This document shows positions 1 to 64,000 of a stretch of DNA of 64,000 nt, piece by piece. The number at the start of each line of letters is the position of its first letter. The stretch's first letter is position 1. The position numbers were made by a program, and so were the translations under genes. Origin of the DNA: Actinomycetes bacterium (GTDB lineage: Bacteria; Actinomycetota; CADDZG01; JAHWKV01); assembly GCA_029263075.1 (NCBI GenBank), contig JAJCYE010000031.1:5340-69339 (forward strand), read 5' to 3'. A model generated the notes under the pieces. It did not search any database. It worked only from the letters and a program-made list of their open reading frames with translations, and had not been told where the DNA came from.

Positions 1-177
1 CGGGTTTTCGGCGGCGGTGGTGGCGTCAGGACAGATGTCTTTCGAAATCAAATCTTTTACAACTTCCTGCACTGAAAACGGTATCGACCTGTTAAGAATG
101 GATGAACACAACGCTGATACGCCCGAAGGAGGCCCTGGAACGGTTGACAGATCACTAACCCGCCGTGACTCTGAGAT

Positions 178-3100
178 ATGGCCAATAACCAGTACCTAGC
201 TCCACCTAAGTCCCCACCCTTGGCCTTCATAGTCCTAACACCCGCCGGCACGCCCGATGCCAGGCTCGCGATTGCCGCGTGCCGGGCCGGTGCAACGGGC
301 GTCTTGAACCTTGAGTTCACCCAGGACCGGCCAAAAGTTATGCGCGCCCTGAGCACGCTGGCGACCCACGCCGGAGCGTCCTTCGGAGTGATGGTGGACG
401 CCTCCTCCCCCGAACTGCTTCACGCTGTGCTCGAGGCTACGCCGACGGGGCTTGGGACCGTCATCCTGACCAACCCGGCCAGCGTACCCATGGAGGCGGC
501 GGTCCTCGCCGCCCGCAAAGCCGGCAAACGGGTCCTGGTGGTGGTTACGTCTCTCCCGCAGGCCCTGGCCGCGGCTCAGCACCCGGTCGACGGGCTCATC
601 GCCAAAGGCAACGAAGCCGGCGGGTGGGTGGGCGAAGAAACCTCTTTTGTACTGCTCCAGCGGCTGCTCCATTTGGTACGTATCCCCATATTTGCCCAGG
701 GCGGCATCGGGATGCACACCGCGGCGGCGTGTTTTGCCGCAGGAGCGGCCGGCGTTGTGCTCGACAACCAGCTTTTGTTGACCCGAGAGTCGCCGCTCGG
801 CGGCAGAACCCGCTCCCGGGTAGCAACCATGGACGGCAGCGAAACCCAGGCCGTCGGGTCATCGCTGGGCGCCACGTTCCGGGCCTACTCCCGGGGAGAT
901 TCGGCTATGACCGACATCCTCAGTCAGATGGAGGCGGCCGAACTCATCTCACACGACGACCCCACTCAGGCACGCGAAAGCTGGCGAGCGGCCCTCAACC
1001 GTTCGGTTGACTGGGATACGGAAGGAGCACTGTGGCCCGCCGGGCAGGACGCCGCGTTCGCCTCCGGCTTCGCCGGCCGGTACGTCACGGTCGGTGGGGT
1101 GCTCGCCGCGATGCGGGCTTCGGTAGCCGAACACTGCCGGATGGCCAAGGCTCAGATGGCACTGGCAGCCGGTGGTCCCCTGGCAAGCTCACACGGCACG
1201 CACTACCCCATCGTGCAGGGGCCGATGACCCGGGTCAGCGACCGGGCTCCGTTCGCCGCCGCGGTTGCCGAAGCCGGCGCCCTCCCATTCCTGGCCCTGG
1301 CTTTGATGCGTGCCGACGAAATCCGGCCCTTGCTCCGGGAAACCGCCGAACAGATGGGCGGACGCCCGTGGGGCGTCGGCATCCTGGGGTTTGTGCCGCC
1401 GGCGCTGAGAGAAGAACAACTACGGGCGGTCCGGGAGGCCCTACCGCCGTTTGCCCTGATCGCAGGGGGCCAGCCCCACCAGGCGAAGGCCCTGGAAGAC
1501 CTGGGCATAGTCACCTACCTGCACGTCCCCTCGCCCGGACTCCTGCAGATCTACCTGCAGGAAGGAGCGCGCCGGTTTGTTTTTGAAGGGCGGGAGTGCG
1601 GCGGTCATGTCGGACCCCGCACCAGCTTCGTCCTTTGGGAGGCGATGATCGACGTACTCCTGGAGTTCAAAAAGAGCAACCGGGGCGCCGGCGACTTCCA
1701 GGTCCTGTTCGCCGGCGGGATCCACGACGCACTGTCGGCCCAGATGGTGTCCGCCCTGGCGGCGCCGGTAGTGGCTTCAGGGGTGAACATCGGCGTGCTG
1801 CTGGGCACTGCCTACCTGTTCACCGAAGAAGCAGTTGCGTCGGGCGCCATCCAGACCGCCTTCCAAAAAGCGGCGGTGGAGTGCACCGAGACCGTAATCC
1901 TGGCCGCCACGCCCGGCTACGCCACCCGATGCCTGCCCTCGCCGTTCTGCGAGACCTTCGAATCCGAGCGCCGTCGTCTCATCCTGCAGGGGACCCCCTT
2001 GGAGGAGATGAAGCAGGGATTAGAGGAGTTGAATATCGGTCGCCTCCGGATCGCCAGCAAGGGAGTGAACCACAACCCCAAGTTCGGCCACAAGCAGGAC
2101 GAGCCGAAGTTGTTGGGCGTCAAAGCCGAAGACCAGTGGGAACAGGGGATGTACATGATCGGCCAGGTGGCCTCACTCCGGGACCGCACCGTCACCCTTG
2201 CCGAACTTCACGCCGAAGTTTCCGACGGGTGCGCCGCCCTGATACAGGAAATGCGCGAGCCTTCCGGCGACGACGAGTTCTCCAGGCCCCGCACCGACAT
2301 TGCCATCGTCGGGATGTCCTCGATCCTGCCCGGTTCCGCCGACCTGGACGCCTTCTGGGCCAACGTCTTGAACAAGGTCGACGCCATCCGGGAAGTGCCC
2401 GCCGACCGGTGGGACTCCAACCAGTACTTCGACCCGGACCCGGGCGCCGAGGACAAGGTGTATTCCAAGTGGGGCGGATTCATCGACGAGGTGGCATTCG
2501 ACCCGCTCCATTGGGGCATGCCGCCCAGTTCCCTCACCTCGATTGAACCCTTCCAGTTGCTGGCGCTGGAGTTGGTGCGCAGCGCAGTAGAGGACGCCGG
2601 ATATACCCACCGACCCTTCGCCCGGGAACGTACCTCGGTCATCCTGGGCGCCGGAGGCGGCGCGCCGGACCTAACCGCCGGCTACGTTGTCCGATCCAGC
2701 TTGGCCGGCCTCTTCGGATCCGAGATGTCGGCGGAGTTAACCGAACGGCTGGACGGGACTCTTCCCGAATGGACCGAGGACTCGTTCGCCGGGCTTTTGA
2801 TGAACGTCGCCGCCGGGCGGGTGGCCAACCGCTTCGACTTCGGGGGCATCAACTACACCGTGGACGCGGCGTGCGCTTCGTCGCTGGCCGCCGTATACCT
2901 GGGTATCCGCGACCTTCAGGCCCGCACCAGCGACGTGGTTATCGTCGGCGGCGCCGAGGGCATCCAGAACCCGTTCGACTTTTTGTGTTTCGCAAAAACC
3001 CACGCCCTCTCGCCCACCGGCCGATCCCGACCCTTCGACGCCGAGGCCGACGGGATCGCCATCAGCGAGGGCTTCGCCTCCTTGTTTCTCAAGCGCCTGG

Positions 3101-6100
3101 ATGATGCAGAACGGGACGGCGACCGGATCTACGCGGTCATCCGGGGCGCCGGCGCCTCCAGCGACGGCAAAGACAAGGGCCTGACGGCCCCCCGCCCTGA
3201 GGGCCAAATGCGGGCTTTCCGCCGCGCCTACCAGGAGGCTGGGTTCTCACCGGCATCGGTCGGTCTGTTCGAGGCCCACGGCACCGGCACGGTTGCCGGG
3301 GACCAGGCCGAAATCTCGTCGTTGACCCAACTGCTGACCGAAGCCGGGGCCGAACCACAAACCTCCGCCATCGGGTCCGTAAAGTCGATGATCGGCCACA
3401 CCAAAGCCACCGCCGGCGTGGCGGGGTTGGTCAAGATGGCCAAATCTCTGCACCACCGCATCCTTCCTGCCACCCTCGGGGTGGTTACCCCGAACCCCAA
3501 ACTCCGCCAGGAGGGATGCCCCCTCTACGTCAACTCGGAGACCAGGCCGTGGATCCGGGCGGACGACAAAGAACCCCGCCGTGCTGCGGTCAGCGCCTTC
3601 GGCTTCGGCGGCACCAACTTCCACGTGGTGTTGGAGGAGTACGCCGGGGACTACCTGCAGGCCGAAGACCCCTCCATGCACGAGTGGCCCGACGAACTCT
3701 TTTTGTGGCGGGCGGCCAACTCGGCGGACCTGATCTCCTCGGTGGACGAACTCTTGTCCGCTCTGAAGGCCCAGGCACGGCCCCGCCCGGCCGATTTGGC
3801 GTTTACGCTCAGCCTTGCAGCCGGCGACACCCCTGAAGGCGGTTCGGCGCTCGCCATCGTGGCCGGCACCTTGGAGCTTCTAACCGAACGCCTTGTGGCG
3901 GCAAGAGAACTCTTGACCAACAACCCCGGGCGGAACCACCAGGCCCAGGGCATCCACATCTGCAGCGAGCCCTTTGCCGGCCCGGACCGGGTGGCCTTCG
4001 TCTTCCCCGGACAGGGGTCGCAGACGGTCGATATGGGCAAAGACCTGGCGGTCATGTTCCCCGAAGCCCGCGCGGCCCTCGATCGGGCGGATGAAGTGCT
4101 CGCCTCCTATATGGACAGTCCGCTCAGTACCCTCATCTACCCACCGCCGGCCTTCACCGCCGAAGCCAAAAAAGCTCAAGGCGCCGCACTGACCCGCATC
4201 AACGTCGCTCAGCCCGCGCTGGGAGCGGTGGAGGCCGCGATGCTTCGGGTGCTCGAGGGGTTGGGTATCGCCCCCGATATGGCCGCCGGGCACAGCTACG
4301 GCGAGTTCGTCGCCCTGTACGCCGCCGGTTCCATCGACTACCCGACCCTTCTTCGCCTCTCGGAGGCGCGGGGCCGGTTCATGGCGGAGGCGTCCGAGGG
4401 CCGTGACGGCGCAATGGCGGCCGTGATTGCGCCCGCCTCCCAGCTTGCCCCCCTGGTCGGGGACCCGGATCTGGTTCTTGCCAACCTGAACTCGCCGAAG
4501 CAGACCGTTATCTCAGGGCCGGCGGCCTCGGTTGAGCGGGCCATCGGGTGGTGCGATCAAAACGGGGTCAAATCCCGCCGGCTTGCGGTTGCAGGCGCCT
4601 TCCATTCGCCGCTGGTGGCATCAGCACAGGAGCGGCTGGCCGAAATCCTTGAGCACAGTCCACTGTCGCCGCCCACCCTTCCCGTCTTCTCCAATACAAC
4701 CGGAACCCGCTATCCGGAAAGCGTAAAAGAGATGTCGGACCTGCTGGCGGGCCACCTTGCCCGGCCGGTCCGGTTCATCGACGAAATCGACGCCATGTAC
4801 ACATCCGGTGCTCGGATCTTCTTGGAGGTCGGCCCGCGCAACGTCCTCACCGGGCTGATCCGGCAGATCCTCGGCGACCGTCCCCACCTGGCGATCCCGC
4901 TGGACACCCCCGGGCGGGGCGGGCTTACCTCGTTGCTCAACGTTGCCGGCGCGCTCTTCGTGGAAAGGGTCGGGGTCGACCGGGATCGGCTGTTCCGGGG
5001 CAGGGCGTTGCGCAAGCTGGATCTAGCCCGGCTCAAGGAGGAGACCGGCAAGCCGGTTTACTCCCCCACCACCTGGATGGTGAGCGGGGCCGGTGTACGC
5101 CCTGCCGGTCGGCCGCGCAAGCAGGCGGTGCTACCGGTTCCGATATCACTTACCGAAAACGGGGTCCCCCTTCCCCAGGTCCCGGCATTTCAGCCCACGA
5201 CCCCCCTCCCCCGGCCGGACCGGGCCGGCGAGGTGGCCGCCCGGCCAACGCCGGCGGCGCCGGAAGGCGAAAGTGTCGTCGACCATTTCCAACGGGTTAT
5301 GCAGCGCTTCCTCAAGGTCCAGGAGTCGGTCATGCTCGCCGCCTTGAGCGGCAACCCGGTCCCGGCCGCAGGACCGGCCCCGCAAATCCCGGTTTCGCCC
5401 ATGGCTCCCACACCCGAAGCCGCACCGGAACCGGCCCCCGCTGCGGTCGAGGATGCGCCCGTTCCGGCCCCCGCGCCGGATGTGGCCGACGCCGGCGTGA
5501 CCCTGCCGGCAATGAACCGGGAGCAGATCACCGCCCAGCTTCTTTCCATCGTCAGCGAACGGACGGGGTACCCGGTGGAGACCCTGTCCCTGGAAGCGGA
5601 TCTGGAGGCGGACCTCGGCGTAGATTCCATCAAACGGGTGGAGATCGCCGGGGCAATCAACCAGGTCATCGCCGGCCACTTCGCAGAGTCGGTGGAGTTG
5701 GAGTTGTTGACCGGGGCCAAAACCCTCCGGGGGATGATCGACGAGCTCGACACGTTTGCCAAAAATCGGGTGGGCGAACAACCCGCGGCAGCACAGGCAG
5801 CGGCCAAAGACCCCGAGGTGGTACCGGCCGGGGCGGGGACGGTGGAGCGGTTCACAGTCCTGGCGGCGCCGGCTCCGCCGGTCACGAGGTCGGCCGGGCT
5901 GAACCCCGACGGGATAGTGGTGATCCTGGACGACAATCTCGGCGTCGCAGAGAGGCTCGCTGAGACGCTGAAGGAGTTGGGGCTGCGGTCCCTGCGCCTG
6001 GGGCTTGCCGGGTTGACCCCGAGCGAAATTACGGGTTACCTCACCCACAACATCGACCAGATGCACGCCGGCGGGACGGCATCCGCGCTGGTGGACCTGA

Positions 6101-8340
6101 GGTCCCTGGGTTCGGCAAAGGCACCCACCGCGGGAGATATCGAGACCTTCTTCGACCTGGCCAAGGCCCTCAGGCAGGACCTGATGGCGGCGGCGGAAAA
6201 GGGGGGCGCCGCCGTTGTCGGCACGACAAGCCTGGACGGTCACCTTGGGTTAACCGGACAGTTCGACTATCCGAACCACGCCTGGAACGCGGGCTTCCTC
6301 AAGTCGCTCGCCAAGGAGTGGCAGCCGGTCCGCGCCAAGAGTTTGGACATCAAGTCAACCGACGCGGCGACGATTTGTGGAATCGTTCTCTCGGAGTTGT
6401 TCACCGGCGACCCGACGGTGGAGGTGGGCTACGGCGCCGACGGGCTGCGGCGGACCGCCAAGATGAGACGAGCGCCGCTCGCTCCGGCGGGGTCCGAGGT
6501 CTTCCTTGACCCGGCTTCGGTGATCCTGGTCACCGGCGGCGCACGGGGCATCACCGCGGAGTCCGCACTCGCCCTGGCGCTTGAGAGGCGCTGCCGGTTG
6601 GTTCTGGTCGGGCGGACCGCCGTCCCACCGGAGGCCGAGGCGCCCCCAACCGCTGGGCTTACCGATGAACGGGAACTGAAGAAGGCCATATTCGAGGAGC
6701 TCGCGGCGGGCGGCAGCACCCCCAGGCCGGTGGAGATTCAATCCCGCTACTCCCGGTTGATGCGTGAACGGCAGGTCCGGGACAGCCTGGAACGCTTCGC
6801 CTCCGCCGGCGTTAACTTCACATACCTGAATTGCGACGTCTCCGACGCCGCCGCTTTCGCAGCGCTACTGGACGAGGTCTACCAGCGGTTCGGGAGGATC
6901 GACGGCGTCATCCACGGAGCCGGGGTGATCGAGGACCGCCTGCTTGAGGACAAGACGTTCGACTCGTTCCTTCGGGTATTCCAGACCAAAGTGACCGCGG
7001 CCAACATTCTCGCGGCGAAACTACGGCCCCAGACCCTGAAGTTCCTGGTCTTTTTCAGCTCGGTCTCCGGCCGGTTCGGAAACCGGGGACAGGCCGACTA
7101 CGCTTCGGCCAACGAGGTCTTGAACAAGCTGGCCCAGAAGCTGGACCGGGCGTGGCCCGGTCGGGTGGTGGCAATCAACTGGGGGCCCTGGCACACCACC
7201 GGGATGGTGACGGAAGAAGCCAAGCGACAGTTTGCATCCCAGGGTGTCGGCCACATCCCTGTTGACGTCGGGGCACGCATGATGATCGAGGAGATCAACG
7301 CAGGAAGCGCCGCCCCGGCAGAGGTCGTGATCGCCGACCTGGGACCGGCCGCCGAGCAGTTCCTCGATAACGCCGAGGAACCCGGCTTCCGAGCTGATGC
7401 TCTACCCCAAACGGTGCAGCCGGCCCTGCGTCCGCTCGTGGCCGGCGCTCGACTGGAGCCATTCGCGTCCGGACTTCGGGTGAACCGGACTTTCGACCCG
7501 GACCAGGACCTATACCTTGCCGATCACGTGCTGGACGGCAAGCCGGTAGTCCCCTTTGCGGTGGCCATGGAACTCATGGCCGAGGTGGCGCTGGCGGGCT
7601 GGCCCGAGATGGGGATCGTCGAGATCCACGACATCCGGGTGCTGAGCGGTCTTGTTATAGATTCGGCCCGGCGCGAAGTGACCGTGGAAGCTCGGGAGCT
7701 TCCCGCCAACAACGGCGGAGCCCTTCGGGTGCGGGTCGCCGTGGGTTCCGGGGGCGAGCGGGGGCGGATCCACTACAGTTCGGTCGTCGATTTACTCCCC
7801 CTGCACCTGATCGACGCTCTTCCGAGACTGGGCAACGGGCACTTCAAACCCCTTGAGGACGCCGAACAACACCCGTGGGGAATGAGGCGCACCTACGACG
7901 AGTGGCTGTTCCACGGCCCCATCTTCGAGGCGATCCAGGGCGTTGATGGGATGTCCCCCCTTGGCGCTTCCGGTCACATGCGCACTTCGGCGCCGTCCCA
8001 ATGCCTGGCCGGTGAGCCATCCGGGACCTGGATCGTCGACCCGATCCTGGTGGACGCCGCGTTCCAGCTACAGGTCCTATGGGCCCGCAAGCACTGGGAC
8101 ATGACAATCCTCCCCGCGAGCGTCGGCTCATGGCACCCGACTCCTAACCTGGACCTGGGGCGCTTCGCCTCCAGCAGCATCGCCTGCGAGTTACGGATCC
8201 GTCCGGAGAGCGCCGAGCCCATCAGCCACACCGACTTTGCTTTCTATGGACCGGACGGGCGGATCCTGGCAACAATCAGCGATTTTCAAGCGACCGGGAG
8301 CCGGGCACTCAACCGCCTCTCCACCAGGAGGACAACGTGA
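178..8340 (+). CDS. Pfa/HglE-like iterative type I PKS/FAS megasynthase (ER-like, PfaD-type ER, KS, AT, ACP, KR, DH)
   Basis: 2720-aa ORF. Domain order was read from motifs. NMO/PfaD-like TIM barrel 1 covers aa ~15-215 (EAGGW, nt 613-627). The PfaD-type enoyl reductase has GPMTRVSD (nt 1219-1242) and ECGGH (His codon 1606-1608). KS has DAACASS (Cys codon 2872-2874), HGTGT and GHT. AT has GHSYGE (Ser codon 4294-4296) and GAFHS. A P/A-rich linker precedes the ACP, LGVDSIKRVE (Ser codon 5626-5628). KR has VTGGARGIT and a catalytic Tyr at codon 7099-7101. The PKS-type DH has HVLDGKPVVP (His codon 7525-7527) and DAAFQ. No clear SD precedes ATG 178, so the start is somewhat uncertain. Confidence 0.92.
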   Translation: MANNQYLAPPKSPPLAFIVLTPAGTPDARLAIAACRAGATGVLNLEFTQDRPKVMRALSTLATHAGASFGVMVDASSPELLHAVLEATPTGLGTVILTNPASVPMEAAVLAARKAGKRVLVVVTSLPQALAAAQHPVDGLIAKGNEAGGWVGEETSFVLLQRLLHLVRIPIFAQGGIGMHTAAACFAAGAAGVVLDNQLLLTRESPLGGRTRSRVATMDGSETQAVGSSLGATFRAYSRGDSAMTDILSQMEAAELISHDDPTQARESWRAALNRSVDWDTEGALWPAGQDAAFASGFAGRYVTVGGVLAAMRASVAEHCRMAKAQMALAAGGPLASSHGTHYPIVQGPMTRVSDRAPFAAAVAEAGALPFLALALMRADEIRPLLRETAEQMGGRPWGVGILGFVPPALREEQLRAVREALPPFALIAGGQPHQAKALEDLGIVTYLHVPSPGLLQIYLQEGARRFVFEGRECGGHVGPRTSFVLWEAMIDVLLEFKKSNRGAGDFQVLFAGGIHDALSAQMVSALAAPVVASGVNIGVLLGTAYLFTEEAVASGAIQTAFQKAAVECTETVILAATPGYATRCLPSPFCETFESERRRLILQGTPLEEMKQGLEELNIGRLRIASKGVNHNPKFGHKQDEPKLLGVKAEDQWEQGMYMIGQVASLRDRTVTLAELHAEVSDGCAALIQEMREPSGDDEFSRPRTDIAIVGMSSILPGSADLDAFWANVLNKVDAIREVPADRWDSNQYFDPDPGAEDKVYSKWGGFIDEVAFDPLHWGMPPSSLTSIEPFQLLALELVRSAVEDAGYTHRPFARERTSVILGAGGGAPDLTAGYVVRSSLAGLFGSEMSAELTERLDGTLPEWTEDSFAGLLMNVAAGRVANRFDFGGINYTVDAACASSLAAVYLGIRDLQARTSDVVIVGGAEGIQNPFDFLCFAKTHALSPTGRSRPFDAEADGIAISEGFASLFLKRLDDAERDGDRIYAVIRGAGASSDGKDKGLTAPRPEGQMRAFRRAYQEAGFSPASVGLFEAHGTGTVAGDQAEISSLTQLLTEAGAEPQTSAIGSVKSMIGHTKATAGVAGLVKMAKSLHHRILPATLGVVTPNPKLRQEGCPLYVNSETRPWIRADDKEPRRAAVSAFGFGGTNFHVVLEEYAGDYLQAEDPSMHEWPDELFLWRAANSADLISSVDELLSALKAQARPRPADLAFTLSLAAGDTPEGGSALAIVAGTLELLTERLVAARELLTNNPGRNHQAQGIHICSEPFAGPDRVAFVFPGQGSQTVDMGKDLAVMFPEARAALDRADEVLASYMDSPLSTLIYPPPAFTAEAKKAQGAALTRINVAQPALGAVEAAMLRVLEGLGIAPDMAAGHSYGEFVALYAAGSIDYPTLLRLSEARGRFMAEASEGRDGAMAAVIAPASQLAPLVGDPDLVLANLNSPKQTVISGPAASVERAIGWCDQNGVKSRRLAVAGAFHSPLVASAQERLAEILEHSPLSPPTLPVFSNTTGTRYPESVKEMSDLLAGHLARPVRFIDEIDAMYTSGARIFLEVGPRNVLTGLIRQILGDRPHLAIPLDTPGRGGLTSLLNVAGALFVERVGVDRDRLFRGRALRKLDLARLKEETGKPVYSPTTWMVSGAGVRPAGRPRKQAVLPVPISLTENGVPLPQVPAFQPTTPLPRPDRAGEVAARPTPAAPEGESVVDHFQRVMQRFLKVQESVMLAALSGNPVPAAGPAPQIPVSPMAPTPEAAPEPAPAAVEDAPVPAPAPDVADAGVTLPAMNREQITAQLLSIVSERTGYPVETLSLEADLEADLGVDSIKRVEIAGAINQVIAGHFAESVELELLTGAKTLRGMIDELDTFAKNRVGEQPAAAQAAAKDPEVVPAGAGTVERFTVLAAPAPPVTRSAGLNPDGIVVILDDNLGVAERLAETLKELGLRSLRLGLAGLTPSEITGYLTHNIDQMHAGGTASALVDLRSLGSAKAPTAGDIETFFDLAKALRQDLMAAAEKGGAAVVGTTSLDGHLGLTGQFDYPNHAWNAGFLKSLAKEWQPVRAKSLDIKSTDAATICGIVLSELFTGDPTVEVGYGADGLRRTAKMRRAPLAPAGSEVFLDPASVILVTGGARGITAESALALALERRCRLVLVGRTAVPPEAEAPPTAGLTDERELKKAIFEELAAGGSTPRPVEIQSRYSRLMRERQVRDSLERFASAGVNFTYLNCDVSDAAAFAALLDEVYQRFGRIDGVIHGAGVIEDRLLEDKTFDSFLRVFQTKVTAANILAAKLRPQTLKFLVFFSSVSGRFGNRGQADYASANEVLNKLAQKLDRAWPGRVVAINWGPWHTTGMVTEEAKRQFASQGVGHIPVDVGARMMIEEINAGSAAPAEVVIADLGPAAEQFLDNAEEPGFRADALPQTVQPALRPLVAGARLEPFASGLRVNRTFDPDQDLYLADHVLDGKPVVPFAVAMELMAEVALAGWPEMGIVEIHDIRVLSGLVIDSARREVTVEARELPANNGGALRVRVAVGSGGERGRIHYSSVVDLLPLHLIDALPRLGNGHFKPLEDAEQHPWGMRRTYDEWLFHGPIFEAIQGVDGMSPLGASGHMRTSAPSQCLAGEPSGTWIVDPILVDAAFQLQVLWARKHWDMTILPASVGSWHPTPNLDLGRFASSSIACELRIRPESAEPISHTDFAFYGPDGRILATISDFQATGSRALNRLSTRRTT

Positions 8341-11300
8341 GTAGCCGCGATATTGCAATCATCGGGATGTCTTGCCTGTTTCCCCAGGCACCGGGCGTCG
8401 ATACCTATTGGAGCAACATCGTCGGCAAAGTAGACGCCGTGACCGACCCTCCGCCCGAGTCCTGGGACCCCGACCTGTACTACGATCCCGACTCCACCGA
8501 GGCCGACCGGATCTACTGCAAAAAGGGTGGGTACCTGGGCGACCTCACGCGCTTCGACGCCCTGGCCAACAGTGTCCCTCCGAATGCCGTCGGCGGGGAG
8601 CCCGACCAGTGGCTCGCCCTCCAGCTTGCCCGGGACGCCTTGAACGACGCCGGCTACCCCGAGCCGGAGGAGTCGATTCGCCACCGGACCGCAGTGATCC
8701 TCGGCCGGGGCGCCACCTTCAACGGCGGGACCGCGATCTCGGTCCAGCACTCCCTGGTGATCACCCAGACGCTCAAGATTTTGAAGTCGCTCCACCCCGA
8801 CTACAGCGACGCCCAGATGGAGGCCCTCCGTGAAGGGCTGAGGAGCAACCTGCCGACCATGGGGTCGGAGATCGTTCCAGGACTGGTCCCCAACATAGTC
8901 GCCGGTCGGATCTCCAACCGGCTCGATCTGATGGGTCCCAGCTACACCATCGACGCGGCGTGTGCGTCCTCGTTGGTGGCAGTTCAAAACGGGGTGCGCG
9001 ACCTGATCACCGGTGACTGCGACCTGGTGCTCGCGGGAGGTGCTCAGATCTGGACACCGATGCCCATCCTGAGCGTGTTCTGCCAGCTCAATGCACTGTC
9101 CCACCGCCAGCAGATCCGCCCGTTCGACAAAGATGCCGACGGGACGATCCTTGGCGAAGGGGTGGGCATGATCGTCTTGAAGCGTCTGGAGGACGCCGAA
9201 CGGGACAACGACCGAATCTACGCCGTGATCACCGGGGTGGCCGTAGCCAGCGACGGCAAGGGTTTGGGTCTGATGGCGCCTCGGCTTGAGGGCGAAGAAC
9301 TGGCCATACGCCGAGCCTACGAGGACGCGGGCATCTCTGCGGACACCATCGGACTCATTGAGGCGCACGGTACGGGCACGACCCTGGGCGACCTGACCGA
9401 GGTCCAAGCGCTCTCCCGGGTTTTTGGACCCCGAACCGGACGGTTGCCGTCGGTCGCTCTGGGTACAGTCAAATCGATGATCAGCCACACGGTGCCGGCG
9501 GCCGGAGTTGCGGGAATCATCAAGGCCGCCCTTGCCCTGCATTTTAAAGTGCTGCCGCCTACCCTCAACTGCGACGAGCCGAATCCCAAGTTCGAGCTGG
9601 AGAAGACACCCTTCTACATCAGCACCGAGACCCGACCCTGGATCCACGGCGGCGCCGAGCCGCGCCGGGCGGGGGTTAGCGCCTTCGGATTCGGAGGGGT
9701 CGACTCCCACCTGGTGCTTGAGGAGTACCTGCCCAGCGAGAGCCGGGCCCTGACCGAGGGCGATCCGCCCGAAGTCCTCACGGTGCACCGGCCGCCCTGG
9801 GACAGCGAGGTGGCGGTCTTCCATGCAGACTCCCGCAGTGGCCTTATTGAACGGGTCCAGTCCGTCGGGGCTTGGGTGTCCTCCCTGCCCGAAGCGTCCG
9901 GGGTGTCGCTGGAGGACCTTGCTTTTACGCTGGCCGGCCAGTTCCAGCCAACACCGAAGGCGATGCGAGCGGCAATCATCGCCACCTCCCTCGCCGACTT
10001 GAAACTGAAGATCGACCGGTTGGTGGACCGCCTATCGGACCCGGTGTGTACCCGGATCCAGGACCGGTCCGGCATCTACTTCTACGCTGAACCCCTGGCC
10101 GCAACCGGCAAAGTGGCGTTCCTTTTCCCCGGCGAAGGCTCCCAGTACCCCAACATGCTGGCCGACCTCTGCATGCACTTCCCCGAGGTAAGACGAGCAT
10201 TCGACGCAATGGACGAGGTGTACCGGGAGTGTGGCAGGCCCAACCGGCTGAGCGATTTCATATTCCCCCGCCCCACCTTCAACGCCGATGAGCGCCAGTG
10301 GGTGGATAGCCAACTGTGGGACATGGACGTTGCACCGGCCGCGGTTCTGACCGCCAACGAAGGCCTCCTCAAGATCGTCGAAGGGCTACAGGTCAAGCCC
10401 GACGTGGTGATGGGCCACTCGAGCGGCGAGTGGGCGGCCCTGCGGGCCGCCGGCGTGTTCGGAACGTCGGCGGAACAACGCAACCGCTGGATCGCCGGCG
10501 AGTTGCTGGACGTGTACCGGGAGACCATCGACCTGGACAACATCCCCCGTTCCAGCCTCCTCGCGATTGGCGCCGATCGGACGATCGTTGCCGAGATCGT
10601 CTCCGAAGTCGGCGCCGACGTGCGTATCGCAATGGATAACTGCCCCCACCAGGTGGTGGTCGCAACCGCACCGGAAACCGCCGACCTGGTTCTCGCGGCC
10701 GCCCGGAGGCGCAGCCTGGTGGTGGAGACCCTGGAGTTCGACCGGCCCTACCACACTCCCCTGTTCGCCCCGTACTCCAGGCGGCTCGCCGAAGCCCTCG
10801 GCCCCCTGGATTTCGCCCGGCCCAACCTCCCGGTCATCTCATGCGCCACCGGCCGGGAGTTTCCCGCCGACTCCGATTCCATCAAGAGCCTGGCCTGCGA
10901 ACAGTGGGTCAAGCCGGTCAGGTTCCGCCAGGCCATTGAGGACCTGCATCAGCAGGGGGTCAGGTTCTTCATCGAGGTCGGGCCTCGCGGCAACCTCTCC
11001 GCTTTCGTTGAAGACATCCTTCGCGGCCGCAAGTCTTGCATCGTCCCGGCCGACCAGATGCGACGTAGCGGCACCAGCCAACTCAACCACCTGGCCGGAA
11101 TGCTCACCGCCCACGGCATGGACCTGAATCTCAAGTACCTGTACCGCTGGCGCCGCCCAAAGCTCCTCGACCTGTCGGCTGCTGCGGATGAAGCCAAGGC
11201 TGCCCCCGCTCTCCTGCAAACCCAGTTTCCCGAGATGCTGGTGCCCGAGGAGCTTGCCGCCGAACTCCGTTCCCACCGAGCGGAGTCGCCGCAGCCGGTT

Positions 11301-11903
11301 GCAGCGGCCACCGATCCGGTTCACCCCGCCGGACCTGCGGTTCACTCAGGCGTGACCAACGGGGCGGGGTCACAGCCGGTCCACGGATTCCTGGACACCA
11401 TGGAGCAGTTCCTGGAGGTTCAAGAACGCATTTTAGGTGCCTACCTTTCGGGCGGGGCCGCTACGGACCTCACCGGTTACCCAACTCCCCCCGCGGGACA
11501 ACACCCGGCCAACGGGAGTTCGGGCAACGGCTATGTGGATGGAGCCGACGGCTTCCCGCCCCAGTCGCCTCCCGGACCGATGGCGGAGCCGGCAATCCCC
11601 GAGGCCCCGGCGCCCGCCGAGCCCGAGGTGGCTCAACCGCCGGCACCGGCTCAGGTCGCTAAACAAGGCGACCATGAGGCCATCCTTCGCGAAATAGTGA
11701 GCGAACGAACCGGCTACCCCGAGGCCTCCATCTCATTGACGGCCGATCTCGAGGCGGATCTGGGGATCGACTCAATCAAAAGAGTCGAGATCATGGGCAC
11801 CTTCCGCCAAAAGCTTGCCGACCACCCCCAAGTTGAGATCGCCGACCTGACCACGGAGCGGACGCTGCAGGGAGTTATCGATCTGATCCGGGCACGAACT
11901 TGA
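8337..11903 (+). CDS. Pfa-like type I PKS (KS-AT-ACP), no reductive domains
   Basis: 1188-aa ORF. Its GTG start overlaps the upstream stop (GTGA at 8337-8340), which implies translational coupling. KS has DAACASS (Cys codon 8961-8963), HGTGT and SHT. AT has GHSSGE (Ser codon 10419-10421) with PYHT in place of the usual AFHS/YASH motif. ACP has LGIDSIKRVEIM (Ser codon 11772-11774). Confidence 0.92.
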   Translation: MSSRDIAIIGMSCLFPQAPGVDTYWSNIVGKVDAVTDPPPESWDPDLYYDPDSTEADRIYCKKGGYLGDLTRFDALANSVPPNAVGGEPDQWLALQLARDALNDAGYPEPEESIRHRTAVILGRGATFNGGTAISVQHSLVITQTLKILKSLHPDYSDAQMEALREGLRSNLPTMGSEIVPGLVPNIVAGRISNRLDLMGPSYTIDAACASSLVAVQNGVRDLITGDCDLVLAGGAQIWTPMPILSVFCQLNALSHRQQIRPFDKDADGTILGEGVGMIVLKRLEDAERDNDRIYAVITGVAVASDGKGLGLMAPRLEGEELAIRRAYEDAGISADTIGLIEAHGTGTTLGDLTEVQALSRVFGPRTGRLPSVALGTVKSMISHTVPAAGVAGIIKAALALHFKVLPPTLNCDEPNPKFELEKTPFYISTETRPWIHGGAEPRRAGVSAFGFGGVDSHLVLEEYLPSESRALTEGDPPEVLTVHRPPWDSEVAVFHADSRSGLIERVQSVGAWVSSLPEASGVSLEDLAFTLAGQFQPTPKAMRAAIIATSLADLKLKIDRLVDRLSDPVCTRIQDRSGIYFYAEPLAATGKVAFLFPGEGSQYPNMLADLCMHFPEVRRAFDAMDEVYRECGRPNRLSDFIFPRPTFNADERQWVDSQLWDMDVAPAAVLTANEGLLKIVEGLQVKPDVVMGHSSGEWAALRAAGVFGTSAEQRNRWIAGELLDVYRETIDLDNIPRSSLLAIGADRTIVAEIVSEVGADVRIAMDNCPHQVVVATAPETADLVLAAARRRSLVVETLEFDRPYHTPLFAPYSRRLAEALGPLDFARPNLPVISCATGREFPADSDSIKSLACEQWVKPVRFRQAIEDLHQQGVRFFIEVGPRGNLSAFVEDILRGRKSCIVPADQMRRSGTSQLNHLAGMLTAHGMDLNLKYLYRWRRPKLLDLSAAADEAKAAPALLQTQFPEMLVPEELAAELRSHRAESPQPVAAATDPVHPAGPAVHSGVTNGAGSQPVHGFLDTMEQFLEVQERILGAYLSGGAATDLTGYPTPPAGQHPANGSSGNGYVDGADGFPPQSPPGPMAEPAIPEAPAPAEPEVAQPPAPAQVAKQGDHEAILREIVSERTGYPEASISLTADLEADLGIDSIKRVEIMGTFRQKLADHPQVEIADLTTERTLQGVIDLIRART

Positions 11904-12127
11904 GCCGCAGGTCTTCGCCCGGCCATCGCAATCAAGGATGGGTGGTATAAATCAAAGAGGCTGTTCTTTGTCGGGCCGGTTGAGTGTCGGCGTCCTCAGA
12001 CCGTATCCGGCAGGAGTCAACAGGGCTTGGTGGGCCCGTCGAAGCCGTCCGAGGAACCCCCAGTTCCGAGTGGTTGCCGTCGTGTGGGCCACATGAATTC
12101 ACCTACCACTTACGGAGGCCGCGACAG

Positions 12128-12430
12128 TTGATAGCCCTGAGCGCAGATCAGGTAACTTCCGATGTGATCGAAGCAATAGGGGAGATGGCGGGAGACTGGC
12201 AGTACACCGGTCCCCTCACCGTCGAGACCCGCATGTATGCCGACATGGAGATCCAGTCGCTCGACTTTGTGACCCTGGCCTCGGCGATGGTCAACCGATA
12301 CGGGCCCATCCCGTTCGACGAGTTTTACACCCGGCTCGGTGAGCAGCCGCCCGAAACTCGGGAGGTCACCGTTGGCCAGTTTGCGGAATTCGTATTCAAG
12401 AGCCTCAATCGGGTGGCGGATTCGGCTTGA
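12128..12430 (+). CDS. free-standing acyl-carrier-protein-like protein
   Basis: The ORF-track frame runs 11984-12430. I prefer the TTG at 12128 because GGAGG (12114-12118) sits 9 nt upstream. It has the size and helix pattern of an ACP. The candidate phosphopantetheine site is MEIQSLDFVTLASAM (Ser codon 12257-12259), with Q rather than D before the Ser. The start codon is uncertain. Confidence 0.55.
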   Translation: MIALSADQVTSDVIEAIGEMAGDWQYTGPLTVETRMYADMEIQSLDFVTLASAMVNRYGPIPFDEFYTRLGEQPPETREVTVGQFAEFVFKSLNRVADSA

Positions 12431-12448
12431 TCTATCGGGAGGGCACAA

Positions 12449-13318
12449 TTGCCAAAGGTTGAAATCGCCAGCGGGGTCAAGATCCACTACGAAAGAGTGG
12501 GGAAGGGTCCGGACGTGGTACTCATCCACGGGATCGGCGGCCACCTGGCCACCTGGCACTTCAAGATCGTCCCCCTGCTCTGGGACCGCTACAACACCCT
12601 CACCTACGACCTGAGGGGCCACGGTTACTCCGAGATGACCGAGACCGGATACACCCCAACCGAGCTGGCAACCGACCTCGTTCAGCTACTGGACGCACTG
12701 GGCATTGAAAAGGTCGACCTGGTAGGGCACAGCTTCGGAGGGGATATCGCCCTCTACTTTGCCTACTACTACCCCGAGCGGGTCAACCGGGTCGTCTTGA
12801 TTGAAGCGTTGATCCCGGCCATGGCAATGATCCTGACCCGGGACGACTTTGCCCGGGCGGATTGGGCGGCCAACGTCCTGGAGAAGATGGGCGTCCCGAT
12901 CCCCGATGAACGGCGTTTCGACACCGGCTACATGCTGAACCAGGCCGTCAATATGCCCAACAAGTGGGGCCCCATGAAGGGCATGGCGCGGAAACGCAAA
13001 CGCCACGACGACTGGCTGGAGAAGCTTTACACCACCACCTCGGTCCTCAAGGACGCGCTCGACATCGGTGAACTGACGCGCGAGAACATCCCCCAGATCC
13101 AAACACCGGTACACCTCATCTACGACTCCGGCTCGCTGATGTGGCACAAGAGTTTTGCGTTCCTAAGGGACAACTTGCCGAATGTCACCTGGGTTCTTCT
13201 GGATACCGAGTCGGGTCAAATGGCCCACTTCGCCCCACTGGAGAAGCCTGAACTCGTCGTCGAACACATCCTCAACGGCCTGACGCCGTCCGGACAAACC
13301 TCCAAGAAAGCCGGCTGA
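12449..13318 (+). CDS. alpha/beta-fold hydrolase (possible thioesterase/offloading enzyme)
   Basis: HGIGG oxyanion motif, GHSFGG nucleophile elbow and a C-terminal His (QMAHF). TTG start preceded by GGGAGGG. Same strand as the PKS genes and immediately downstream of them. Confidence 0.85.
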   Translation: MPKVEIASGVKIHYERVGKGPDVVLIHGIGGHLATWHFKIVPLLWDRYNTLTYDLRGHGYSEMTETGYTPTELATDLVQLLDALGIEKVDLVGHSFGGDIALYFAYYYPERVNRVVLIEALIPAMAMILTRDDFARADWAANVLEKMGVPIPDERRFDTGYMLNQAVNMPNKWGPMKGMARKRKRHDDWLEKLYTTTSVLKDALDIGELTRENIPQIQTPVHLIYDSGSLMWHKSFAFLRDNLPNVTWVLLDTESGQMAHFAPLEKPELVVEHILNGLTPSGQTSKKAG

Positions 13319-13374
13319 TCATCTCGGGTAACAACTCGACCGACCCACCCCCCAACGCCGGCCCGAGCCGGGGC

Positions 13375-14436
13375 TTGGGGAACGAAGCGCCGATCAGTCA
13401 CGACCAAACCGACGGTCCGCCGATCTTCATCGTCGGCAACGGCCGTTCCGGCACGACTCTGATGGAGTTGATGCTGTCCGCTCACCCCAGGATCTACATC
13501 TGCCACGAAGTCGAGTTTTACCGCTGGCTCCGCGTGGGCAAGAACCTTCCTTTTGAGGAGATCCTGAGGGGATTTCTCGGCACCATGAACTTCCGCTGGC
13601 AGCGTCTCCCGCCGGAGGCGGTCCTGCATGGCCTGCCTTCTCCCCTCAAAAGGGAGCACGGGTGGATGGTGATGGAACGGATCATGCGACTGAAGGCTGC
13701 GGCTTTCGGACGAGTGCGGTACGGAGACAAGACCCCGGCCCACACCCCGGAACTAGGCCGCATTTACCGGGACTTTCCCGACGCCAAGGTCATCCTGATG
13801 GTTCGTGATCCCCGGACGCTCACCCAATCCGTGTCAAAAATGCCCTACGGGTCGTCGGTGGACCTCCCCAACTGCCTGGTCAACGAGATCTGGCACCGCA
13901 AGGTGGCCGCCTTCGGAGAAAGGCTTCTCCGAGTGAGGTTAGAAGACCTGCAGCACGACCCCAGGAGCCAGATGCAGCGGGTTCTCGAATTTGTGGGCGA
14001 GGACTGGAGCGAATCGGTTCTGGACCACCCCAACCACCTGCCCGACCCCCAACAACTCCCGGACATGCCGTGGTTCAAGTCTCCGGAAAAGCCGGTCCAA
14101 CCGCAGAAGGATCCCAAGAGCGGCCTCAGTCCCGAAAGAATCCGCCTGGTGGAGTGGTTGTGCCGGAGGACCATGAAAGAACACAACTACCGGCCGGCAC
14201 AACTCGCGAACCCGCCCGGGCGTCTGAGGTTGTTCCGCGAATACGCTGGCCAGCTTCCGGAGACCATCCGGTACGGCCGCAAGGTCGCCCGGCTCAAGCG
14301 CTCCTTCCGGGACGTCGAGGCCTGGAGCCTGGAGCACCCCGGAACCCGCCGGCAGATTGAGCGCTTGAATCCCGAGTGTTGGAAACACTATCCCGGGTAC
14401 TCTTGGCCCCTACCTCCGGAATCGATAGAGTTCTAG
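13375..14436 (+). CDS. PAPS-dependent sulfotransferase family protein (ST1)
   Basis: 5'-PSB loop FIVGNGRSGTTLM and 3'-PB-like VILMVRDPRTLTQS. Full-length paralogue of the 17144-18268 gene. TTG start, no obvious SD. Confidence 0.85.
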   Translation: MGNEAPISHDQTDGPPIFIVGNGRSGTTLMELMLSAHPRIYICHEVEFYRWLRVGKNLPFEEILRGFLGTMNFRWQRLPPEAVLHGLPSPLKREHGWMVMERIMRLKAAAFGRVRYGDKTPAHTPELGRIYRDFPDAKVILMVRDPRTLTQSVSKMPYGSSVDLPNCLVNEIWHRKVAAFGERLLRVRLEDLQHDPRSQMQRVLEFVGEDWSESVLDHPNHLPDPQQLPDMPWFKSPEKPVQPQKDPKSGLSPERIRLVEWLCRRTMKEHNYRPAQLANPPGRLRLFREYAGQLPETIRYGRKVARLKRSFRDVEAWSLEHPGTRRQIERLNPECWKHYPGYSWPLPPESIEF

Positions 14437-14465
14437 AATTTCCAATCCGAACAGACGGGCCGACA

Positions 14466-14801
14466 ATGGAAGAGACCAACACCACGCCGGACGAGCGAGC
14501 GGAGGCCGAGACGGCCCTGCGCGCGTCCCTGGACGACATCTTCGGCGGCGGGGGGATGGCAATTTTCCAGGACTTTACCTCCCAGGCCTACGTCGATCTG
14601 TTGAAGCTGCTCCCCCATTTCTCGGACCTGCCCACGCCGGACCGATATGAAATCGTCGGATGCGAATCGCAGGACGGGGAGTTCAGCTTCGACGTCCTGA
14701 TCGTCACGCCTGAGCGCAGCGTGGACATCTTCATGGTGATGTCGCATGTCGGCGAGGCGTGGAAGGTGGCACGCCTCAAGGTGCCCGGGATTAGGGACTA
14801 A
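14466..14801 (+). CDS. hypothetical small acidic protein
   Basis: In-frame ATG at 14466 inside ORF 14376-14801, chosen because the upstream part would overlap the ST1 end. No motif recognised. Codon usage is consistent with coding. Confidence 0.45.
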   Translation: MEETNTTPDERAEAETALRASLDDIFGGGGMAIFQDFTSQAYVDLLKLLPHFSDLPTPDRYEIVGCESQDGEFSFDVLIVTPERSVDIFMVMSHVGEAWKVARLKVPGIRD

Positions 14802-15928
14802 CGCACCAACCCGGCGCTTCGGTTCCCCTCGATACCCGGACCGCCGGGTTGAAACTCCGCCCGAGCATCAAAGTGACGTTCCCCGGCATACCCCCGGAGC
14901 CACCTACCGGCATCGTCCCGGTCGCCGAGATAGTGGTCGAAGAAAGCGCAGACCAACGCGTCGATCACCTTGAGGTGGTGGGAGCGGCTGCGAGCGCCCA
15001 CCGGGAGCGCCTGTCGCAGATCCTCCAGGTAGTCCGAACCGCCGTCCCCCTCCGCCCCTTCTTCGGCGGTTATCGCCCCCCTCCCCCCAAAGGTCAGGTG
15101 GGTTGCCCCGATCAGCGTCACCAGATAGCGGTCGGCGGAGCTGATCTGATCAAAAGCGGTCCGGCGCCACCGGATCGGCCGGCCCCCCGGGGCGAAGTCC
15201 CTGGTGCCGGTAAGGAGCATCACCGGCGTCTCGAATCCGTCCCACGCCCCCGGGGCGATACCCATGGTTCCCGTGCCCTGCGGCGACATCGCCACCACGG
15301 CCTGCACGCGGGGGTCGGTAAGGGACGCTTCGTCGTCGCCCAACTCCACCTTCATCCCACCCAAGGCCATGGCGGTCGAGGCACCGAACGAATGCCCCGC
15401 CACACCGATACGAGCAGGGTCGACGCGAAACGGCGAGTCCGCGTCGGTCAACGAGTCGATGACGAATGAGATGTCCTGCGGGCGGTCCCGCAGGTTGACT
15501 GGATCATCGAGGGCGGCAGCGACCCAGCCGGTGCGGTCCCTTTTGAGCCCGGCACGCAACGCTGCCGAGTCGCTGCCCGCATGGGTCACCACCGCGACCA
15601 GGTAACCGCGGGCGGCCAGGTGCGCCCCCAAGTACCCATAGTCCTCCCGGCTGGCTCCCAACCCGGGCGAGAAGACAATCAGCGGCCGAGCCGGGCCGCC
15701 GCCGCCCGCCGGCCGGTACACCCGCACCGGGACCTGCCTACTGCGGGAGGGGTCACTGAAAGTCAGGTCGGACTGCTCCACCCGGCTACCGTCGCCGGCC
15801 CGGTAGAGAGCGCGCTCGGTCGCTTTCGTCCGGATGGTCGACGCAAGCAACAAGACAACGAGCAGCAGCAACCCGATGACCGAAGCCGCTCGCCGGCTCC
15901 TGCGCCCACCGCCCGATCTGCCCATCAC
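14798..15928 (-). CDS. membrane-anchored/secreted alpha/beta hydrolase (PAF-acetylhydrolase / dienelactone-hydrolase-like)
   Basis: N-terminal Arg-rich segment plus a hydrophobic helix (VIGLLLLVVLLLAS). GHSFGAST nucleophile elbow. FSPGLGASREDY is typical of this lipase/esterase clade. Confidence 0.8.
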   Translation of the reverse strand: MMGRSGGGRRSRRAASVIGLLLLVVLLLASTIRTKATERALYRAGDGSRVEQSDLTFSDPSRSRQVPVRVYRPAGGGGPARPLIVFSPGLGASREDYGYLGAHLAARGYLVAVVTHAGSDSAALRAGLKRDRTGWVAAALDDPVNLRDRPQDISFVIDSLTDADSPFRVDPARIGVAGHSFGASTAMALGGMKVELGDDEASLTDPRVQAVVAMSPQGTGTMGIAPGAWDGFETPVMLLTGTRDFAPGGRPIRWRRTAFDQISSADRYLVTLIGATHLTFGGRGAITAEEGAEGDGGSDYLEDLRQALPVGARSRSHHLKVIDALVCAFFDHYLGDRDDAGRWLRGYAGERHFDARAEFQPGGPGIEGNRSAGLVR

Positions 15929-15988
15929 CGCCCGGGGACCGCTCCGACTCTGGATTGAACCTCGATCCGTAGGAGTTCCCCCGGTTCC

Positions 15989-16621
15989 CTACGGCCCCTG
16001 GGTTGGGCTTATCGGGCCCAGCGATGGCGCTATCGGCCCGATCGAAGGCACCGAAAGGGTGATTGCGGGCGAAGGCGAGCTTTGAGGGGTGGTTTGGGAA
16101 CCGGAGATCAGTTCGAACGACGAAGCCAGCCGGTCGAAGCTGTCCGACTTTACGCTCTTGGGGGCCACGACCTGCAGTACGTACATCCGGCTCCCGACCA
16201 TGACTGCCCGTCCGGTGAGCAGGTTCGGGGCCGCCTCGGTGGTGAAGTCGATCGCGTCCCGTGTTAGGAACGTCGTCGGGTTCTTGGTCAGATTCAGTCC
16301 TGAGACCGCGGAGGACGCGCCTTCGGCGGCCGAATCCAGGACCTTCTTCAGATTTTCGCCGGCGGGTTCGGCCGCGTAATCCACATAGGAGACCGAAACC
16401 GCTTCGTTGTCGGACTCGGAGGCGTAGACCACCAACTCAAGCGGATCACCGGCCGCCGGAACCCTCTGGACCTGCTTCGCCGGTTCGCTGGGAAACTCGG
16501 CTTTGAAGCGTCCCTGTGGGGAACTGAACGTCGTCCAAGCCGCCTCATCCGCACCCGAACCGCAGGCGGCCAACAGCAAGAGGATCAGGCCAAGCGACAG
16601 CGACTTAACCCCGCGGCTCAT
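15989..16621 (-). CDS. hypothetical lipoprotein
   Basis: The internal ATG at 16621 gives MSRGVKSLSLGLILLLLAACGSG (lipobox LAAC). The longer ORF up to 16756 adds a non-protein-like N-terminus. The C-terminus is Ser/Pro-rich. Confidence 0.65.
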   Translation of the reverse strand: MSRGVKSLSLGLILLLLAACGSGADEAAWTTFSSPQGRFKAEFPSEPAKQVQRVPAAGDPLELVVYASESDNEAVSVSYVDYAAEPAGENLKKVLDSAAEGASSAVSGLNLTKNPTTFLTRDAIDFTTEAAPNLLTGRAVMVGSRMYVLQVVAPKSVKSDSFDRLASSFELISGSQTTPQSSPSPAITLSVPSIGPIAPSLGPISPTQGP

Positions 16622-16715
16622 AGTCGCAGTATAGGAGGTTGACCGGGGGGCGACGCGATAGTCTGGACCCGAAAGGTAAGTGATCGGCAGCTCGGTGGAT
16701 GGATCGGAGGCGTGA

Positions 16716-17147
16716 ATGCACAGCAGCCTAACGGTGAAGAACAATGTCATCGTCATGGTGATTTCGGCAGGCGTAGCTGCCGCGGTCTATCTGCTGAGCA
16801 GCCCGCTTCCGACCGTACCGATGCTGGTAGGTGCCGGGTCGGGCTTTCTGGTCGGTATCTTCCAAGCACGAAGCGCCGCCGCCACGCCGAAGGCGTTCCA
16901 GCGGGCGGTCGACGGGGCGGACATTCGAGACGCCCTCAAGTCGAGCCCGGCCGGGAACACCGCCATCACTCTCCACTGGATTGCAATGGTGGCCACCATT
17001 GGGACCGCCGTGTGGATAGGCAAACCGTTGGCCGGGACTTTGGGCGGTTGGGCCACGTACGAAGTTTTCCGGCGCCTGGCGTTGCTCAAATCTTTGTCGA
17101 TGCTCGGCCGGACCGCACCACAACCGGGGACCAGGGCCTCCGGCTAG
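16716..17147 (+). CDS. hypothetical small membrane protein
   Basis: Hydrophobic segments (VIVMVISAGVAAAVYLL, MLVGAGSGFLVGIF, IAMVATIGTAVWI). Overlapping alternative frames are Arg/Gly-rich and do not look like protein. Its stop overlaps the stop of the convergent ST2 gene. Confidence 0.5.
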   Translation: MHSSLTVKNNVIVMVISAGVAAAVYLLSSPLPTVPMLVGAGSGFLVGIFQARSAAATPKAFQRAVDGADIRDALKSSPAGNTAITLHWIAMVATIGTAVWIGKPLAGTLGGWATYEVFRRLALLKSLSMLGRTAPQPGTRASG

Positions 17148-18268
17148 GCCAACTCCCCGGCGTCCTCGGCGTCCTGGGCGGGCTCCGGTACCTCAGGTGC
17201 CTCGGGATAGACGAAGTTCGGGTTCCGCTCCCAGTAGGCGGGGTTGAGTCCCCGGGTCCGCTCACGGCCCCCCTCGTCGTACCAATCCCAGCGATTGGGT
17301 TTGGCAAAGTACGCGCCCAGGCGGACGTAAGCCACGGCGTAACGGACGGTTTCGGGGATTGAACCCAAGATCAGCCGAGCCTTGCCGAACATCCCCAGCT
17401 TGGGCACATCCGCCGGCTCGTAGCCGTGGAGCTTCATGCTCTTGCGGCACAACCACTCGATGAGTGCAATCCGCTCCGGGCTCAAGCGGCGCCAGGCCGG
17501 TTCCTGTTGCTGAACCGGCGCCTCCGAGGAGCTGAACCACGGAACATCCGGTAGTCGACCAGGATCGGGGTCATGGTTCGGATGGTCAAGAACCGCCTCG
17601 TCCCAGGGCTCTCCAACAAACTCGAGCACCCGCTCCATCTGCGCTCGGGGGTCGGCCTGCAAATCCTCCAACCGCACAATCAACATCTCCTCGGTTTGGC
17701 GGAGAACAGCTTTGCGGGTCAGTTCGTTGATCAAACAGTTCGGGAGGTCCTTGGCACAGCCCCAAGGCATGTTCGAAACCGAAGCGGCCTCGCCCCGGGG
17801 GTCCCTGACCATCACAATGACCCTGGCATCCGGAAAGTCACGAAAAATACTCCGTAGGTACCAGATGTGCGGCGGGGACTTGTCACCGTACCGAACCTTG
17901 CCCAGGCTCGCCGACTTGAGCCGCATCATCACCTCGAACAGTTTCCACGCCTCGGGACGGGGCAGTGAATCGGGCAGGCGTTCGGTGACGGTCCGGGGGT
18001 GCAGGCGCAACCACCTGAAGTTAACGGTTGAGAAGTACGGATCGAGGAGGTCGGAAACCGACCGGGTTCTCAAGGCGCCGGTAAACCATGCGTAGTAAGC
18101 GAGTTCGTGGCAGACGTAGATGTTCGGGTGCGCCGACATCATCATCTCCATCAGCGTGGTGCCGGAACGGCCGTTGCCGACGACGAAGATAGGTGGACCC
18201 TGCGTAGCTTCGTACGGGATCTGGCTCGTGGGGTCGAGTATCGGCTGGCGGGACGAACCGTCGGTCAT
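17144..18268 (-). CDS. PAPS-dependent sulfotransferase family protein (ST2)
   Basis: FVVGNGRSGTTLME (5'-PSB) and VIVMVRDPRGEAAS (3'-PB). Paralogue of ST1. Its ATG overlaps the stop of the upstream methyltransferase gene. Confidence 0.85.
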   Translation of the reverse strand: MTDGSSRQPILDPTSQIPYEATQGPPIFVVGNGRSGTTLMEMMMSAHPNIYVCHELAYYAWFTGALRTRSVSDLLDPYFSTVNFRWLRLHPRTVTERLPDSLPRPEAWKLFEVMMRLKSASLGKVRYGDKSPPHIWYLRSIFRDFPDARVIVMVRDPRGEAASVSNMPWGCAKDLPNCLINELTRKAVLRQTEEMLIVRLEDLQADPRAQMERVLEFVGEPWDEAVLDHPNHDPDPGRLPDVPWFSSSEAPVQQQEPAWRRLSPERIALIEWLCRKSMKLHGYEPADVPKLGMFGKARLILGSIPETVRYAVAYVRLGAYFAKPNRWDWYDEGGRERTRGLNPAYWERNPNFVYPEAPEVPEPAQDAEDAGELA

Positions 18269-19122
18269 CTAGGGGTTTGCGGCGGAGCCGGATCAATCGA
18301 CTTAGCGGTGCCGTCGGCGTTGGGTGCCTCTCCGCCTGCGGCGGTCACCGGCTTGACTGCCGAGGTGAGGAAGTACTTCTTGACGCCGATTCCGGTGATC
18401 GGGACGTAGAGGCGAGAAAAAATCCAGATGTACAAGAACTGCTTGGTGTCCAGTTCCCCCCGGGATCGAGCCTCGGAGGGCCAGCGCTTGAGGTTCCGGC
18501 AGAAACCTCCCCAGCAGTCATCCGTGACGTCGTCGACCAGCACGTCCTCGAACCCCGCCTTCTCCTGGTGGGCCTTGAGATCCGCAGCATCCTTGAGGAG
18601 GTTGGCCTGCCAAACCCACTTGGGCCCGCCGCCGATGTCCGACATGACCAGCCGTCCGCCGGGCTTCAGCACCCGGTAGGCCTGCTTGAAAAAGGCGTCG
18701 CGGGTCTTAAAGTGGTGCGCCGCCTCAACGCACAGGACGTTGTCAAAGGAGTTGTCGGGAAAACTCAGGTGGGCCGCGTCCATGTAGGTGAACTGGACCC
18801 CCGGGGCGTTCGTACGGCCCTTCGCCAACTGAACTTCGGAGAGATTGATGGCCTGAATGTCCTCAGCCTCAAAGTGTTTGAGCAGTTGACGGGTGGAGGC
18901 GCCCAAACCGCACGCCACATCCAGGATCTTCCCTCGCTTCTGCGGGATGAACGAGACCAGCTTCTCCACCAGAGCTTCGCTTGCCTCGCTCTGGCAGGTG
19001 GCCCCGTCGGCCCAGTATCCGTAGTTATAAAAGTCGCTGTGACCGTAGTAGGCCTGCTGGACCGCTTCACTCATCGCTTGGTCGTATTGGGCGAGCATCC
19101 GCTCTTGTTTGCTGGCTGTCAT
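18265..19122 (-). CDS. class I SAM-dependent methyltransferase
   Basis: Motif I ILDVACGLGAST, motif post-I/II FDNVLCVEAAHHF, and KPGGRLVMSD. Confidence 0.85.
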   Translation of the reverse strand: MTASKQERMLAQYDQAMSEAVQQAYYGHSDFYNYGYWADGATCQSEASEALVEKLVSFIPQKRGKILDVACGLGASTRQLLKHFEAEDIQAINLSEVQLAKGRTNAPGVQFTYMDAAHLSFPDNSFDNVLCVEAAHHFKTRDAFFKQAYRVLKPGGRLVMSDIGGGPKWVWQANLLKDAADLKAHQEKAGFEDVLVDDVTDDCWGGFCRNLKRWPSEARSRGELDTKQFLYIWIFSRLYVPITGIGVKKYFLTSAVKPVTAAGGEAPNADGTAKSIDPAPPQTPR

Positions 19123-19149
19123 TATTCGGCCTTTGACTTCAGGGCTGGA

Positions 19150-19866
19150 TCAAACCCGGTTGGTAATTCTCTTGTCTACGAACTCGCCGAGACAGGTTCC
19201 GCCCATCGCGGCGGAGATGAAGTTCAGGTATTCCGGCTGCGACGGCTCCTGCGTGTGGTAGAAGCCGTTGAACGGAACATGTTTGTAGCAGATTCCTCCA
19301 TCGGGGATCGGCGTCACCAATTGGGGAAACGACGTAATCAAAAAGTACTGGGCGAGCCCGGGGGTCGCGTCACCGATCAACAGGCTCTTGGCGAACCAAT
19401 GAGTCGGGCAGCCATCCCCTCCCAGGAACACCGGAAGTTTACACATCCCGTTGTTCCCGTCCCCCCCGCCGTAGAGAACCACCTGAGACACCATGTCCTG
19501 AATGCCCAGGTACATCATGGCGAAGCGGCAACTCATTACGCTGGCGGACCAGCAGGCCAGGTTCACCTTGCCGGTGGCCGGCGCCAGTTCTTTGACCCGG
19601 TTGGCCGTCTTCAGCGCGGTCCGGAAGTTGGACTCTACGCCGTTGAACTCGTCGAAATAGTGGACCTGGTAGCCGTCGGCAATCAAACGGTCCCGCACCG
19701 GGATCAGGTCCTGAATTCCTTCGCCGAGCCCGGGGATCAAAATCACCGGGTATTTGGGCACCTGGGCCTTGGCGGGCGCGGCCAGCAGGAGGGCAGCGAG
19801 GCAAAGCGCACAGGACAATGCCGCTAAACGTTGCAGAAGCCCTGGATTGGCAATGGGGTACGACAC
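19150..19866 (-). CDS. secreted class-2-lipase-like alpha/beta-fold protein with atypical nucleophile elbow
   Basis: Signal peptide (LCLAALLLAAPAKAQ). PVILIPGLGEG...VNLACWSASVM aligns by eye with Bacillus LipA-type PVVMVHGIGG...VDIVAHSMGG. The elbow is C-W-S-A-S rather than A-H-S-M-G. GTG start is uncertain. Confidence 0.6.
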   Translation of the reverse strand: MSYPIANPGLLQRLAALSCALCLAALLLAAPAKAQVPKYPVILIPGLGEGIQDLIPVRDRLIADGYQVHYFDEFNGVESNFRTALKTANRVKELAPATGKVNLACWSASVMSCRFAMMYLGIQDMVSQVVLYGGGDGNNGMCKLPVFLGGDGCPTHWFAKSLLIGDATPGLAQYFLITSFPQLVTPIPDGGICYKHVPFNGFYHTQEPSQPEYLNFISAAMGGTCLGEFVDKRITNRV

Positions 19867-19960
19867 CGGGCCAGTCTACAACCTCCCCCGGCACCGGTCA
19901 GTAGGTGAGAATGGCCCAGAATAGATAAATCTGCCGGATGATGGGGAGAGGCCGCCGGGG

Positions 19961-21160
19961 CTATTTGAGCGTGGCCAGCCACTTCCAGATGGGTACGCTG
20001 CTGGACTGCACGGTGGCGTAATCGTAGAGGCTGCCGCCGATACCCACCGCGTTGGTCGCCGTGACGTACCCCTTCACCTCGTGCTCGGTGATGCAGTCCG
20101 CAATGCCGCCCACCGGGTGGATGGGACGGTCGGAACCCATGAGGTTGCGGGTCAACGAAACCACCTCCCGGATGTAGGCGTCGGCGTCGTACTGGGTTGA
20201 ACAACCTCCGTTCCTGCCTTTGGTCACCGACCAGTAAGCCATCGGAAGGACGACGTCGTAGTTCTGCGATATCTCGGCCCACGGGAAACCGGCGTGGCGG
20301 TCGGGGGCCCGCAGATTGTTCTTGGCGTCATCGACGATTGCGCCGAGCGCTACGTTGGGAAGCTGGGCCCGGAGGCGCCTGCTGTACTCGGCCACTCCGG
20401 CGTTGTACCGGGAGGCGCTACCCCCGACCTCCTCACGGGTCTCAATGTCGGGGGCGAAGCCGTCGAACTGGTGGCCGGAGGGCGACTTGTACTCCAGCAC
20501 CATGGTGCTGCGCCGCAGGTCACGGTCGATGTTGCCGAAACCGGGCACGTACCAGCCGACTACCTTGATGCCCTGTGCGTGGGCCTTCTCCAGAAACTGG
20601 TCGACCGCGCCGGCGTTCACGAGGTCGTTGGGGTCCTTCCACCGGCTGGTCTGCAGGTACAGCGTCTTGACGCCCCTCTTCGCCATCACCTCAACTGCGG
20701 CCGGGATGTTCATGGTGTCCCGGATGGCGTAGTCGTAGATGTCGACCCAGATCCCCAGACCCCGGTAGGGGTCGATGCTCGGCGTGCTCCGGGGGGCTGG
20801 CGCAGGGGCAGGGGCAGGGGCGGGGGCGGGGGCCACCTGGGGGGCCGCGGCCTCGGCCGGGGCAGGGGCAGGGGCCGGGGCGGCACCCGGTTCAACCGCC
20901 GGGGCGACCGGGAGTTCGGCAGCCGGGCTCGGGGGCGCCGGAGGCGGTTCCCGGCGCAACGGCACCAATTCGTCGTCCACGTCGATCACCTTGGCGGCTT
21001 GCGCCTTAGAGGCAATCGTCTCTTTTGCGTCGTTCATCGAAGCGCTCTTATCCAAGAACACCACGGACAAGCCTGCGAGGAGCAGGATGAGAAGACCGAC
21101 CACGATGGATGAGACCGCGGGCACTTTGTGGCGCGGCGAGCGCTGAGAGTGTTTTGGCAT
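19961..21160 (-). CDS. membrane-anchored Pro/Ala-rich protein with C-terminal TIM-barrel glycoside-hydrolase-like domain (family assignment tentative)
   Basis: N-terminal TM helix (VSSIVVGLLILLLAGLSVVF), (AP)n linker, then GIWVDIYDY...KTLYLQTSRW...GWYVPGF, which resembles GHL10/DUF4015-type hydrolase-like domains. Confidence 0.65.
   Translation of the reverse strand: MPKHSQRSPRHKVPAVSSIVVGLLILLLAGLSVVFLDKSASMNDAKETIASKAQAAKVIDVDDELVPLRREPPPAPPSPAAELPVAPAVEPGAAPAPAPAPAEAAAPQVAPAPAPAPAPAPAPRSTPSIDPYRGLGIWVDIYDYAIRDTMNIPAAVEVMAKRGVKTLYLQTSRWKDPNDLVNAGAVDQFLEKAHAQGIKVVGWYVPGFGNIDRDLRRSTMVLEYKSPSGHQFDGFAPDIETREEVGGSASRYNAGVAEYSRRLRAQLPNVALGAIVDDAKNNLRAPDRHAGFPWAEISQNYDVVLPMAYWSVTKGRNGGCSTQYDADAYIREVVSLTRNLMGSDRPIHPVGGIADCITEHEVKGYVTATNAVGIGGSLYDYATVQSSSVPIWKWLATLK
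20791..20880. repeat. low-complexity G-run tract on + strand (encodes the (Ala-Pro)n linker of the minus-strand gene)
   Basis: At least 10 runs of four or more G within ~90 nt (for example 20791-96, 20805-08, 20811-14, 20817-20, 20822-26, 20828-32, 20839-44, 20859-62, 20865-68, 20871-74). Confidence 0.8.
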
Positions 21161-21201
21161 GGGCAGGCCAGTCTACCCGAGTTAAGCGCAGTTACCTACA
21201 A

Positions 21202-21915
21202 CTAAGGCTGCTTAATTTCGACCTTTTCGATCGTCACCGTCTCAACCGGAATGGACTGCTCGCGACCTTCAGGTCCGGTCGTAGGAACGTTGTTCAACTT
21301 GTCGACGGTCTCCAGCCCCGAGACAACCTTGCCCAAGACCGCGTAGTCCGGGGTCAACCGGCTTGCGGCGGAGTCGTCCGGCACGATGAAGAACTGGCTC
21401 CCGGCAGTACCCGCTTCCTCGTTGTCCGCCTTCGCCATGGCCACGGTGCCCCTCACGTACTGAAAACCGTCGGGAATCGGGTCGATGGTTTTGGTCGGGG
21501 GACCTCCCAGCCCGGTACCTTCTGGGTCTCCTCCCTGGATGGCAAAGTCCTTGACGATCCGGTGGAAAATGAGACCGTCGTAGAAGCCGTCCTCCACCAT
21601 CTGAGTGAACGCGGCCACCACGTTGGGCGAGGTATCGGCCGCCAGTTCGATTTCAAGTTCTCCCTCAGAGGTGGTCATGACCGCCACCGGCTTGGGGGCG
21701 GAGGGGTCCGCAGGAGTCGCGCTGGCCGACGGTTCCGGAGAGCCGTTGTCCCGCCCGGTTACGAAAAGAACAAAGATCACCAAAAGTCCCGCCGCCAGTC
21801 CCAGGATCAAGCCCATGCGTCGCCGTCTGGCGAGGGCTTGTTTGCGCTGCTGCTCCAACTTCAAGCGGCGCATTTCCTTTTGGCGTTGGCGTTTCGGGTT
21901 CGGGACGTTATTCAT
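21202..21915 (-). CDS. membrane-anchored cyclophilin-type peptidyl-prolyl cis-trans isomerase
   Basis: FHRIVKDFAIQGGDP and GTVAMAK...GSQFFI cyclophilin motifs. Basic N-terminus plus a TM helix. Confidence 0.9.
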   Translation of the reverse strand: MNNVPNPKRQRQKEMRRLKLEQQRKQALARRRRMGLILGLAAGLLVIFVLFVTGRDNGSPEPSASATPADPSAPKPVAVMTTSEGELEIELAADTSPNVVAAFTQMVEDGFYDGLIFHRIVKDFAIQGGDPEGTGLGGPPTKTIDPIPDGFQYVRGTVAMAKADNEEAGTAGSQFFIVPDDSAASRLTPDYAVLGKVVSGLETVDKLNNVPTTGPEGREQSIPVETVTIEKVEIKQP

Positions 21916-22052
21916 CTTCGATAGCCTCCTGGAGCAACGCCCTCGGCGTCACCATTGACGAATGTCGACTGCGGGTGGCCGCCCCACCCTGAACTGTGGC
22001 CGCGCACTCCCGGCGAAGTCCGGTCGGCGACCTCTAGGCGTCCGAAGGGATT

Positions 22053-22991
22053 CTACTGTCCCGGCGGTCCCTGATCCTCCAGCCGCCCCATCATCTGCAA
22101 CACAAGGCCGTCGAGGATGTCCCTTTCGGACACCACCAAACGGTCGAATGACCATTTGTGCAGGATCCGGGACAGAATCGCGGCGCCGGCGACGATAACG
22201 TCCGCCCGGCCGGGCGGCAACAACGGGATCCGGGTTCGTTCGGCCAGTGTCATGCGGGCAAGATTTCGGTAGAGAGCATCCATGGGCTCACGACGGACAG
22301 AACTGCGGTCGACCGTGGCCTGGACATAGCTGTCGAGCCCCAGGTAGATAGCGGCAAGGGTGGTGACGGTCCCCCCGAGTCCTACGAATTCCACGCCCTC
22401 AGCCACCTGGAGTTGTTGAGCCTTCTCCAGCAGATTGTCGATTGCCGCCTCCATCAACAAAATCTCTTCGGTGGCGGGAGGGTCGGAGACGAGGTAGCGC
22501 TCCGTAAGCCGTACCGACCCCATGTCCAACGACACCCGCCCGGTGATTCCGGTCGACGGCGCACCCAGGACGAACTCGGTGGATCCCCCGCCTATGTCGC
22601 ATACCAGGCAACTGGAGGCGGTGAGCTCGCCGGTGGCTCCCCAAAACGACAGACGTGCCTCCTGATCACCGGAAAGGGCAAGGGCGGGAGACCCCGACAG
22701 CTTTTCGGCTGCCTGGAGGAACTCCAGGGAGTTCTGTGCGTCCCTCACAGCGCTTGTACCGGCAACCATGACCCTCTCCACCCCAAACTCGCCGCACAAC
22801 GAACAGAACTCGGCTATGGCCGCCAGGGTGCGTTTCATGGGCTCCGGTTGGATCACTCTTGCCGAGTCGACCCCCTCCCCGAGACGGGTAAAGGTGAAAC
22901 GACGATCCAGTTCCCGGTAGCCGGTCCCCTGCTCTTCGGCAATCAGTAGCCTGGTGGTGTTGGTGCCGACATCTATCGCAGCCAGCCTCAT
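22053..22991 (-). CDS. Ppx/GppA family exopolyphosphatase/phosphatase
   Basis: AAIDVGTNTTRLLIAE and DIGGGSTEF ASKHA-fold phosphate motifs. Sits in the conserved eno-ftsB-DUF501-ppx context. Confidence 0.9.
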   Translation of the reverse strand: MRLAAIDVGTNTTRLLIAEEQGTGYRELDRRFTFTRLGEGVDSARVIQPEPMKRTLAAIAEFCSLCGEFGVERVMVAGTSAVRDAQNSLEFLQAAEKLSGSPALALSGDQEARLSFWGATGELTASSCLVCDIGGGSTEFVLGAPSTGITGRVSLDMGSVRLTERYLVSDPPATEEILLMEAAIDNLLEKAQQLQVAEGVEFVGLGGTVTTLAAIYLGLDSYVQATVDRSSVRREPMDALYRNLARMTLAERTRIPLLPPGRADVIVAGAAILSRILHKWSFDRLVVSERDILDGLVLQMMGRLEDQGPPGQ

Positions 22992-23566
22992 ACGCAGGGC
23001 GTGTCCGGGTCTTGCCAGCCGAGTTCCTTGAGCACCTCGGCGCCCGCGGGGTTATCCCCGGATACAAGCTGGTGGGCGGTGTGGGCGTGCAGGCACTTCA
23101 CGCGGTCCGGACCGCCGCCCGGGTGAGCTGTGGGCCCAAGCTCATCCAAGCCATTGCGGCGGCGTACGTACTGTTCGGTCGACAAGCGCAGCCGCTCGTG
23201 GAACTCCGGGTCCTGTTCCAGCCTGCGATTGAGCCCCGCCATCCAACCGCCGGACTCCAGCGTTCCAATCGCCGAGGACAGCTTTTTGCAACTCAGCCAG
23301 TAAAGCGTGGGGAACGGCGTGCCGTCATCCAGCCGGGGATAGGTTTCCAGCACCTGCGGTTTCCCGCAGGCGCATCGCCGGGCAACGCACCATTGCCCGC
23401 GCGGGGCGCGGCCGAGCTGAGCTCTGACGGACTCGAAGTCCTGCTCTTGATTGGGGTTCACTTGGGGGATATTTTGCACCGGCCGGGGCGTGGCCGTGTG
23501 AATTGCGCTACTGGCGCTTGGAGTCCCGTTGCCTCCGGACGTCCGCCAAACGCTCCTGCGATTCAC
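22988..23566 (-). CDS. DUF501 domain protein
   Basis: CACGKPQVLETYPRLDDGTPFPTLYWLSC is typical of DUF501. The GTG at 23566 has GAAGAGG 7 nt upstream but overlaps the S1 gene by 59 nt, so the start is uncertain. Confidence 0.8.
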   Translation of the reverse strand: MNRRSVWRTSGGNGTPSASSAIHTATPRPVQNIPQVNPNQEQDFESVRAQLGRAPRGQWCVARRCACGKPQVLETYPRLDDGTPFPTLYWLSCKKLSSAIGTLESGGWMAGLNRRLEQDPEFHERLRLSTEQYVRRRNGLDELGPTAHPGGGPDRVKCLHAHTAHQLVSGDNPAGAEVLKELGWQDPDTPCV

Positions 23567-23873
23567 GCATGAACCTCTTCAGCTTGGCTTCGAACTCAGG
23601 GTCTCTGCCAGAGCGGGCCCGGGTGGACTGCTCTTCCCAGGACGGATCAGCCTGTTTGATAGACAGATCGATCTTCCCGTCCTCTTTGATGGCGACCACC
23701 TTGACGTTGACCTTGTCGCCTTCCTTGAGGTGCTCTTTGATGTCTTTTACGTAGTTGCGGTCGACCTCCGAGATGTGAACCAGGCCGGTTTCGCCTGCTC
23801 CAATCTGCACGAAGGCTCCGAAGTCCGCAAGACGCGTAACCGTGCCTTCGACAATTGCTCCTACTTCTGCCAA
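23508..23873 (-). CDS. S1 RNA-binding domain protein (YabR/GSP13-like)
   Basis: GTVTRLADFGAFVQIGAGETGLVHISEV S1 OB-fold signature, with a basic C-terminal tail. Confidence 0.88.
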   Translation of the reverse strand: MAEVGAIVEGTVTRLADFGAFVQIGAGETGLVHISEVDRNYVKDIKEHLKEGDKVNVKVVAIKEDGKIDLSIKQADPSWEEQSTRARSGRDPEFEAKLKRFMRESQERLADVRRQRDSKRQ

Positions 23874-23962
23874 TCAACCCCCCAAATTAGATGAGTCTTG
23901 AAATGAGTACTCCGCGAGCCTAATCCTACCCTGATAAGGGCAGAGAGGCACGACCTGGGAAA

Positions 23963-25626
<1,664 letters not shown>

Positions 25627-25872
25627 TTAACAGCGCCCGAGGCGCATATCGATGGTGGCGCAACCCGGCCCGGCAAGCCCTGTTTTGGACCGGGCAGAGG
25701 GACGAAGCGGGATCAGTGGCTGCTCGCAACGCCCTCCGGCGCCCGGCAACCGTCGGCGCTGGCGCGACTGCAGCGGCTTTCATCGTACGAGATACCGAGC
25801 GGAGGCGCAGCCAATCCCAAGGGGACGGCAGCCAAACCGGTAGCACCGGGACCGCCTAGAAGAGCCGGAGGC

Positions 25873-26583
25873 CTAACCGGCAGAGTCCTCCTGCGCCTGG
25901 GCCATCAGGCGGTTTGAACGACGGCGCAACGCCCCCTCCGGATCGATGCCGGCAGATCCCGCCAGAGCCACAACCTCCAACAACAAATCTCCAACCGACT
26001 CCTCGGTCACCCGGGTACCCATTCCCGCCGACAACTGCGCCAAACGCCCGGAGGACGCCCCAAAGTCATGGCCCACGCCGGACGCCCTGCGCAGCACCTT
26101 GTGGGCGTAAACCAGCGCCGGGAGTCCCTTGGGCAGGCCCTCATCGAGCGTTGTCCGACCCTTTTGCTGCTTCTTGAGGGTCTCCCAGTTGGCCACCACC
26201 TCGGCCGACCCCGCCACCTCGACCTCCCCGAATACGTGCGGGTGCCGATCCACAAGCTTTTTGACCAGGCCGTCAACCACATCGCCGATCTCGAACTGGC
26301 CGGTTTCCTGAGCAATCTCTGCGTGGAACACAACCTGCAACAGCAGGTCCCCCAACTCCTCGGCCATGTCGTGCATGTTGCCGGAGTCGATGGCGTCGAG
26401 GGTTTCATACGCTTCCTCCAGCAGGTGGACCGCCAGGGACCGATGGGTCTGCTCGGCGTCCCACGGGCAGCCGCCGGGAGCCCTGAGCCGAGCCATTATC
26501 GCCACCAAGCGCTCGAAGGCAGGACCGGCCCGTTCGGCGGCCTTAGAGTCGGGAAGGCCCGCAGGCACGCCCTCCCCGGTCAA
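25873..26583 (-). CDS. mazG: MazG nucleoside triphosphate pyrophosphohydrolase
   Basis: GCPWDAEQTHRSL, EEAYETLDAI and EELGDLLLQVVFHA MazG motifs. Confidence 0.92.
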   Translation of the reverse strand: MTGEGVPAGLPDSKAAERAGPAFERLVAIMARLRAPGGCPWDAEQTHRSLAVHLLEEAYETLDAIDSGNMHDMAEELGDLLLQVVFHAEIAQETGQFEIGDVVDGLVKKLVDRHPHVFGEVEVAGSAEVVANWETLKKQQKGRTTLDEGLPKGLPALVYAHKVLRRASGVGHDFGASSGRLAQLSAGMGTRVTEESVGDLLLEVVALAGSAGIDPEGALRRRSNRLMAQAQEDSAG

Positions 26584-26601
26584 GTTAGTGGGGATTGGGG
26601 G

Positions 26602-27702
26602 TTACGACGCCGCGGGCGATGACGCCGGGTTGGCGGAGTTCTGCGCCTGCTTAACCGTCTTGGGGATCACGGACTGGGAGATGGTGTCGAAGACGCCCAG
26701 CTTCGGGTTGACCTTGACCTGGGCCTCTTGCACCGCGTCGATCAGCCACTCCTCGAACGCAGCGTTGGCCTTTTGGGTTGCCAGGGCGTCGGCGATCTGC
26801 GGCTTGGCCTGTTCGAACGGGCGACCCACCGCCACCAGCTTGAGGACGTGAAAGCCGAAAGCGGTCTGGACCGGGTCCGAGATGTCGCCCGGCTGAAACA
26901 AGCTGAACGCCACCTCCTCCAGTTCGGGGACAACGTCGCCCCGGGAGAAGAAGTCAAGTTCGCCGCCCGCTTCTTTGCTGACCGAGTCAACAGAGAACTC
27001 CCTGGCCATTGCTCCAAAATCGTCTCCGTTGCGGGCTCGGTCTGCGATGTCGGCCGCCCGCTGCTGATCTGCTGGGCTAACAGCGCAGGTACGCTCCTCG
27101 GTATTGAAGTTGCCGCAGACCACGATGTGCGCCACCTTGACCTGCTCGTCGAACTGGGACTTGTTGAGCTGGAAGTACTGCTCGACCTCGGCGTCGGTGG
27201 CCTTTGCGTTTTTACCTACGGTGTCCCGCACCCGGGCCAGGATGCTGTCGTTGGCCAAAAAGCCTTTCAGCTCTCCCTCGGTCAGACCTTCGGTCTTGAG
27301 GGCTTCTTCAAAGGCCTTTTCGGTCTCGAAGCCGGATTTGATGTTCTCCAGGCGCCGATCGATATCGTCCTGGTCGGTTGTGATCTTCATCCGCCTCGCC
27401 ATCTGCAGGCCGACTTCCTGGCGGATCAGCTCGCTGAGGATTTCCCTCTGGGCGTCAAGGCGGTTGGCGGTTCCCTCGGGGCCTTTGAATACCCTGGCCG
27501 TGGACGGGTCCTTGACCACCGAACTCAGCCGGCTATTGATCCGGTTTTCGGCGATCTTCTGGCAGTTGACGGCCCCACACACGACTGCCGCAGTGGGGGC
27601 GAAGTAGCTCCCCTGCTCATCTAGGGTCGTCTCGCCCCCCCCGCAGGCGGCCAGGAACAGGGCGACCACAAGAAAGAGGGAAAGCTGGAGTCTGGATCTC
27701 AC
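26602..27702 (-). CDS. parvulin-type peptidyl-prolyl isomerase lipoprotein (PrsA/SurA-like)
   Basis: Lipobox LAACGGG. SurA-N-like region. PPIC rotamase core (VKVAHIVV...GGELDFFSRGDVVPELEEVAF...FGFHVLKL). Confidence 0.85.
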   Translation of the reverse strand: MRSRLQLSLFLVVALFLAACGGGETTLDEQGSYFAPTAAVVCGAVNCQKIAENRINSRLSSVVKDPSTARVFKGPEGTANRLDAQREILSELIRQEVGLQMARRMKITTDQDDIDRRLENIKSGFETEKAFEEALKTEGLTEGELKGFLANDSILARVRDTVGKNAKATDAEVEQYFQLNKSQFDEQVKVAHIVVCGNFNTEERTCAVSPADQQRAADIADRARNGDDFGAMAREFSVDSVSKEAGGELDFFSRGDVVPELEEVAFSLFQPGDISDPVQTAFGFHVLKLVAVGRPFEQAKPQIADALATQKANAAFEEWLIDAVQEAQVKVNPKLGVFDTISQSVIPKTVKQAQNSANPASSPAAS

Positions 27703-30700
27703 TGGGGATCGAGAATATCACGGAGAGTATCGAGAACCCACCGAGCGGTTTCGCCCGCCGGGACATTGAGCAGGAGCGTGCCCGAAACTTCCTTGTACAC
27801 GGCTCCAGAGTACTTGCGCCGCAGCCGAACCTGCTGCGAGTCCCGCAGCTCCGGCAGGGGCTTCAACTTCATCACGCCATTGCGAACAGCAGCTTCGGTA
27901 ATGCCCTTTTCGGCCAGATAGGCCCGCAGTTCGGCTACAAGGAGCAGCGTGCTCACCGGTTTGGGGACGGGGCCGTATCGGTCCGTAAACTCCTCGATCA
28001 AGGCAACGACGTTTTCCGGCGCCCGCACCTGCTCGATCTGGCGGTACGCCTCCATCCTCAGGGACTCCCGCTGGATGTAGTCGGCCGGGATGTAGGCGTC
28101 GGCCGGGATGTCCAGCTTCACCTGTAGCTTCGGCTCGGGCGACCGCCCGGTAAGTTCTTCAATGGTCTCGGTCATCATCCGCATGTAAAGGTCGAACCCA
28201 ACCGCCGCGATATGCCCGGACTGCTCGGCCCCCAGCAGGTTGCCGGCCCCCCGCAACTCAAGGTCCCGCAGGGCGATCTTAAAACCGCTGCCCAACTCGG
28301 TGAATTCGGAGAGGGTCTTGAGGCGCTCGTGGGCCTCGGCGGTCAGCACGGTTTCGTGAGGGTAGAAGAAATAGGCGTAGGCCCGCTCCCGGGCGCGTCC
28401 CACCCGGCCCCGCAACTGGTAGAGCTGCGACAGGCCCAGTAGGTCGGCCCGCTCGACGATCAGGGTGTTCATCGCCGGGATGTCCAGGCCGCTCTCAACA
28501 ATGGTCGTGCACACAAGGACGTCCACCTTGCCGTCCCAGACGTCGACCATGACCTTTTCCAGTTCACCCTCGGTCATCTGCCCGTGGGCGGTTTCCACCC
28601 GGGATCCAGGAACCAATGAGGCGATCCGCCGCGCCGCCGACTTGATGGAGCTGACCCGATTGTGGACGAAGAACACCTGGCCGTCGCGGGCCAGTTCCCT
28701 GCGGATCGCAGCGGTGACCATGCGGGCGTCGTAGTCGCCCACGAAGGTCATCACCGGGCGCCGGTCGGTGGGCGGGGTATCCATCAGGGACAGATCCCGA
28801 ATCCCGGTTACGCCCATCTCCAGCGTCCGCGGGATCGGCGTGGCGGTCATCGTCAACACGTCGACGTTTTCCCTGAGGTGTTTGATCTTCTCCTTGTGCT
28901 TAACGCCGAACCGCTGCTCCTCATCGACCACGAGCAGCCCCAGGTCGTGAAACTTCACGTCGCGTGCCAGCAGGCGGTGGGTGCCGACCACAACGTCAAC
29001 CTTGCCGGTTGCCATCTCCTCCAATACACCAGCCTGCTCGGCGGGAGTGAGGAACCGGGAGAGTTGAGCCACTTTCACCGGGAAGCCGGCGAACCGCTCG
29101 GAAAAGGTCTGGAAGTGTTGCTGGGCCAAGATGGTGGTGGGGACCAGAACGGCTGCCTGCTTGGAGTCCTGAACCGCCTTGAATGCAGCTCTCACCGCCA
29201 CCTCGGTCTTGCCGAAACCAACGTCTCCACACACCAGGCGATCCATCGGGATGGACTTCTCCATGTCCTGCTTGACCGCGTCGATTGCCCGCTGCTGGTC
29301 CGGGGTTTCCATATGGGGGAAGGCGTTCTCCAGCTCGGCCTGCCAGGGGGTGTCTGGGGAAAACCTGAACCCTTCCGCCCGGATCCGGTTGGAATAAAGC
29401 CGGATCAGGTCCTTGGCAATGTCCTGCACCGCCTTTTTGGCCTTGGACTTGGACTTCTCCCACTCGCCGGTTCCCAGGCGGTTGAGTTTGGGTGCATCGC
29501 CACCGGTGTACTTGGTGATGGCGTCGAGCTGCTCGGTGGGCAAATAGAGCTTGTCCCCGGCGGAGTAACTGATCACCAGGTAGTCCCGGCTGATGCCGGC
29601 AACCTCCCGGGTCAACATGCCGTGGTACCGCCCTACCCCGTAGGTGTCGTGGACCACAAAGTCGTCCGCCGCCAGTTGCAACAGCAAGGCGGAGGCCCGG
29701 GCCGGCACCTGAGGTCCGGAGGCGACCACCGGACGGCGCCGGCCGAACAGGTCGCTTTCTCCGACAACTGCCACCGGGGCCCCGCCCGGCAGGTTCAGCA
29801 AAAACCCCTTGCCGATGGAGTCTTCGGTAACCACGCCTTTGGCGAACTCCGGAGCGGCTATCGGCAGGCCCAACCCCGCGTCCGCCAAAATCTGCTGCGC
29901 CCGGGAGGCGCTGCGACCGGCGGCAACAACCACGCTGCCGTTGGCGGCCAGTACCCCCTGCAATTCGGCCACCAGGCGGTCGGGGCGGCCCATGTGTTCA
30001 TCCCAGCCGGATACATCCAGGTTCAACCCCTCTTCGCCCCGGCCGTAAGGCCAGAACTCCACTGTTTCGGCGTTGTCGGTGATTTGGGCCAGAGGCACGA
30101 ACAAACCCTGATTGTCCGGACCGACGGTTTGTGGCCCTGCCCAACCGGCGGCCTGCTCCAAGAAGTCGGCGCTGCGGTCGAGGATCTGCTTGGGATCGCA
30201 CAAGACCAACCGGCCTCCGTCGGGCAACAGATCGGTAACGGGCCTTAGGGGACCGGCCAGCATCGACAGGTAGGCCTCCATGCCGGGGAAGACGACACCC
30301 TCGGAAATCTTGGTCAAGTCGGCCACCAGGTCGGCGTCGTCTCCCGCGCCTTCCAGCAGCCCGGCCGCCCGCTTGCGAACCTCATCATTGAGGCGAAGTT
30401 CGCGGCAGGGACTGATCTCAATCGCCTTCAGGCGAGTTGCGCTGCGCTGGCTCGATACCGAAAAGCTGCGGAGGTCGTTCACCTCATCCCCGAAAAACTC
30501 GATCCGTATCGGATCTTTGGAGTCGGCGGGGAAAACATCCAGCAGGCCGCCGCGCACGGAGAACTCGCCCGGCCGCTCCACCAGGTAGTTGCGCTCGAAG
30601 CCGTAATCCACAAGCCGGGCAACCGTTTCGTCCAGGGAGACCTCGCAGCCGGCAGCAATTTCGATGGCGTCCGCCGGCGGTTGAGCAACCGCCTGAACCA

Positions 30701-31049
30701 GCGCCCTGACCGAGGCAACGATGACTTTGGGGGATTTTCCGGCAGCCAGGTCCCGCAGGACCTTGATCCGCCTTCCCATGGTCAGCAGAGTCGGCGACAT
30801 CGCTTCGCCCGGGAGCACCTCCCAGGCAGGAAAGAGCGCAACCTCGCAGGGATCCATCCAGACCTTGAGCGCTTCGGTGAACAGTTCCGCGTCCCGGCTC
30901 CGGGGCAACACAACCAACAGCACCGGCACGGCATGGGCCAGACCGGCCACAGTGAAGGCGCGAGTTGTCTCGGGCACGCCGCCGGCGCCCCGATCAACAA
31001 GTTCATCCAGCAGCCCGGAAGGTCCCCAGGCTCTCAGCAGGTCATTCAT
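27699..31049 (-). CDS. mfd: transcription-repair coupling factor
   Basis: 1116 aa. CarD/TRCF RID motif (FVVHDTYGVGRY), SF2 helicase motifs (GDVGFGKTEVA, DEEQRFGV, TATPIPRT, QLRGRVGR) and a TRCF C-terminal domain. Confidence 0.97.
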   Translation of the reverse strand: MNDLLRAWGPSGLLDELVDRGAGGVPETTRAFTVAGLAHAVPVLLVVLPRSRDAELFTEALKVWMDPCEVALFPAWEVLPGEAMSPTLLTMGRRIKVLRDLAAGKSPKVIVASVRALVQAVAQPPADAIEIAAGCEVSLDETVARLVDYGFERNYLVERPGEFSVRGGLLDVFPADSKDPIRIEFFGDEVNDLRSFSVSSQRSATRLKAIEISPCRELRLNDEVRKRAAGLLEGAGDDADLVADLTKISEGVVFPGMEAYLSMLAGPLRPVTDLLPDGGRLVLCDPKQILDRSADFLEQAAGWAGPQTVGPDNQGLFVPLAQITDNAETVEFWPYGRGEEGLNLDVSGWDEHMGRPDRLVAELQGVLAANGSVVVAAGRSASRAQQILADAGLGLPIAAPEFAKGVVTEDSIGKGFLLNLPGGAPVAVVGESDLFGRRRPVVASGPQVPARASALLLQLAADDFVVHDTYGVGRYHGMLTREVAGISRDYLVISYSAGDKLYLPTEQLDAITKYTGGDAPKLNRLGTGEWEKSKSKAKKAVQDIAKDLIRLYSNRIRAEGFRFSPDTPWQAELENAFPHMETPDQQRAIDAVKQDMEKSIPMDRLVCGDVGFGKTEVAVRAAFKAVQDSKQAAVLVPTTILAQQHFQTFSERFAGFPVKVAQLSRFLTPAEQAGVLEEMATGKVDVVVGTHRLLARDVKFHDLGLLVVDEEQRFGVKHKEKIKHLRENVDVLTMTATPIPRTLEMGVTGIRDLSLMDTPPTDRRPVMTFVGDYDARMVTAAIRRELARDGQVFFVHNRVSSIKSAARRIASLVPGSRVETAHGQMTEGELEKVMVDVWDGKVDVLVCTTIVESGLDIPAMNTLIVERADLLGLSQLYQLRGRVGRARERAYAYFFYPHETVLTAEAHERLKTLSEFTELGSGFKIALRDLELRGAGNLLGAEQSGHIAAVGFDLYMRMMTETIEELTGRSPEPKLQVKLDIPADAYIPADYIQRESLRMEAYRQIEQVRAPENVVALIEEFTDRYGPVPKPVSTLLLVAELRAYLAEKGITEAAVRNGVMKLKPLPELRDSQQVRLRRKYSGAVYKEVSGTLLLNVPAGETARWVLDTLRDILDPQ

Positions 31050-31653
31050 CTTTGGTTGTCGAACCTCCTACGGAGGTGTTGAACGTGTTCATCGTGGCCT
31101 GCAATCCATACCGGACCAACGACAACGCCGCCTCTCCCGCTCGCTCTTCAAGCTCAAACAGTTCCTGCGCCGCCTTCTTGGACAACGGCTCCAACACAAA
31201 GTCCGCCGCCTCCTGGAACGGGTGCGTTGGCCGGCCCACGCCGATCCGGACCCGGTAGAAATCTTTGCTACCCAGCGACCGGGCCACCGACTCAACTCCT
31301 CGATTCCCGGCGCTGCCGCCCCCGATCTTCACCTTCAGGGATCCGGACGGCAGGTCTATCTCGTCATGCAGGATCACCACGTTTTCCGGCGCAACCTTCT
31401 TCAGGTTCGACAGGATCGCCACCGCCCTACCGCTCTCGTTCATATAGGTGGAGGGACGGGCCAGGTAGAGCCGGGATCCTTCGTGATTGACCTCTCCCAT
31501 AGCCGCTACGGAACGGGTGGAGCGCAATTTGACGCCCAATTTGCGGGCGAGCTTCTCAACAGCCCGGGCGCCGGCGTTGTGTCTTGTGTACTCGTACCTT
31601 GTGCCGGGGTTGCCGAGGCCCACGAGCAGCCAGGCAGATTCCGCGGGGGACAT
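31042..31653 (-). CDS. pth: peptidyl-tRNA hydrolase
   Basis: LLVGLGNPGTRYEYTRHNAG and HDEIDLPSGSLKVKIGGGSAGNRG motifs. Confidence 0.95.
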   Translation of the reverse strand: MSPAESAWLLVGLGNPGTRYEYTRHNAGARAVEKLARKLGVKLRSTRSVAAMGEVNHEGSRLYLARPSTYMNESGRAVAILSNLKKVAPENVVILHDEIDLPSGSLKVKIGGGSAGNRGVESVARSLGSKDFYRVRIGVGRPTHPFQEAADFVLEPLSKKAAQELFELEERAGEAALSLVRYGLQATMNTFNTSVGGSTTKDE

Positions 31654-31743
31654 GGTCGGATCCTTGGATTTTCGAATGAGGTTCAGCGTTTACTACTTGG
31701 TACCGGGAGCGTCCGCAGCAGTACAGGTCGGGGCCGCTGCCGG

Positions 31744-32379
31744 CTATGCCTCTTCGGTGCCGCCGGGGACCTCTAGGGATTCTATCGGTGCTTCTACGGC
31801 TGCGCCGGAGATCTCCTCCTCGGAAGAAACTCTGGGCTCGACGACCGCAGCCACCATCTCCTCCGCCGGAGTCAGGACCAAAACGCCGCTGGGGACAACG
31901 ATGTCTCCGACGTGCAAGGTCTCTCCGATTCCCACACCCGAGATATCGATCTCGATCGCGGTGGGAACGTCGGTGGGCACGGCTTCAATGTGCAGTTCGT
32001 GCATGTGCTGGTCCAGTACCCCGCCCTCGTGAACTCCTCGGGAGTCCCCGATCAGGTGGAGCGGAACGTGCGCCTCGATCTTGCGGTCGCGGGCTACGTT
32101 AATAAAATCGACGTGGAGAATGGTGCCCCGGATCGGGTGACGCTGGATCTCGCGGGCAACGGTTAGGCGGGAAGTACCCTCAACGTTGATGTTGATGAGG
32201 ACGTTGCCACCGGCCTCGGTGTGCAGGGCTTGGCTCATCTGCTTGGCATCGACCAGCAAAGACACCGGCTCAACTGAGGGGCCGTAGAACACTGCCGGCA
32301 CCTGTCCGGCGACGCGATAGCGAGAAGCGGGGCCTTTGCCCAACTCCGTGCGCGGTTTTACATCCAGCGTTATCTCCAT
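31744..32379 (-). CDS. rplY: 50S ribosomal protein L25/general stress protein Ctc
   Basis: R..GKG..R..R..G.VPAV.YG N-terminal signature (RTELGKGPASRYRVAGQVPAVFYG) with an acidic C-terminal extension. Sits in the pth-ctc-prs context. Confidence 0.93.
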   Translation of the reverse strand: MEITLDVKPRTELGKGPASRYRVAGQVPAVFYGPSVEPVSLLVDAKQMSQALHTEAGGNVLININVEGTSRLTVAREIQRHPIRGTILHVDFINVARDRKIEAHVPLHLIGDSRGVHEGGVLDQHMHELHIEAVPTDVPTAIEIDISGVGIGETLHVGDIVVPSGVLVLTPAEEMVAAVVEPRVSSEEEISGAAVEAPIESLEVPGGTEEA

Positions 32380-32425
32380 GAGGTTGCAGTGTACCCGCTA
32401 AATGCCACTCTCGCGTTGGCCGGGC

Positions 32426-33433
32426 TCAATCGAGCCCCCCGAGGACCCGTTCGGGTGGGATGGCCTCGAGGTGCTCTCCCTGGAAGATCTCCGAGACCGA
32501 CTCGTCCTCAAAAACCGCCTTGATCGTCGAAGCCAGGATCGGGGCGATCGACAAAACCGTGATCTTCTCCGACTCGGCCTCCTTGCCTGCGGGAAGGCTG
32601 TTGGTCACGATGACCTCTTTGAGCGGCGAGTCCTCTATGCGGTTCATCGCCTCTCCCGAGAAAATTCCGTGGGTGGCCACTGCGATGACTTCCTTGGCGC
32701 CCTGATTCATCAACTCGACGACCCCTCCGCACAACGTGCCCGCCGTGTCGATCATGTCGTCGACCACCAGGCAGATTTTCCCCCTGACGTCACCGATGAG
32801 CCCCGCGGTGGAGGTGACGTTGCGGACGTCAACCCGGCGACTCTTGTTCATGACCGCGATGTCGGCGTGCAGATGGCGGGCAAATTTGGCGGCGTGCCCG
32901 GCGCGGCCGGCGTCGGGGGCGACGACCACCAGGTTGTCCGGGTAGTGCAGTTCTACGTACTTGGACAGGATCGGCAGCGCCGTCAGATGGTCAACCGGAC
33001 CGTTGAAAAAACCTTGGGTCTGGCCGCTGTGAAGGTCCACGGTCAACACCCGGTCGGCGCCGGCGGCGCTCAACAGGTCCATGACCATCCGGGCCGAGAT
33101 CGGCTCCCGGGCCAGTGACTTGCGGTCCTGACGGGAGTACCCGAAGAACGGGATCACCGCGTTGATCCGCTTGGCGCTGGCCCGCTTTAAAGCGTCGATC
33201 ATGAGCAGTTGTTCCATGATCATCTCGTTGACTGGGTGGCAGTGACTTTGCACGATGAAGGCATCGGTGCCCCGGACCGACTCGTGGAAGCGGACGTACA
33301 CCTCGCCCGAGGCAAAGCGGCTGATCTCCACCTCGCCCAGGCGCATGCCGAGATCAACTGCGATCTCTTGGGCAAGCTCCGAGTTCGAAGTGCCCGAGAA
33401 GACCATCGCGCGTTTTTTCACGGCAATCTGCAT
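32426..33433 (-). CDS. prs: ribose-phosphate pyrophosphokinase
   Basis: PFFGYSRQDRK, DLHSGQTQGFF and VVDDMIDTAGT PRPP-binding loop. Confidence 0.96.
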   Translation of the reverse strand: MQIAVKKRAMVFSGTSNSELAQEIAVDLGMRLGEVEISRFASGEVYVRFHESVRGTDAFIVQSHCHPVNEMIMEQLLMIDALKRASAKRINAVIPFFGYSRQDRKSLAREPISARMVMDLLSAAGADRVLTVDLHSGQTQGFFNGPVDHLTALPILSKYVELHYPDNLVVVAPDAGRAGHAAKFARHLHADIAVMNKSRRVDVRNVTSTAGLIGDVRGKICLVVDDMIDTAGTLCGGVVELMNQGAKEVIAVATHGIFSGEAMNRIEDSPLKEVIVTNSLPAGKEAESEKITVLSIAPILASTIKAVFEDESVSEIFQGEHLEAIPPERVLGGLD

Positions 33434-34834
33434 TTAGCCCTGCTCCAACTTCCGTTTTCTAAAGGGTCTTGCCGGCACCCCGGCGACGATTTGCCCGTCT
33501 TCGACGTCCCTGGTGACCACCGATCCGGCACCGGTGCCGGCGTTGCGCCCGACACGAACCGGCGCAATCAGGGTGGTGTCTGAACCGGTGAACGCACCGT
33601 CCTCCACCACCGTCTGAGACTTTACTCTGCTCTCCGTATCGTAGTTCGCAGTGATGGTTCCTGCCGCCAGGTTGACTGCCTTGCCAATCCGGGCGTCCCC
33701 AACGTAGGACAGGTGAGGCACCTTGGACCCTTCGCCGATGGTGGAGTTCTTGGTTTCTACAAAGGTCCCGACCTTGGATCCGGCGGCCATATGCGTCCCG
33801 GGACGCAGTGACGCGAAGGGGCCGACGTTTGCTCCCGGACCGATGTGCGACTCCTTCACAACCGCAAAGGTAACCTCGGCGCCGTCTTCGACGACCGCGT
33901 CGACCAGGCGGGTCGAAGGGCCTATCAAGCAGTCCTTGCCCACGACCGTAGATCCCTCGATGAAGGTGAGCGGGCGCAACACGGTCCCGGCGCCGACCCG
34001 GGTCCCCACGTCGACGTAGGTGGTATCGGGATCCTCGACCCCCACTCCGTTCAGAGCCAATTCCGCAACCTTGCGCCGCCGCAACACCTTCGCCGCCGCC
34101 GCCAACTGCAGCCGGTCGTTGACACCTTCGATCTCAGACGGGTCTGCGGTTGAGACCGACCCCAGACCCCCGCCTTCGCGGGCGATGACCAGAGCCGCCT
34201 GCGGCAGGTAGTACTCGCCCTGGACGTTGTCGTTGTCGATCCGGCCCAGGGCATCGAACAGGGCCGCCGGCTCGAAACACCAGATCCCGCTGGAAATTTC
34301 ATTCACTTTGCGGTCCTCCTCCGACGCATCCTTCTCCTCCACCACATCGACCACTTCGCCGCGGGAGTCCCGCAGGATCCGACCGTAGCCCGATGGATTC
34401 GGCACCACTGCCGTGAGGACCGTAGCCGCATTGCCGCTGCCCCGGTGGGCCTCCGCCAACCGCTGGAGCGTGGCGGTGGTGATCAGTGGACTGTCGCCGG
34501 ATAGAACCATTACCGTTCCCTCAAATCCCGCGAGAGCCGGCCGGCACCGGCCCACAGCGTCCCCGGTGCCCAACAGTTCGGTTTGCTCTACAAATTCCAC
34601 GCCCGGGAAATGGGTGCCGGCGTACTCCTTGACCTGCTCGGCACAGTTGCCGACGACCACCAGCGTCCTGCCCGCGCCGCCGACTGCGTTCGCGGCCTGT
34701 AGCACGTGATGGACCAGGGGGAGGCCGGCTGCGCGATGAAGAACTTTGGCCAAATCGGATCGGAAACGTTTTCCTGCACCGGCGGCGAGGATCACAACGG
34801 CTGTTTGGTTCGATGCAGGGAGTTCGGGCGGCAT
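33434..34834 (-). CDS. glmU: bifunctional UDP-N-acetylglucosamine pyrophosphorylase / GlcN-1-P N-acetyltransferase
   Basis: VILAAGAGKRF(R)S nucleotidyltransferase loop and C-terminal left-handed beta-helix hexapeptide repeats. The start is set at ATG 34834 because the ORF-track start (34855) would overlap tRNA-Gln. Confidence 0.95.
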   Translation of the reverse strand: MPPELPASNQTAVVILAAGAGKRFRSDLAKVLHRAAGLPLVHHVLQAANAVGGAGRTLVVVGNCAEQVKEYAGTHFPGVEFVEQTELLGTGDAVGRCRPALAGFEGTVMVLSGDSPLITTATLQRLAEAHRGSGNAATVLTAVVPNPSGYGRILRDSRGEVVDVVEEKDASEEDRKVNEISSGIWCFEPAALFDALGRIDNDNVQGEYYLPQAALVIAREGGGLGSVSTADPSEIEGVNDRLQLAAAAKVLRRRKVAELALNGVGVEDPDTTYVDVGTRVGAGTVLRPLTFIEGSTVVGKDCLIGPSTRLVDAVVEDGAEVTFAVVKESHIGPGANVGPFASLRPGTHMAAGSKVGTFVETKNSTIGEGSKVPHLSYVGDARIGKAVNLAAGTITANYDTESRVKSQTVVEDGAFTGSDTTLIAPVRVGRNAGTGAGSVVTRDVEDGQIVAGVPARPFRKRKLEQG

Positions 34835-34844
34835 TGATATCACG

Positions 34845-34915
34845 CTCCGGGACAAGGATTCGAACCTTGACTAAGGGATCCAAAGACCCTTGTGCTGCCA
34901 TTACACTATCCCGGA
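34845..34915 (-). tRNA. tRNA-Gln (anticodon UUG)
   Basis: Minus-strand sequence TCCGGGATAGTGTAATGGCAGCACAAGGGTCTTTGGATCCCTTAGTCAAGGTTCGAATCCTTGTCCCGGA(G). It has a 7-bp acceptor stem, GTTCGAATC T-loop and anticodon loop CTTTGGA. CCA is not encoded. Confidence 0.9.
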
Positions 34916-35155
34916 AAGACGCTTGACGTCCTCTTCTCCATTTAACACCGTCGACGGAGAAGGTCCGGCTTAAAGGTCGAAGGAACCTTGTTTGACGTTC
35001 CAACCGACCGGTGCTGCCAAAGGGGGCACCGCCCACAATGATGACTAACTCACCGCCGCGATTGACCAACATGTGGGAAAAAACTAGCCTTCGATTAAGT
35101 GCGAGAGATCCCGGATCCGGCAATGCACGGAAGTAAACCGCGGTGGAGCCTGCTC

Positions 35156-36361
35156 ATGACCTCCTTCGGCTTCGTCGGCGCGCACCCCCGCTCCACGGAG
35201 GCGGAGGTACTCACTGTCCCCAAGCTGCAATCACGGGCTCCCCGCGCCCGGGGCCTGCTGGTGTCGCTGGTCCTGGTCGGCATGGCCATTTCAATATCCG
35301 CTGCCGGGGGGTTGCTTGCCGTCCGCCGGACCGACGCCGTAGAGGCGTCGGCCCAGGCTGCGTTGCGGCGACAGTTGGTGGCCGGACAGGTGGCCGCCCC
35401 GGTTCAACTCATCAATCAACCTGCGGCAGGCGACCAGGTGCCGGTGCCTGTCCAGTTCTTTGCCGAGGAGCCCGCTGCCGCTCCCGGGTCGCCGATTGCG
35501 TTCTTGCGGATTCCGGCCATCGGGGTGGACAAGGTAGTAGTCGAAGGTACCGGCACCGAACAGTTGCGGACCGGTCCCGGTCACTACCCGGGTACCGCCA
35601 TGCCCGGGTCGGGAACCTTCGGCGTGGCCGGCTACCGCTTCACCTACGGAGCCCCGTTCCTGCGGATCGGCGACCTGAATGCCACCGACAAGATCTACGT
35701 GAGTACCGCCGACGGCCTATTCACCTACCGCGTCACCGGAACCGGGACGGTCAAGCCCACAGACAACTCGTCCCTTTCGGTCGGCGCCGAGGACCGCCTG
35801 ACTATCACCACCACCGCCCCTTCGTTCGGCGACGACAGGCGGTTGGTGGTAACTGCCGAGTTGGAGGATTACTCCCCTCGAGCCGCCCCCAAGCTGGAAA
35901 TCCCACCCGGCGGACCGGCATCGGCCTACCCCGAGCCGGACCCTCTCGTCGACAGCTTTGAACTCAACCCGTTGGGCCGGTTGGCGGCAACAAATGTCAC
36001 CCCCAATAAGCCGGCTCCGCCTCCTTCGCCGACCTCCGGCGCTGTTGGGGAAGCGGCTACCGGTGATCCGGGCGCAGCCTCCCCGGGGAGTGAGGACACA
36101 GGCCAGGAGGCCCCGCCGCCACAACCACCGCCGCCACTACCGGAGCCACCTCCGGCACCGGCACCGGCTGTTGTGGCCACCTCGCCGGCCCCAAAGCCCT
36201 CACCTACGGCCACCGGACCGATCCACCGTTCCCCAAACCGCTTCGCCCCGGCGTGCCGGAACGGCATCGACGACGATGGCGACGGCCTGATCGACTTCAG
36301 GTCACTGGACGGCAAACGGCAGGACCCCGGCTGCAACGGCGAGAACGACGACGACGAGTAG
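35156..36361 (+). CDS. sortase-fold (class E-like) membrane protein lacking catalytic His and Cys, with Pro-rich spacer and Cys-flanked acidic C-terminal motif
   Basis: TM helix LLVSLVLVGMAISISAAGGLLAV. FLRIPAIGVDKVVVEGTGTEQLRTGPGHYPGTAMPG..FGVAGYRFTYGAPF...LTITTTAP...RRLVV is colinear with class E sortases. It has AGYR (Tyr codon 35633-35635) for AGHR, and TTT (Thr codon 35813-35815) for the TLxTC Cys. The ATG at 35156 has GGTGGAG upstream, but the ORF is open from 35099. Confidence 0.8.
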   Translation: MTSFGFVGAHPRSTEAEVLTVPKLQSRAPRARGLLVSLVLVGMAISISAAGGLLAVRRTDAVEASAQAALRRQLVAGQVAAPVQLINQPAAGDQVPVPVQFFAEEPAAAPGSPIAFLRIPAIGVDKVVVEGTGTEQLRTGPGHYPGTAMPGSGTFGVAGYRFTYGAPFLRIGDLNATDKIYVSTADGLFTYRVTGTGTVKPTDNSSLSVGAEDRLTITTTAPSFGDDRRLVVTAELEDYSPRAAPKLEIPPGGPASAYPEPDPLVDSFELNPLGRLAATNVTPNKPAPPPSPTSGAVGEAATGDPGAASPGSEDTGQEAPPPQPPPPLPEPPPAPAPAVVATSPAPKPSPTATGPIHRSPNRFAPACRNGIDDDGDGLIDFRSLDGKRQDPGCNGENDDDE

Positions 36362-36405
36362 CCGCAACTACCCCGCTGTGGGTCGGTAGGACCTCTTAAC
36401 CCGGG

Positions 36406-37308
36406 TCAGGGCTCCAGCACGGCAGCGCCGTCCGGGGTCCCATGAGCCACCTCGACCCGAGGGAAGGTGCCCGCAACCGCGGATGCCACCAGCCCGGCGT
36501 GGGCTTCATCCCGGCACAAACCGATAATTGCGCTTCCGCTTCCGGTCATGATCGCTCCCAGGGCCCCGGCCTCCAACATCGACCGCTTGTGATCCCTGAG
36601 GGCCGGCATCAGGTCAAAGGCCGCTACCTCAAGGTCATTGGCCAGGTTGGCCGCCACCCCGTCGACATCCCCGGCTGCCAACGCCGCGGTGAGGGCGCCG
36701 ACGGTTCCCATCGGACCGCCCTTGCCCGATGGCCGGGTGCCCGCGGGCACGAGTTCGTCGAAGTGCTGGTACACCTTGACGGTAGAAAGGCCACCGTCCG
36801 GGACGCCGATCACCCACCATAGAGTCCGAGCACACGGCAAAGGACTCAACTCATCCCCCACCCCGGTAGCCATGGCCAGCCCGCCCTGCAGGCAAAACGG
36901 GACATCGGCCCCCAGTAGGCGGGCCAGCGCACCGATTTCCAACTCCGCGCACTCGGGTCCCTCCAGGCGAGTCAGTCCCACCAGTGCGGCTGCCGCGTCG
37001 GCACTTGCCCCGCCCAGTCCGGCGCCCACCGGAATCCTCTTTTTGACGGTGATCGTCGGCCGCTCGGCACATTTGAGGCGAGCGGCGGCAACGGTCCGCT
37101 GGACGATGTCCGGGGGGGCAGGAATCGGACCATCGAGTCCGTCGGCCCAACTGATGATCACCTCGGAGTGCTCCGCCGGCTCGATGGTCAGCTCGTCGGC
37201 CAGGCTTATCGACTGCATTACCGACTCAAGCTCGTGGTAGCCGTCCGTCCTGCGTCCGACAACCGCCAGCCACAGGTTGACCTTTGCTCTGCCGATGGTA
37301 TTTATCAC
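36406..37308 (-). CDS. ispE: 4-diphosphocytidyl-2-C-methyl-D-erythritol kinase
   Basis: AKVNLWLAV.GRR.DGYHEL and GHMP-kinase motif PVGAGLGGASADAAA. Sits in the ksgA-ispE context. Confidence 0.93.
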   Translation of the reverse strand: MINTIGRAKVNLWLAVVGRRTDGYHELESVMQSISLADELTIEPAEHSEVIISWADGLDGPIPAPPDIVQRTVAAARLKCAERPTITVKKRIPVGAGLGGASADAAAALVGLTRLEGPECAELEIGALARLLGADVPFCLQGGLAMATGVGDELSPLPCARTLWWVIGVPDGGLSTVKVYQHFDELVPAGTRPSGKGGPMGTVGALTAALAAGDVDGVAANLANDLEVAAFDLMPALRDHKRSMLEAGALGAIMTGSGSAIIGLCRDEAHAGLVASAVAGTFPRVEVAHGTPDGAAVLEP

Positions 37309-38144
37309 CGCAACACCCTCACCAATCCGGCGAACTCTTCAAGACCGAGCGACTCCGCCCGCGCCCCCGGGTCGACGCCCGCCCGGGCGAGGGCCGCCTC
37401 AACCTCACCCACCTCCATGCCGAGCCCGGATGCCAGAGTATTCCTAATCGTCTTGCGTCTCTGACTGAAACCCGCCCTGACCACCCTCATCAGCTCCTTG
37501 CTCTCCACGTCGACCAGAGGCGGGCGGCGGGTGAGCCGGACCAGCAGCGACTCGACCTTGGGCACCGGCCAGAATACCGAAGCAGGGACCTTGCCCAGGA
37601 GTTTTGATTCGCAGTGGTAGGCCACCAGCAGGCTGACCGCGCCGTAGGCCTTTGACCCGGGCCCGGCCACGAACCGCTCCCCCGCCTCCCGCTGGACCAT
37701 GACAACGAAGTCGTAGATTTCAGGGCGCTGCTGAAGGAGATCGGCTATCAGGGGGGTGGCGATGTTGTAGGGGAGGTTGGCGACCAACCGGTGAGGACCC
37801 TTAGCGACCAGGGGCGCGTAGTCCAGGTCCATGGCGTCGCCCTGGACAATCGTAACGTTGGCCACGCCCTCGATAACCTCTTGAAGGGCCGGGATCAGCT
37901 TTCGGTCGAGCTCGATGGCCGCTACGTGGGCGGCCGCCTCCGCCAGGCCCAGGGTCAGGGTTCCCACGCCGGCGCCCACCTCGATGACCCGGTCGGAGGG
38001 GTCCAACTCGGATAACCGGACTATGCGCCGGATGGTGTTCTGGTCGATTACGAAGTTCTGACCGAGCGCTTTCGATGGGACGATCCCGTGCCTGCGAGCA
38101 AGGTCTCCGATGTCCGCCGGGCTGAGTAGCTTGCGGCCTACCAC
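37305..38144 (-). CDS. rsmA: 16S rRNA (adenine1518-N6/adenine1519-N6)-dimethyltransferase
   Basis: LGQNFVIDQNTIRRIV, VIEVGAGVGTLT and ANLPYNIATP motifs. Confidence 0.95.
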   Translation of the reverse strand: MVGRKLLSPADIGDLARRHGIVPSKALGQNFVIDQNTIRRIVRLSELDPSDRVIEVGAGVGTLTLGLAEAAAHVAAIELDRKLIPALQEVIEGVANVTIVQGDAMDLDYAPLVAKGPHRLVANLPYNIATPLIADLLQQRPEIYDFVVMVQREAGERFVAGPGSKAYGAVSLLVAYHCESKLLGKVPASVFWPVPKVESLLVRLTRRPPLVDVESKELMRVVRAGFSQRRKTIRNTLASGLGMEVGEVEAALARAGVDPGARAESLGLEEFAGLVRVLR

Positions 38145-39397
38145 TCGATCTTGACGTTCAGGACTCCCCGGGAAATTGGCGACAGTTGTTTGAACGCGGT
38201 GTCGGACAGGTCGATTACCCGCCCGTCGATGTAAGGGCCACGGTCACGGATGGTCACGGTCACCTGTTTGCCGTTGGCCAGGTTGGTCACCCTGACGACG
38301 GTGCCGAACGGCAACGAGCGGTGCGCCGCCATAAGACCCGGCTGGTGGTACCACGAGGCCTTTCCGGTTTGGTTGTGGCTGGCCGCCTTCAGGGCCGGCT
38401 TGAAGGTGCCCACCAGGGTCACCTCGGCCGACGGCTCCCTGACGGTAGTGGCGCCCAGGAAAGTCCGGGACTTGACCTTGCCGTCTTCGTAAAGGATGCG
38501 GTAAGTGCTCTCCCGGATACCCTCGACTCCCGCCTTGGAGACCTTGCGGATTCCCAACTCCAGCGTTGAGCTTTGTTCGGTCTGGCGCGTGAATGCGATC
38601 TTGGAGTGCAGCTTCTCGACCGCCTGGTTCACCCGGACAACTTTGATGGTGGACCCCTCCGACGGGTAGGCGAGGATACTAGGTTCCACCCGGTCGTAGG
38701 GACCCAGGACCACCCCCAACTGGCGCAGCAGCCCACCGGCGGTCAGCACGTTGGTCCGGACCTGCTGGGTGATGCCGTCGTAGGCGACGGTGGCTCCCAC
38801 CGACTGGGCGACCACTATCTCTTCGCCCGGGTCAACCCGGGTTCCCGGGGCCGGGGCAATGAGCGCCCCCCGGGAGACGACCGAAAGCTCCTTCAGGACC
38901 TCGTCGACAGTCCTTCCCGTCACCCGCTCGGTGCGTCGCTCCCCGTTGATGACAACAACCACGTCCTTGGCGCGCAGAACCTCTATCTTTCGGCTTGGCG
39001 TGAGGGGAGCGTCGATGCCGGGCAGGACCTTGTCCGACGGTCCTATTGCCACTCCGGCCCGGCTCAAGGCTTCGCCGACCGTTGGGGCAAACGTCTGAAG
39101 GCTCTGCTCGACATCCCCATCGGCGACGGTCACGACCTTTTGGGAGCCCAGGTAGAGCGCACATCCCGCAGCGAGCACCAGGGCGACCGCCACCCGAATA
39201 ATGCCTCCAAATACCGGATTCGCGGCAGGGACCGTGTTGTACTGCAGCGAAACCAGATCAAAGATCTGGGCGTTGTGGTCGCGCCCTTGTTCAAATTCGG
39301 GCGCGTAATCCCAATCACCAGGCCGGGAGTGTCCGGAGGCGGTCCGAGCGGGGGAAGCGTCAACTCTGCTTGCCAAGACCGTGAACCTAGCAGGCAC
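38138..39397 (-). CDS. DUF348 x3 - G5 - RlpA-like double-psi beta-barrel cell-wall protein (YabE-like, in the rpfB slot)
   Basis: TM helix and three DUF348-like repeats. G5 domain (FTRQTEQSSTLELGIRKVSKAGVEGIRESTYRILYEDGKV). The C-terminus GKASWYHQPGLMAAHRSLPFGTVVRVTNLANGKQVTVTIRDRGPYIDGRVIDLSDTAF matches the RlpA/DPBB signature rather than an Rpf lysozyme-like domain. Confidence 0.85.
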   Translation of the reverse strand: MPARFTVLASRVDASPARTASGHSRPGDWDYAPEFEQGRDHNAQIFDLVSLQYNTVPAANPVFGGIIRVAVALVLAAGCALYLGSQKVVTVADGDVEQSLQTFAPTVGEALSRAGVAIGPSDKVLPGIDAPLTPSRKIEVLRAKDVVVVINGERRTERVTGRTVDEVLKELSVVSRGALIAPAPGTRVDPGEEIVVAQSVGATVAYDGITQQVRTNVLTAGGLLRQLGVVLGPYDRVEPSILAYPSEGSTIKVVRVNQAVEKLHSKIAFTRQTEQSSTLELGIRKVSKAGVEGIRESTYRILYEDGKVKSRTFLGATTVREPSAEVTLVGTFKPALKAASHNQTGKASWYHQPGLMAAHRSLPFGTVVRVTNLANGKQVTVTIRDRGPYIDGRVIDLSDTAFKQLSPISRGVLNVKIEW

Positions 39398-39427
39398 CCG
39401 TACAGTCAGGCAAACCGCAACAAATCT

Positions 39428-40117
39428 CTAACCTTTGGACTTGAGCGATAGCCGTAGCTGAACCTGGGGGCTGCGAAGCTCCTTAAGAGCGTCTGACGCG
39501 ACCCACCGGGCCCCCCTGCACTCCAGCGATGCAATCCTTTCGCCCGCCTCAATAGCGGCCCGGTTGAGACTTTCATTTCGTTTCCCTATCTGTCTCAGAG
39601 CCCAGTTCACCGCCTTGCGCACAAAGTTGCGCCGGTCGCAGGACTGAAGCTCGATCACCGGGAGGAGGGCGATGAACTGCTCGTCGGTTGCCCGCCGGTC
39701 GTGGACCGCAATCCCGGCCATCAGGCTGAAGCCCGCCCGTTTGACGAACTCCTCCTCCCGGCCCGCCCACTCGACGGCTTTGTCGAATCGGTGTTCGGAA
39801 CGGTCAAACAGGTTGCAACAGCAGGCGTCGACAACTTCCCAGGACGCGAATCCGGCCGCCCAGGACTCCATCTGCGCGGGGGTCACCAGCTTGGGGTCGT
39901 CCACCAGAGAGGCGAGGATGCGGGCTTCCCGGACCCCCGAATCCCACAACTCGCCGGCCAGTTGATGGTCCTTGCCTATCCGCTTGGCCAGCGAACGCAG
40001 GTCGGGCATGGGTATGCCCAACGAGGACGAGATGTCGACGCCGAAACGGGCTTGGCCTTCCAGGTTCGACGGGTCGGCCATGTCCCGAAGTTCGGCCATG
40101 GTCCGCTCAAAGGTCAC
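39428..40117 (-). CDS. DNA alkylation repair protein (AlkD/HEAT-repeat family)
   Basis: Length and repeated helical motifs typical of the DNA_alkylation family (LWDSGVREARILAS, RNFVRKAVNWALRQIGK). Confidence 0.75.
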   Translation of the reverse strand: MTFERTMAELRDMADPSNLEGQARFGVDISSSLGIPMPDLRSLAKRIGKDHQLAGELWDSGVREARILASLVDDPKLVTPAQMESWAAGFASWEVVDACCCNLFDRSEHRFDKAVEWAGREEEFVKRAGFSLMAGIAVHDRRATDEQFIALLPVIELQSCDRRNFVRKAVNWALRQIGKRNESLNRAAIEAGERIASLECRGARWVASDALKELRSPQVQLRLSLKSKG

Positions 40118-40191
40118 AGGCCAAATATTAGGCGCGGACGGGGGCTAATCTGGAAGGTAACAGCGGCGCGCGACGAAAAGGAGGCAGCACG

Positions 40192-40578
40192 GTGCTTAGC
40201 GAGGAACAGAAGGAGTTTTTCCGGAAACCGAACTTCGGGCACCTAGCCACACTGGAACCGGACGGCGCCCCTCAGGTGACCCCGGTCTGGATCGACGTCG
40301 ACGACAACCACATCCTTATCAATACGGCCAAGGGCCGCAAAAAGGTACGCAATGTCGAAAGAGATCCCCGGGTATCGGTGGAAGTTGTCGAGCAGGAAAA
40401 CCCGTACAGCATGCTCAGCGTGCAAGGAAAGGTGGTGGGCATGACCACCGAAGGCGCCGACGAGCACATCGACGCGATGGCGAAAAAGTACCTCGGGCAA
40501 GACTCCTACCCATTCCGCAAGCCGGGCGAAGAACGGATCATCCTCCACATCCAGCCGGAGAAGGTGATCGCTCCCTAA
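40192..40578 (+). CDS. pyridoxamine 5'-phosphate oxidase family (PPOX-class, probably F420-dependent) protein
   Basis: FGHLATLEPDGAPQVTPVWID...NTAKGRKKVRNVERDPRVSV split-barrel signature. Confidence 0.82.
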   Translation: MLSEEQKEFFRKPNFGHLATLEPDGAPQVTPVWIDVDDNHILINTAKGRKKVRNVERDPRVSVEVVEQENPYSMLSVQGKVVGMTTEGADEHIDAMAKKYLGQDSYPFRKPGEERIILHIQPEKVIAP

Positions 40579-40591
40579 AAGGTCGCCGAGG

Positions 40592-41026
40592 CTACGGCTT
40601 TGGGGTCAATATCACCACCGGAATCTCCCGGTCGGTCTTGGTTTCGTAGCCTGTGTACCCCGAGTAGGAGGCCACCAACTTGGGCCACATACGCTCCCTC
40701 TCTTCGGGGGTCGCTTTTCGTGCGGTGACCTTGAGCTTCTCGCCCCCAACCTGGATCTCGGCGTCGGGGTTGGATTTTAGGTTCAGCCACCAGGCGGGAA
40801 AGAAGTCTTTGCCGGCGTTGGAGGCCGCCAGTAGGTAGTCGTCGCCGTCCCTCACGTAGCCCAGAGGTTTGGTGCGGCTCTTGCCGCTCTTGCGGCCGGT
40901 GGTGGTCAACAGCAACACCGTGAGCCCACCCATCCGCCCGGCCACCTTCCCGCCGGTGCCCTGGTATATAGCGACATGGAGACTCGTTATTACCTTGGAG
41001 AACGAGTTGAACGCAGTTCTATTCAT
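40592..41026 (-). CDS. deazaflavin (F420H2)-dependent nitroreductase family protein (Ddn-like)
   Basis: LLLTTTGRKSGKSRTKPLGYVRDGDDYLLAASNAGKDFFPAWWLNLKSNP is the hallmark of the Ddn/FDOR-A family. Confidence 0.85.
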   Translation of the reverse strand: MNRTAFNSFSKVITSLHVAIYQGTGGKVAGRMGGLTVLLLTTTGRKSGKSRTKPLGYVRDGDDYLLAASNAGKDFFPAWWLNLKSNPDAEIQVGGEKLKVTARKATPEERERMWPKLVASYSGYTGYETKTDREIPVVILTPKP

Positions 41027-41199
41027 GTTTCACCCCCGGTTTGCCTGCCAACCAAAGTTTAGTGCCCGGCGGGACCAGGGGGTAGCCGAAGGGGTAAATT
41101 GACTCTCGCAAAGACCCAGCCAAAGGGAGCGAACAGATCAACACCGAGGACGCACTCAACAAACTGCTGAAGGAGCCGACCGTCAAGACGACGGACGAG

Positions 41200-41856
41200 G
41201 TGCTGGAACGCATGCGACTCATCGACCAAACCCTGCCCGCCCATGACGGGGTGGCCTGGTTCAACAAGATGTACTTGAAGGTGACCGAGAGCGTGCTTGA
41301 AGCTGTCGGCGAGGGGTTCTTCGGTAACCCGGACCTGATGTCACACATGGACATCGTGTTCGCCAACCTCTACTTCCGAGCCCTCTACGACGACATCCAC
41401 CACCCGGACCGGGTTCCGCGGGCCTGGCGCCCGCTGTTCGGCTGCCGGTCGCGCAGTGGCATCGCTCCGATTCAGTTCGCGGTCGCCGGCATGAACGCCC
41501 ATATCAATCGGGACCTGGCGCTGGCCGTCGTCCAAAGTTGCCGGGATCAAAAATGCTCTCCCACTTCCCGGGTCAAAAAGGACTTCGATCTGGTGAATCC
41601 GATTCTGCAGAGCGCCCAGGAGGAGATTAAGGTCTGGTTTGCAACCGGCTTCGTCGGCCTGCTGGACAGTGCTTTTGGGCGCCTCGACGACGTGATGGCC
41701 AACTGGAGCATCGTCAGGGCTCGGGACGCAGGTTGGATCAACAGCCTTATGTTGTGGGAGATCCGCGATAAGAGCCTGCTTCGCGGCGCATTCCTCACCA
41801 ACCTGGACCACACGGTTGGATTCGCCGGACGGGGCCTGCTGATACCCACCGCCTAA
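41200..41856 (+). CDS. DUF5995-like hypothetical protein
   Basis: VAWFNKMYLKVTESV...FANLYFRAL...AGMNAHINRDLALAV resembles the DUF5995 family. GTG start at 41200, or ATG at 41212. Confidence 0.65.
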   Translation: MLERMRLIDQTLPAHDGVAWFNKMYLKVTESVLEAVGEGFFGNPDLMSHMDIVFANLYFRALYDDIHHPDRVPRAWRPLFGCRSRSGIAPIQFAVAGMNAHINRDLALAVVQSCRDQKCSPTSRVKKDFDLVNPILQSAQEEIKVWFATGFVGLLDSAFGRLDDVMANWSIVRARDAGWINSLMLWEIRDKSLLRGAFLTNLDHTVGFAGRGLLIPTA

Positions 41857-41902
41857 GACCGAACCGGCCCGGCTCGTTGCCGAGCATCTATAGACTTCCG
41901 GG

Positions 41903-42988
41903 GTGAACTGGTTGCGGCTCAACAGGCTCGCCGTCTGCATCTTTTTGGTCCTAGCGGCGTGCGGAGCAAGCCCGCCGGCGGACGACGCGCCCACGATCGA
42001 CTACCGCCAGTTCGAGATCCCCCAGCGGGTGGGGACCGGGTTGATCGACGGCGTCACGCCGGACGGCTCGGCCGTTTACATCGAAGACCCTGACCCGGCG
42101 TTTCCCGAACCGGGGTGTGAAGGCCAGCCCGAATCCGTGATGTTCGTCCAGCCACTGGACGGCGGGCAACGCAAGCTCGCCGGGGAAATCGGCGTACCAC
42201 TGAAGGGCAGGCTGGTGCGGGGCGGATCCGGCGGCCGGGTGGCGGTGGTAGCGGCTTGTGAGTCCTTTTTTACCGACCTGTTCATCGCCTCCGAGCTGCC
42301 GGACGGCGCCCTTTCCAAGGTCGAAAGAGTCAAACCCGCGGTCCCCGATGCCTTCCTGCTCAACGCTTCGACGGTGACCTGGACGAGCGACGGCAACAAG
42401 CTTCTGGCCGCCGTCCAACACGTCGACGCCCCGGACGGGGACCCGGCGCAGATCGTCGCCATCGATCCCGGGACGGGCGGGCTCACCAAACTCTTCGACG
42501 TAGAACAGGGCACCGGCGTATTCGGCGTGGGGCAGATGGACCGCAACGAGTACGTGGTCGCCACAAACCTGGTGGTTTCTTTCCGCCGGTCCGACGGTAC
42601 GGTCGGGGCAGGCTTTCAGGGCCAGGGTTTCGACATCTCGCCAGACCGGCGCCGGCTGGTCGTCTTCGGCAAACAACTCCGCCTGGTTGCCCAAGGAGAT
42701 GACGTCGCCACCTCCCTTGTCGAGGAGAAGCCGGGTCACGAGATCTCAGCCGCGCGGTTCTCACCCGATGGCAAAGCCGTGGTCTTCGAGCGTTATTCGC
42801 TGGGCACCGGCCGGACGGAGATCAGCGTGGTTTCGCTCTCCGACAAGACCTTGACCAATATCGTCACCGGGGGCCGGTACGGCTCCGCCCTTTTCACCGG
42901 CGACGGCAGGGCGCTGGTCTTCAACATGTTCGGCAGCCAAACCGACGCCGCCACCAGGGCGTACGTGGTGAGATTCGGGGCATCCTGA
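41903..42988 (+). CDS. lipoprotein with TolB/PD40-like beta-propeller repeats
   Basis: Lipobox VLAACGAS. Repeated ...SPDG..(V/L)(V/A)F... blades (FSPDGKAVVFER, DISPDRRRLVVF, TGDGRALVFN). Confidence 0.7.
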   Translation: MNWLRLNRLAVCIFLVLAACGASPPADDAPTIDYRQFEIPQRVGTGLIDGVTPDGSAVYIEDPDPAFPEPGCEGQPESVMFVQPLDGGQRKLAGEIGVPLKGRLVRGGSGGRVAVVAACESFFTDLFIASELPDGALSKVERVKPAVPDAFLLNASTVTWTSDGNKLLAAVQHVDAPDGDPAQIVAIDPGTGGLTKLFDVEQGTGVFGVGQMDRNEYVVATNLVVSFRRSDGTVGAGFQGQGFDISPDRRRLVVFGKQLRLVAQGDDVATSLVEEKPGHEISAARFSPDGKAVVFERYSLGTGRTEISVVSLSDKTLTNIVTGGRYGSALFTGDGRALVFNMFGSQTDAATRAYVVRFGAS

Positions 42989-43074
42989 AGCCGGGGTGGT
43001 CCATTCCCGCTCCTGGAAAGTGCGATCTTCATCGGGGATAGTGGATTCAGATCAAGCATTCAACGGGAGGTCAG

Positions 43075-43407
43075 GTGACCGAGTCCTACTTGCAGGTAAC
43101 CACAACCACCGAGTCCCAGGACCACGCCCGCGCGCTTGCCCGTCAGATCGTCGAGGCACGTCTGGCCGCATGCGTCCAGGTCATGGGTCCGATCCAGAGC
43201 ACCTACTGGTGGAACAACGATGTGGAGATCACCCAGGAGTGGATGTGCCTGATGAAGACCACCGCCTCAACCTACCCGGCCCTGGAATCTTTCATCCGAA
43301 AAAAGCACACCTACGAGACCCCGGAGATCACCGCGTCGGAGATTGCCATGGGGAGCAGCGAGTACCTGGAGTGGATTGGCAAACAGACGGGCAGTTCCGC
43401 CGGCTGA
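43075..43407 (+). CDS. cutA: divalent-cation tolerance protein CutA
   Basis: ARLAACVQV.GPIQSTYWW...E..L..KT and HTYETPEI motifs. Confidence 0.88.
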   Translation: MTESYLQVTTTTESQDHARALARQIVEARLAACVQVMGPIQSTYWWNNDVEITQEWMCLMKTTASTYPALESFIRKKHTYETPEITASEIAMGSSEYLEWIGKQTGSSAG

Positions 43408-43411
43408 CCCG

Positions 43412-43633
43412 TTACTGCCTCTTCTTGCGGTCAACCTCCCGGGCAAGCTCCTGCTTGTTCATGTCCGACCGTCCGTGGACGCCCAGGGATTTGGCTTCTT
43501 CATAAAGCTGCTCGAGGCTCCGGCGCTTGATTGCCTTCAGTCCGCCCCGGCGCCGGGTGGCCGGGTCGTAGTCGAACACCGCGGGGTTCCCCTTCCCCTT
43601 CTTCGTCAGGTAGCGAACTTTTTCTACCGGCAT
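43412..43633 (-). CDS. small basic protein with C-terminal Rho_N/SAP-like helix-extended-helix motif
   Basis: ATG 43633 is preceded by GGAGGAGG, and the longer ORF up to 43726 lacks an SD. The C-terminus SLEQLYEEAKSLGVHGRSDMNKQELAREV resembles the Rho N-terminal/HeH motif. Confidence 0.6.
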   Translation of the reverse strand: MPVEKVRYLTKKGKGNPAVFDYDPATRRRGGLKAIKRRSLEQLYEEAKSLGVHGRSDMNKQELAREVDRKKRQ

Positions 43634-43782
43634 GACCCCTCCTCCGGGCGCTTCGCCAATGCTCATACTTCCCTCCGCCGCCACGCTTATGGAAGTATTC
43701 AGGTCTTCATACAAGGGTAGGCCCAAACCGGCCCGGACGGTAGTAGGGATCGCCGCGAGGGCCCGAACCGGGGAGGCGTCGG

Positions 43783-44700
43783 ATGATCCGAAGCGAACAC
43801 GAGAAGTACCTGGTTGAAGAGGTAGGGATCGACTGTGCCGACGGGCTGATCAGCCGCCGCGAGGCCCTGAGGCGCCTGGCCCTCATGGGCGTGGGAGCCG
43901 CGGCGGCCTCCAGTCTTCTGGCAGCATGCGCCAACGACGTTGCCGAACGTCCAGAGGCGTCGGCAAGCCCGACCACCGTTGGGACGGCGCCCACCACAAC
44001 CCCCGACCCCACCACCGGAGCGCTTGCCAGCGAGACCATCGAGTTCACCGGTCCCAACGGCAAACTGTTCGCCGGTTACGCGGCCGCTGAGGACGCCAAA
44101 GGCGCGGTGCTTGTTATTCACGAAAACCGCGGGCTGAAAGAGCATTTCAACAACGTCGCAGGCAGGTTGGCCCGGGACGGGTACTCGGCCCTCGCCCTCG
44201 ACCTGCTCTCCGAGGAGGGCGGGACCGCAGCGCTCAACGACGACGCCCAAGCCATGGCCGCCCTCGGGGCGGCCCCTCCGGCCCGCTTCGTGGCCGACAT
44301 GAAGGCCGGGCTGGACGAACTCGAGAGGAGAAACCCGGACGCCGGCCTGGGCATCATTGGATTTTGTTTCGGCGGGGGCCAGGTCTGGAGCATGCTGCAG
44401 GACGGCGACGAAAGACTCGCCGCGGCTGCCCCGTTCTACGGCACCCCACCTGAACCGGCCGACTTCTCCAAATCGAAGGCCGCGGTGTTGGCCGTCTACG
44501 GAGCTTTGGACGCCCGGGTGGGAGCCACCCGCCAAGCCGCCCAAGACGCGGTCGACAAGGCCGGTCTGGCCAACAAGTTCTTGGTGTACGAAGGTGCCGA
44601 CCACGCCTTTTTTAACGACACCGGCGCCCGCTACAACCCCGAGGCGGCCGGGAACGTGTACCAGGAGCTCTTGGAGTGGTTCGGCCAACATCTGACCTGA
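43783..44700 (+). CDS. Tat-exported dienelactone hydrolase family protein
   Basis: Twin-arginine signal SRREALRRLALMGVGAAAAS followed by LLAAC. DLH core (VLVIHENRGL, GIIGFCFGGG, GADHAFFND). Confidence 0.85.
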   Translation: MIRSEHEKYLVEEVGIDCADGLISRREALRRLALMGVGAAAASSLLAACANDVAERPEASASPTTVGTAPTTTPDPTTGALASETIEFTGPNGKLFAGYAAAEDAKGAVLVIHENRGLKEHFNNVAGRLARDGYSALALDLLSEEGGTAALNDDAQAMAALGAAPPARFVADMKAGLDELERRNPDAGLGIIGFCFGGGQVWSMLQDGDERLAAAAPFYGTPPEPADFSKSKAAVLAVYGALDARVGATRQAAQDAVDKAGLANKFLVYEGADHAFFNDTGARYNPEAAGNVYQELLEWFGQHLT

Positions 44701-44824
44701 TCAATAGCTCTTAACTCGGCTCTCACGGGAGCCTCACCCGATTCTCAGGGTGCCCTCATGTAATAGGAGAGGTGTCCGGACCCCCTGTGCACCGAATCGG
44801 GCACGATGCCAAGCTAGAAGGCAA

Positions 44825-45496
44825 ATGAGAATACTGGTAGTCGACGACGAACCCGCGGTACGCGACGCGGTTCAGCGCGCCCTGAAGCTGGAGAGCTACC
44901 AGGTGGAAACCGCCTCCGACGGGGCCGAAGCCCTCAAGTCGTTGACGGTTTCTTCGCCGGACTTGATGATCCTTGACCTCCTGATGCCCCGGATCGACGG
45001 CCTGGAGGTTTGCCGCCGGCTACGGGCCGCGGGCGACTCCACGCCGGTTCTCATGCTGACCGCGCGAGACTCGGTGGCCAACCGGGTAGAGGGCCTGGAT
45101 GCCGGCGCCGACGACTACCTGGTCAAACCGTTCGCCCTCGACGAACTGCTGGCTCGGGTGCGGGCTCTGCTCAGGCGGAGTTCACCGGAAGGCCAGGAGA
45201 TGTTGCGGTTTTCCGACCTGTCGATGGACAGCGTCTCCCGGGAGGTCAAACGAGGTAGCCGTCCCATTGAGTTGACCCGTACCGAGTTCCTGCTCCTTGA
45301 ACTGTTCCTCAACAACCCCCGCAGGGTCCTTACCCGGGAGATCATTTTGGACCGGGTGTGGGGTTTCGACTTCGGGCCCGAATCCAATTCGCTTGAGGTG
45401 TACATCGGTTACCTACGCAAAAAGATGGAGGCGCAGGGTGAACCCCGCCTCATCCACACCATTCGCGGAGTGGGCTACGTTCTTAGGGAACAGTGA
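44825..45496 (+). CDS. OmpR/PhoB-family response regulator
   Basis: [10 protein letters not shown]...[12 protein letters not shown] receiver domain and winged-helix [12 protein letters not shown]...[11 protein letters not shown]. The ATG at 44825 was chosen over the longer ORF. Confidence 0.93.
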
Positions 45497-46854
45497 GTTT
45501 TCGCAACCGTTTGATCCTCTCTGCCGCTCTGGCGGTGGCCATCGCCGTGGCGCTCTCTTCGGTGATCGTCTACTTCGCCGTACGCCGCCAACTCCTCGAC
45601 CAGGTGGACACGGCACTGTTTCAACGGGCCGAGTACCTGCAGGGCATTCAAGGTTCGCACTACGTCCCCCCTCCCCTAGGAGCAGCCGGGGGCTATGCGC
45701 AGATCGTCACCGCCCGGGGCGGAGTCGTTAGGAACACAGACGAGTCGATAACCATTCCCGCCACCACCGAGGCCCGGCTGGTTGCAGCCGGAGAGATGGA
45801 AACCTTCTTCAGCGACATGATCGCCAGCGGCACCCGCGTCCGGGTGATCACGGCCCCGTTGGCGGAAGGACTGGCGTTGATGGTGGTCCGGCCGCTCGAC
45901 GAGGTGGACCTCATCTTGAAACGGCTTGGCCTGCTGCTCAGCCTGATCGCAGCCAGCGGAGTAGCCCTGGCCGCCGGCCTGGGTCGCATGGTGGCCCAGG
46001 CGGCGCTGGTACCGGTACATCGCCTAACCGAAGGCGCCGAGCGGGTTGCCGCTGCAGGTTCCCCCTCTCACCGCATCGAGGTGGGGGGAAACGACGAAAT
46101 CGGCAGGCTGGCCACCAGCTTCAACTCTATGCTCGAGGCTCTGGAAGAATCCCTGAACTCTCAACGCCAGCTTGTTGCGGATGCTTCACACGAACTCCGG
46201 ACCCCCCTGACCAGCTTGAGGACGAATATCGAGGTACTGGCCAGGGCCGACCGGCTTCCCGATGAGGAACGCAAGGAGCTTTTGAGCGACCTGAACGTCC
46301 AGATCCAGGAATTCACCGTACTGGTCGGGGACCTGGTCGACCTCGCCCGGGGCGACGAACCCGAAGTAGGCGAAGAAGAGATCCGGCTGGACCTGCTTGT
46401 AGAACGGGCGGTCCAGCGCATTCGTACCCACTGGACCCAGGTTCAGTTCACCGTCGACCTCAAGCCCAGCTTGGTGAGGGGAGCGCCGTCCCGGCTGGAC
46501 CGGGCAGTGGCCAATCTGCTTGACAACGCCGGCAAGTGGAGCCCGCCGGGCAGCACCGTGGACGTGAAGGTAACGGGCGGTGAGTTGACGGTACGCGACC
46601 GGGGGCCGGGCATCGACGAGGCCGACCGGCCCCATATCTTCGACCGCTTTTATCGCGCTTCCGAGGCCCGCGCCATGCCCGGTTCGGGCCTGGGGCTGTC
46701 GATCGTAAAACGGGTGGTCCAAGCGCACCGGGGAACGGTCGTCGCGGAGGCTGCGGAAGGCGGAGGATCCCTATTCCGGTTGACCCTTCCGCTGCTCCCC
46801 TTCACACCGCCTCCCACCGGCACCGAGCCGTCCCCGGAGGGCAACCAGGAGTAA
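45493..46854 (+). CDS. sensor histidine kinase (HAMP-HisKA-HATPase)
   Basis: GTGA overlap with the regulator stop. Two TM segments, HAMP domain, H-box [13 protein letters not shown]-box [10 protein letters not shown]-boxes DRGPGI and GSGLGLSIV. Confidence 0.93.
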
Positions 46855-46994
46855 CCGGGAACGCTTCGGCCGGTGAATCCGAGGGGTCCGCGACCATTCT
46901 CACTTTGTTCTTAACCTGACCTCAGAGAGCCTTCACACTGACTCGGTTACCTGATTGCAGGCTGCAACCGGCAGTGTTTCCTGGAGGACTTTTC

Positions 46995-47276
46995 ATGCGT
47001 GGCTACCCGCAGCACTACATCGGACCCAGATTTTTCGGCGGCGGCCTTGGGATGTTGTGCTTCTTGCTGATCATCGGACTCCTGGTCTACTTGGTGGTTA
47101 CGAACCGGCGCGACCGGAGCACCGGCGCGACCGAACAGACCCCGGCCGCCCCGGAGACCCCGGAGACCCCGGTCACCCCGGCAGCCCAGACGCCTGCCGA
47201 CATCGTCCGGATGCGTTACGCCCGCGGAGAGATCACCCGCGAAGAGTTCGAGACGATGCGCAAGGATCTTGAGTGA
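46995..47276 (+). CDS. SHOCT-domain small membrane protein
   Basis: ATG 46995 with GGAGGA 6 nt upstream. TM helix LGMLCFLLIIGLLVYLVV. C-terminal RMRYARGEITREEFETMRKDL SHOCT motif. Confidence 0.75.
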   Translation: MRGYPQHYIGPRFFGGGLGMLCFLLIIGLLVYLVVTNRRDRSTGATEQTPAAPETPETPVTPAAQTPADIVRMRYARGEITREEFETMRKDLE

Positions 47277-47983
47277 AGCCAGCCCGCGGTAAGGCCCTGG
47301 CGGGGGCGGCTGTCCTGGTCTCGGTTGCAGGTTTCGGAGCGGCCTACCTGGTTTTGTTTAGCCCCAGTTCCCCGGCACCGGTCTCGTTGGAAGCCCCGCG
47401 CGACTCGGCGCCCGCCGCCGCCCAGATGGAGGAGATCGACCCCGCAGGGCGTTGGGTCGTCCGCGACGGGTCGGAAGCGGGATACCGGGTCCGCGAGAAG
47501 CTGGCTCTCCTCCCGGCGCCCAGCGACGCAGTCGGCCGATCCCGGATGGTTACCGGGGGATTTTTGGTCTCAGGCAACAACGGCGGCCACACCATCTCCA
47601 ACCTGGAGGTCGACGTCGACATGACCGCCCTCACCAGCGACAGCCCACGCAGGGACGACACCCTGCGACACCGGGGCCTGGAGACGGACCGATACCCCAG
47701 GGCCTACTTCAGGACCCCGGGACCCATCGAGCTTCCGGCGAGCCTGCCAACCGGCCGCTCATCCAACTTTATGGTGGAGGGCTCCCTCACCATCCACGGC
47801 GTGACCAGACAGGTTTCGATTCCCGTTGAGGCGCGGCTGAACGACCAGACGCTGGAGGTTGTCGGTTCATTGATCATGCACATGGCCGATTTCGGGATCG
47901 AACCTCCGAACGTTGCCAACATAGTTTCCGTCGAGCCGACAGGCACCCTGGAGTTCAGCCTGCTGCTCGAGAAGGCGGCCTGA
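47273..47983 (+). CDS. YceI-family (polyisoprenoid-binding-like) secreted protein
   Basis: GTGA overlap with the SHOCT gene. GSEAGYRVREK...D.R......L.....P.A.F....I....G.LT.HGVT..V YceI pattern (EGSLTIHGVTRQVSIPVEA). Confidence 0.8.
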   Translation: MKPARGKALAGAAVLVSVAGFGAAYLVLFSPSSPAPVSLEAPRDSAPAAAQMEEIDPAGRWVVRDGSEAGYRVREKLALLPAPSDAVGRSRMVTGGFLVSGNNGGHTISNLEVDVDMTALTSDSPRRDDTLRHRGLETDRYPRAYFRTPGPIELPASLPTGRSSNFMVEGSLTIHGVTRQVSIPVEARLNDQTLEVVGSLIMHMADFGIEPPNVANIVSVEPTGTLEFSLLLEKAA

Positions 47984-47997
47984 CCGCCGAGCCAAGG

Positions 47998-48040
47998 TCC
48001 CCTGGGTTCGTTTTCCTCCCCCCTTGACGGACCCAGGGGA
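47998..48040. terminator. 10-bp perfect inverted repeat between convergent genes (possible bidirectional terminator)
   Basis: TCCCCTGGGT (47998-48007) and ACCCAGGGGA (48031-48040). The 23-nt loop is long for an intrinsic terminator, and no clean U-tract is present. Confidence 0.3.
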
Positions 48041-48050
48041 GTTTCACCCG

Positions 48051-48848
48051 CTAGTCGGTGCCCGGGACCTCCGAGGTAGCCGGATCGTCATCTCCGGAAG
48101 CCTGCTTGTCCGAGCGACGCATTACCAGCGAGGTCCCCAACATCCAGAAAACAAGCATCCAGGGCTGGAGTTCGCTGAAGACAAAAAAGATGTTGGCGAC
48201 TGCCGGCGAGAGCGGCCCGACTACCTCGGGCGGTGGGAGCAGTCCCAATACGACCCCGATCAAAGCGAAGTTGGCCATAAGCCCGGAAAACACTTGCGTG
48301 CGGCGGATCGCCATCCCGAACCCAAGCAGCATGGGCACCGATCCCGAAACCAAAATGACAACGGTGATGGCCCAAGTGATCGCAAGAGCGGCCACGGTCT
48401 CGGCCGGAGCAGTATCCCGGTTGGCCAGCCCCACCAGACTGAGCTGGAGAAGGCTGATCAGCAGCAATAGCCCGGCATACACCGCCGAACCGGCCAGCCC
48501 GACTATCGCCCAGGCGCCCCCATCCCCGGGGCCTTGCGAAAGCCGGCCCCACATCCCGGTGGCAAAGACGACCAGGCACACCGCCGAAAGTCCATACAGA
48601 TACGCCGAGACGGAGGTGAAAGTCGCCTGTTCGACGAAATACTCTGCGATCTGGTTCGCCGGAGCATCGAACGGAGAGGGTACGCCTCCGCCGGAATTGC
48701 CGAAACGGGCCGCGGAGTAGGCGAACAACACGGCGCCGAACCCGGCCAGTGGAGTGGAGTTTTTAAGCGAGATTTGTCTGCTCACGGGCTTTCCGTCGTC
48801 GGAGGATGAGCCTTTACAATAAGCCCACTCGCGACAAGCACCGGTCAC
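48051..48848 (-). CDS. hypothetical multi-pass membrane protein
   Basis: Five or six hydrophobic helices. The true start is probably internal (for example GTG 48785), because 48848 lies only 15 nt from the divergent cupredoxin start. Confidence 0.6.
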   Translation of the reverse strand: MTGACREWAYCKGSSSDDGKPVSRQISLKNSTPLAGFGAVLFAYSAARFGNSGGGVPSPFDAPANQIAEYFVEQATFTSVSAYLYGLSAVCLVVFATGMWGRLSQGPGDGGAWAIVGLAGSAVYAGLLLLISLLQLSLVGLANRDTAPAETVAALAITWAITVVILVSGSVPMLLGFGMAIRRTQVFSGLMANFALIGVVLGLLPPPEVVGPLSPAVANIFFVFSELQPWMLVFWMLGTSLVMRRSDKQASGDDDPATSEVPGTD

Positions 48849-48862
48849 TTGGGGAGGATCAC

Positions 48863-49345
48863 ATGGCTCGTACCACCCGCCTGCTTTCCTTACTTGCGGT
48901 ACTCATCTTGTTGATGGCGGCATGTGGCGGGGAAGGTGACGAAGCAGACCAGCCCGATTCTCAGACCGCAAGCAACACCGAGGCGGTGGGCGGAACCCCG
49001 ACCCCAATCGTCGAAGAAACCATGGCGCTCACCGGTGGGGAGCCGGCCAACTTCCACGATGAGGTCGACGCCGGCGACATGCCGAGCCTTGAAGTCGAAC
49101 TGGACGACAACTACATCGAGCCGACGATAGTGGTGGGCCGAGCCGGCCAGGAGTTAACCCTGGAACTGTTCAACGAAGGCGACAACATCCACAACTTCTC
49201 CATCGAAGCCCAGGACATCTCACAGGACCTGGAGAAGGGCGGGAAACACGAAGTGAAGGTCGTCTTCCCCGATTCCGGCGCAGTTTCGTTCTTCTGCAGG
49301 TACCACGCGGAACTCGGCATGCGGGGCGAACTGCGGGTCGCCTAG
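48863..49345 (+). CDS. cupredoxin-like (plastocyanin/azurin family) lipoprotein
   Basis: ATG 48863 with GGGGAGGA upstream. Lipobox LMAACGG. C-terminal type-1 copper ligand pattern HNF...FFCRYHAELGM (His, Cys-x2-His-x4-Met). Confidence 0.8.
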   Translation: MARTTRLLSLLAVLILLMAACGGEGDEADQPDSQTASNTEAVGGTPTPIVEETMALTGGEPANFHDEVDAGDMPSLEVELDDNYIEPTIVVGRAGQELTLELFNEGDNIHNFSIEAQDISQDLEKGGKHEVKVVFPDSGAVSFFCRYHAELGMRGELRVA

Positions 49346-49698
49346 CCCGGCAGCTTGAAGTGCGGGTTTTCGATCACCCCCACGACGCTGCCGGTGGGGC
49401 TCAGCACCGAGGCAATCCTGATTCCTTCTCCCACGTCCGAGATGTCACCGTTGGGCTGGGCTCCTCCACCCATCAGGACGCCCATGGCCTCGGCGATATC
49501 AGGAACCCCCCAATAAGCGACGGATCCGGCCTCCACGTCGGCGTTGGGGTCCAAGCCCAATTCATACCCGCCCAGGTTGAAGCCGACGTAAAACGGTTGA
49601 TCGAAGTAAGGCTGGACCCCGAGCACGCTGCTCCACCACTCCTTGGCGGCGTCGAGGTCCGGTGCCGGGTATATGACCGTTCTGAGCCCCTGAAACAT
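49342..49698 (-). CDS. VOC/glyoxalase family protein
   Basis: ~118 aa with a beta-alpha-beta-beta-beta pattern (VIYPAPDLDAAKEWW..VLG). Confidence 0.7.
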   Translation of the reverse strand: MFQGLRTVIYPAPDLDAAKEWWSSVLGVQPYFDQPFYVGFNLGGYELGLDPNADVEAGSVAYWGVPDIAEAMGVLMGGGAQPNGDISDVGEGIRIASVLSPTGSVVGVIENPHFKLPG

Positions 49699-49876
49699 TC
49701 AAAAACCTCCCAAAGTCCGGCATGAAACACTGCGTGGACGCCCCGAGCACACTAGGCTGACGCACATGGTAAGTCAGGGAGGCGGCTGGGAACCACCGGG
49801 CCGGGGCAGCGGCTGGGGGCCCGCGGGGGTTGCAGCGCCTCGCCCGGACAAACCCACCTCCAGCAGGCGCCCCTAC

Positions 49877-50341
49877 ATGCCTGGTTACGGGATCAAGAGT
49901 CCTGATGAGGGCGGTGGACTGCTTCCCTGGGCGTGGGCCGAAGGACGGCTGGTACGCAGCCACGACTACTGGGTAGCTTCGGTCCGGCCCGACGGAAGGC
50001 CTCACGTCATGCCCGTCTGGGGCGCCTGGAATCAGGGGTCGTTCTGGTTCAGCGGCAGCGGTAAGTCCCGGAAGGTGCTGAATCTCAAACAAAACCCAGC
50101 CTGCACGGTGACCACCGACAACCCCCAGGAACCGGTTGTGGTGGAAGGAACCGCCGAAATCATCGACAACGTGGCCCTGCTGGCCATCTTCCTCAACCGC
50201 ATCAACATGAAGTACCGGACCAACTACACCCTGGACTACCTGGACCCCGAGGTGAAAACCTGCGTCAAGGTGAAACCGATCCGGGTTCTTGCGCTGGAGC
50301 AGGAGAACTTCACCGGATCCCCCACCCGGTGGGATTTCTAG
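49877..50341 (+). CDS. pyridoxamine 5'-phosphate oxidase family (F420-binding-type) protein
   Basis: YWVASVRPDGRPHVMPVWGAW..GSFWFSGSGKSRKVLNLKQNPACTV split-barrel signature. The ORF is open from 49766, but that N-terminus is Gly/Pro/Arg-rich and does not look like protein. Confidence 0.78.
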   Translation: MPGYGIKSPDEGGGLLPWAWAEGRLVRSHDYWVASVRPDGRPHVMPVWGAWNQGSFWFSGSGKSRKVLNLKQNPACTVTTDNPQEPVVVEGTAEIIDNVALLAIFLNRINMKYRTNYTLDYLDPEVKTCVKVKPIRVLALEQENFTGSPTRWDF

Positions 50342-50355
50342 GAACTCAGCTTCAG

Positions 50356-50925
50356 CTAGGGCAGGTACTGTTCCTCGAAGCCGGTGATCCGGCCCCCGGC
50401 CACGGTTAGCCAGAACGGGGTAATCAACCGGTCGATCTGATTCAGGTAGGCGTCCAACTCGTCCAGCGTGGCGTCGTCCAGGTCGGCGTCCGCGTCCTCC
50501 GCCAGCTTCACCAGCCGCACCGTCACCGGGTCGACGATCAGGCCGGTGCGCAACTTCTTGTTGGCGTTCACGATGTAAACGTCGTTGGGCGGTCCCTCGG
50601 TCTCCTCGGGGTGATCCTTGAGGTAGGCGTCGGTCGCCTCCTTGCCGGTGAGGATCTGGATCACGTCCACAGACACCTTACGATCGGCCACCACCAGCTC
50701 GGTAATGAATGCCGCATGGCGCCCATCCGCCAGATCGATCAGACCCGCTGCAGCCGACTCAGCCGGAATCGGGGAGGTCGACGGGTCGGGCGATACCGTG
50801 GCCGGTCCCGATACCCCGGTGGGCAACGGCGACTCCAGGATCACCGGATCCCCACTCGAACAACTGGGACCGAGCACCACGAGCATCGATGCGGCGAGGA
50901 GTCTGGCCAGGCGGGGTCGGTCCAT
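50356..50925 (-). CDS. hypothetical secreted/lipoprotein
   Basis: Signal-like N-terminus (LLAASMLVVLGPSCSSG). No catalytic motif recognised. Confidence 0.55.
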   Translation of the reverse strand: MDRPRLARLLAASMLVVLGPSCSSGDPVILESPLPTGVSGPATVSPDPSTSPIPAESAAAGLIDLADGRHAAFITELVVADRKVSVDVIQILTGKEATDAYLKDHPEETEGPPNDVYIVNANKKLRTGLIVDPVTVRLVKLAEDADADLDDATLDELDAYLNQIDRLITPFWLTVAGGRITGFEEQYLP

Positions 50926-50939
50926 AGGCTAAGCCTAGC

Positions 50940-51012
50940 GCCCCCGAGACGAATCGAACGTCCGACACCAGGTTTAGGAAACCTGTGCTCTATCCACTGA
51001 GCTACGAGGGCT
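50940..51012 (-). tRNA. tRNA-Arg (anticodon CCU)
   Basis: Minus-strand sequence GCCCTCGTAGCTCAGTGGATAGAGCACAGGTTTCCTAAACCTGGTGTCGGACGTTCGATTCGTCTCGGGGGCG. It has a 7-bp acceptor stem (one G-U pair), anticodon stem CAGGT/ACCTG, loop TTCCTAA and GTTCGATTC T-loop. CCA is not encoded. Confidence 0.9.
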
Positions 51013-51156
51013 CGCTACGAATTTACACCCGCCGGGCCGCGACGGCCGTACGGCGGCCGGGTGACCGCAGCCCGGGCAAGCTCCGGACCGATCCCCGCCC
51101 AGGGTATTCCGGCCGGGCGCCCGGCAGACGGACCACTGATTCACCACTTCCGCGAT

Positions 51157-51222
51157 GGTTACCGGCTCTTAGCGTCACGGTTACGGCCAATTAGCCTGCA
51201 GGTTACGTCGCCGAAACGTCGC
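51157..51222 (+). promoter_or_regulatory. three GGTTAC-initiated direct repeats phased at exactly 22 bp (candidate operator)
   Basis: GGTTAC occurs at 51157, 51179 and 51201. Units 1 and 2 also share TTAGC at the same offset (14 of 22 identical). Unit 3 contains ACGTCGC twice, 11 bp apart (51205, 51216). The array lies ~115-180 nt upstream of the small ORF at 51337. Confidence 0.4.
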
Positions 51223-51336
51223 ATTCCTACCATGGGAACCAGTAGCGCAACAAAGGCCTTCACATAGCAGCATCGAGGTTTCAGCTGAACCTCAACTCAC
51301 CCAGGCAGCTCAAGGTAGACACCCAAGGAGGTGCAG

Positions 51337-51555
51337 GTGGAGCAATCCGGAATCACCACAGCAGAGCTTGAAGTTGCTCTCGGAGGCTTGTACGTAGCAC
51401 CGAAGGACCCCGATGCGCCGGACTTCGCCGGCGACGAGGAGCCGACGATGGCAGTAGCAGCGCCGGCAACCGGCGGGCCCGTCCTCACCATCCAGGAAAT
51501 GGTGTCGATCTTCGGGGATCTCTACACCCCGCCGTCACTGGAGGAAGCCGCCTAA
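51337..51555 (+). CDS. hypothetical small acidic protein (72-74 aa)
   Basis: AAGGAG at 51325-51330. GTG at 51337 has 6-nt spacing, and GTG 51331 is also in frame. Clean intrinsic terminator downstream. No Cys. Contains a duplicated G-[GD]-L-Y-x-x-P motif. Confidence 0.6.
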   Translation: MEQSGITTAELEVALGGLYVAPKDPDAPDFAGDEEPTMAVAAPATGGPVLTIQEMVSIFGDLYTPPSLEEAA

Positions 51556-51572
51556 AAGCATCACGCTCAGCC

Positions 51573-51602
51573 AAAAAGCCCGGCCCTGGAGCCGGGCTTT
51601 TT
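51573..51602 (+). terminator. Rho-independent terminator
   Basis: AAAAAGCCCGGC-CCTGGA-GCCGGGCTTTTT. Perfect GC-rich stem with a 6-nt loop, flanked by an A-tract and a T-tract (potentially bidirectional). Confidence 0.85.
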
Positions 51603-51668
51603 GGCGATCGGCTCTTGTCTTTTGTGAGACCATCTCTCTCTAATCGGCGGCGATAAGGAGAGTGGCTC

Positions 51669-53048
51669 TTGGCGGTTTCAGTAAATGAGCGCGTGGAGGC
51701 ACCCGGTCCCCGGGGCCTGCCATTGGTCGGGTCGGCACTGGATCTTCTCCTTAACTTCTTGGACACCACCCTCAAGGGTCGCGAAAAGTACGGCGACGTC
51801 GTGCGCTACGTGGCGGGGCCCCCGGGGCGGATGCGCGTGGTGGCGTACGGCATCGCCCACCCGGACGGCATCAAACATGTTCTCGCGTCCGGATCCGCCA
51901 ACTACTCCAAACAAGACGCGGCCTACAACGAGTTGAGGGCTCTGGTGGGCAATGGCCTGCTGACCAGCGAAGGTGAAACCTGGGTCCGGCAAAAGAGGCT
52001 CGTCCAGCCCCTGTTCACCCACGCCCGAGTGGCCGGGTACGTCGACATGATGTCCGAGGAGAGCGACCGACTGGTCGAGCGATGGACAGAGATGAAAAAA
52101 CAGGACGGCACCGTCGACCTCCACAGTGAGATGACCCGGTTCAGCCTGCAGGTGGTGTGCCGGGCCCTGTTCGGTTCCGACACCGACCGCATCGTTCCGG
52201 TCCTAAGGGACAACGTCCCCTACCTCAGTCGGAAGGCGTTCACCCGCAGCCTTTCTCCGGTCCACATCCCTCACCACTGGCCAACGCCGGGCAACCGCCA
52301 CGTCGACCGGGCTTCGAACGAGATCTACGAAGTGGTTGACCAGTTGATTGCCGACCGCCGGGCGACACCAAGTGGGTCGAACGACCTGCTCAGCCTGCTG
52401 TTGAACGCCCAGGACCCGGAGGGGGGCCGGGGACTCTCCGATGCCGAAGTCCGGGATCAGGCGCTGATCTTCCTTCTTGCAGGCCACGAAACCACCGCCA
52501 CCTCCTTGACCTTCACCTTCCACCTGTTGGGCCTACACCCTGAGATCCAACAGAAGGTACGGGATGAGGCCGAAGCGGTTTTGAGCTCACGCCTGCCGGA
52601 CCACGCCGACACCTCCAAGCTGACCTACACCACCATGGCCATCAAGGAGGCAATGCGCCTCTACCCGGCCGTCTACGTGATCCCCCGGTTGGTTGAAAAG
52701 GATGACGTGGTGTGCGGATTCACCCTTCCCGCGGGCTCGGTGGCGGCGCTCAGCGCCTGGGTGACCCACCGCCATCCCGACTTTTGGGACGACCCGGAGC
52801 GATTCGATCCGGAGAGGTTCACCCCGGAGAAAGAGAAGGCCCGCCACCGCTACGCCTACTTCCCGTTTGGCGGCGGCCCGCGGGCGTGCATCGGCCAGTA
52901 CTTCTCCATGCTGGAGTCGATCATCTCCACCGCGGTCCTGGTACGAGCCTTCGAGTTCACCTCCCCGCCGGAACCGGTGAAGTTGTTCAACGGCATCACG
53001 CTGCGGCCGAACCAGGCCATGCCCTGCCGGATCGAACCAACCGGCTGA
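51669..53048 (+). CDS. cytochrome P450 (CYP4/CYP102-like signatures)
   Basis: I-helix LLAGHETT, ExxR (EAMRLYP), PERF (DPERFDPERF) and heme loop FPFGGGPRACIGQYFS. TTG start with AAGGAG 8 nt upstream. Confidence 0.93.
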   Translation: MAVSVNERVEAPGPRGLPLVGSALDLLLNFLDTTLKGREKYGDVVRYVAGPPGRMRVVAYGIAHPDGIKHVLASGSANYSKQDAAYNELRALVGNGLLTSEGETWVRQKRLVQPLFTHARVAGYVDMMSEESDRLVERWTEMKKQDGTVDLHSEMTRFSLQVVCRALFGSDTDRIVPVLRDNVPYLSRKAFTRSLSPVHIPHHWPTPGNRHVDRASNEIYEVVDQLIADRRATPSGSNDLLSLLLNAQDPEGGRGLSDAEVRDQALIFLLAGHETTATSLTFTFHLLGLHPEIQQKVRDEAEAVLSSRLPDHADTSKLTYTTMAIKEAMRLYPAVYVIPRLVEKDDVVCGFTLPAGSVAALSAWVTHRHPDFWDDPERFDPERFTPEKEKARHRYAYFPFGGGPRACIGQYFSMLESIISTAVLVRAFEFTSPPEPVKLFNGITLRPNQAMPCRIEPTG

Positions 53049-53238
53049 GCCCACCTGCCGAAAGGACATAGCGGAGCCCCGGGGGCGGACCGACGCCGGG
53101 TCCATTCGACCCGGTCTTCGTCCACGACTCTTTCGTCCTCAAAACAACTGAGAATTCTCTAATTTTCATAGCACTTCTTTAAGTCTGACTTCCTTCCCGC
53201 CGATAGGGACAGCGCCTTCGGCCCCACGAAAGGAAGTC

Positions 53239-55761
53239 ATGGACAACCACACGCCCCCGCGATCCCGGCCTACCATCCGGCGGTTGGTGATCGGCGTTGC
53301 ACTTTCCCTGGCTGCCTCGATCTTCCCGCTCGCCCCCTCCGGCGCCCTGGCCGCGGTTCCCGGCTCTGCCGCGGCCGAAGCCCGGCGCATCAGGGACGTC
53401 TGCCGGGCCAACGGACTCGAAGTCGTGGAAGAAACAACCGCACAATGCAGCCACGGCGAAGATCCGGCGCCGCCCGGCAAGGACATCAAACGAGATGTCG
53501 AGCCCGTTCAGACGGTCTCCGTCTCCGAGTTCGGCGCCGCCGGTAAAGTCGCCCCCGGAGCCCCCTCATTTGCGTGTGACGGCGACGGCCAGGCCGGCTA
53601 CCGGACCCAGGTTGCCTACGTTCACGCTGCCGGCACCACCAACCGGTTCTCCACCTACAAAGCTTCGTTCATCCAGTGGGCCTGGGAGGCGGACCAGATT
53701 TACCGCAACAGCGCACAGGACACCGGAGGGATCCGGCGGATCAGGTTCGTCCACGACTCAAGCTGCGTCCCCACCGTGCTCAACCTCACCCTCTCCAGTT
53801 CCGGCGACGACAACTTGAGCAACACCATCACTGAGTTGCAGCAGGCCGGCTACAACCGTAGCGACCGCAAGTACATGCTGTTCGTCGACGCCAACGTGCT
53901 CTGCGGGGTGGGAACGATGTCCATCGACGACAGGCCGGGCCAGGAGAACTGGAACAACATCGGCCCGGATTACGCCCGCATCGACGCCGGGTGCTGGAGC
54001 GGCGACATCGCCGCCCACGAACACATGCACAACATGGGCGGAGTGCAAAACACCTCTCCCCACGCCAGCGGCGGCAACCACTGCACCGACGAGTACGACG
54101 TCATGTGCTACTCGGACTCGCCGAACTACCCGAACATGACAATCGATTGCCCCGGCTCCAGCCGTAACTACAGCCGTTTCGACTGTAACTACGACGACTA
54201 CTTCCACACCAGCCCCCCAACCGGCAGCTACCTGGCGACCAAGTGGAACACCGCAAACAACCGATTCCTGGCCGCCGACGCGGGTGAGGGGTCGGACCCG
54301 GTGTGCCCCGATCAGGGGACCGAACCGGACGAGACGTTTTCCGCCGCCGGGGCGCTCACCCTGGGCACCGCGACCCCGCGGGCCCTATGCACTACCGGAG
54401 ACCAGGACTGGATGTCCTTTCAGGCTTCCGCCAACCAGCGGTACCGGGTCGAGATAGTCACCCACGCCCAGACCATCACCCCCGGCATCGAGGTCTACGC
54501 ATCGAACGGAAAAAAGCTCCTCTCATCGAACACTCCCGCCCCCGGGGGGTCGGCGGCCCTGGAGTTCCGGGCGAAGACGGGCGGCAGCCACTACGTCAGA
54601 GTTGAGAACTCATCCGGCGCCTTCACGCCGTCGATCGACAACGTCTACCAGGTGCGGGTCTCGGGCGCCTCGCCTGCCGGAAGCCCCATCGGGGGCTTCG
54701 GGTACAACGCTTTCAACCAGGCCGGCGGGCCGGCAAGTGCGGTCAGGCTGATCCCCGGGCTGTCGTTCAACGACGGTGCGGTCCAGGTTGCCGGCGGGGC
54801 CTACCACAACGCAGCCGTCCTGAACGATGGGACGGTGCGGACGTGGGGATGGAACGCCTTCGGCCAACTTGGCAATGGGACACTGACCGACAGCGCCGGT
54901 TTGGTCCGGGCTACTGGCCTGACCGGGGTCGCCGCCGTGTCCGGCGGCTTGATCCACACCCTGGCACTGAAGACCGACGGCACCGTCTGGGCCTGGGGTT
55001 GGAACGGCGTCGGCCAGTTGGGCGATGGGACCCTGACCGACCGCTCCGTCCCGGTAAAGGTCTCCGGGCTTAGCGACATCGTTGAGATCTCGGCCGGCTG
55101 GTTCCACAACCTGGCGCTCAAGCGGGACGGCAGCGTCTGGGTTTGGGGGCACAACGGCCTGAACCAACTGGGCGAAGGCACGGCGGTGGACCGGACTGTT
55201 CCGGTCAAGCTTTCGTTGCCCAAAGTCACTGCGGTGAGCGCCGGCGGCTACCACAGCCTGGTCGCCATGGCGGACGGAACCGCCCGCGCCTGGGGTCACA
55301 ACGGACAGGCCCAACTCGGCGACGGGTCCCGGGTCAGTTCCTCCACACCGAAGACGGTGGCGGGGCTGACCAATGTCTATCGGGTATCGGCGGGTGCCAT
55401 GCACTCGATAGCGCTCCGCAACGATGGATCCGTCCTTGCCTGGGGCATCAACGCCCAGCAGCAGTCCGGAGGAGCGGTGACCGCCGACCGGCCTTTTGCA
55501 TCTTCCATTTCATGTTCTTCCGATGCCGCCTGCCCCAAAATTTCAGGGACCTCCCGGCTCGGTGGGATCGCCTGGATCTCGGCCTCGAGTTCGATGCATA
55601 GCCTGGCTCTGGCCGAGGACGGGACCGTCTGGGGCTGGGGATGGAACGGGCTAAACCAACTCGGCAACGGAACTTCCGTCGACTCGGGGACCGCGGTGAA
55701 GGCCGCCGTCAACGCTACCGACGTCGCAGCCGGCGCCTACCACAGCCTCTACCGGACATGA
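53239..55761 (+). CDS. secreted multidomain protein: zincin-like HExxH domain - PPC (pre-peptidase C-terminal) domain - RCC1-repeat beta-propeller
   Basis: Signal peptide. AAHEHMHNMGG (nt 54016-54030). PPC-like GDQDWMSFQASANQRYRVEI...GGSHYVRVEN (~54331-54663). At least six RCC1 repeats (AGGAYHNAAVLNDGTVRTWGWNAFGQLGNGT and similar, ~54691-55758). GAAAGGAAG SD. Confidence 0.85.
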   Translation: MDNHTPPRSRPTIRRLVIGVALSLAASIFPLAPSGALAAVPGSAAAEARRIRDVCRANGLEVVEETTAQCSHGEDPAPPGKDIKRDVEPVQTVSVSEFGAAGKVAPGAPSFACDGDGQAGYRTQVAYVHAAGTTNRFSTYKASFIQWAWEADQIYRNSAQDTGGIRRIRFVHDSSCVPTVLNLTLSSSGDDNLSNTITELQQAGYNRSDRKYMLFVDANVLCGVGTMSIDDRPGQENWNNIGPDYARIDAGCWSGDIAAHEHMHNMGGVQNTSPHASGGNHCTDEYDVMCYSDSPNYPNMTIDCPGSSRNYSRFDCNYDDYFHTSPPTGSYLATKWNTANNRFLAADAGEGSDPVCPDQGTEPDETFSAAGALTLGTATPRALCTTGDQDWMSFQASANQRYRVEIVTHAQTITPGIEVYASNGKKLLSSNTPAPGGSAALEFRAKTGGSHYVRVENSSGAFTPSIDNVYQVRVSGASPAGSPIGGFGYNAFNQAGGPASAVRLIPGLSFNDGAVQVAGGAYHNAAVLNDGTVRTWGWNAFGQLGNGTLTDSAGLVRATGLTGVAAVSGGLIHTLALKTDGTVWAWGWNGVGQLGDGTLTDRSVPVKVSGLSDIVEISAGWFHNLALKRDGSVWVWGHNGLNQLGEGTAVDRTVPVKLSLPKVTAVSAGGYHSLVAMADGTARAWGHNGQAQLGDGSRVSSSTPKTVAGLTNVYRVSAGAMHSIALRNDGSVLAWGINAQQQSGGAVTADRPFASSISCSSDAACPKISGTSRLGGIAWISASSSMHSLALAEDGTVWGWGWNGLNQLGNGTSVDSGTAVKAAVNATDVAAGAYHSLYRT

Positions 55762-55819
55762 TCTGAGCGTTTCGCTGGGTTAGGGTGTCTGCACCGACCC
55801 CAGACCCGGAGGGCAGCTA

Positions 55820-56224
55820 ATGGAACATAAAAAGGCCGAAGACATCCCCTGGGAGGCCGCTCCCGAAGACCATTTCACCGGTAAGGTCTGGTTCGGTCCT
55901 TTGAGCCACGCCTCCGACGAGGCGTTGAACGCGCTGGCGGTACAGTTCGAGCCGGGGGCCCGCACCGACTGGCACACCCACCCCGACGGCCAGGTCCTCT
56001 ACGTGGTCAACGGCGCCGGGCTGGTCCAAAAGGACGATGGCACAACCGTAGAGGTATCGGCGGGCGACGTGGTTTACGCCTCTCCCGGAGAGGTCCACTG
56101 GCACGGCGCCAGGCCGAACAGCCCCATGATGCACCTGTCCCTCACCACCGGCGGCGCCACAAAGTGGGGAACCGAGAAGGTGACCGACGAGCAATACCGC
56201 AGCGGCGGAACCGGCTCCCAGTAG
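55820..56224 (+). CDS. cupin domain protein
   Basis: Cupin motifs G.RTDWHTHPDGQVLYV.NG and GDVVYASPGEVHWHG. Confidence 0.82.
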   Translation: MEHKKAEDIPWEAAPEDHFTGKVWFGPLSHASDEALNALAVQFEPGARTDWHTHPDGQVLYVVNGAGLVQKDDGTTVEVSAGDVVYASPGEVHWHGARPNSPMMHLSLTTGGATKWGTEKVTDEQYRSGGTGSQ

Positions 56225-56260
56225 GTCGTCCAATAGGGGTGCCGGCGTAGGCCGGGGAAG

Positions 56261-56824
56261 CTAGCTGTTGCGCCTGACCGCGGCGATCCGCTGCACCACC
56301 GCCGGCTTGGGCGACGAAACCTTCAAGTCCTCGTAGGCAACAACCTCCAGATGTGGGCGTGCCAGATCCAGCAGTTCGCCCCGCCGGAGCAGGTAGTCGG
56401 GATTGCGGGGGCTGGAGTAAAGTTCGTTGCCGGCCGCGAACGTCTCGTACAAAAGCACTCCCCCCACACCGATGACCTTGACCAGGTCGCCCAGGATCGG
56501 GCGGTATAGATAGTTGGCCACCACCACGCCATCGAAGGTGCGCCCGGCCAACACGAACGGCCCACCGTCCTCCAGGTCGACCTCTACCAACTCGGCCCCC
56601 GGGTGACCGGCGAGGTCGTTGACCCCCCTCAGGTCCCGGTCCACCGCGACGACCCGGTAGCCCCGTTCCAGGAAGTGGCGAGAGTGCCTCCCGGCGCCGC
56701 AGGCCAGATCCAAGACCAGCCCGCCCGGGGGGACCAAATCGGCAAACCGCGTCATCCAGGGCGACGGAGGCGATCCGGGGTGCCAGCCCGCAGGGAGAGG
56801 TTCGGGGGTCTCGGGAACGTTCAT
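56261..56824 (-). CDS. class I SAM-dependent methyltransferase
   Basis: VLDLACGAGRHS motif I, VVAVDRD and FDGVVVANYL. Confidence 0.82.
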   Translation of the reverse strand: MNVPETPEPLPAGWHPGSPPSPWMTRFADLVPPGGLVLDLACGAGRHSRHFLERGYRVVAVDRDLRGVNDLAGHPGAELVEVDLEDGGPFVLAGRTFDGVVVANYLYRPILGDLVKVIGVGGVLLYETFAAGNELYSSPRNPDYLLRRGELLDLARPHLEVVAYEDLKVSSPKPAVVQRIAAVRRNS

Positions 56825-56906
56825 CAGGGCACTCTAACCCCGGTTAGCAGCGTTGAGGACTCGATTCCGGCCCGGCCCGGTTGCGCCCCGGCCGAATTGC
56901 CAGCGA

Positions 56907-57332
56907 CTAGTAGACCTTGACGAACAACCTGCCGTCCGGCGTCCTGCACTGCTCGGGATAGGACTCAATCACCGGGTTCCCGGCAGCCGCGCACTGTTCA
57001 AAGTTGCGGATGCCATCAAAGGCCTCAGGCGGATCGGCAACCGCGGTGGGCTCTTGTGGCCTGGGGTCCGAGCTCACCGGGTTATCCGGGAGGGCGGTGA
57101 CACCGGGGTGGGTGTCGAATTTGGGCTCCGAACCGGGCTCCTGATCCCCAACCGGCGCGGGTTGCGGCTCGGTAAGCGGGAGGTCGCTGGCGGGGACCAG
57201 TTCGTCAACTGCCGTAGTCCGGTCGAGGTCCGCGGCGGAGTCGTTCCCGAAAGTCCCCAAAGCCACGGCCGACGCAATGCCGATCACAACCAAAACTCCT
57301 ACCACAAGCGCAACCAGTTGGGTTCGTCGCAC
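56907..57332 (-). CDS. hypothetical membrane-anchored protein with Pro-rich spacer and small C-terminal Cys-pair domain
   Basis: TM helix LVALVVGVLVVIGIASAVAL. C-terminus FEQCAAAGNPVIESYPEQCRTPDGRLF. Family not recognised. Confidence 0.5.
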   Translation of the reverse strand: MRRTQLVALVVGVLVVIGIASAVALGTFGNDSAADLDRTTAVDELVPASDLPLTEPQPAPVGDQEPGSEPKFDTHPGVTALPDNPVSSDPRPQEPTAVADPPEAFDGIRNFEQCAAAGNPVIESYPEQCRTPDGRLFVKVY

Positions 57333-57405
57333 GGGACCTCCTCAGGTTCGTAAGATACCCCCCTTAGACGGCCCGGCCTGTCCCTTAAGTTCCCGAACTA
57401 CCCGC

Positions 57406-59448
57406 TCAATCCCACAGCGCGGCGACCATCCGGTCCACCGCTTCGATTCCCGATGCCACGTTCGACCCGCCGGGCAAGCAACTATCGGGGTCCGGGAGCC
57501 GGCGAGAGTGGGCGTTGTCCATGGTCTCCAGCACCGGCGGGGTAAAAAAGCGGGTCAGCTGGCCGTAGCCGTGTGAGTCGTCACGGCCCCGGGGCCGGTA
57601 GTGGTACCTCAGCGGCGAGTAGGCGTAGAGGTGGTTGCGCGCCCGGGTCATTGCGACATACAGGAGGCGCCGCTCCTCCTCTATCGTCTCAGCGTCGCCC
57701 GTGGCCAGATCGGACGGGATATGGCCGTCGGTGACGTGGATTACGTGCACCACATCCCACTCGCAGCCTTTGGCCGAATGGATGGTGCTGATTGTCACGA
57801 AATCGTCGTCAAGGTGGGGTGGCCCGGCGAGGTCACTGGTGGAACTGGGCGGATCCAGGGTGAGTTCGGCCAGGAATCCGCGCAGGTTGCCGGCGGCGGC
57901 GGCGAGCCGGCCCAACTGGTCCAGATCGGCAATCCGGGCACCGGAGTTCGGGTAGCGAGCAACAACGGCCGGATCCAGCCACAACCGGGCTCGCTCGACG
58001 GCGGCGCCGGCCGCCTGTGGTCCCAGGCCGGCACACTCAACAAGCGTCTTCTTAAGCCCGGCGACGGATTCCTGCCGGTCCTCCGGCAACCAGGCGGAAG
58101 CGACCCCCAGGTCCTCGACCGGGGACCCCGAGGCCAGGACCCCGCTCGCGATACGCCGGGCGGCGCCCGGTCCCAGGCCGTCGATGAGTTGCAGCACTCG
58201 GAACCACGCCAACTCGTCTTTAGGGTTCTCAACCAGGCGCAGCAGGCAGACCATGTCCTTGACATGGGCCGCCTCCAGGAACTTGAGCCCTCCGTACTTG
58301 ATGAACGGGATCTTGCGGGCAGTGAGTTCCATCTCCAGCAGACTGGAGTGGTGGGCCGCGCGGACGAGGATCGCCTGCTCCTGAAGCCTCGTGCCCTGCT
58401 CGTGGTGGTGAAGCAACCGGTCGCACACCTGGCGGGACTGGTCCGCTTCGTCGTCGCAGCGGACCAACGACGGCCGTCCCCGGTCCTGGCGGGAAGACCA
58501 CAACTGCTTGGGGTGCCGCAGCGAAGCCTCGGCGATGACCGCGTTGGTGGCCGCCACCAGGGACGGCGTCGACCGGTGATTTCGCTGGAGCATCACCACA
58601 TCGGCCCCGAAGCGTGCCGGGAACTCCATGATGTTGCGGTGGGTGGCCGCCCGGAACGAGTAGATAGCCTGGGCATCGTCGCCCACGGCGGTGAGTTTTG
58701 CCCCACCTGCCGCGAGGGCCTCCAGAAGATCCGCCTGCAGCGGGTTGGTGTCCTGATATTCGTCGACAAGGATGTGGTCGAACTGGGCCTGCAGGACCAT
58801 CGCCAGGTCGGGCACCTTGAACAGAGCGCCCCAAAACAAAAGCAGATCGTCGAAGTCCAGGACCTGGCGCTGGCGCTTCCGGGCGGTGTAGGCCTCGAAG
58901 GCCGCCCGGATCTCGGGCTTTTCGTCGGCACACCAGGGGAAGTTGGTCCTCAGCACCTGAGACAGAGGTGAACCGGTATTCACGCAACGGCTGAGGATGT
59001 CCGCCAGGGTCTGCTTGCGTGCTCTGCGGCGCGACGGGGCCCCCGCATCGTCCTGGTCCGCAGGGCCCTCCAGATCTTTGCGCACCAGGGCCAATAAATC
59101 CCCGGTGTCGGTCTGGTCCAAGACGGTGAACGACGGTTCCAGACCAATGGCCCTGCCGTGGCGGCGCAACATCCGGTTGGCGACCGCGTGGAAAGTGCCT
59201 CCCCAGGCGCCGGCCGTGGACTCCCCGGACATCTGCTCGGCACGGTTGAGCAGTTCGGCGGCCGCCCGACGACTGAAGGTGAGCATCAGGATGCGTTCCG
59301 GCGGGGTGCCCGACCGAATCAGGTGGGTCAAGCGGGCGGTCAAAGTAGTGGTTTTGCCGGTCCCCGCGCCGGCGACGATCAGAAGGTGGCCGGCATCGTG
59401 CCTGGCCGCCGTCTGCTGTTCTTTGGTGAGGTCGGCTATATCGAACAT
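57406..59448 (-). CDS. UvrD/Rep/PcrA-family ATP-dependent DNA helicase
   Basis: Walker A AGAGTGKTTT, TFHAVA, DEYQDTNP, GDDAQAIYSFRAA, STIHSAKGCEWD and LLYVAMTRAR SF1 motifs. Confidence 0.92.
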   Translation of the reverse strand: MFDIADLTKEQQTAARHDAGHLLIVAGAGTGKTTTLTARLTHLIRSGTPPERILMLTFSRRAAAELLNRAEQMSGESTAGAWGGTFHAVANRMLRRHGRAIGLEPSFTVLDQTDTGDLLALVRKDLEGPADQDDAGAPSRRRARKQTLADILSRCVNTGSPLSQVLRTNFPWCADEKPEIRAAFEAYTARKRQRQVLDFDDLLLFWGALFKVPDLAMVLQAQFDHILVDEYQDTNPLQADLLEALAAGGAKLTAVGDDAQAIYSFRAATHRNIMEFPARFGADVVMLQRNHRSTPSLVAATNAVIAEASLRHPKQLWSSRQDRGRPSLVRCDDEADQSRQVCDRLLHHHEQGTRLQEQAILVRAAHHSSLLEMELTARKIPFIKYGGLKFLEAAHVKDMVCLLRLVENPKDELAWFRVLQLIDGLGPGAARRIASGVLASGSPVEDLGVASAWLPEDRQESVAGLKKTLVECAGLGPQAAGAAVERARLWLDPAVVARYPNSGARIADLDQLGRLAAAAGNLRGFLAELTLDPPSSTSDLAGPPHLDDDFVTISTIHSAKGCEWDVVHVIHVTDGHIPSDLATGDAETIEEERRLLYVAMTRARNHLYAYSPLRYHYRPRGRDDSHGYGQLTRFFTPPVLETMDNAHSRRLPDPDSCLPGGSNVASGIEAVDRMVAALWD

Positions 59449-59470
59449 CCGTTCGATAGCTTAACCGCTG

Positions 59471-62464
59471 CTACTGGGGATTCTCCGGATCGACCCCGAT
59501 CAGATGCATCTTCGAGTTGATCCCCAACTTCGCGTAGACGTTCGAAAGATGGGTTTCGACGGTCCGAGAACCGATGAACAGGGTTTCGCCGATCTCCTTG
59601 GCCGTCAGGCCCTGCCGGGTTAGCCGGACCACCTCTCGTTCACGGGGGGTGAGCGAATCTTTACCCCGGGCACCGGCGGCCGCCCTGCGTCCCCTGGTGC
59701 CCAATCCGGCCAACGTCCTTAGGGTCCTCTGTTTGCGAACAACTGCTCCGCACCCCTCGAACAAGGTAGCCGCCTGCTCGAACGCCTTGACCGCTTCGGT
59801 CCGGTCGGAGGTCAACGACCTGCCCAACACGTCATAGGCGCGGGCCAAAATGCCCTGGCAGCCGGTCCCCGAAAGCAGGTCCACCGCACCCTGGGCCGCG
59901 GCTGCGGCGGCCTTCGGGTCGTCGGCCAGCAACGCCCAGGCATGACCCAACCCGGCGAGGCCACGGTAAATATCTCGGTCCACTTCGCCGGCGATCCGGT
60001 CCAGGTCGGCCGCGGCCTTCGCTGCGTTTTCCTGCTCCCCGGTCAACGACGAGATCTCCGCGAAGTCCAGCACCATCGGCGCCGCCCAGGGCCAAGCCTG
60101 CATCCCCAAGATGCTGGCAACCGCCGGTTCAAGAACTGCGCCTGCTTCCGGGAGTCGGTCCCGGCCGGCAAGAACCAGCGCCTCGGCCCAATCCGAGTAG
60201 TCGACGCAGAAGGACCAACGGCGCCCTCCGTATACCGCTCTCGCCTTTGCCGCAAACGCCTCCGCTTCAGAGATCCTGCCGGTCTCAGCTGCCGCCGCCG
60301 CCGCGAAGGGCAGGGCGTAGCCCCTCCTACGGCTCAGCCCGCCGGGGTTGGCGGCCAGCGCCTGGTCGGCGTACTCAAGGACCGCCGGGTAATCTCCGGC
60401 GAACCACGCGACCATCGCCGACCACTCGAGTACCACTGCCTCGACGAACCTCGGGTAGACAAGCCGGGCTTCATCCAGCAGGGACTCGGCTTCGGGGATG
60501 CGGCCCTGGAGGGCCACCACCAAAGCCACCCCTGAAAGACCCCTCGCCCGGCTGTAGTCGTTACCGGACTGCCTTGCCAGCTCGGCGCTTTGGCGGGTCG
60601 CCGCCTCGGCGGCTTCAAACTCCCCCATCGCCAGTTGTTGGTAGCCCTTGACGGCGCCCGCCTGCATGAGCGGGGAAGGCTCGCCGGCCTTTTCGGCGGC
60701 CTCCATCACCTCGATAGCCCGGGACCGGGACTCGGAGAACCGTCCCTGAAGCGACGCCAGCCAGGCCAACTCGGTGGACGCCAGCAGGGAACTGCGCCGG
60801 TCCCCGGCCTGGTCGAACAACAAGATGGCTTCCCGGCACCGGCTCTCCGCCTCGTCCAGTTCGCCGGTTCCCCAGCTCAAAAAGCTGGCCAGGCGAAACT
60901 TGACCGCGGCCCGGCGAGCCGGGTCGCCCGACCGATCCAGCACCCGGTCGATCTGCCGGATCGCCTCCAGGCCAAGGGCCGCGTGGGCATCGGCGCGGTG
61001 ATCCAGCACCCAGTCCGCCTTCCAGTTGAGGGCGTCGACCACGTCCAGCCAGCGTTCGTCTCCCGCCGGGACTAGCTGGACCAAGGCGTTTAGCACGGTG
61101 AGGGCCTCCTGGTAGGCCTCCTGGTCCTCGGCCCGCCGGACGGCGTTTTGAAGGGCTTCAATAGCCTCGTCGTCCCCGATGCCCGCCGAGCGAACGAAGT
61201 GGGGGGCAGCGGCGCCAAGTTTGCCTTCGGCAAGCAACACCCGGCCGACCAACCGGTGAACCGACCGGCGCCGGGCGGGCCCGATTCCTTCGACGATGAC
61301 TTCACGGATAAGGGGGTGTGCGATCTCGTAGGTGAGGCTGCGCCCCCGCTCTTCGCCTACCACCAGACGAGACCGCACAAGCTTGTTGATGATTACCTCC
61401 AGCCGGTCCTCGGGACGGGCCGTTAGCCGGATCAGCTCATCGAGCTCGATTCGTCGCCCGACCACCGCCATCAGTTCCAGCGTTGAGGTGGCTGCCTCTC
61501 CCAGCCCCACGAGCTGGGACTGAACCACCTCCGCCAGCGAGTGCGGCAGGGACTGCAGTTCCGGCGTCCCGATATCCCCACCCTGCTCAAGCAGGGCCTG
61601 GAGCAGGGATAGGGCGAACATGCTGTTCCCTCGGGACTTGTCCACCAGCCAGTTCACCAGCGAAGGAGTGGGGGGTGAACCGAGAAAAGACTCTGCGAGC
61701 TCGCCGACGGCCTCCGGTAGCAGGGGAGGAACCGTCATCCGGAGAAGAATCCGGTCCTTCTCCAACCAGCTCAGCACCTCCTTTGCTATCGGAAGCCCGT
61801 CGAGCTCGGCCGCCCTGGCTGATGCGACCACGAGAACCGGGTGGCGGTAGAGGTTGCGGGCAAAATAGTGCAGGGTTTCCCAAGAGGAGGCGTCGGCCAG
61901 GTGCAGGTCATCAAGGACTATCTGCACGGGCGCTTTCTCCGATATGTTGCCCAGCAGAGCCACCAGTCCCTGGAGCAGCCTGGCGCGGGGAGGTTCACGT
62001 TCGGGAACCGACCCCCGGACCGCCGCCACCGAGTGGAGCATGGTGGACAGATCGTCAAGGAAGCCGCCACAGAGTTTGACCACCTCTTCGGCAGGGAGCC
62101 CTCGTAGATATCCTTCCAGCGCTTCCGCCCATAGACCCATCGGCGCCGTCTCGCCCAGCGGATAGGCCCTGGCAACCAGGGTGGCGCTGGTGCGGGCGCC
62201 CCGGGCCAGGGTTTCGGCAGCCAGACGGCTTTTGCCGACGCCGGGGTCACCGGACAGCACGACCAATCTGAAGTTTCCTTCGGCCGACACTCTGCGTGCG
62301 GCCTCCAAATCCGACAGCAGCAAAGCCCGGCCCACGAGTTTTGTCTTCCGCAGCATCCCTGTGGCTTGCCTGATTGAGTACGGGCCCGAGGTCCCCTTCG
62401 CCGCAACAATAGGGACATGGCTTGGGCGGGGCAAGGCAGCCGTGTCGACCAGGTCTGGATTCAT
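59471..62464 (-). CDS. LAL-type (large ATP-binding LuxR family) transcriptional regulator
   Basis: Walker A GDPGVGKSRLAAE, Walker B-like VLDDLHLAD, long TPR-like helical region and C-terminal LuxR HTH (LTPREREVVRLTRQGLTAKEIGETLFIGSRTVETHLSNVYAKLG). The start is set at ATG 62464, which forms an ATGA overlap with the DUF1326 gene stop. ATG 62356 is an alternative. Confidence 0.88.
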   Translation of the reverse strand: MNPDLVDTAALPRPSHVPIVAAKGTSGPYSIRQATGMLRKTKLVGRALLLSDLEAARRVSAEGNFRLVVLSGDPGVGKSRLAAETLARGARTSATLVARAYPLGETAPMGLWAEALEGYLRGLPAEEVVKLCGGFLDDLSTMLHSVAAVRGSVPEREPPRARLLQGLVALLGNISEKAPVQIVLDDLHLADASSWETLHYFARNLYRHPVLVVASARAAELDGLPIAKEVLSWLEKDRILLRMTVPPLLPEAVGELAESFLGSPPTPSLVNWLVDKSRGNSMFALSLLQALLEQGGDIGTPELQSLPHSLAEVVQSQLVGLGEAATSTLELMAVVGRRIELDELIRLTARPEDRLEVIINKLVRSRLVVGEERGRSLTYEIAHPLIREVIVEGIGPARRRSVHRLVGRVLLAEGKLGAAAPHFVRSAGIGDDEAIEALQNAVRRAEDQEAYQEALTVLNALVQLVPAGDERWLDVVDALNWKADWVLDHRADAHAALGLEAIRQIDRVLDRSGDPARRAAVKFRLASFLSWGTGELDEAESRCREAILLFDQAGDRRSSLLASTELAWLASLQGRFSESRSRAIEVMEAAEKAGEPSPLMQAGAVKGYQQLAMGEFEAAEAATRQSAELARQSGNDYSRARGLSGVALVVALQGRIPEAESLLDEARLVYPRFVEAVVLEWSAMVAWFAGDYPAVLEYADQALAANPGGLSRRRGYALPFAAAAAAETGRISEAEAFAAKARAVYGGRRWSFCVDYSDWAEALVLAGRDRLPEAGAVLEPAVASILGMQAWPWAAPMVLDFAEISSLTGEQENAAKAAADLDRIAGEVDRDIYRGLAGLGHAWALLADDPKAAAAAAQGAVDLLSGTGCQGILARAYDVLGRSLTSDRTEAVKAFEQAATLFEGCGAVVRKQRTLRTLAGLGTRGRRAAAGARGKDSLTPREREVVRLTRQGLTAKEIGETLFIGSRTVETHLSNVYAKLGINSKMHLIGVDPENPQ

Positions 62465-63054
62465 GAGGCGAATTGGAAGCCCCCCCGCACGGCACGGGAC
62501 CGGTCGAGGGAGAACACCATCCGGTACTCCGGCACATCGACGGTTACCTCGGCGCCCTCGCCGATCCAACCCCGCAACCAGGGTCCGGCCGAGCCCGCCG
62601 GGTGGGACTGGGGAATCCTGCGACCAGCCGCCCGAACCGTGACCTTGTCCGGGACGGACACAAAACTCTTCGTCTCGTCGAGCCGGTAGCTGATTGGGAC
62701 CTGATAGAAGCCGACGTGCTCGCCCGCCAGTGCCGCCAGGGCGGCCAGGGGTCCGCCAAGCCGTCCCTGGAACGCGTCGACCACCCAACGGACGACCTCG
62801 GGAGCGGCATCCTCCTCCACCAGGATCAGTCGGCGGCCCGGAGTACCTGCGCAAGCAGGCTCTTTGATGTTCACGGTGACCAGAGCGGTGTCTGAGACAC
62901 CGATCCCCGCGATCTCTCCCTTGTCGATCAGCCAGGCGGTCACCGAAGTGGATCCGACTTCAAATCCGGAGCCCTCGAACCAGAACGGAACCCCTTGATA
63001 GATGTCCAGTACCGATCCCTCTAGCCGGTACTGGTTCTGGATACCCGAATTCAT
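62461..63054 (-). CDS. DUF1326-like protein
   Basis: ~197 aa. Composition and length fit the DUF1326 family as I remember it. It is in a different frame from the spurious 5' extension of the LAL ORF. Confidence 0.6.
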   Translation of the reverse strand: MNSGIQNQYRLEGSVLDIYQGVPFWFEGSGFEVGSTSVTAWLIDKGEIAGIGVSDTALVTVNIKEPACAGTPGRRLILVEEDAAPEVVRWVVDAFQGRLGGPLAALAALAGEHVGFYQVPISYRLDETKSFVSVPDKVTVRAAGRRIPQSHPAGSAGPWLRGWIGEGAEVTVDVPEYRMVFSLDRSRAVRGGFQFAS

Positions 63055-63335
63055 ACCTGTTCCGCCGTGTTGGACGATCCCAGACGGGGAAGACGACCGG
63101 CGGACGCAGGGGATCTCCGGCCTGCAGCCCGGCTACGGTGGAGGAGGCGAGCCAGTTTCTCGGCATCCTCGAATACGTGTAACACGTAAGCGAGCAGGCC
63201 CGTCATGGGCCAAAGGAGAAAAGCACTGGGGCCGGGAAACGCTGTGGCCAAAGTCGGAGTGGTGACAAGGACCATCGACGCGCCGACAATTGTGTAGAAG
63301 AAGCAGCGCAAGCCTTTTTCAAGCATCCACCGCAT
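63051..63335 (-). CDS. hypothetical small membrane protein
   Basis: Two hydrophobic helices (FFYTIVGASMVLVTTPTLA, LLWPMTGLLAYVLHVF). 4-nt overlap with the downstream DUF1326 gene. Confidence 0.45.
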   Translation of the reverse strand: MRWMLEKGLRCFFYTIVGASMVLVTTPTLATAFPGPSAFLLWPMTGLLAYVLHVFEDAEKLARLLHRSRAAGRRSPASAGRLPRLGSSNTAEQV

Positions 63336-63618
63336 AACCGACCTCCCGGGATTGAGTCACTTTTGTGAACTCGAACCTATCGGCGAGGACCTACGGAGGT
63401 CATCCGTGAGTTTGCGGATTCCGGTACGGATCAGGCCGGAACGGGGCTCCGGAGGGGTGAGAGGGTTTGGGATCGCCGGGGCCTGGCCAATGTATGCAGA
63501 CAAGTCCTTGCGGACGGGTAGGGCAGTTCCCCGTTTTCCCCACCTCGGGTATCATCTGCGTCCCCTTTGCGCAACAGAACTTAACAAAGATGTCTCCGAT
63601 TTTCCCGAGGAATCTGCA

Positions 63619-64000
63619 ATGGCCTTAGGCTTCTCCGCTGCGAAGTCTCCGCCGGCTTTCCGGTGGCCCGACCCCAAAGCCGCGCCCCAATCCCCCTCCA
63701 CCACCGGGCACGCCAAGGCGCGGGCGCAGCCTGGCGGCAGCCTTGGTTATATGCCGGCCCTCGACGGCCTGCGGGCCCTAGCCGTCCTGGCGGTCCTGGC
63801 CTACCACGCCGGCATGCCGTGGGCCCGAGCCGGCTTTCTCGGCGTCGACGTCTTCTTTGTGATCAGCGGATACCTGATTACGGCGCTGCTGCTGAACGAA
63901 CAGAGTCGCAACGGCCGGATCAGCCTGGGCCGCTTCTGGGGCCGCCGGGCACTGAGGCTGCTTCCAGGGCTTTTGGTGATGCTTGCTGCGGTGTCGTTGG
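63619..64000 (+). CDS. acyltransferase family 3 (OafA/YrhL-like) membrane protein, 5' partial (runs off window)
   Basis: LDGLRALAVLAVLAYHAG...GFLGVDVFFVISGYLIT is the canonical acyltransferase_3 N-terminal signature. ATG at 63619. The frame is open to the window end. Confidence 0.85.
   Translation, partial: MALGFSAAKSPPAFRWPDPKAAPQSPSTTGHAKARAQPGGSLGYMPALDGLRALAVLAVLAYHAGMPWARAGFLGVDVFFVISGYLITALLLNEQSRNGRISLGRFWGRRALRLLPGLLVMLAAVSL

Follow-up and report, generated by a model that had tools for sequence, protein, structure and literature searches.

The arrangement of a fused pfaDA gene followed by a second synthase has been classified as an uncharacterised secondary lipid synthase, Type M (PMC3098273, PMC13291983), and is still so called in a 2026 paper. 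Type M synthases were listed for Renibacterium salmoninarum, Frankia, Actinosynnema mirum and Streptomyces avermitilis (Shulse & Allen 2011, PMC3098273). The swf cluster of sponge symbionts, also uncharacterised, encodes the FAS/PKS SwfA and the reductase-sulfotransferase SwfB, and its authors proposed an alkyl sulfate as the product (PMC3908369).

The locus studied here lies in a 64-kb stretch of DNA (the window) from an Actinomycetota MAG, and represents a form, equipped with sulfotransferases, of a PfaA-like “secondary lipid synthase” cassette that is widespread. Among the named kinds, Type M comes closest. The likeness is one of arrangement: PKS1 fuses an ER to KS-AT-ACP-KR-DH and a second KS-AT synthase follows directly. 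Both the cassette and Type M are spread over several phyla, and the product is not known in either. In contrast to Type M, the second synthase of the window ends after its ACP. The sequence-only reading had not recognised the gene set as a characterised pathway; the synthase pair does match the Type M arrangement, while our literature search found no paper that describes this gene set. The swf cluster likewise pairs an iterative FAS-like PKS with a sulfotransferase, but SwfA is a canonical KS-AT-DH-ER-KR-ACP protein and release occurs via a thioester reductase fused to the sulfotransferase. The PfaD-type ER, second synthase, discrete ACP and alpha/beta hydrolase of the window are all missing from swf.

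Gene content and the two synthases

Pfam/NCBIfam searches and sequence reading located every gene and domain of the sequence-only reading at the coordinates that it gave (window positions 178-19866), and the Pfam/TIGRFAM profiles recovered its PKS, hydrolase, sulfotransferase and methyltransferase domains. One ORF, a membrane-protein gene at 16716..17147 (+) that is also called in relatives, had been missed. The features are as follows.

178..8340, + strand: PKS1, fused PfaD-PfaA-like iterative synthase, 2720 aa (Pfam, TIGR02813, motifs)
8337..11903, + strand: PKS2, KS-AT-ACP, 1188 aa (Pfam; GHSSGE; LGIDSIKRVEI)
12128..12430, + strand: discrete ACP-like carrier protein, 100 aa, invariant Ser44 (alignment of seven orthologues)
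12449..13318, + strand: ABH1, alpha/beta hydrolase with a Ser nucleophile, GHSFGG (Pfam Abhydrolase_1, 4e-29)
13375..14436, + strand: ST1, PAPS-type sulfotransferase of the TPST / Ols-ST / Stf structural group (Pfam Sulfotransfer_3, 6e-29)
14466..14801, + strand: small ORF after ST1, 111 aa (called in L001 and L003; dN/dS 0.18)
14798..15928, - strand: PAF-AH/PETase-like serine hydrolase with N-terminal hydrophobic anchor, GHSFGA (PAF-AH_p_II, 1.6e-11; dN/dS 0.25)
15989..16621, - strand: lipoprotein, 210 aa, LLAAC lipobox (sequence reading; same 210-aa call in relatives; dN/dS 0.21)
16716..17147, + strand: hydrophobic (membrane) protein, 143 aa (called in L001 and L003; dN/dS 0.25)
17144..18268, - strand: ST2, paralogue of ST1 (Pfam Sulfotransfer_3, 2e-26)
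18265..19122, - strand: class I SAM-dependent methyltransferase (Pfam Methyltransf_11, 2e-22)
19150..19866, - strand: secreted LipA-like minimal alpha/beta hydrolase, 238 aa (AF2 and Foldseek)
19961..21160, - strand: membrane-anchored protein, 399 aa, with a Pro/Ala-rich linker and a C-terminal domain without match (flank annotation)

All 13 genes compared between the window and an 83%-related contig gave dN/dS values of 0.05-0.25. Thus, all 13 are real coding genes, and purifying selection acts on each of them. The core cassette consists of PKS1 (ER-ER-KS-AT-ACP-KR-DH), PKS2 (KS-AT-ACP), the 100-aa discrete ACP, the alpha/beta hydrolase ABH1 and ST1.

PKS1 scored 1146 bits against the TIGR02813 PfaA profile (cut-off 1010). 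Its Pfam domains are NMO-type ER, KS, AT, PP-binding, KR and PKS-type DH, laid out as ER-like 1 (residues ~100-290), ER 2 (337-677), KS (707-1101), AT (1274-1563, GHSYGE), ACP (1787-1855, LGVDSIKRVEI), KR (2115-2339) and DH (2424-2706, HVLDGKPVVP). The complete reductive set of ER, KR and DH ascribed to PKS1 is present, but the ER count has to be corrected, since Pfam finds two tandem NMO/ER-like domains. PKS2, whose start overlaps the PKS1 end by 4 nt, is the bare KS-AT-ACP protein that had been described, and the PUFA-synthase-style ACP motifs LGVDSIKRVEI and LGIDSIKRVEI were confirmed in the synthases. Motif reading also showed the KS Cys motif, the first KS His motif and the PKS1 DH motif HxxxGxxxxP. 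The view that the locus is Pfa/HglE-like and not a canonical PUFA synthase holds: the ACPs are single, and neither a CLF nor a FabA-type DH is present. The PKS1 domains, with two FabK/PfaD-type ERs, KS, AT, ACP, KR and DH, cover all that iterative, fully reducing extension requires. Jointly, PKS1 and PKS2 may build a long, largely saturated chain with at least one hydroxyl, its length and the hydroxyl position being guesses.

PKS2 of the window lacks the C-terminal DH and PPTase-like extension carried by orthologues elsewhere, and falls short of its counterparts in L005, L007 and L008 by about 500 aa. A DH follows the PKS2 ACP in L007 and L008, and a DH plus PPTase in L020. The DH/PPTase-like tails of the cassette had no match in the 64-kb window (tblastn; custom HMM best E 0.3), in agreement, for these tails as queries, with the earlier statement that the window has no PPTase gene. 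The shortened PKS2 and the lack of a detected PPTase were counted against a sulfated-lipid reading. The same two observations would fit a decaying remnant, in which loss of the DH and PPTase-like part inactivated the synthase and the other genes are drifting or co-opted. We consider such decay extremely improbable, as the window and the 83%-related contig both have an intact PKS2 (1188-1200 aa), with a dN/dS of 0.14 that is near the 0.11 of the housekeeping genes Ppx and PPIase. The values for ABH1 (0.05, the lowest in the locus) and the discrete ACP (0.12) also argue against decay, and every catalytic motif examined is present. A PPTase can come from elsewhere in the genome, and phosphopantetheinylation would need one encoded outside the window. 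Because the DH of PKS2 looks intact in orthologues from other ST-type clusters, its loss does not explain in general why a hydroxyl would be retained.

The ACP-like ORF of the sequence-only reading is real: it is conserved after PKS2 in seven loci, and the seven aligned orthologues share an invariant Ser in D[LM]x[LIM]xS[LI][DE]. The Micromonospora orthologue has a weak PP-binding match, and the window copy has no Pfam match. Every cassette has this small ACP and a Ser-His alpha/beta hydrolase after PKS2. S95 and H260 of ABH1 are invariant in its family, and its position after the ACP is kept in ST-type and GT-type clusters alike. ABH1 is a candidate chain-release or transfer enzyme, and the only release candidate, since the cassette has no TE or reductase domain; it would free the chain from the carrier protein.

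Recurrence of the cassette and its tailoring genes

The order PKS1-PKS2-ACP-ABH-ST recurs amid unrelated flanks in five further loci, L004, L005, L007, L008 and L087, which bears out the proposal that the sulfotransferase is tied to the PKS pair beyond adjacency. L007 belongs to the cultured Smaragdicoccus niigatensis DSM 44881, and L005 and L008 to Chloroflexia MAGs. In three of the five (L004, L007 and L008), the ABH and ST genes share 4 nt. The co-localisation of the methyltransferase, also part of that proposal, recurs in both Chloroflexia loci, where orthologues with 45-51% identity directly follow the ST. ST-linked ABHs were 55-62% identical to ABH1, and all other ABHs of the metagenome scan 50% or less.

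Most cassettes (44/52 informative loci) have SDR, glycosyltransferase and methyltransferase genes after the ABH; Paludisphaera borealis and Micromonospora sp. FIMYZ51 are examples of this GT-type majority form. The ST therefore holds the position of head-group tailoring enzymes. The ST-bearing form is a minority subclade that includes this Actinomycetota MAG, Smaragdicoccus niigatensis and two Chloroflexia MAGs. Whereas the sampled majority form (L085, L086 and metagenome loci) has SDR, glycosyltransferase and methyltransferase, the window carries two sulfotransferases and a methyltransferase. What is new here is this sulfotransferase and methyltransferase tailoring in a cassette that otherwise mostly has sugar-adding enzymes.

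The heterocyst glycolipid cluster of Nostocales (hglE, HglT, DevBCA; Type F) resembles the cassette in its PfaA-like iterative synthase, and its long hydroxylated chain with a polar head group is like the product proposed here. The sister GT-type cassettes extend the likeness to a glycosyltransferase and, in the single case of Paludisphaera, a MacAB/DevBCA-like exporter. In the window, by comparison, the synthase is split differently, a CLF-containing HglC, a glycosyltransferase and an exporter are absent, and the proposed head group is sulfate.

These comparisons suggest that the sulfate stays on a long-chain lipid and serves as its polar head group, a reading on which we judge the balance to be even. 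ST1 and ST2 would move sulfate from PAPS onto one or two hydroxyls, and the retained sulfate would replace the sugar added by glycosyltransferases in the majority cassette. The methyltransferase, whose best NCBIfam family matches are lipid or carboxyl O-methyltransferases (weak, partial and all below cut-offs), may O-methylate a hydroxyl or the carboxylate.

The sulfate could instead be placed on a polar acceptor, a sugar or small alcohol, to which the acyl chain is attached afterwards, as in Sulfolipid-1. A glycosyltransferase is present beside the ST in L004 and L005, a PapA_C/condensation-like protein is encoded two genes after the ST in L087, and the structural neighbours of ST1 include the mycobacterial Stf1 and Stf9. 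We regard this order of events as decidedly unlikely, because the window locus has no glycosyltransferase, PapA-type acyltransferase or sugar-pathway gene, the Smaragdicoccus locus consists of the five core genes alone, set between housekeeping genes, and ABH1 is a hydrolase-type enzyme.

Sulfotransferases and the fate of the sulfate

ST1 and ST2 are 52% identical (BLASTP 3e-125) and are lineage-specific paralogues. In a neighbour-joining tree, the cassette-linked STs form one clade in which ST1 and ST2 are sisters. The ST2 gene overlaps the methyltransferase gene end by 4 nt. The 5'-PSB (RSGTT), the 3'-PB (RDPR...S) and an invariant Glu45, which aligns with a Glu of TPST2, are conserved in ST1; judged by sequence, the sulfotransferases keep their PAPS-binding and catalytic residues. 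CysNC and CysD adjoin ST homologues in four loci, which was counted towards PAPS dependence; glycosyltransferase and CysNC/CysD homologues were not found in the window.

The AF2 model of ST1 (pLDDT 94.7) and profile searches gave TPST1 and TPST2 as the best matches (profile 4e-23; Foldseek 2e-9 for TPST1), and the STs of Ols and CurM are more distant from the ST family profile than TPST is. No PfaA-like KS lies within 10 kb at 67 of the 80 genome loci of the ST family, so the family is not dedicated to the cassette. Both observations were counted against a sulfated-lipid reading. They, and the unannotated small ORFs that flank ST1 and ST2, would also suit sulfotransferases that act outside the lipid pathway, as TPST/RaxST-like protein or peptide tyrosine sulfotransferases or on some unrelated substrate, with the synthase adjacent by chance. 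This is very improbable in our view: the ABH-ST order is kept across Actinomycetota and Chloroflexota amid unrelated flanks, the two gene ends overlapping in three loci, the STs of the cassette are monophyletic in the tree, and the small ORFs are conserved in close relatives only. Moreover, the family is paired with PfaDA-like synthases in three separate arrangements, two of them beyond the cassette, in L052 (Acidobacteriota MAG) and L059 (Acidimicrobiales MAG). ST1 and ST2 share with TPST1/2 and RaxST the PAPS-binding motifs and the TPST2-aligned Glu, but both extend by about 130 aa at the C-terminus and are encoded inside a lipid-synthase operon, and precursor peptide or secretion genes are not evident.

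The sulfate might also serve as a leaving group. CurM (curacin A) and the olefin synthase Ols of Synechococcus PCC 7002 (PDB 4gbm, 4gox) have STs of the same structural group, and the ACP, ABH and ST genes beside a terminal KS-AT-ACP recall their ACP-ST-TE tridomain. ST1 matches the Ols ST (4gox) across the full catalytic core (phmmer 9e-9, profile 5e-16, Foldseek 4e-7, TM 0.67), and the 4-nt ABH-ST overlap of L004, L007 and L008 suggests translational coupling. In a dissociated version of such offloading, ST1 would sulfate a beta-hydroxyacyl-ACP, ABH1 would hydrolyse the thioester, and decarboxylation with sulfate loss would yield a sulfate-free terminal alkene. The window proteins are, in contrast, discrete and ordered ACP-hydrolase-ST, and the adjoining module PKS2 has no KR, while its orthologues have an apparently intact DH after the ACP. 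ABH1 is of the Abhydrolase_1 family and not the PF00975 thioesterase type. Because at least 44 loci without an ST have a member of its family in the corresponding place, the role of ABH1 is independent of sulfate, which weakens the hydrocarbon alternative raised by the sequence-only reading. The nearness of the ST profile to TPST also speaks against this route, and a hydrocarbon would offer no evident substrate to a second ST, a methyltransferase and the glycosyltransferase of L004 and L005. We therefore consider an alkene product unlikely.

Lineage-specific neighbours

The sequence-only reading had placed three hydrolases in one pathway, but of these only ABH1 accompanies the synthase elsewhere. 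In the distant loci examined, homologues were lacking for the PAF-AH-like enzyme, the lipoprotein, the LipA-like protein and the small ORFs. To judge from these comparisons, the first three are lineage-specific neighbours, seen only in close relatives. The lipoprotein, the 111-aa ORF and the 143-aa membrane protein have no Pfam match; the gene for the last runs towards ST2, and the two gene ends share 4 nt.

The LipA-like gene heads an operon with the methyltransferase and ST2. Its product has no Pfam match, and its AF2 model (pLDDT 72) matched the Bacillus LipA type in Foldseek (E 1.7e-7, TM 0.73). It carries a signal peptide (...APAKA/Q) and, in the alignment, an invariant ACxSA nucleophile-elbow motif. 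With only 7 protein clusters in 5.8 billion, the protein is lineage-restricted. Lipid handling in the envelope is a possible role of the lipoprotein and of the secreted and membrane hydrolases.

The 399-aa protein (19961..21160), which had no Pfam or PDB match, probably marks the locus edge. Beyond its gene, the flank annotation gives a housekeeping block of PPIase, Ppx, DUF501 and enolase.

Gene content and surroundings of the locus

The megasynthases, the two sulfotransferases (ST1 and ST2) and the methyltransferase (MT) named in the sequence-only reading were all recovered. Its gene list was not complete, since it left out a 143-aa membrane ORF. The locus contains the following genes.

178-8340, +, PKS1: single 2720-aa ORF with NMO-type enoyl reductase (ER), KS, AT, PP-binding, KR and PKS-type DH (Pfam)
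8337-11903, +, PKS2: KS-AT-ACP only (Pfam), overlapping PKS1 by 4 nt
12128-12430, +, small carrier-protein-like ORF (small ACP), 100 aa as called in relatives
12449-13318, +, ABH1: hydrolase downstream of the small ACP, Abhydrolase_1 with GHSFGG
13375-14436, +, ST1: Sulfotransfer_3
after ST1, +, 111-aa ORF
next, -, PAF-AH/PETase-like hydrolase with an N-terminal hydrophobic anchor
next, -, lipoprotein with an LLAAC lipobox
between the lipoprotein and ST2, +, 143-aa membrane ORF
17144-18268, -, ST2: Sulfotransfer_3, 52% identical to ST1
18265-19122, -, class I SAM methyltransferase, on the opposite strand with ST2 and the secreted protein
19150-19866, -, secreted LipA-like protein, 238 aa, sharing an operon with the methyltransferase and ST2

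Two convergent gene pairs overlap at their 3' ends by exactly 4 nt: the 111-aa ORF and the PAF-AH-like gene (14798-14801), and the 143-aa ORF and ST2 (17144-17147). Terminator-like hairpins around the locus did not exceed the chance level, both terminator-like and promoter-like counts equalling the shuffled expectation, and no Rfam family was found in the locus. The window yielded no further cluster genes (glycosyltransferase, LCM-type methyltransferase, CysNC/CysD, or the conserved unknowns c32 and c36).

The secreted 238-aa protein had no Pfam match and no significant PDB sequence match. Its AlphaFold model (pLDDT 72, from 7 sequences) resembles the Bacillus LipA-type minimal alpha/beta hydrolases (Foldseek 1.7e-7, TM 0.73), and a nucleophile-elbow-like motif, A-C-x-S-A, is invariant in the alignment. 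The earlier count of three alpha/beta hydrolases is thus right at the level of fold, because the secreted protein model resembles the LipA type. The family is very small, with 7 clusters among 5.8 billion protein clusters, all unnamed, and has six invariant cysteines.

The right-hand neighbour of the locus is a conserved housekeeping block of actinobacterial type (21200-40200). It comprises cyclophilin (PPIase), Ppx/GppA, DUF501, enolase, MazG, a SurA-like PPIase, Mfd, Prs, GlmU, tRNA-Gln, a sortase, IspE, KsgA, an RpfB-like DUF348-G5 protein and a DNA-alkylation repair enzyme. Beside this block, the lipid locus resembles an insertion. The close relatives L001 and L003 are uninformative on gene membership, because the housekeeping flanks are conserved there too.

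The synthase pair and known lipid synthases

Both ACP motifs of the PUFA-synthase style were confirmed, together with the KS Cys and first His, the AT GHSxGE and the PKS1 DH HxxxGxxxxP motifs. PKS1 scored 1146 bits against TIGR02813 PfaA (curated cut-off 1010), as expected of a PfaA-type KS-MAT-ACP-KR(-DH) subunit, and contains a PfaD-type (FabK/NMO) enoyl reductase (NMO 4e-33; FabK TIGR03151 2e-38). Scanning the first 340 residues alone revealed an extra NMO-like domain at the N-terminus (1e-15), giving the order ER-ER-KS-AT-ACP-KR-DH. The reductive set of ER, KR and DH recognized earlier stands, with a second ER-like domain added to it. This tandem NMO/FabK-type ER-like pair, in place of a single copy, opens PKS1 (residues 1-677; window 178-2208), and the relatives L052 and L059 also have the long N-terminus. 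The ER domains of the thraustochytrid PUFA synthase are reported as a heterodimer in the title of a 2026 paper (PMC13311796), so by analogy the PKS1 pair may be its intramolecular equivalent.

The differences from a PUFA synthase that had been read from the sequence held up. PKS1 and PKS2 carry one PP-binding domain each rather than a tandem array of 4-9 ACPs, and PKS2 is the bare KS-AT-ACP described earlier, not a PfaC-type KS-CLF with paired FabA-like DH/isomerase. Neither protein gave a FabA-type match among the Pfam matches or the best 25 NCBIfam matches listed. For a cluster PPTase (PfaE), the queries were cassette-type tail sequences: three DH/PPTase-like C-terminal tails were unmatched in the 64-kb window by tblastn, and an HMM of eight tails of this kind found nothing there (best E 0.3). 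A canonical PUFA synthase (PfaABCDE) was therefore rejected, given the single ACPs, the lack of CLF or FabA-type DH and the undetected PPTase.

Comparison with orthologues (L007:3772-8820, L005:3557-8692 and L008:3523-8775, against window 11903-12128) showed that PKS2 of the window lacks the approximately 500 C-terminal residues, a DH and a PPTase-like tail, that they carry. Pfam places a DH after the ACP in L007 and L008, and a DH plus an ACPS domain in the orthologue of L020; the tails of L005, L007 and L008 align to the first part of the L020 PPTase region with no Pfam call. The shortened PKS2 is common to L001 (1200 aa), and purifying selection on it persists (dN/dS 0.14). In comparison with this 83%-related contig, dN/dS was 0.05-0.25 for all 13 genes compared, small ORFs included, and a decaying cluster, to which the shortened PKS2 might be ascribed, is highly improbable. 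Loss of the PKS2 DH was also considered as a general source of a retained hydroxyl and was rejected, as both the His and the DxxxQ motif are retained by the DH in the remaining ST-type clusters.

PfaA/HglE-like “secondary lipid synthase” clusters occur in many phyla, and products are known for only a handful. Known products include heterocyst glycolipids and Azotobacter phenolic lipids (PMC13291983, 2026). PKS1 matches the description of the Type M class of Shulse & Allen 2011 in having an ER fused N-terminally to a PfaA-like protein, whereas the second Type M synthase is described with a DH and an integrated PPTase and PKS2 of the window ends after the ACP (PMC13291983). Renibacterium was assigned to Type M in 2011, with the product unknown (PMC3098273). 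The gene set had not been recognized as a characterised pathway in the sequence-only reading, yet the synthase pair is of a described, uncharacterised kind; its ST-bearing form and cross-phylum conservation are undescribed within the literature that could be searched. We found no paper there tying the cassette to a sulfotransferase or a product; besides the Type M description and the swf analogy given below, the searches brought up only generic hglE-KS mentions in genome mining.

Two forms of a widespread cassette

A scan with the ST family alignment (A1), using one genome per GTDB species, gave 80 loci, which were compared with the window proteins by tblastn and, for selected genes, by Pfam. 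A PfaA-like KS lies within 10 kb of the ST in 13/80; the remainder, mostly from Myxococcota, are without one. The order PKS1-PKS2-small ACP-ABH-ST was found in Smaragdicoccus niigatensis DSM 44881 (L007), in the Chloroflexia MAGs L005 and L008, and on a 1.8-Mb contig (L004). In S. niigatensis the five genes are bordered by housekeeping genes, among them RNase HII, a ChlI-like ATPase and DprA, and the flanks of these four cassettes are unrelated in every case. In L004, L007 and L008 there is a 4-nt overlap between the ABH and ST genes. The gene directly after the ST in L005 and L008 is orthologous to the window methyltransferase (45-51% identity). L004 and L005 also carry a glycosyltransferase (GT). 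The ST family stands beside PfaDA-like synthases in other arrangements as well: in L052, an Acidobacteriota MAG, the ST gene is upstream of the synthase and shares its strand, and in L059, an Acidimicrobiales MAG, the two are divergent.

Among the hydrolases assigned to the pathway from the sequence, ABH1 is conserved with the cassette, but the PAF-AH-like and LipA-like proteins are not. No homologue of these two, the lipoprotein, a 399-aa protein or the small ORFs was found by tblastn in any distant locus. As matches were confined to close relatives, a pathway that takes in the full set of three hydrolases together with the lipoprotein and the small ORFs is unsupported.

The ABH family is much larger than the ST-type cassette, with more than 800 relatives of ABH1 at E<1e-20. 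The cultured Paludisphaera borealis (L085; CP019082.1, 5016569-5037447) and an actinobacterial comparator, Micromonospora sp. FIMYZ51 (L086; CP134706.1, 4325628-4346479), have a GT-type cassette in the order PKS1 (NMO...KR-DH), PKS2 (KS-AT...DH), small ACP, PF01663 phosphodiesterase-family protein, ABH, SDR, glycosyltransferase and methyltransferase(s). Paludisphaera additionally has a MacAB/DevBCA-like exporter, and a sulfotransferase is absent from both loci. It is an oddity of this majority cassette that an alkaline-phosphatase-superfamily enzyme (PF01663) stands between the ACP and the hydrolase. Orthology between the methyltransferase of the window and that of the GT-type clusters was also considered and rejected, since the two share only 29% identity, confined to the generic SAM-binding core.

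A metagenome scan with the ABH alignment (A2) gave 80 further loci; together with L085-L087, 52 were informative, with 1.2 kb or more of sequence beyond the ABH. An SDR and/or GT lies downstream of the ABH in 44/52, an ST in one and neither in seven, and partial STs were found on two short metagenome contigs. ST-linked ABHs are 55-62% identical to ABH1 and all others at most 50%, which indicates that the ST form is a minority subclade of a common cassette.

The sulfotransferases and the predicted product

The ST family is small, with about 67 strong matches among 5.8 billion protein clusters. All cassette-linked STs fall in a single clade of a neighbour-joining tree computed without bootstrap. 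ST1 and ST2 are sisters in it, so the second ST is a lineage-specific duplicate. An ancestral ABH-ST-MT layout is divided in the window lineage into ABH-ST1 and MT-ST2. An apparent ST neighbour family of 18 loci proved to consist mostly of antisense ORF artefacts, from crude gene calling in high-GC DNA, and a few hexapeptide-repeat proteins.

The family retains the 5'-PSB (RSGTT) and 3'-PB (RDPR...S) residues and, in A1, an invariant Glu45 that aligns with a Glu of TPST2 and that we take to be the counterpart of the TPST catalytic base; TPST fold, PAPS motifs and conserved Glu are thus all present. The A1 profile, compared against the PDB, and Foldseek with the ST1 model (pLDDT 94.7) ranked the known enzymes in the same order: TPST1/TPST2 (4e-23 and 2e-9, both for TPST1), the Ols ST (4gox; 5e-16 and 4e-7, TM 0.67) and the CurM ST (4gbm; 5e-11 and 1e-6), followed in the Foldseek list by mycobacterial Stf9 and Stf1. 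The homology to the “activating STs” of CurM and Ols is clear, yet the TPSTs score higher. ST1 belongs to the TPST/activating-ST/Stf group, a placement that is the same for sulfate kept or expelled. CysNC and CysD lie beside the ST in 4 loci, including the cultured Oligoflexus tunisiensis (L013), which is consistent with PAPS dependence. An unrelated or peptide substrate for the STs would fit the rank of the TPSTs. The acceptor of TPST and RaxST is a peptide or protein tyrosine, whereas no conserved precursor gene is evident here; the genomic linkage of the STs points to a putative lipid pathway rather than a tyrosine acceptor, and such a substrate is very unlikely.

The locus combines a full iterative reducing synthase, a second KS-AT-ACP, a dedicated ACP, a Ser-His hydrolase, a methyltransferase and two sulfotransferases with intact cofactor-binding motifs. 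As the cassette lacks a TE or reductase domain, ABH1 is the sole candidate release enzyme. We propose that PKS1 and PKS2 would build a long, largely saturated hydroxy-lipid, that ABH1 would free it, that ST1 and ST2 would sulfate one or two hydroxyls, that the methyltransferase would O-methylate it, and that the sulfate would be kept on the product. This whole reading has about an even chance of being right. The main argument for sulfate retention is that the ST occupies the place of the SDR, GT and MT head-group enzymes of the majority cassette; in addition, the hydrolase functions without an ST in the majority clusters, and the duplicated ST, the methyltransferase and the GT that L004 and L005 carry need a functionalised product. 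The sequence-only reading had left a sulfated, methylated chain and a hydrocarbon released through a sulfate leaving group side by side; its observations stand, and its interpretation is partly supported.

Elimination as in Ols and CurM, with sulfate expelled and a terminal alkene formed, draws on the clear homology of the STs, and we consider it unlikely. In CurM and Ols, a KR-containing module ends in a fused ACP-ST-TE, whereas the window has discrete proteins in the order ACP-ABH-ST and a PKS2 without KR. The thioesterase of CurM and Ols is sulfate-dependent, whereas the place of ABH1 is taken by a member of its family in at least 44 loci that lack an ST, and their hydrolase is of type PF00975, whereas ABH1 is Abhydrolase_1. 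Sulfation of a polar acceptor distinct from the chain, on the model of sulfolipid-1, is rather improbable. The sulfolipid-1 locus of mycobacteria has a Stf0-type trehalose sulfotransferase, unlike ST1 and ST2 (Sulfotransfer_3), along with PapA acyltransferases and an MmpL transporter, and neither PapA nor MmpL was matched among the scanned locus proteins of the window. A PapA_C-like gene in L087, the only locus with one, favours a separate acceptor. This protein (L087:12397-13485, PapA_C/condensation-like) accompanies an ABH 62% identical to ABH1 and two methyltransferases, also after the ST; these genes hint at transfer of the chain to an acceptor, in place of hydrolysis, in some lineages.

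The heterocyst-glycolipid cluster combines a GT and a DevBCA-type exporter with a PfaA-like synthase; both occur in the sister cassette of Paludisphaera, and no GT homologue was found in the window. By analogy, the nearest idea in the literature is the sponge-symbiont swf cluster, an uncharacterised pairing of a FAS with a fused reductase-ST whose proposed product is an alkyl sulfate (PMC3908369).

Our comparison reveals that the PKS1-PKS2-ACP-hydrolase cassette is common in sampled metagenome contigs and has two tailoring flavours, glycosyl and sulfate, the latter a coherent subclade whose five-gene core is present in the culturable type strain S. niigatensis DSM 44881. An orphan MAG cluster, one among many, thereby becomes a testable question, lifted by a coherent comparison, an either/or chemical question and a culturable strain. 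We tentatively suggest, at somewhat less than even chance, an undescribed class of bacterial sulfolipid in which a sulfate ester, not a sugar, heads a long-chain Type-M Pfa-like “secondary lipid”, made by S. niigatensis and uncultured Actinomycetota and Chloroflexia; if true, this would be the first product assignment for a widespread orphan cassette. A sulfated lipid would extend the bacterial envelope or surfactant lipids by a new kind and bring with it a family of stand-alone lipid sulfotransferases, and an alkene would be the first dissociated form of Ols/CurM offloading chemistry.

Most members of the ST family, among them those of L013, L021, L023, L049 and other Myxococcota loci, lie away from any PKS, and several adjoin CysNC/CysD. 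The ST of O. tunisiensis adjoins an LCM-family (carboxyl) methyltransferase, and the pairing of ST and methyltransferase recurs across several contexts.
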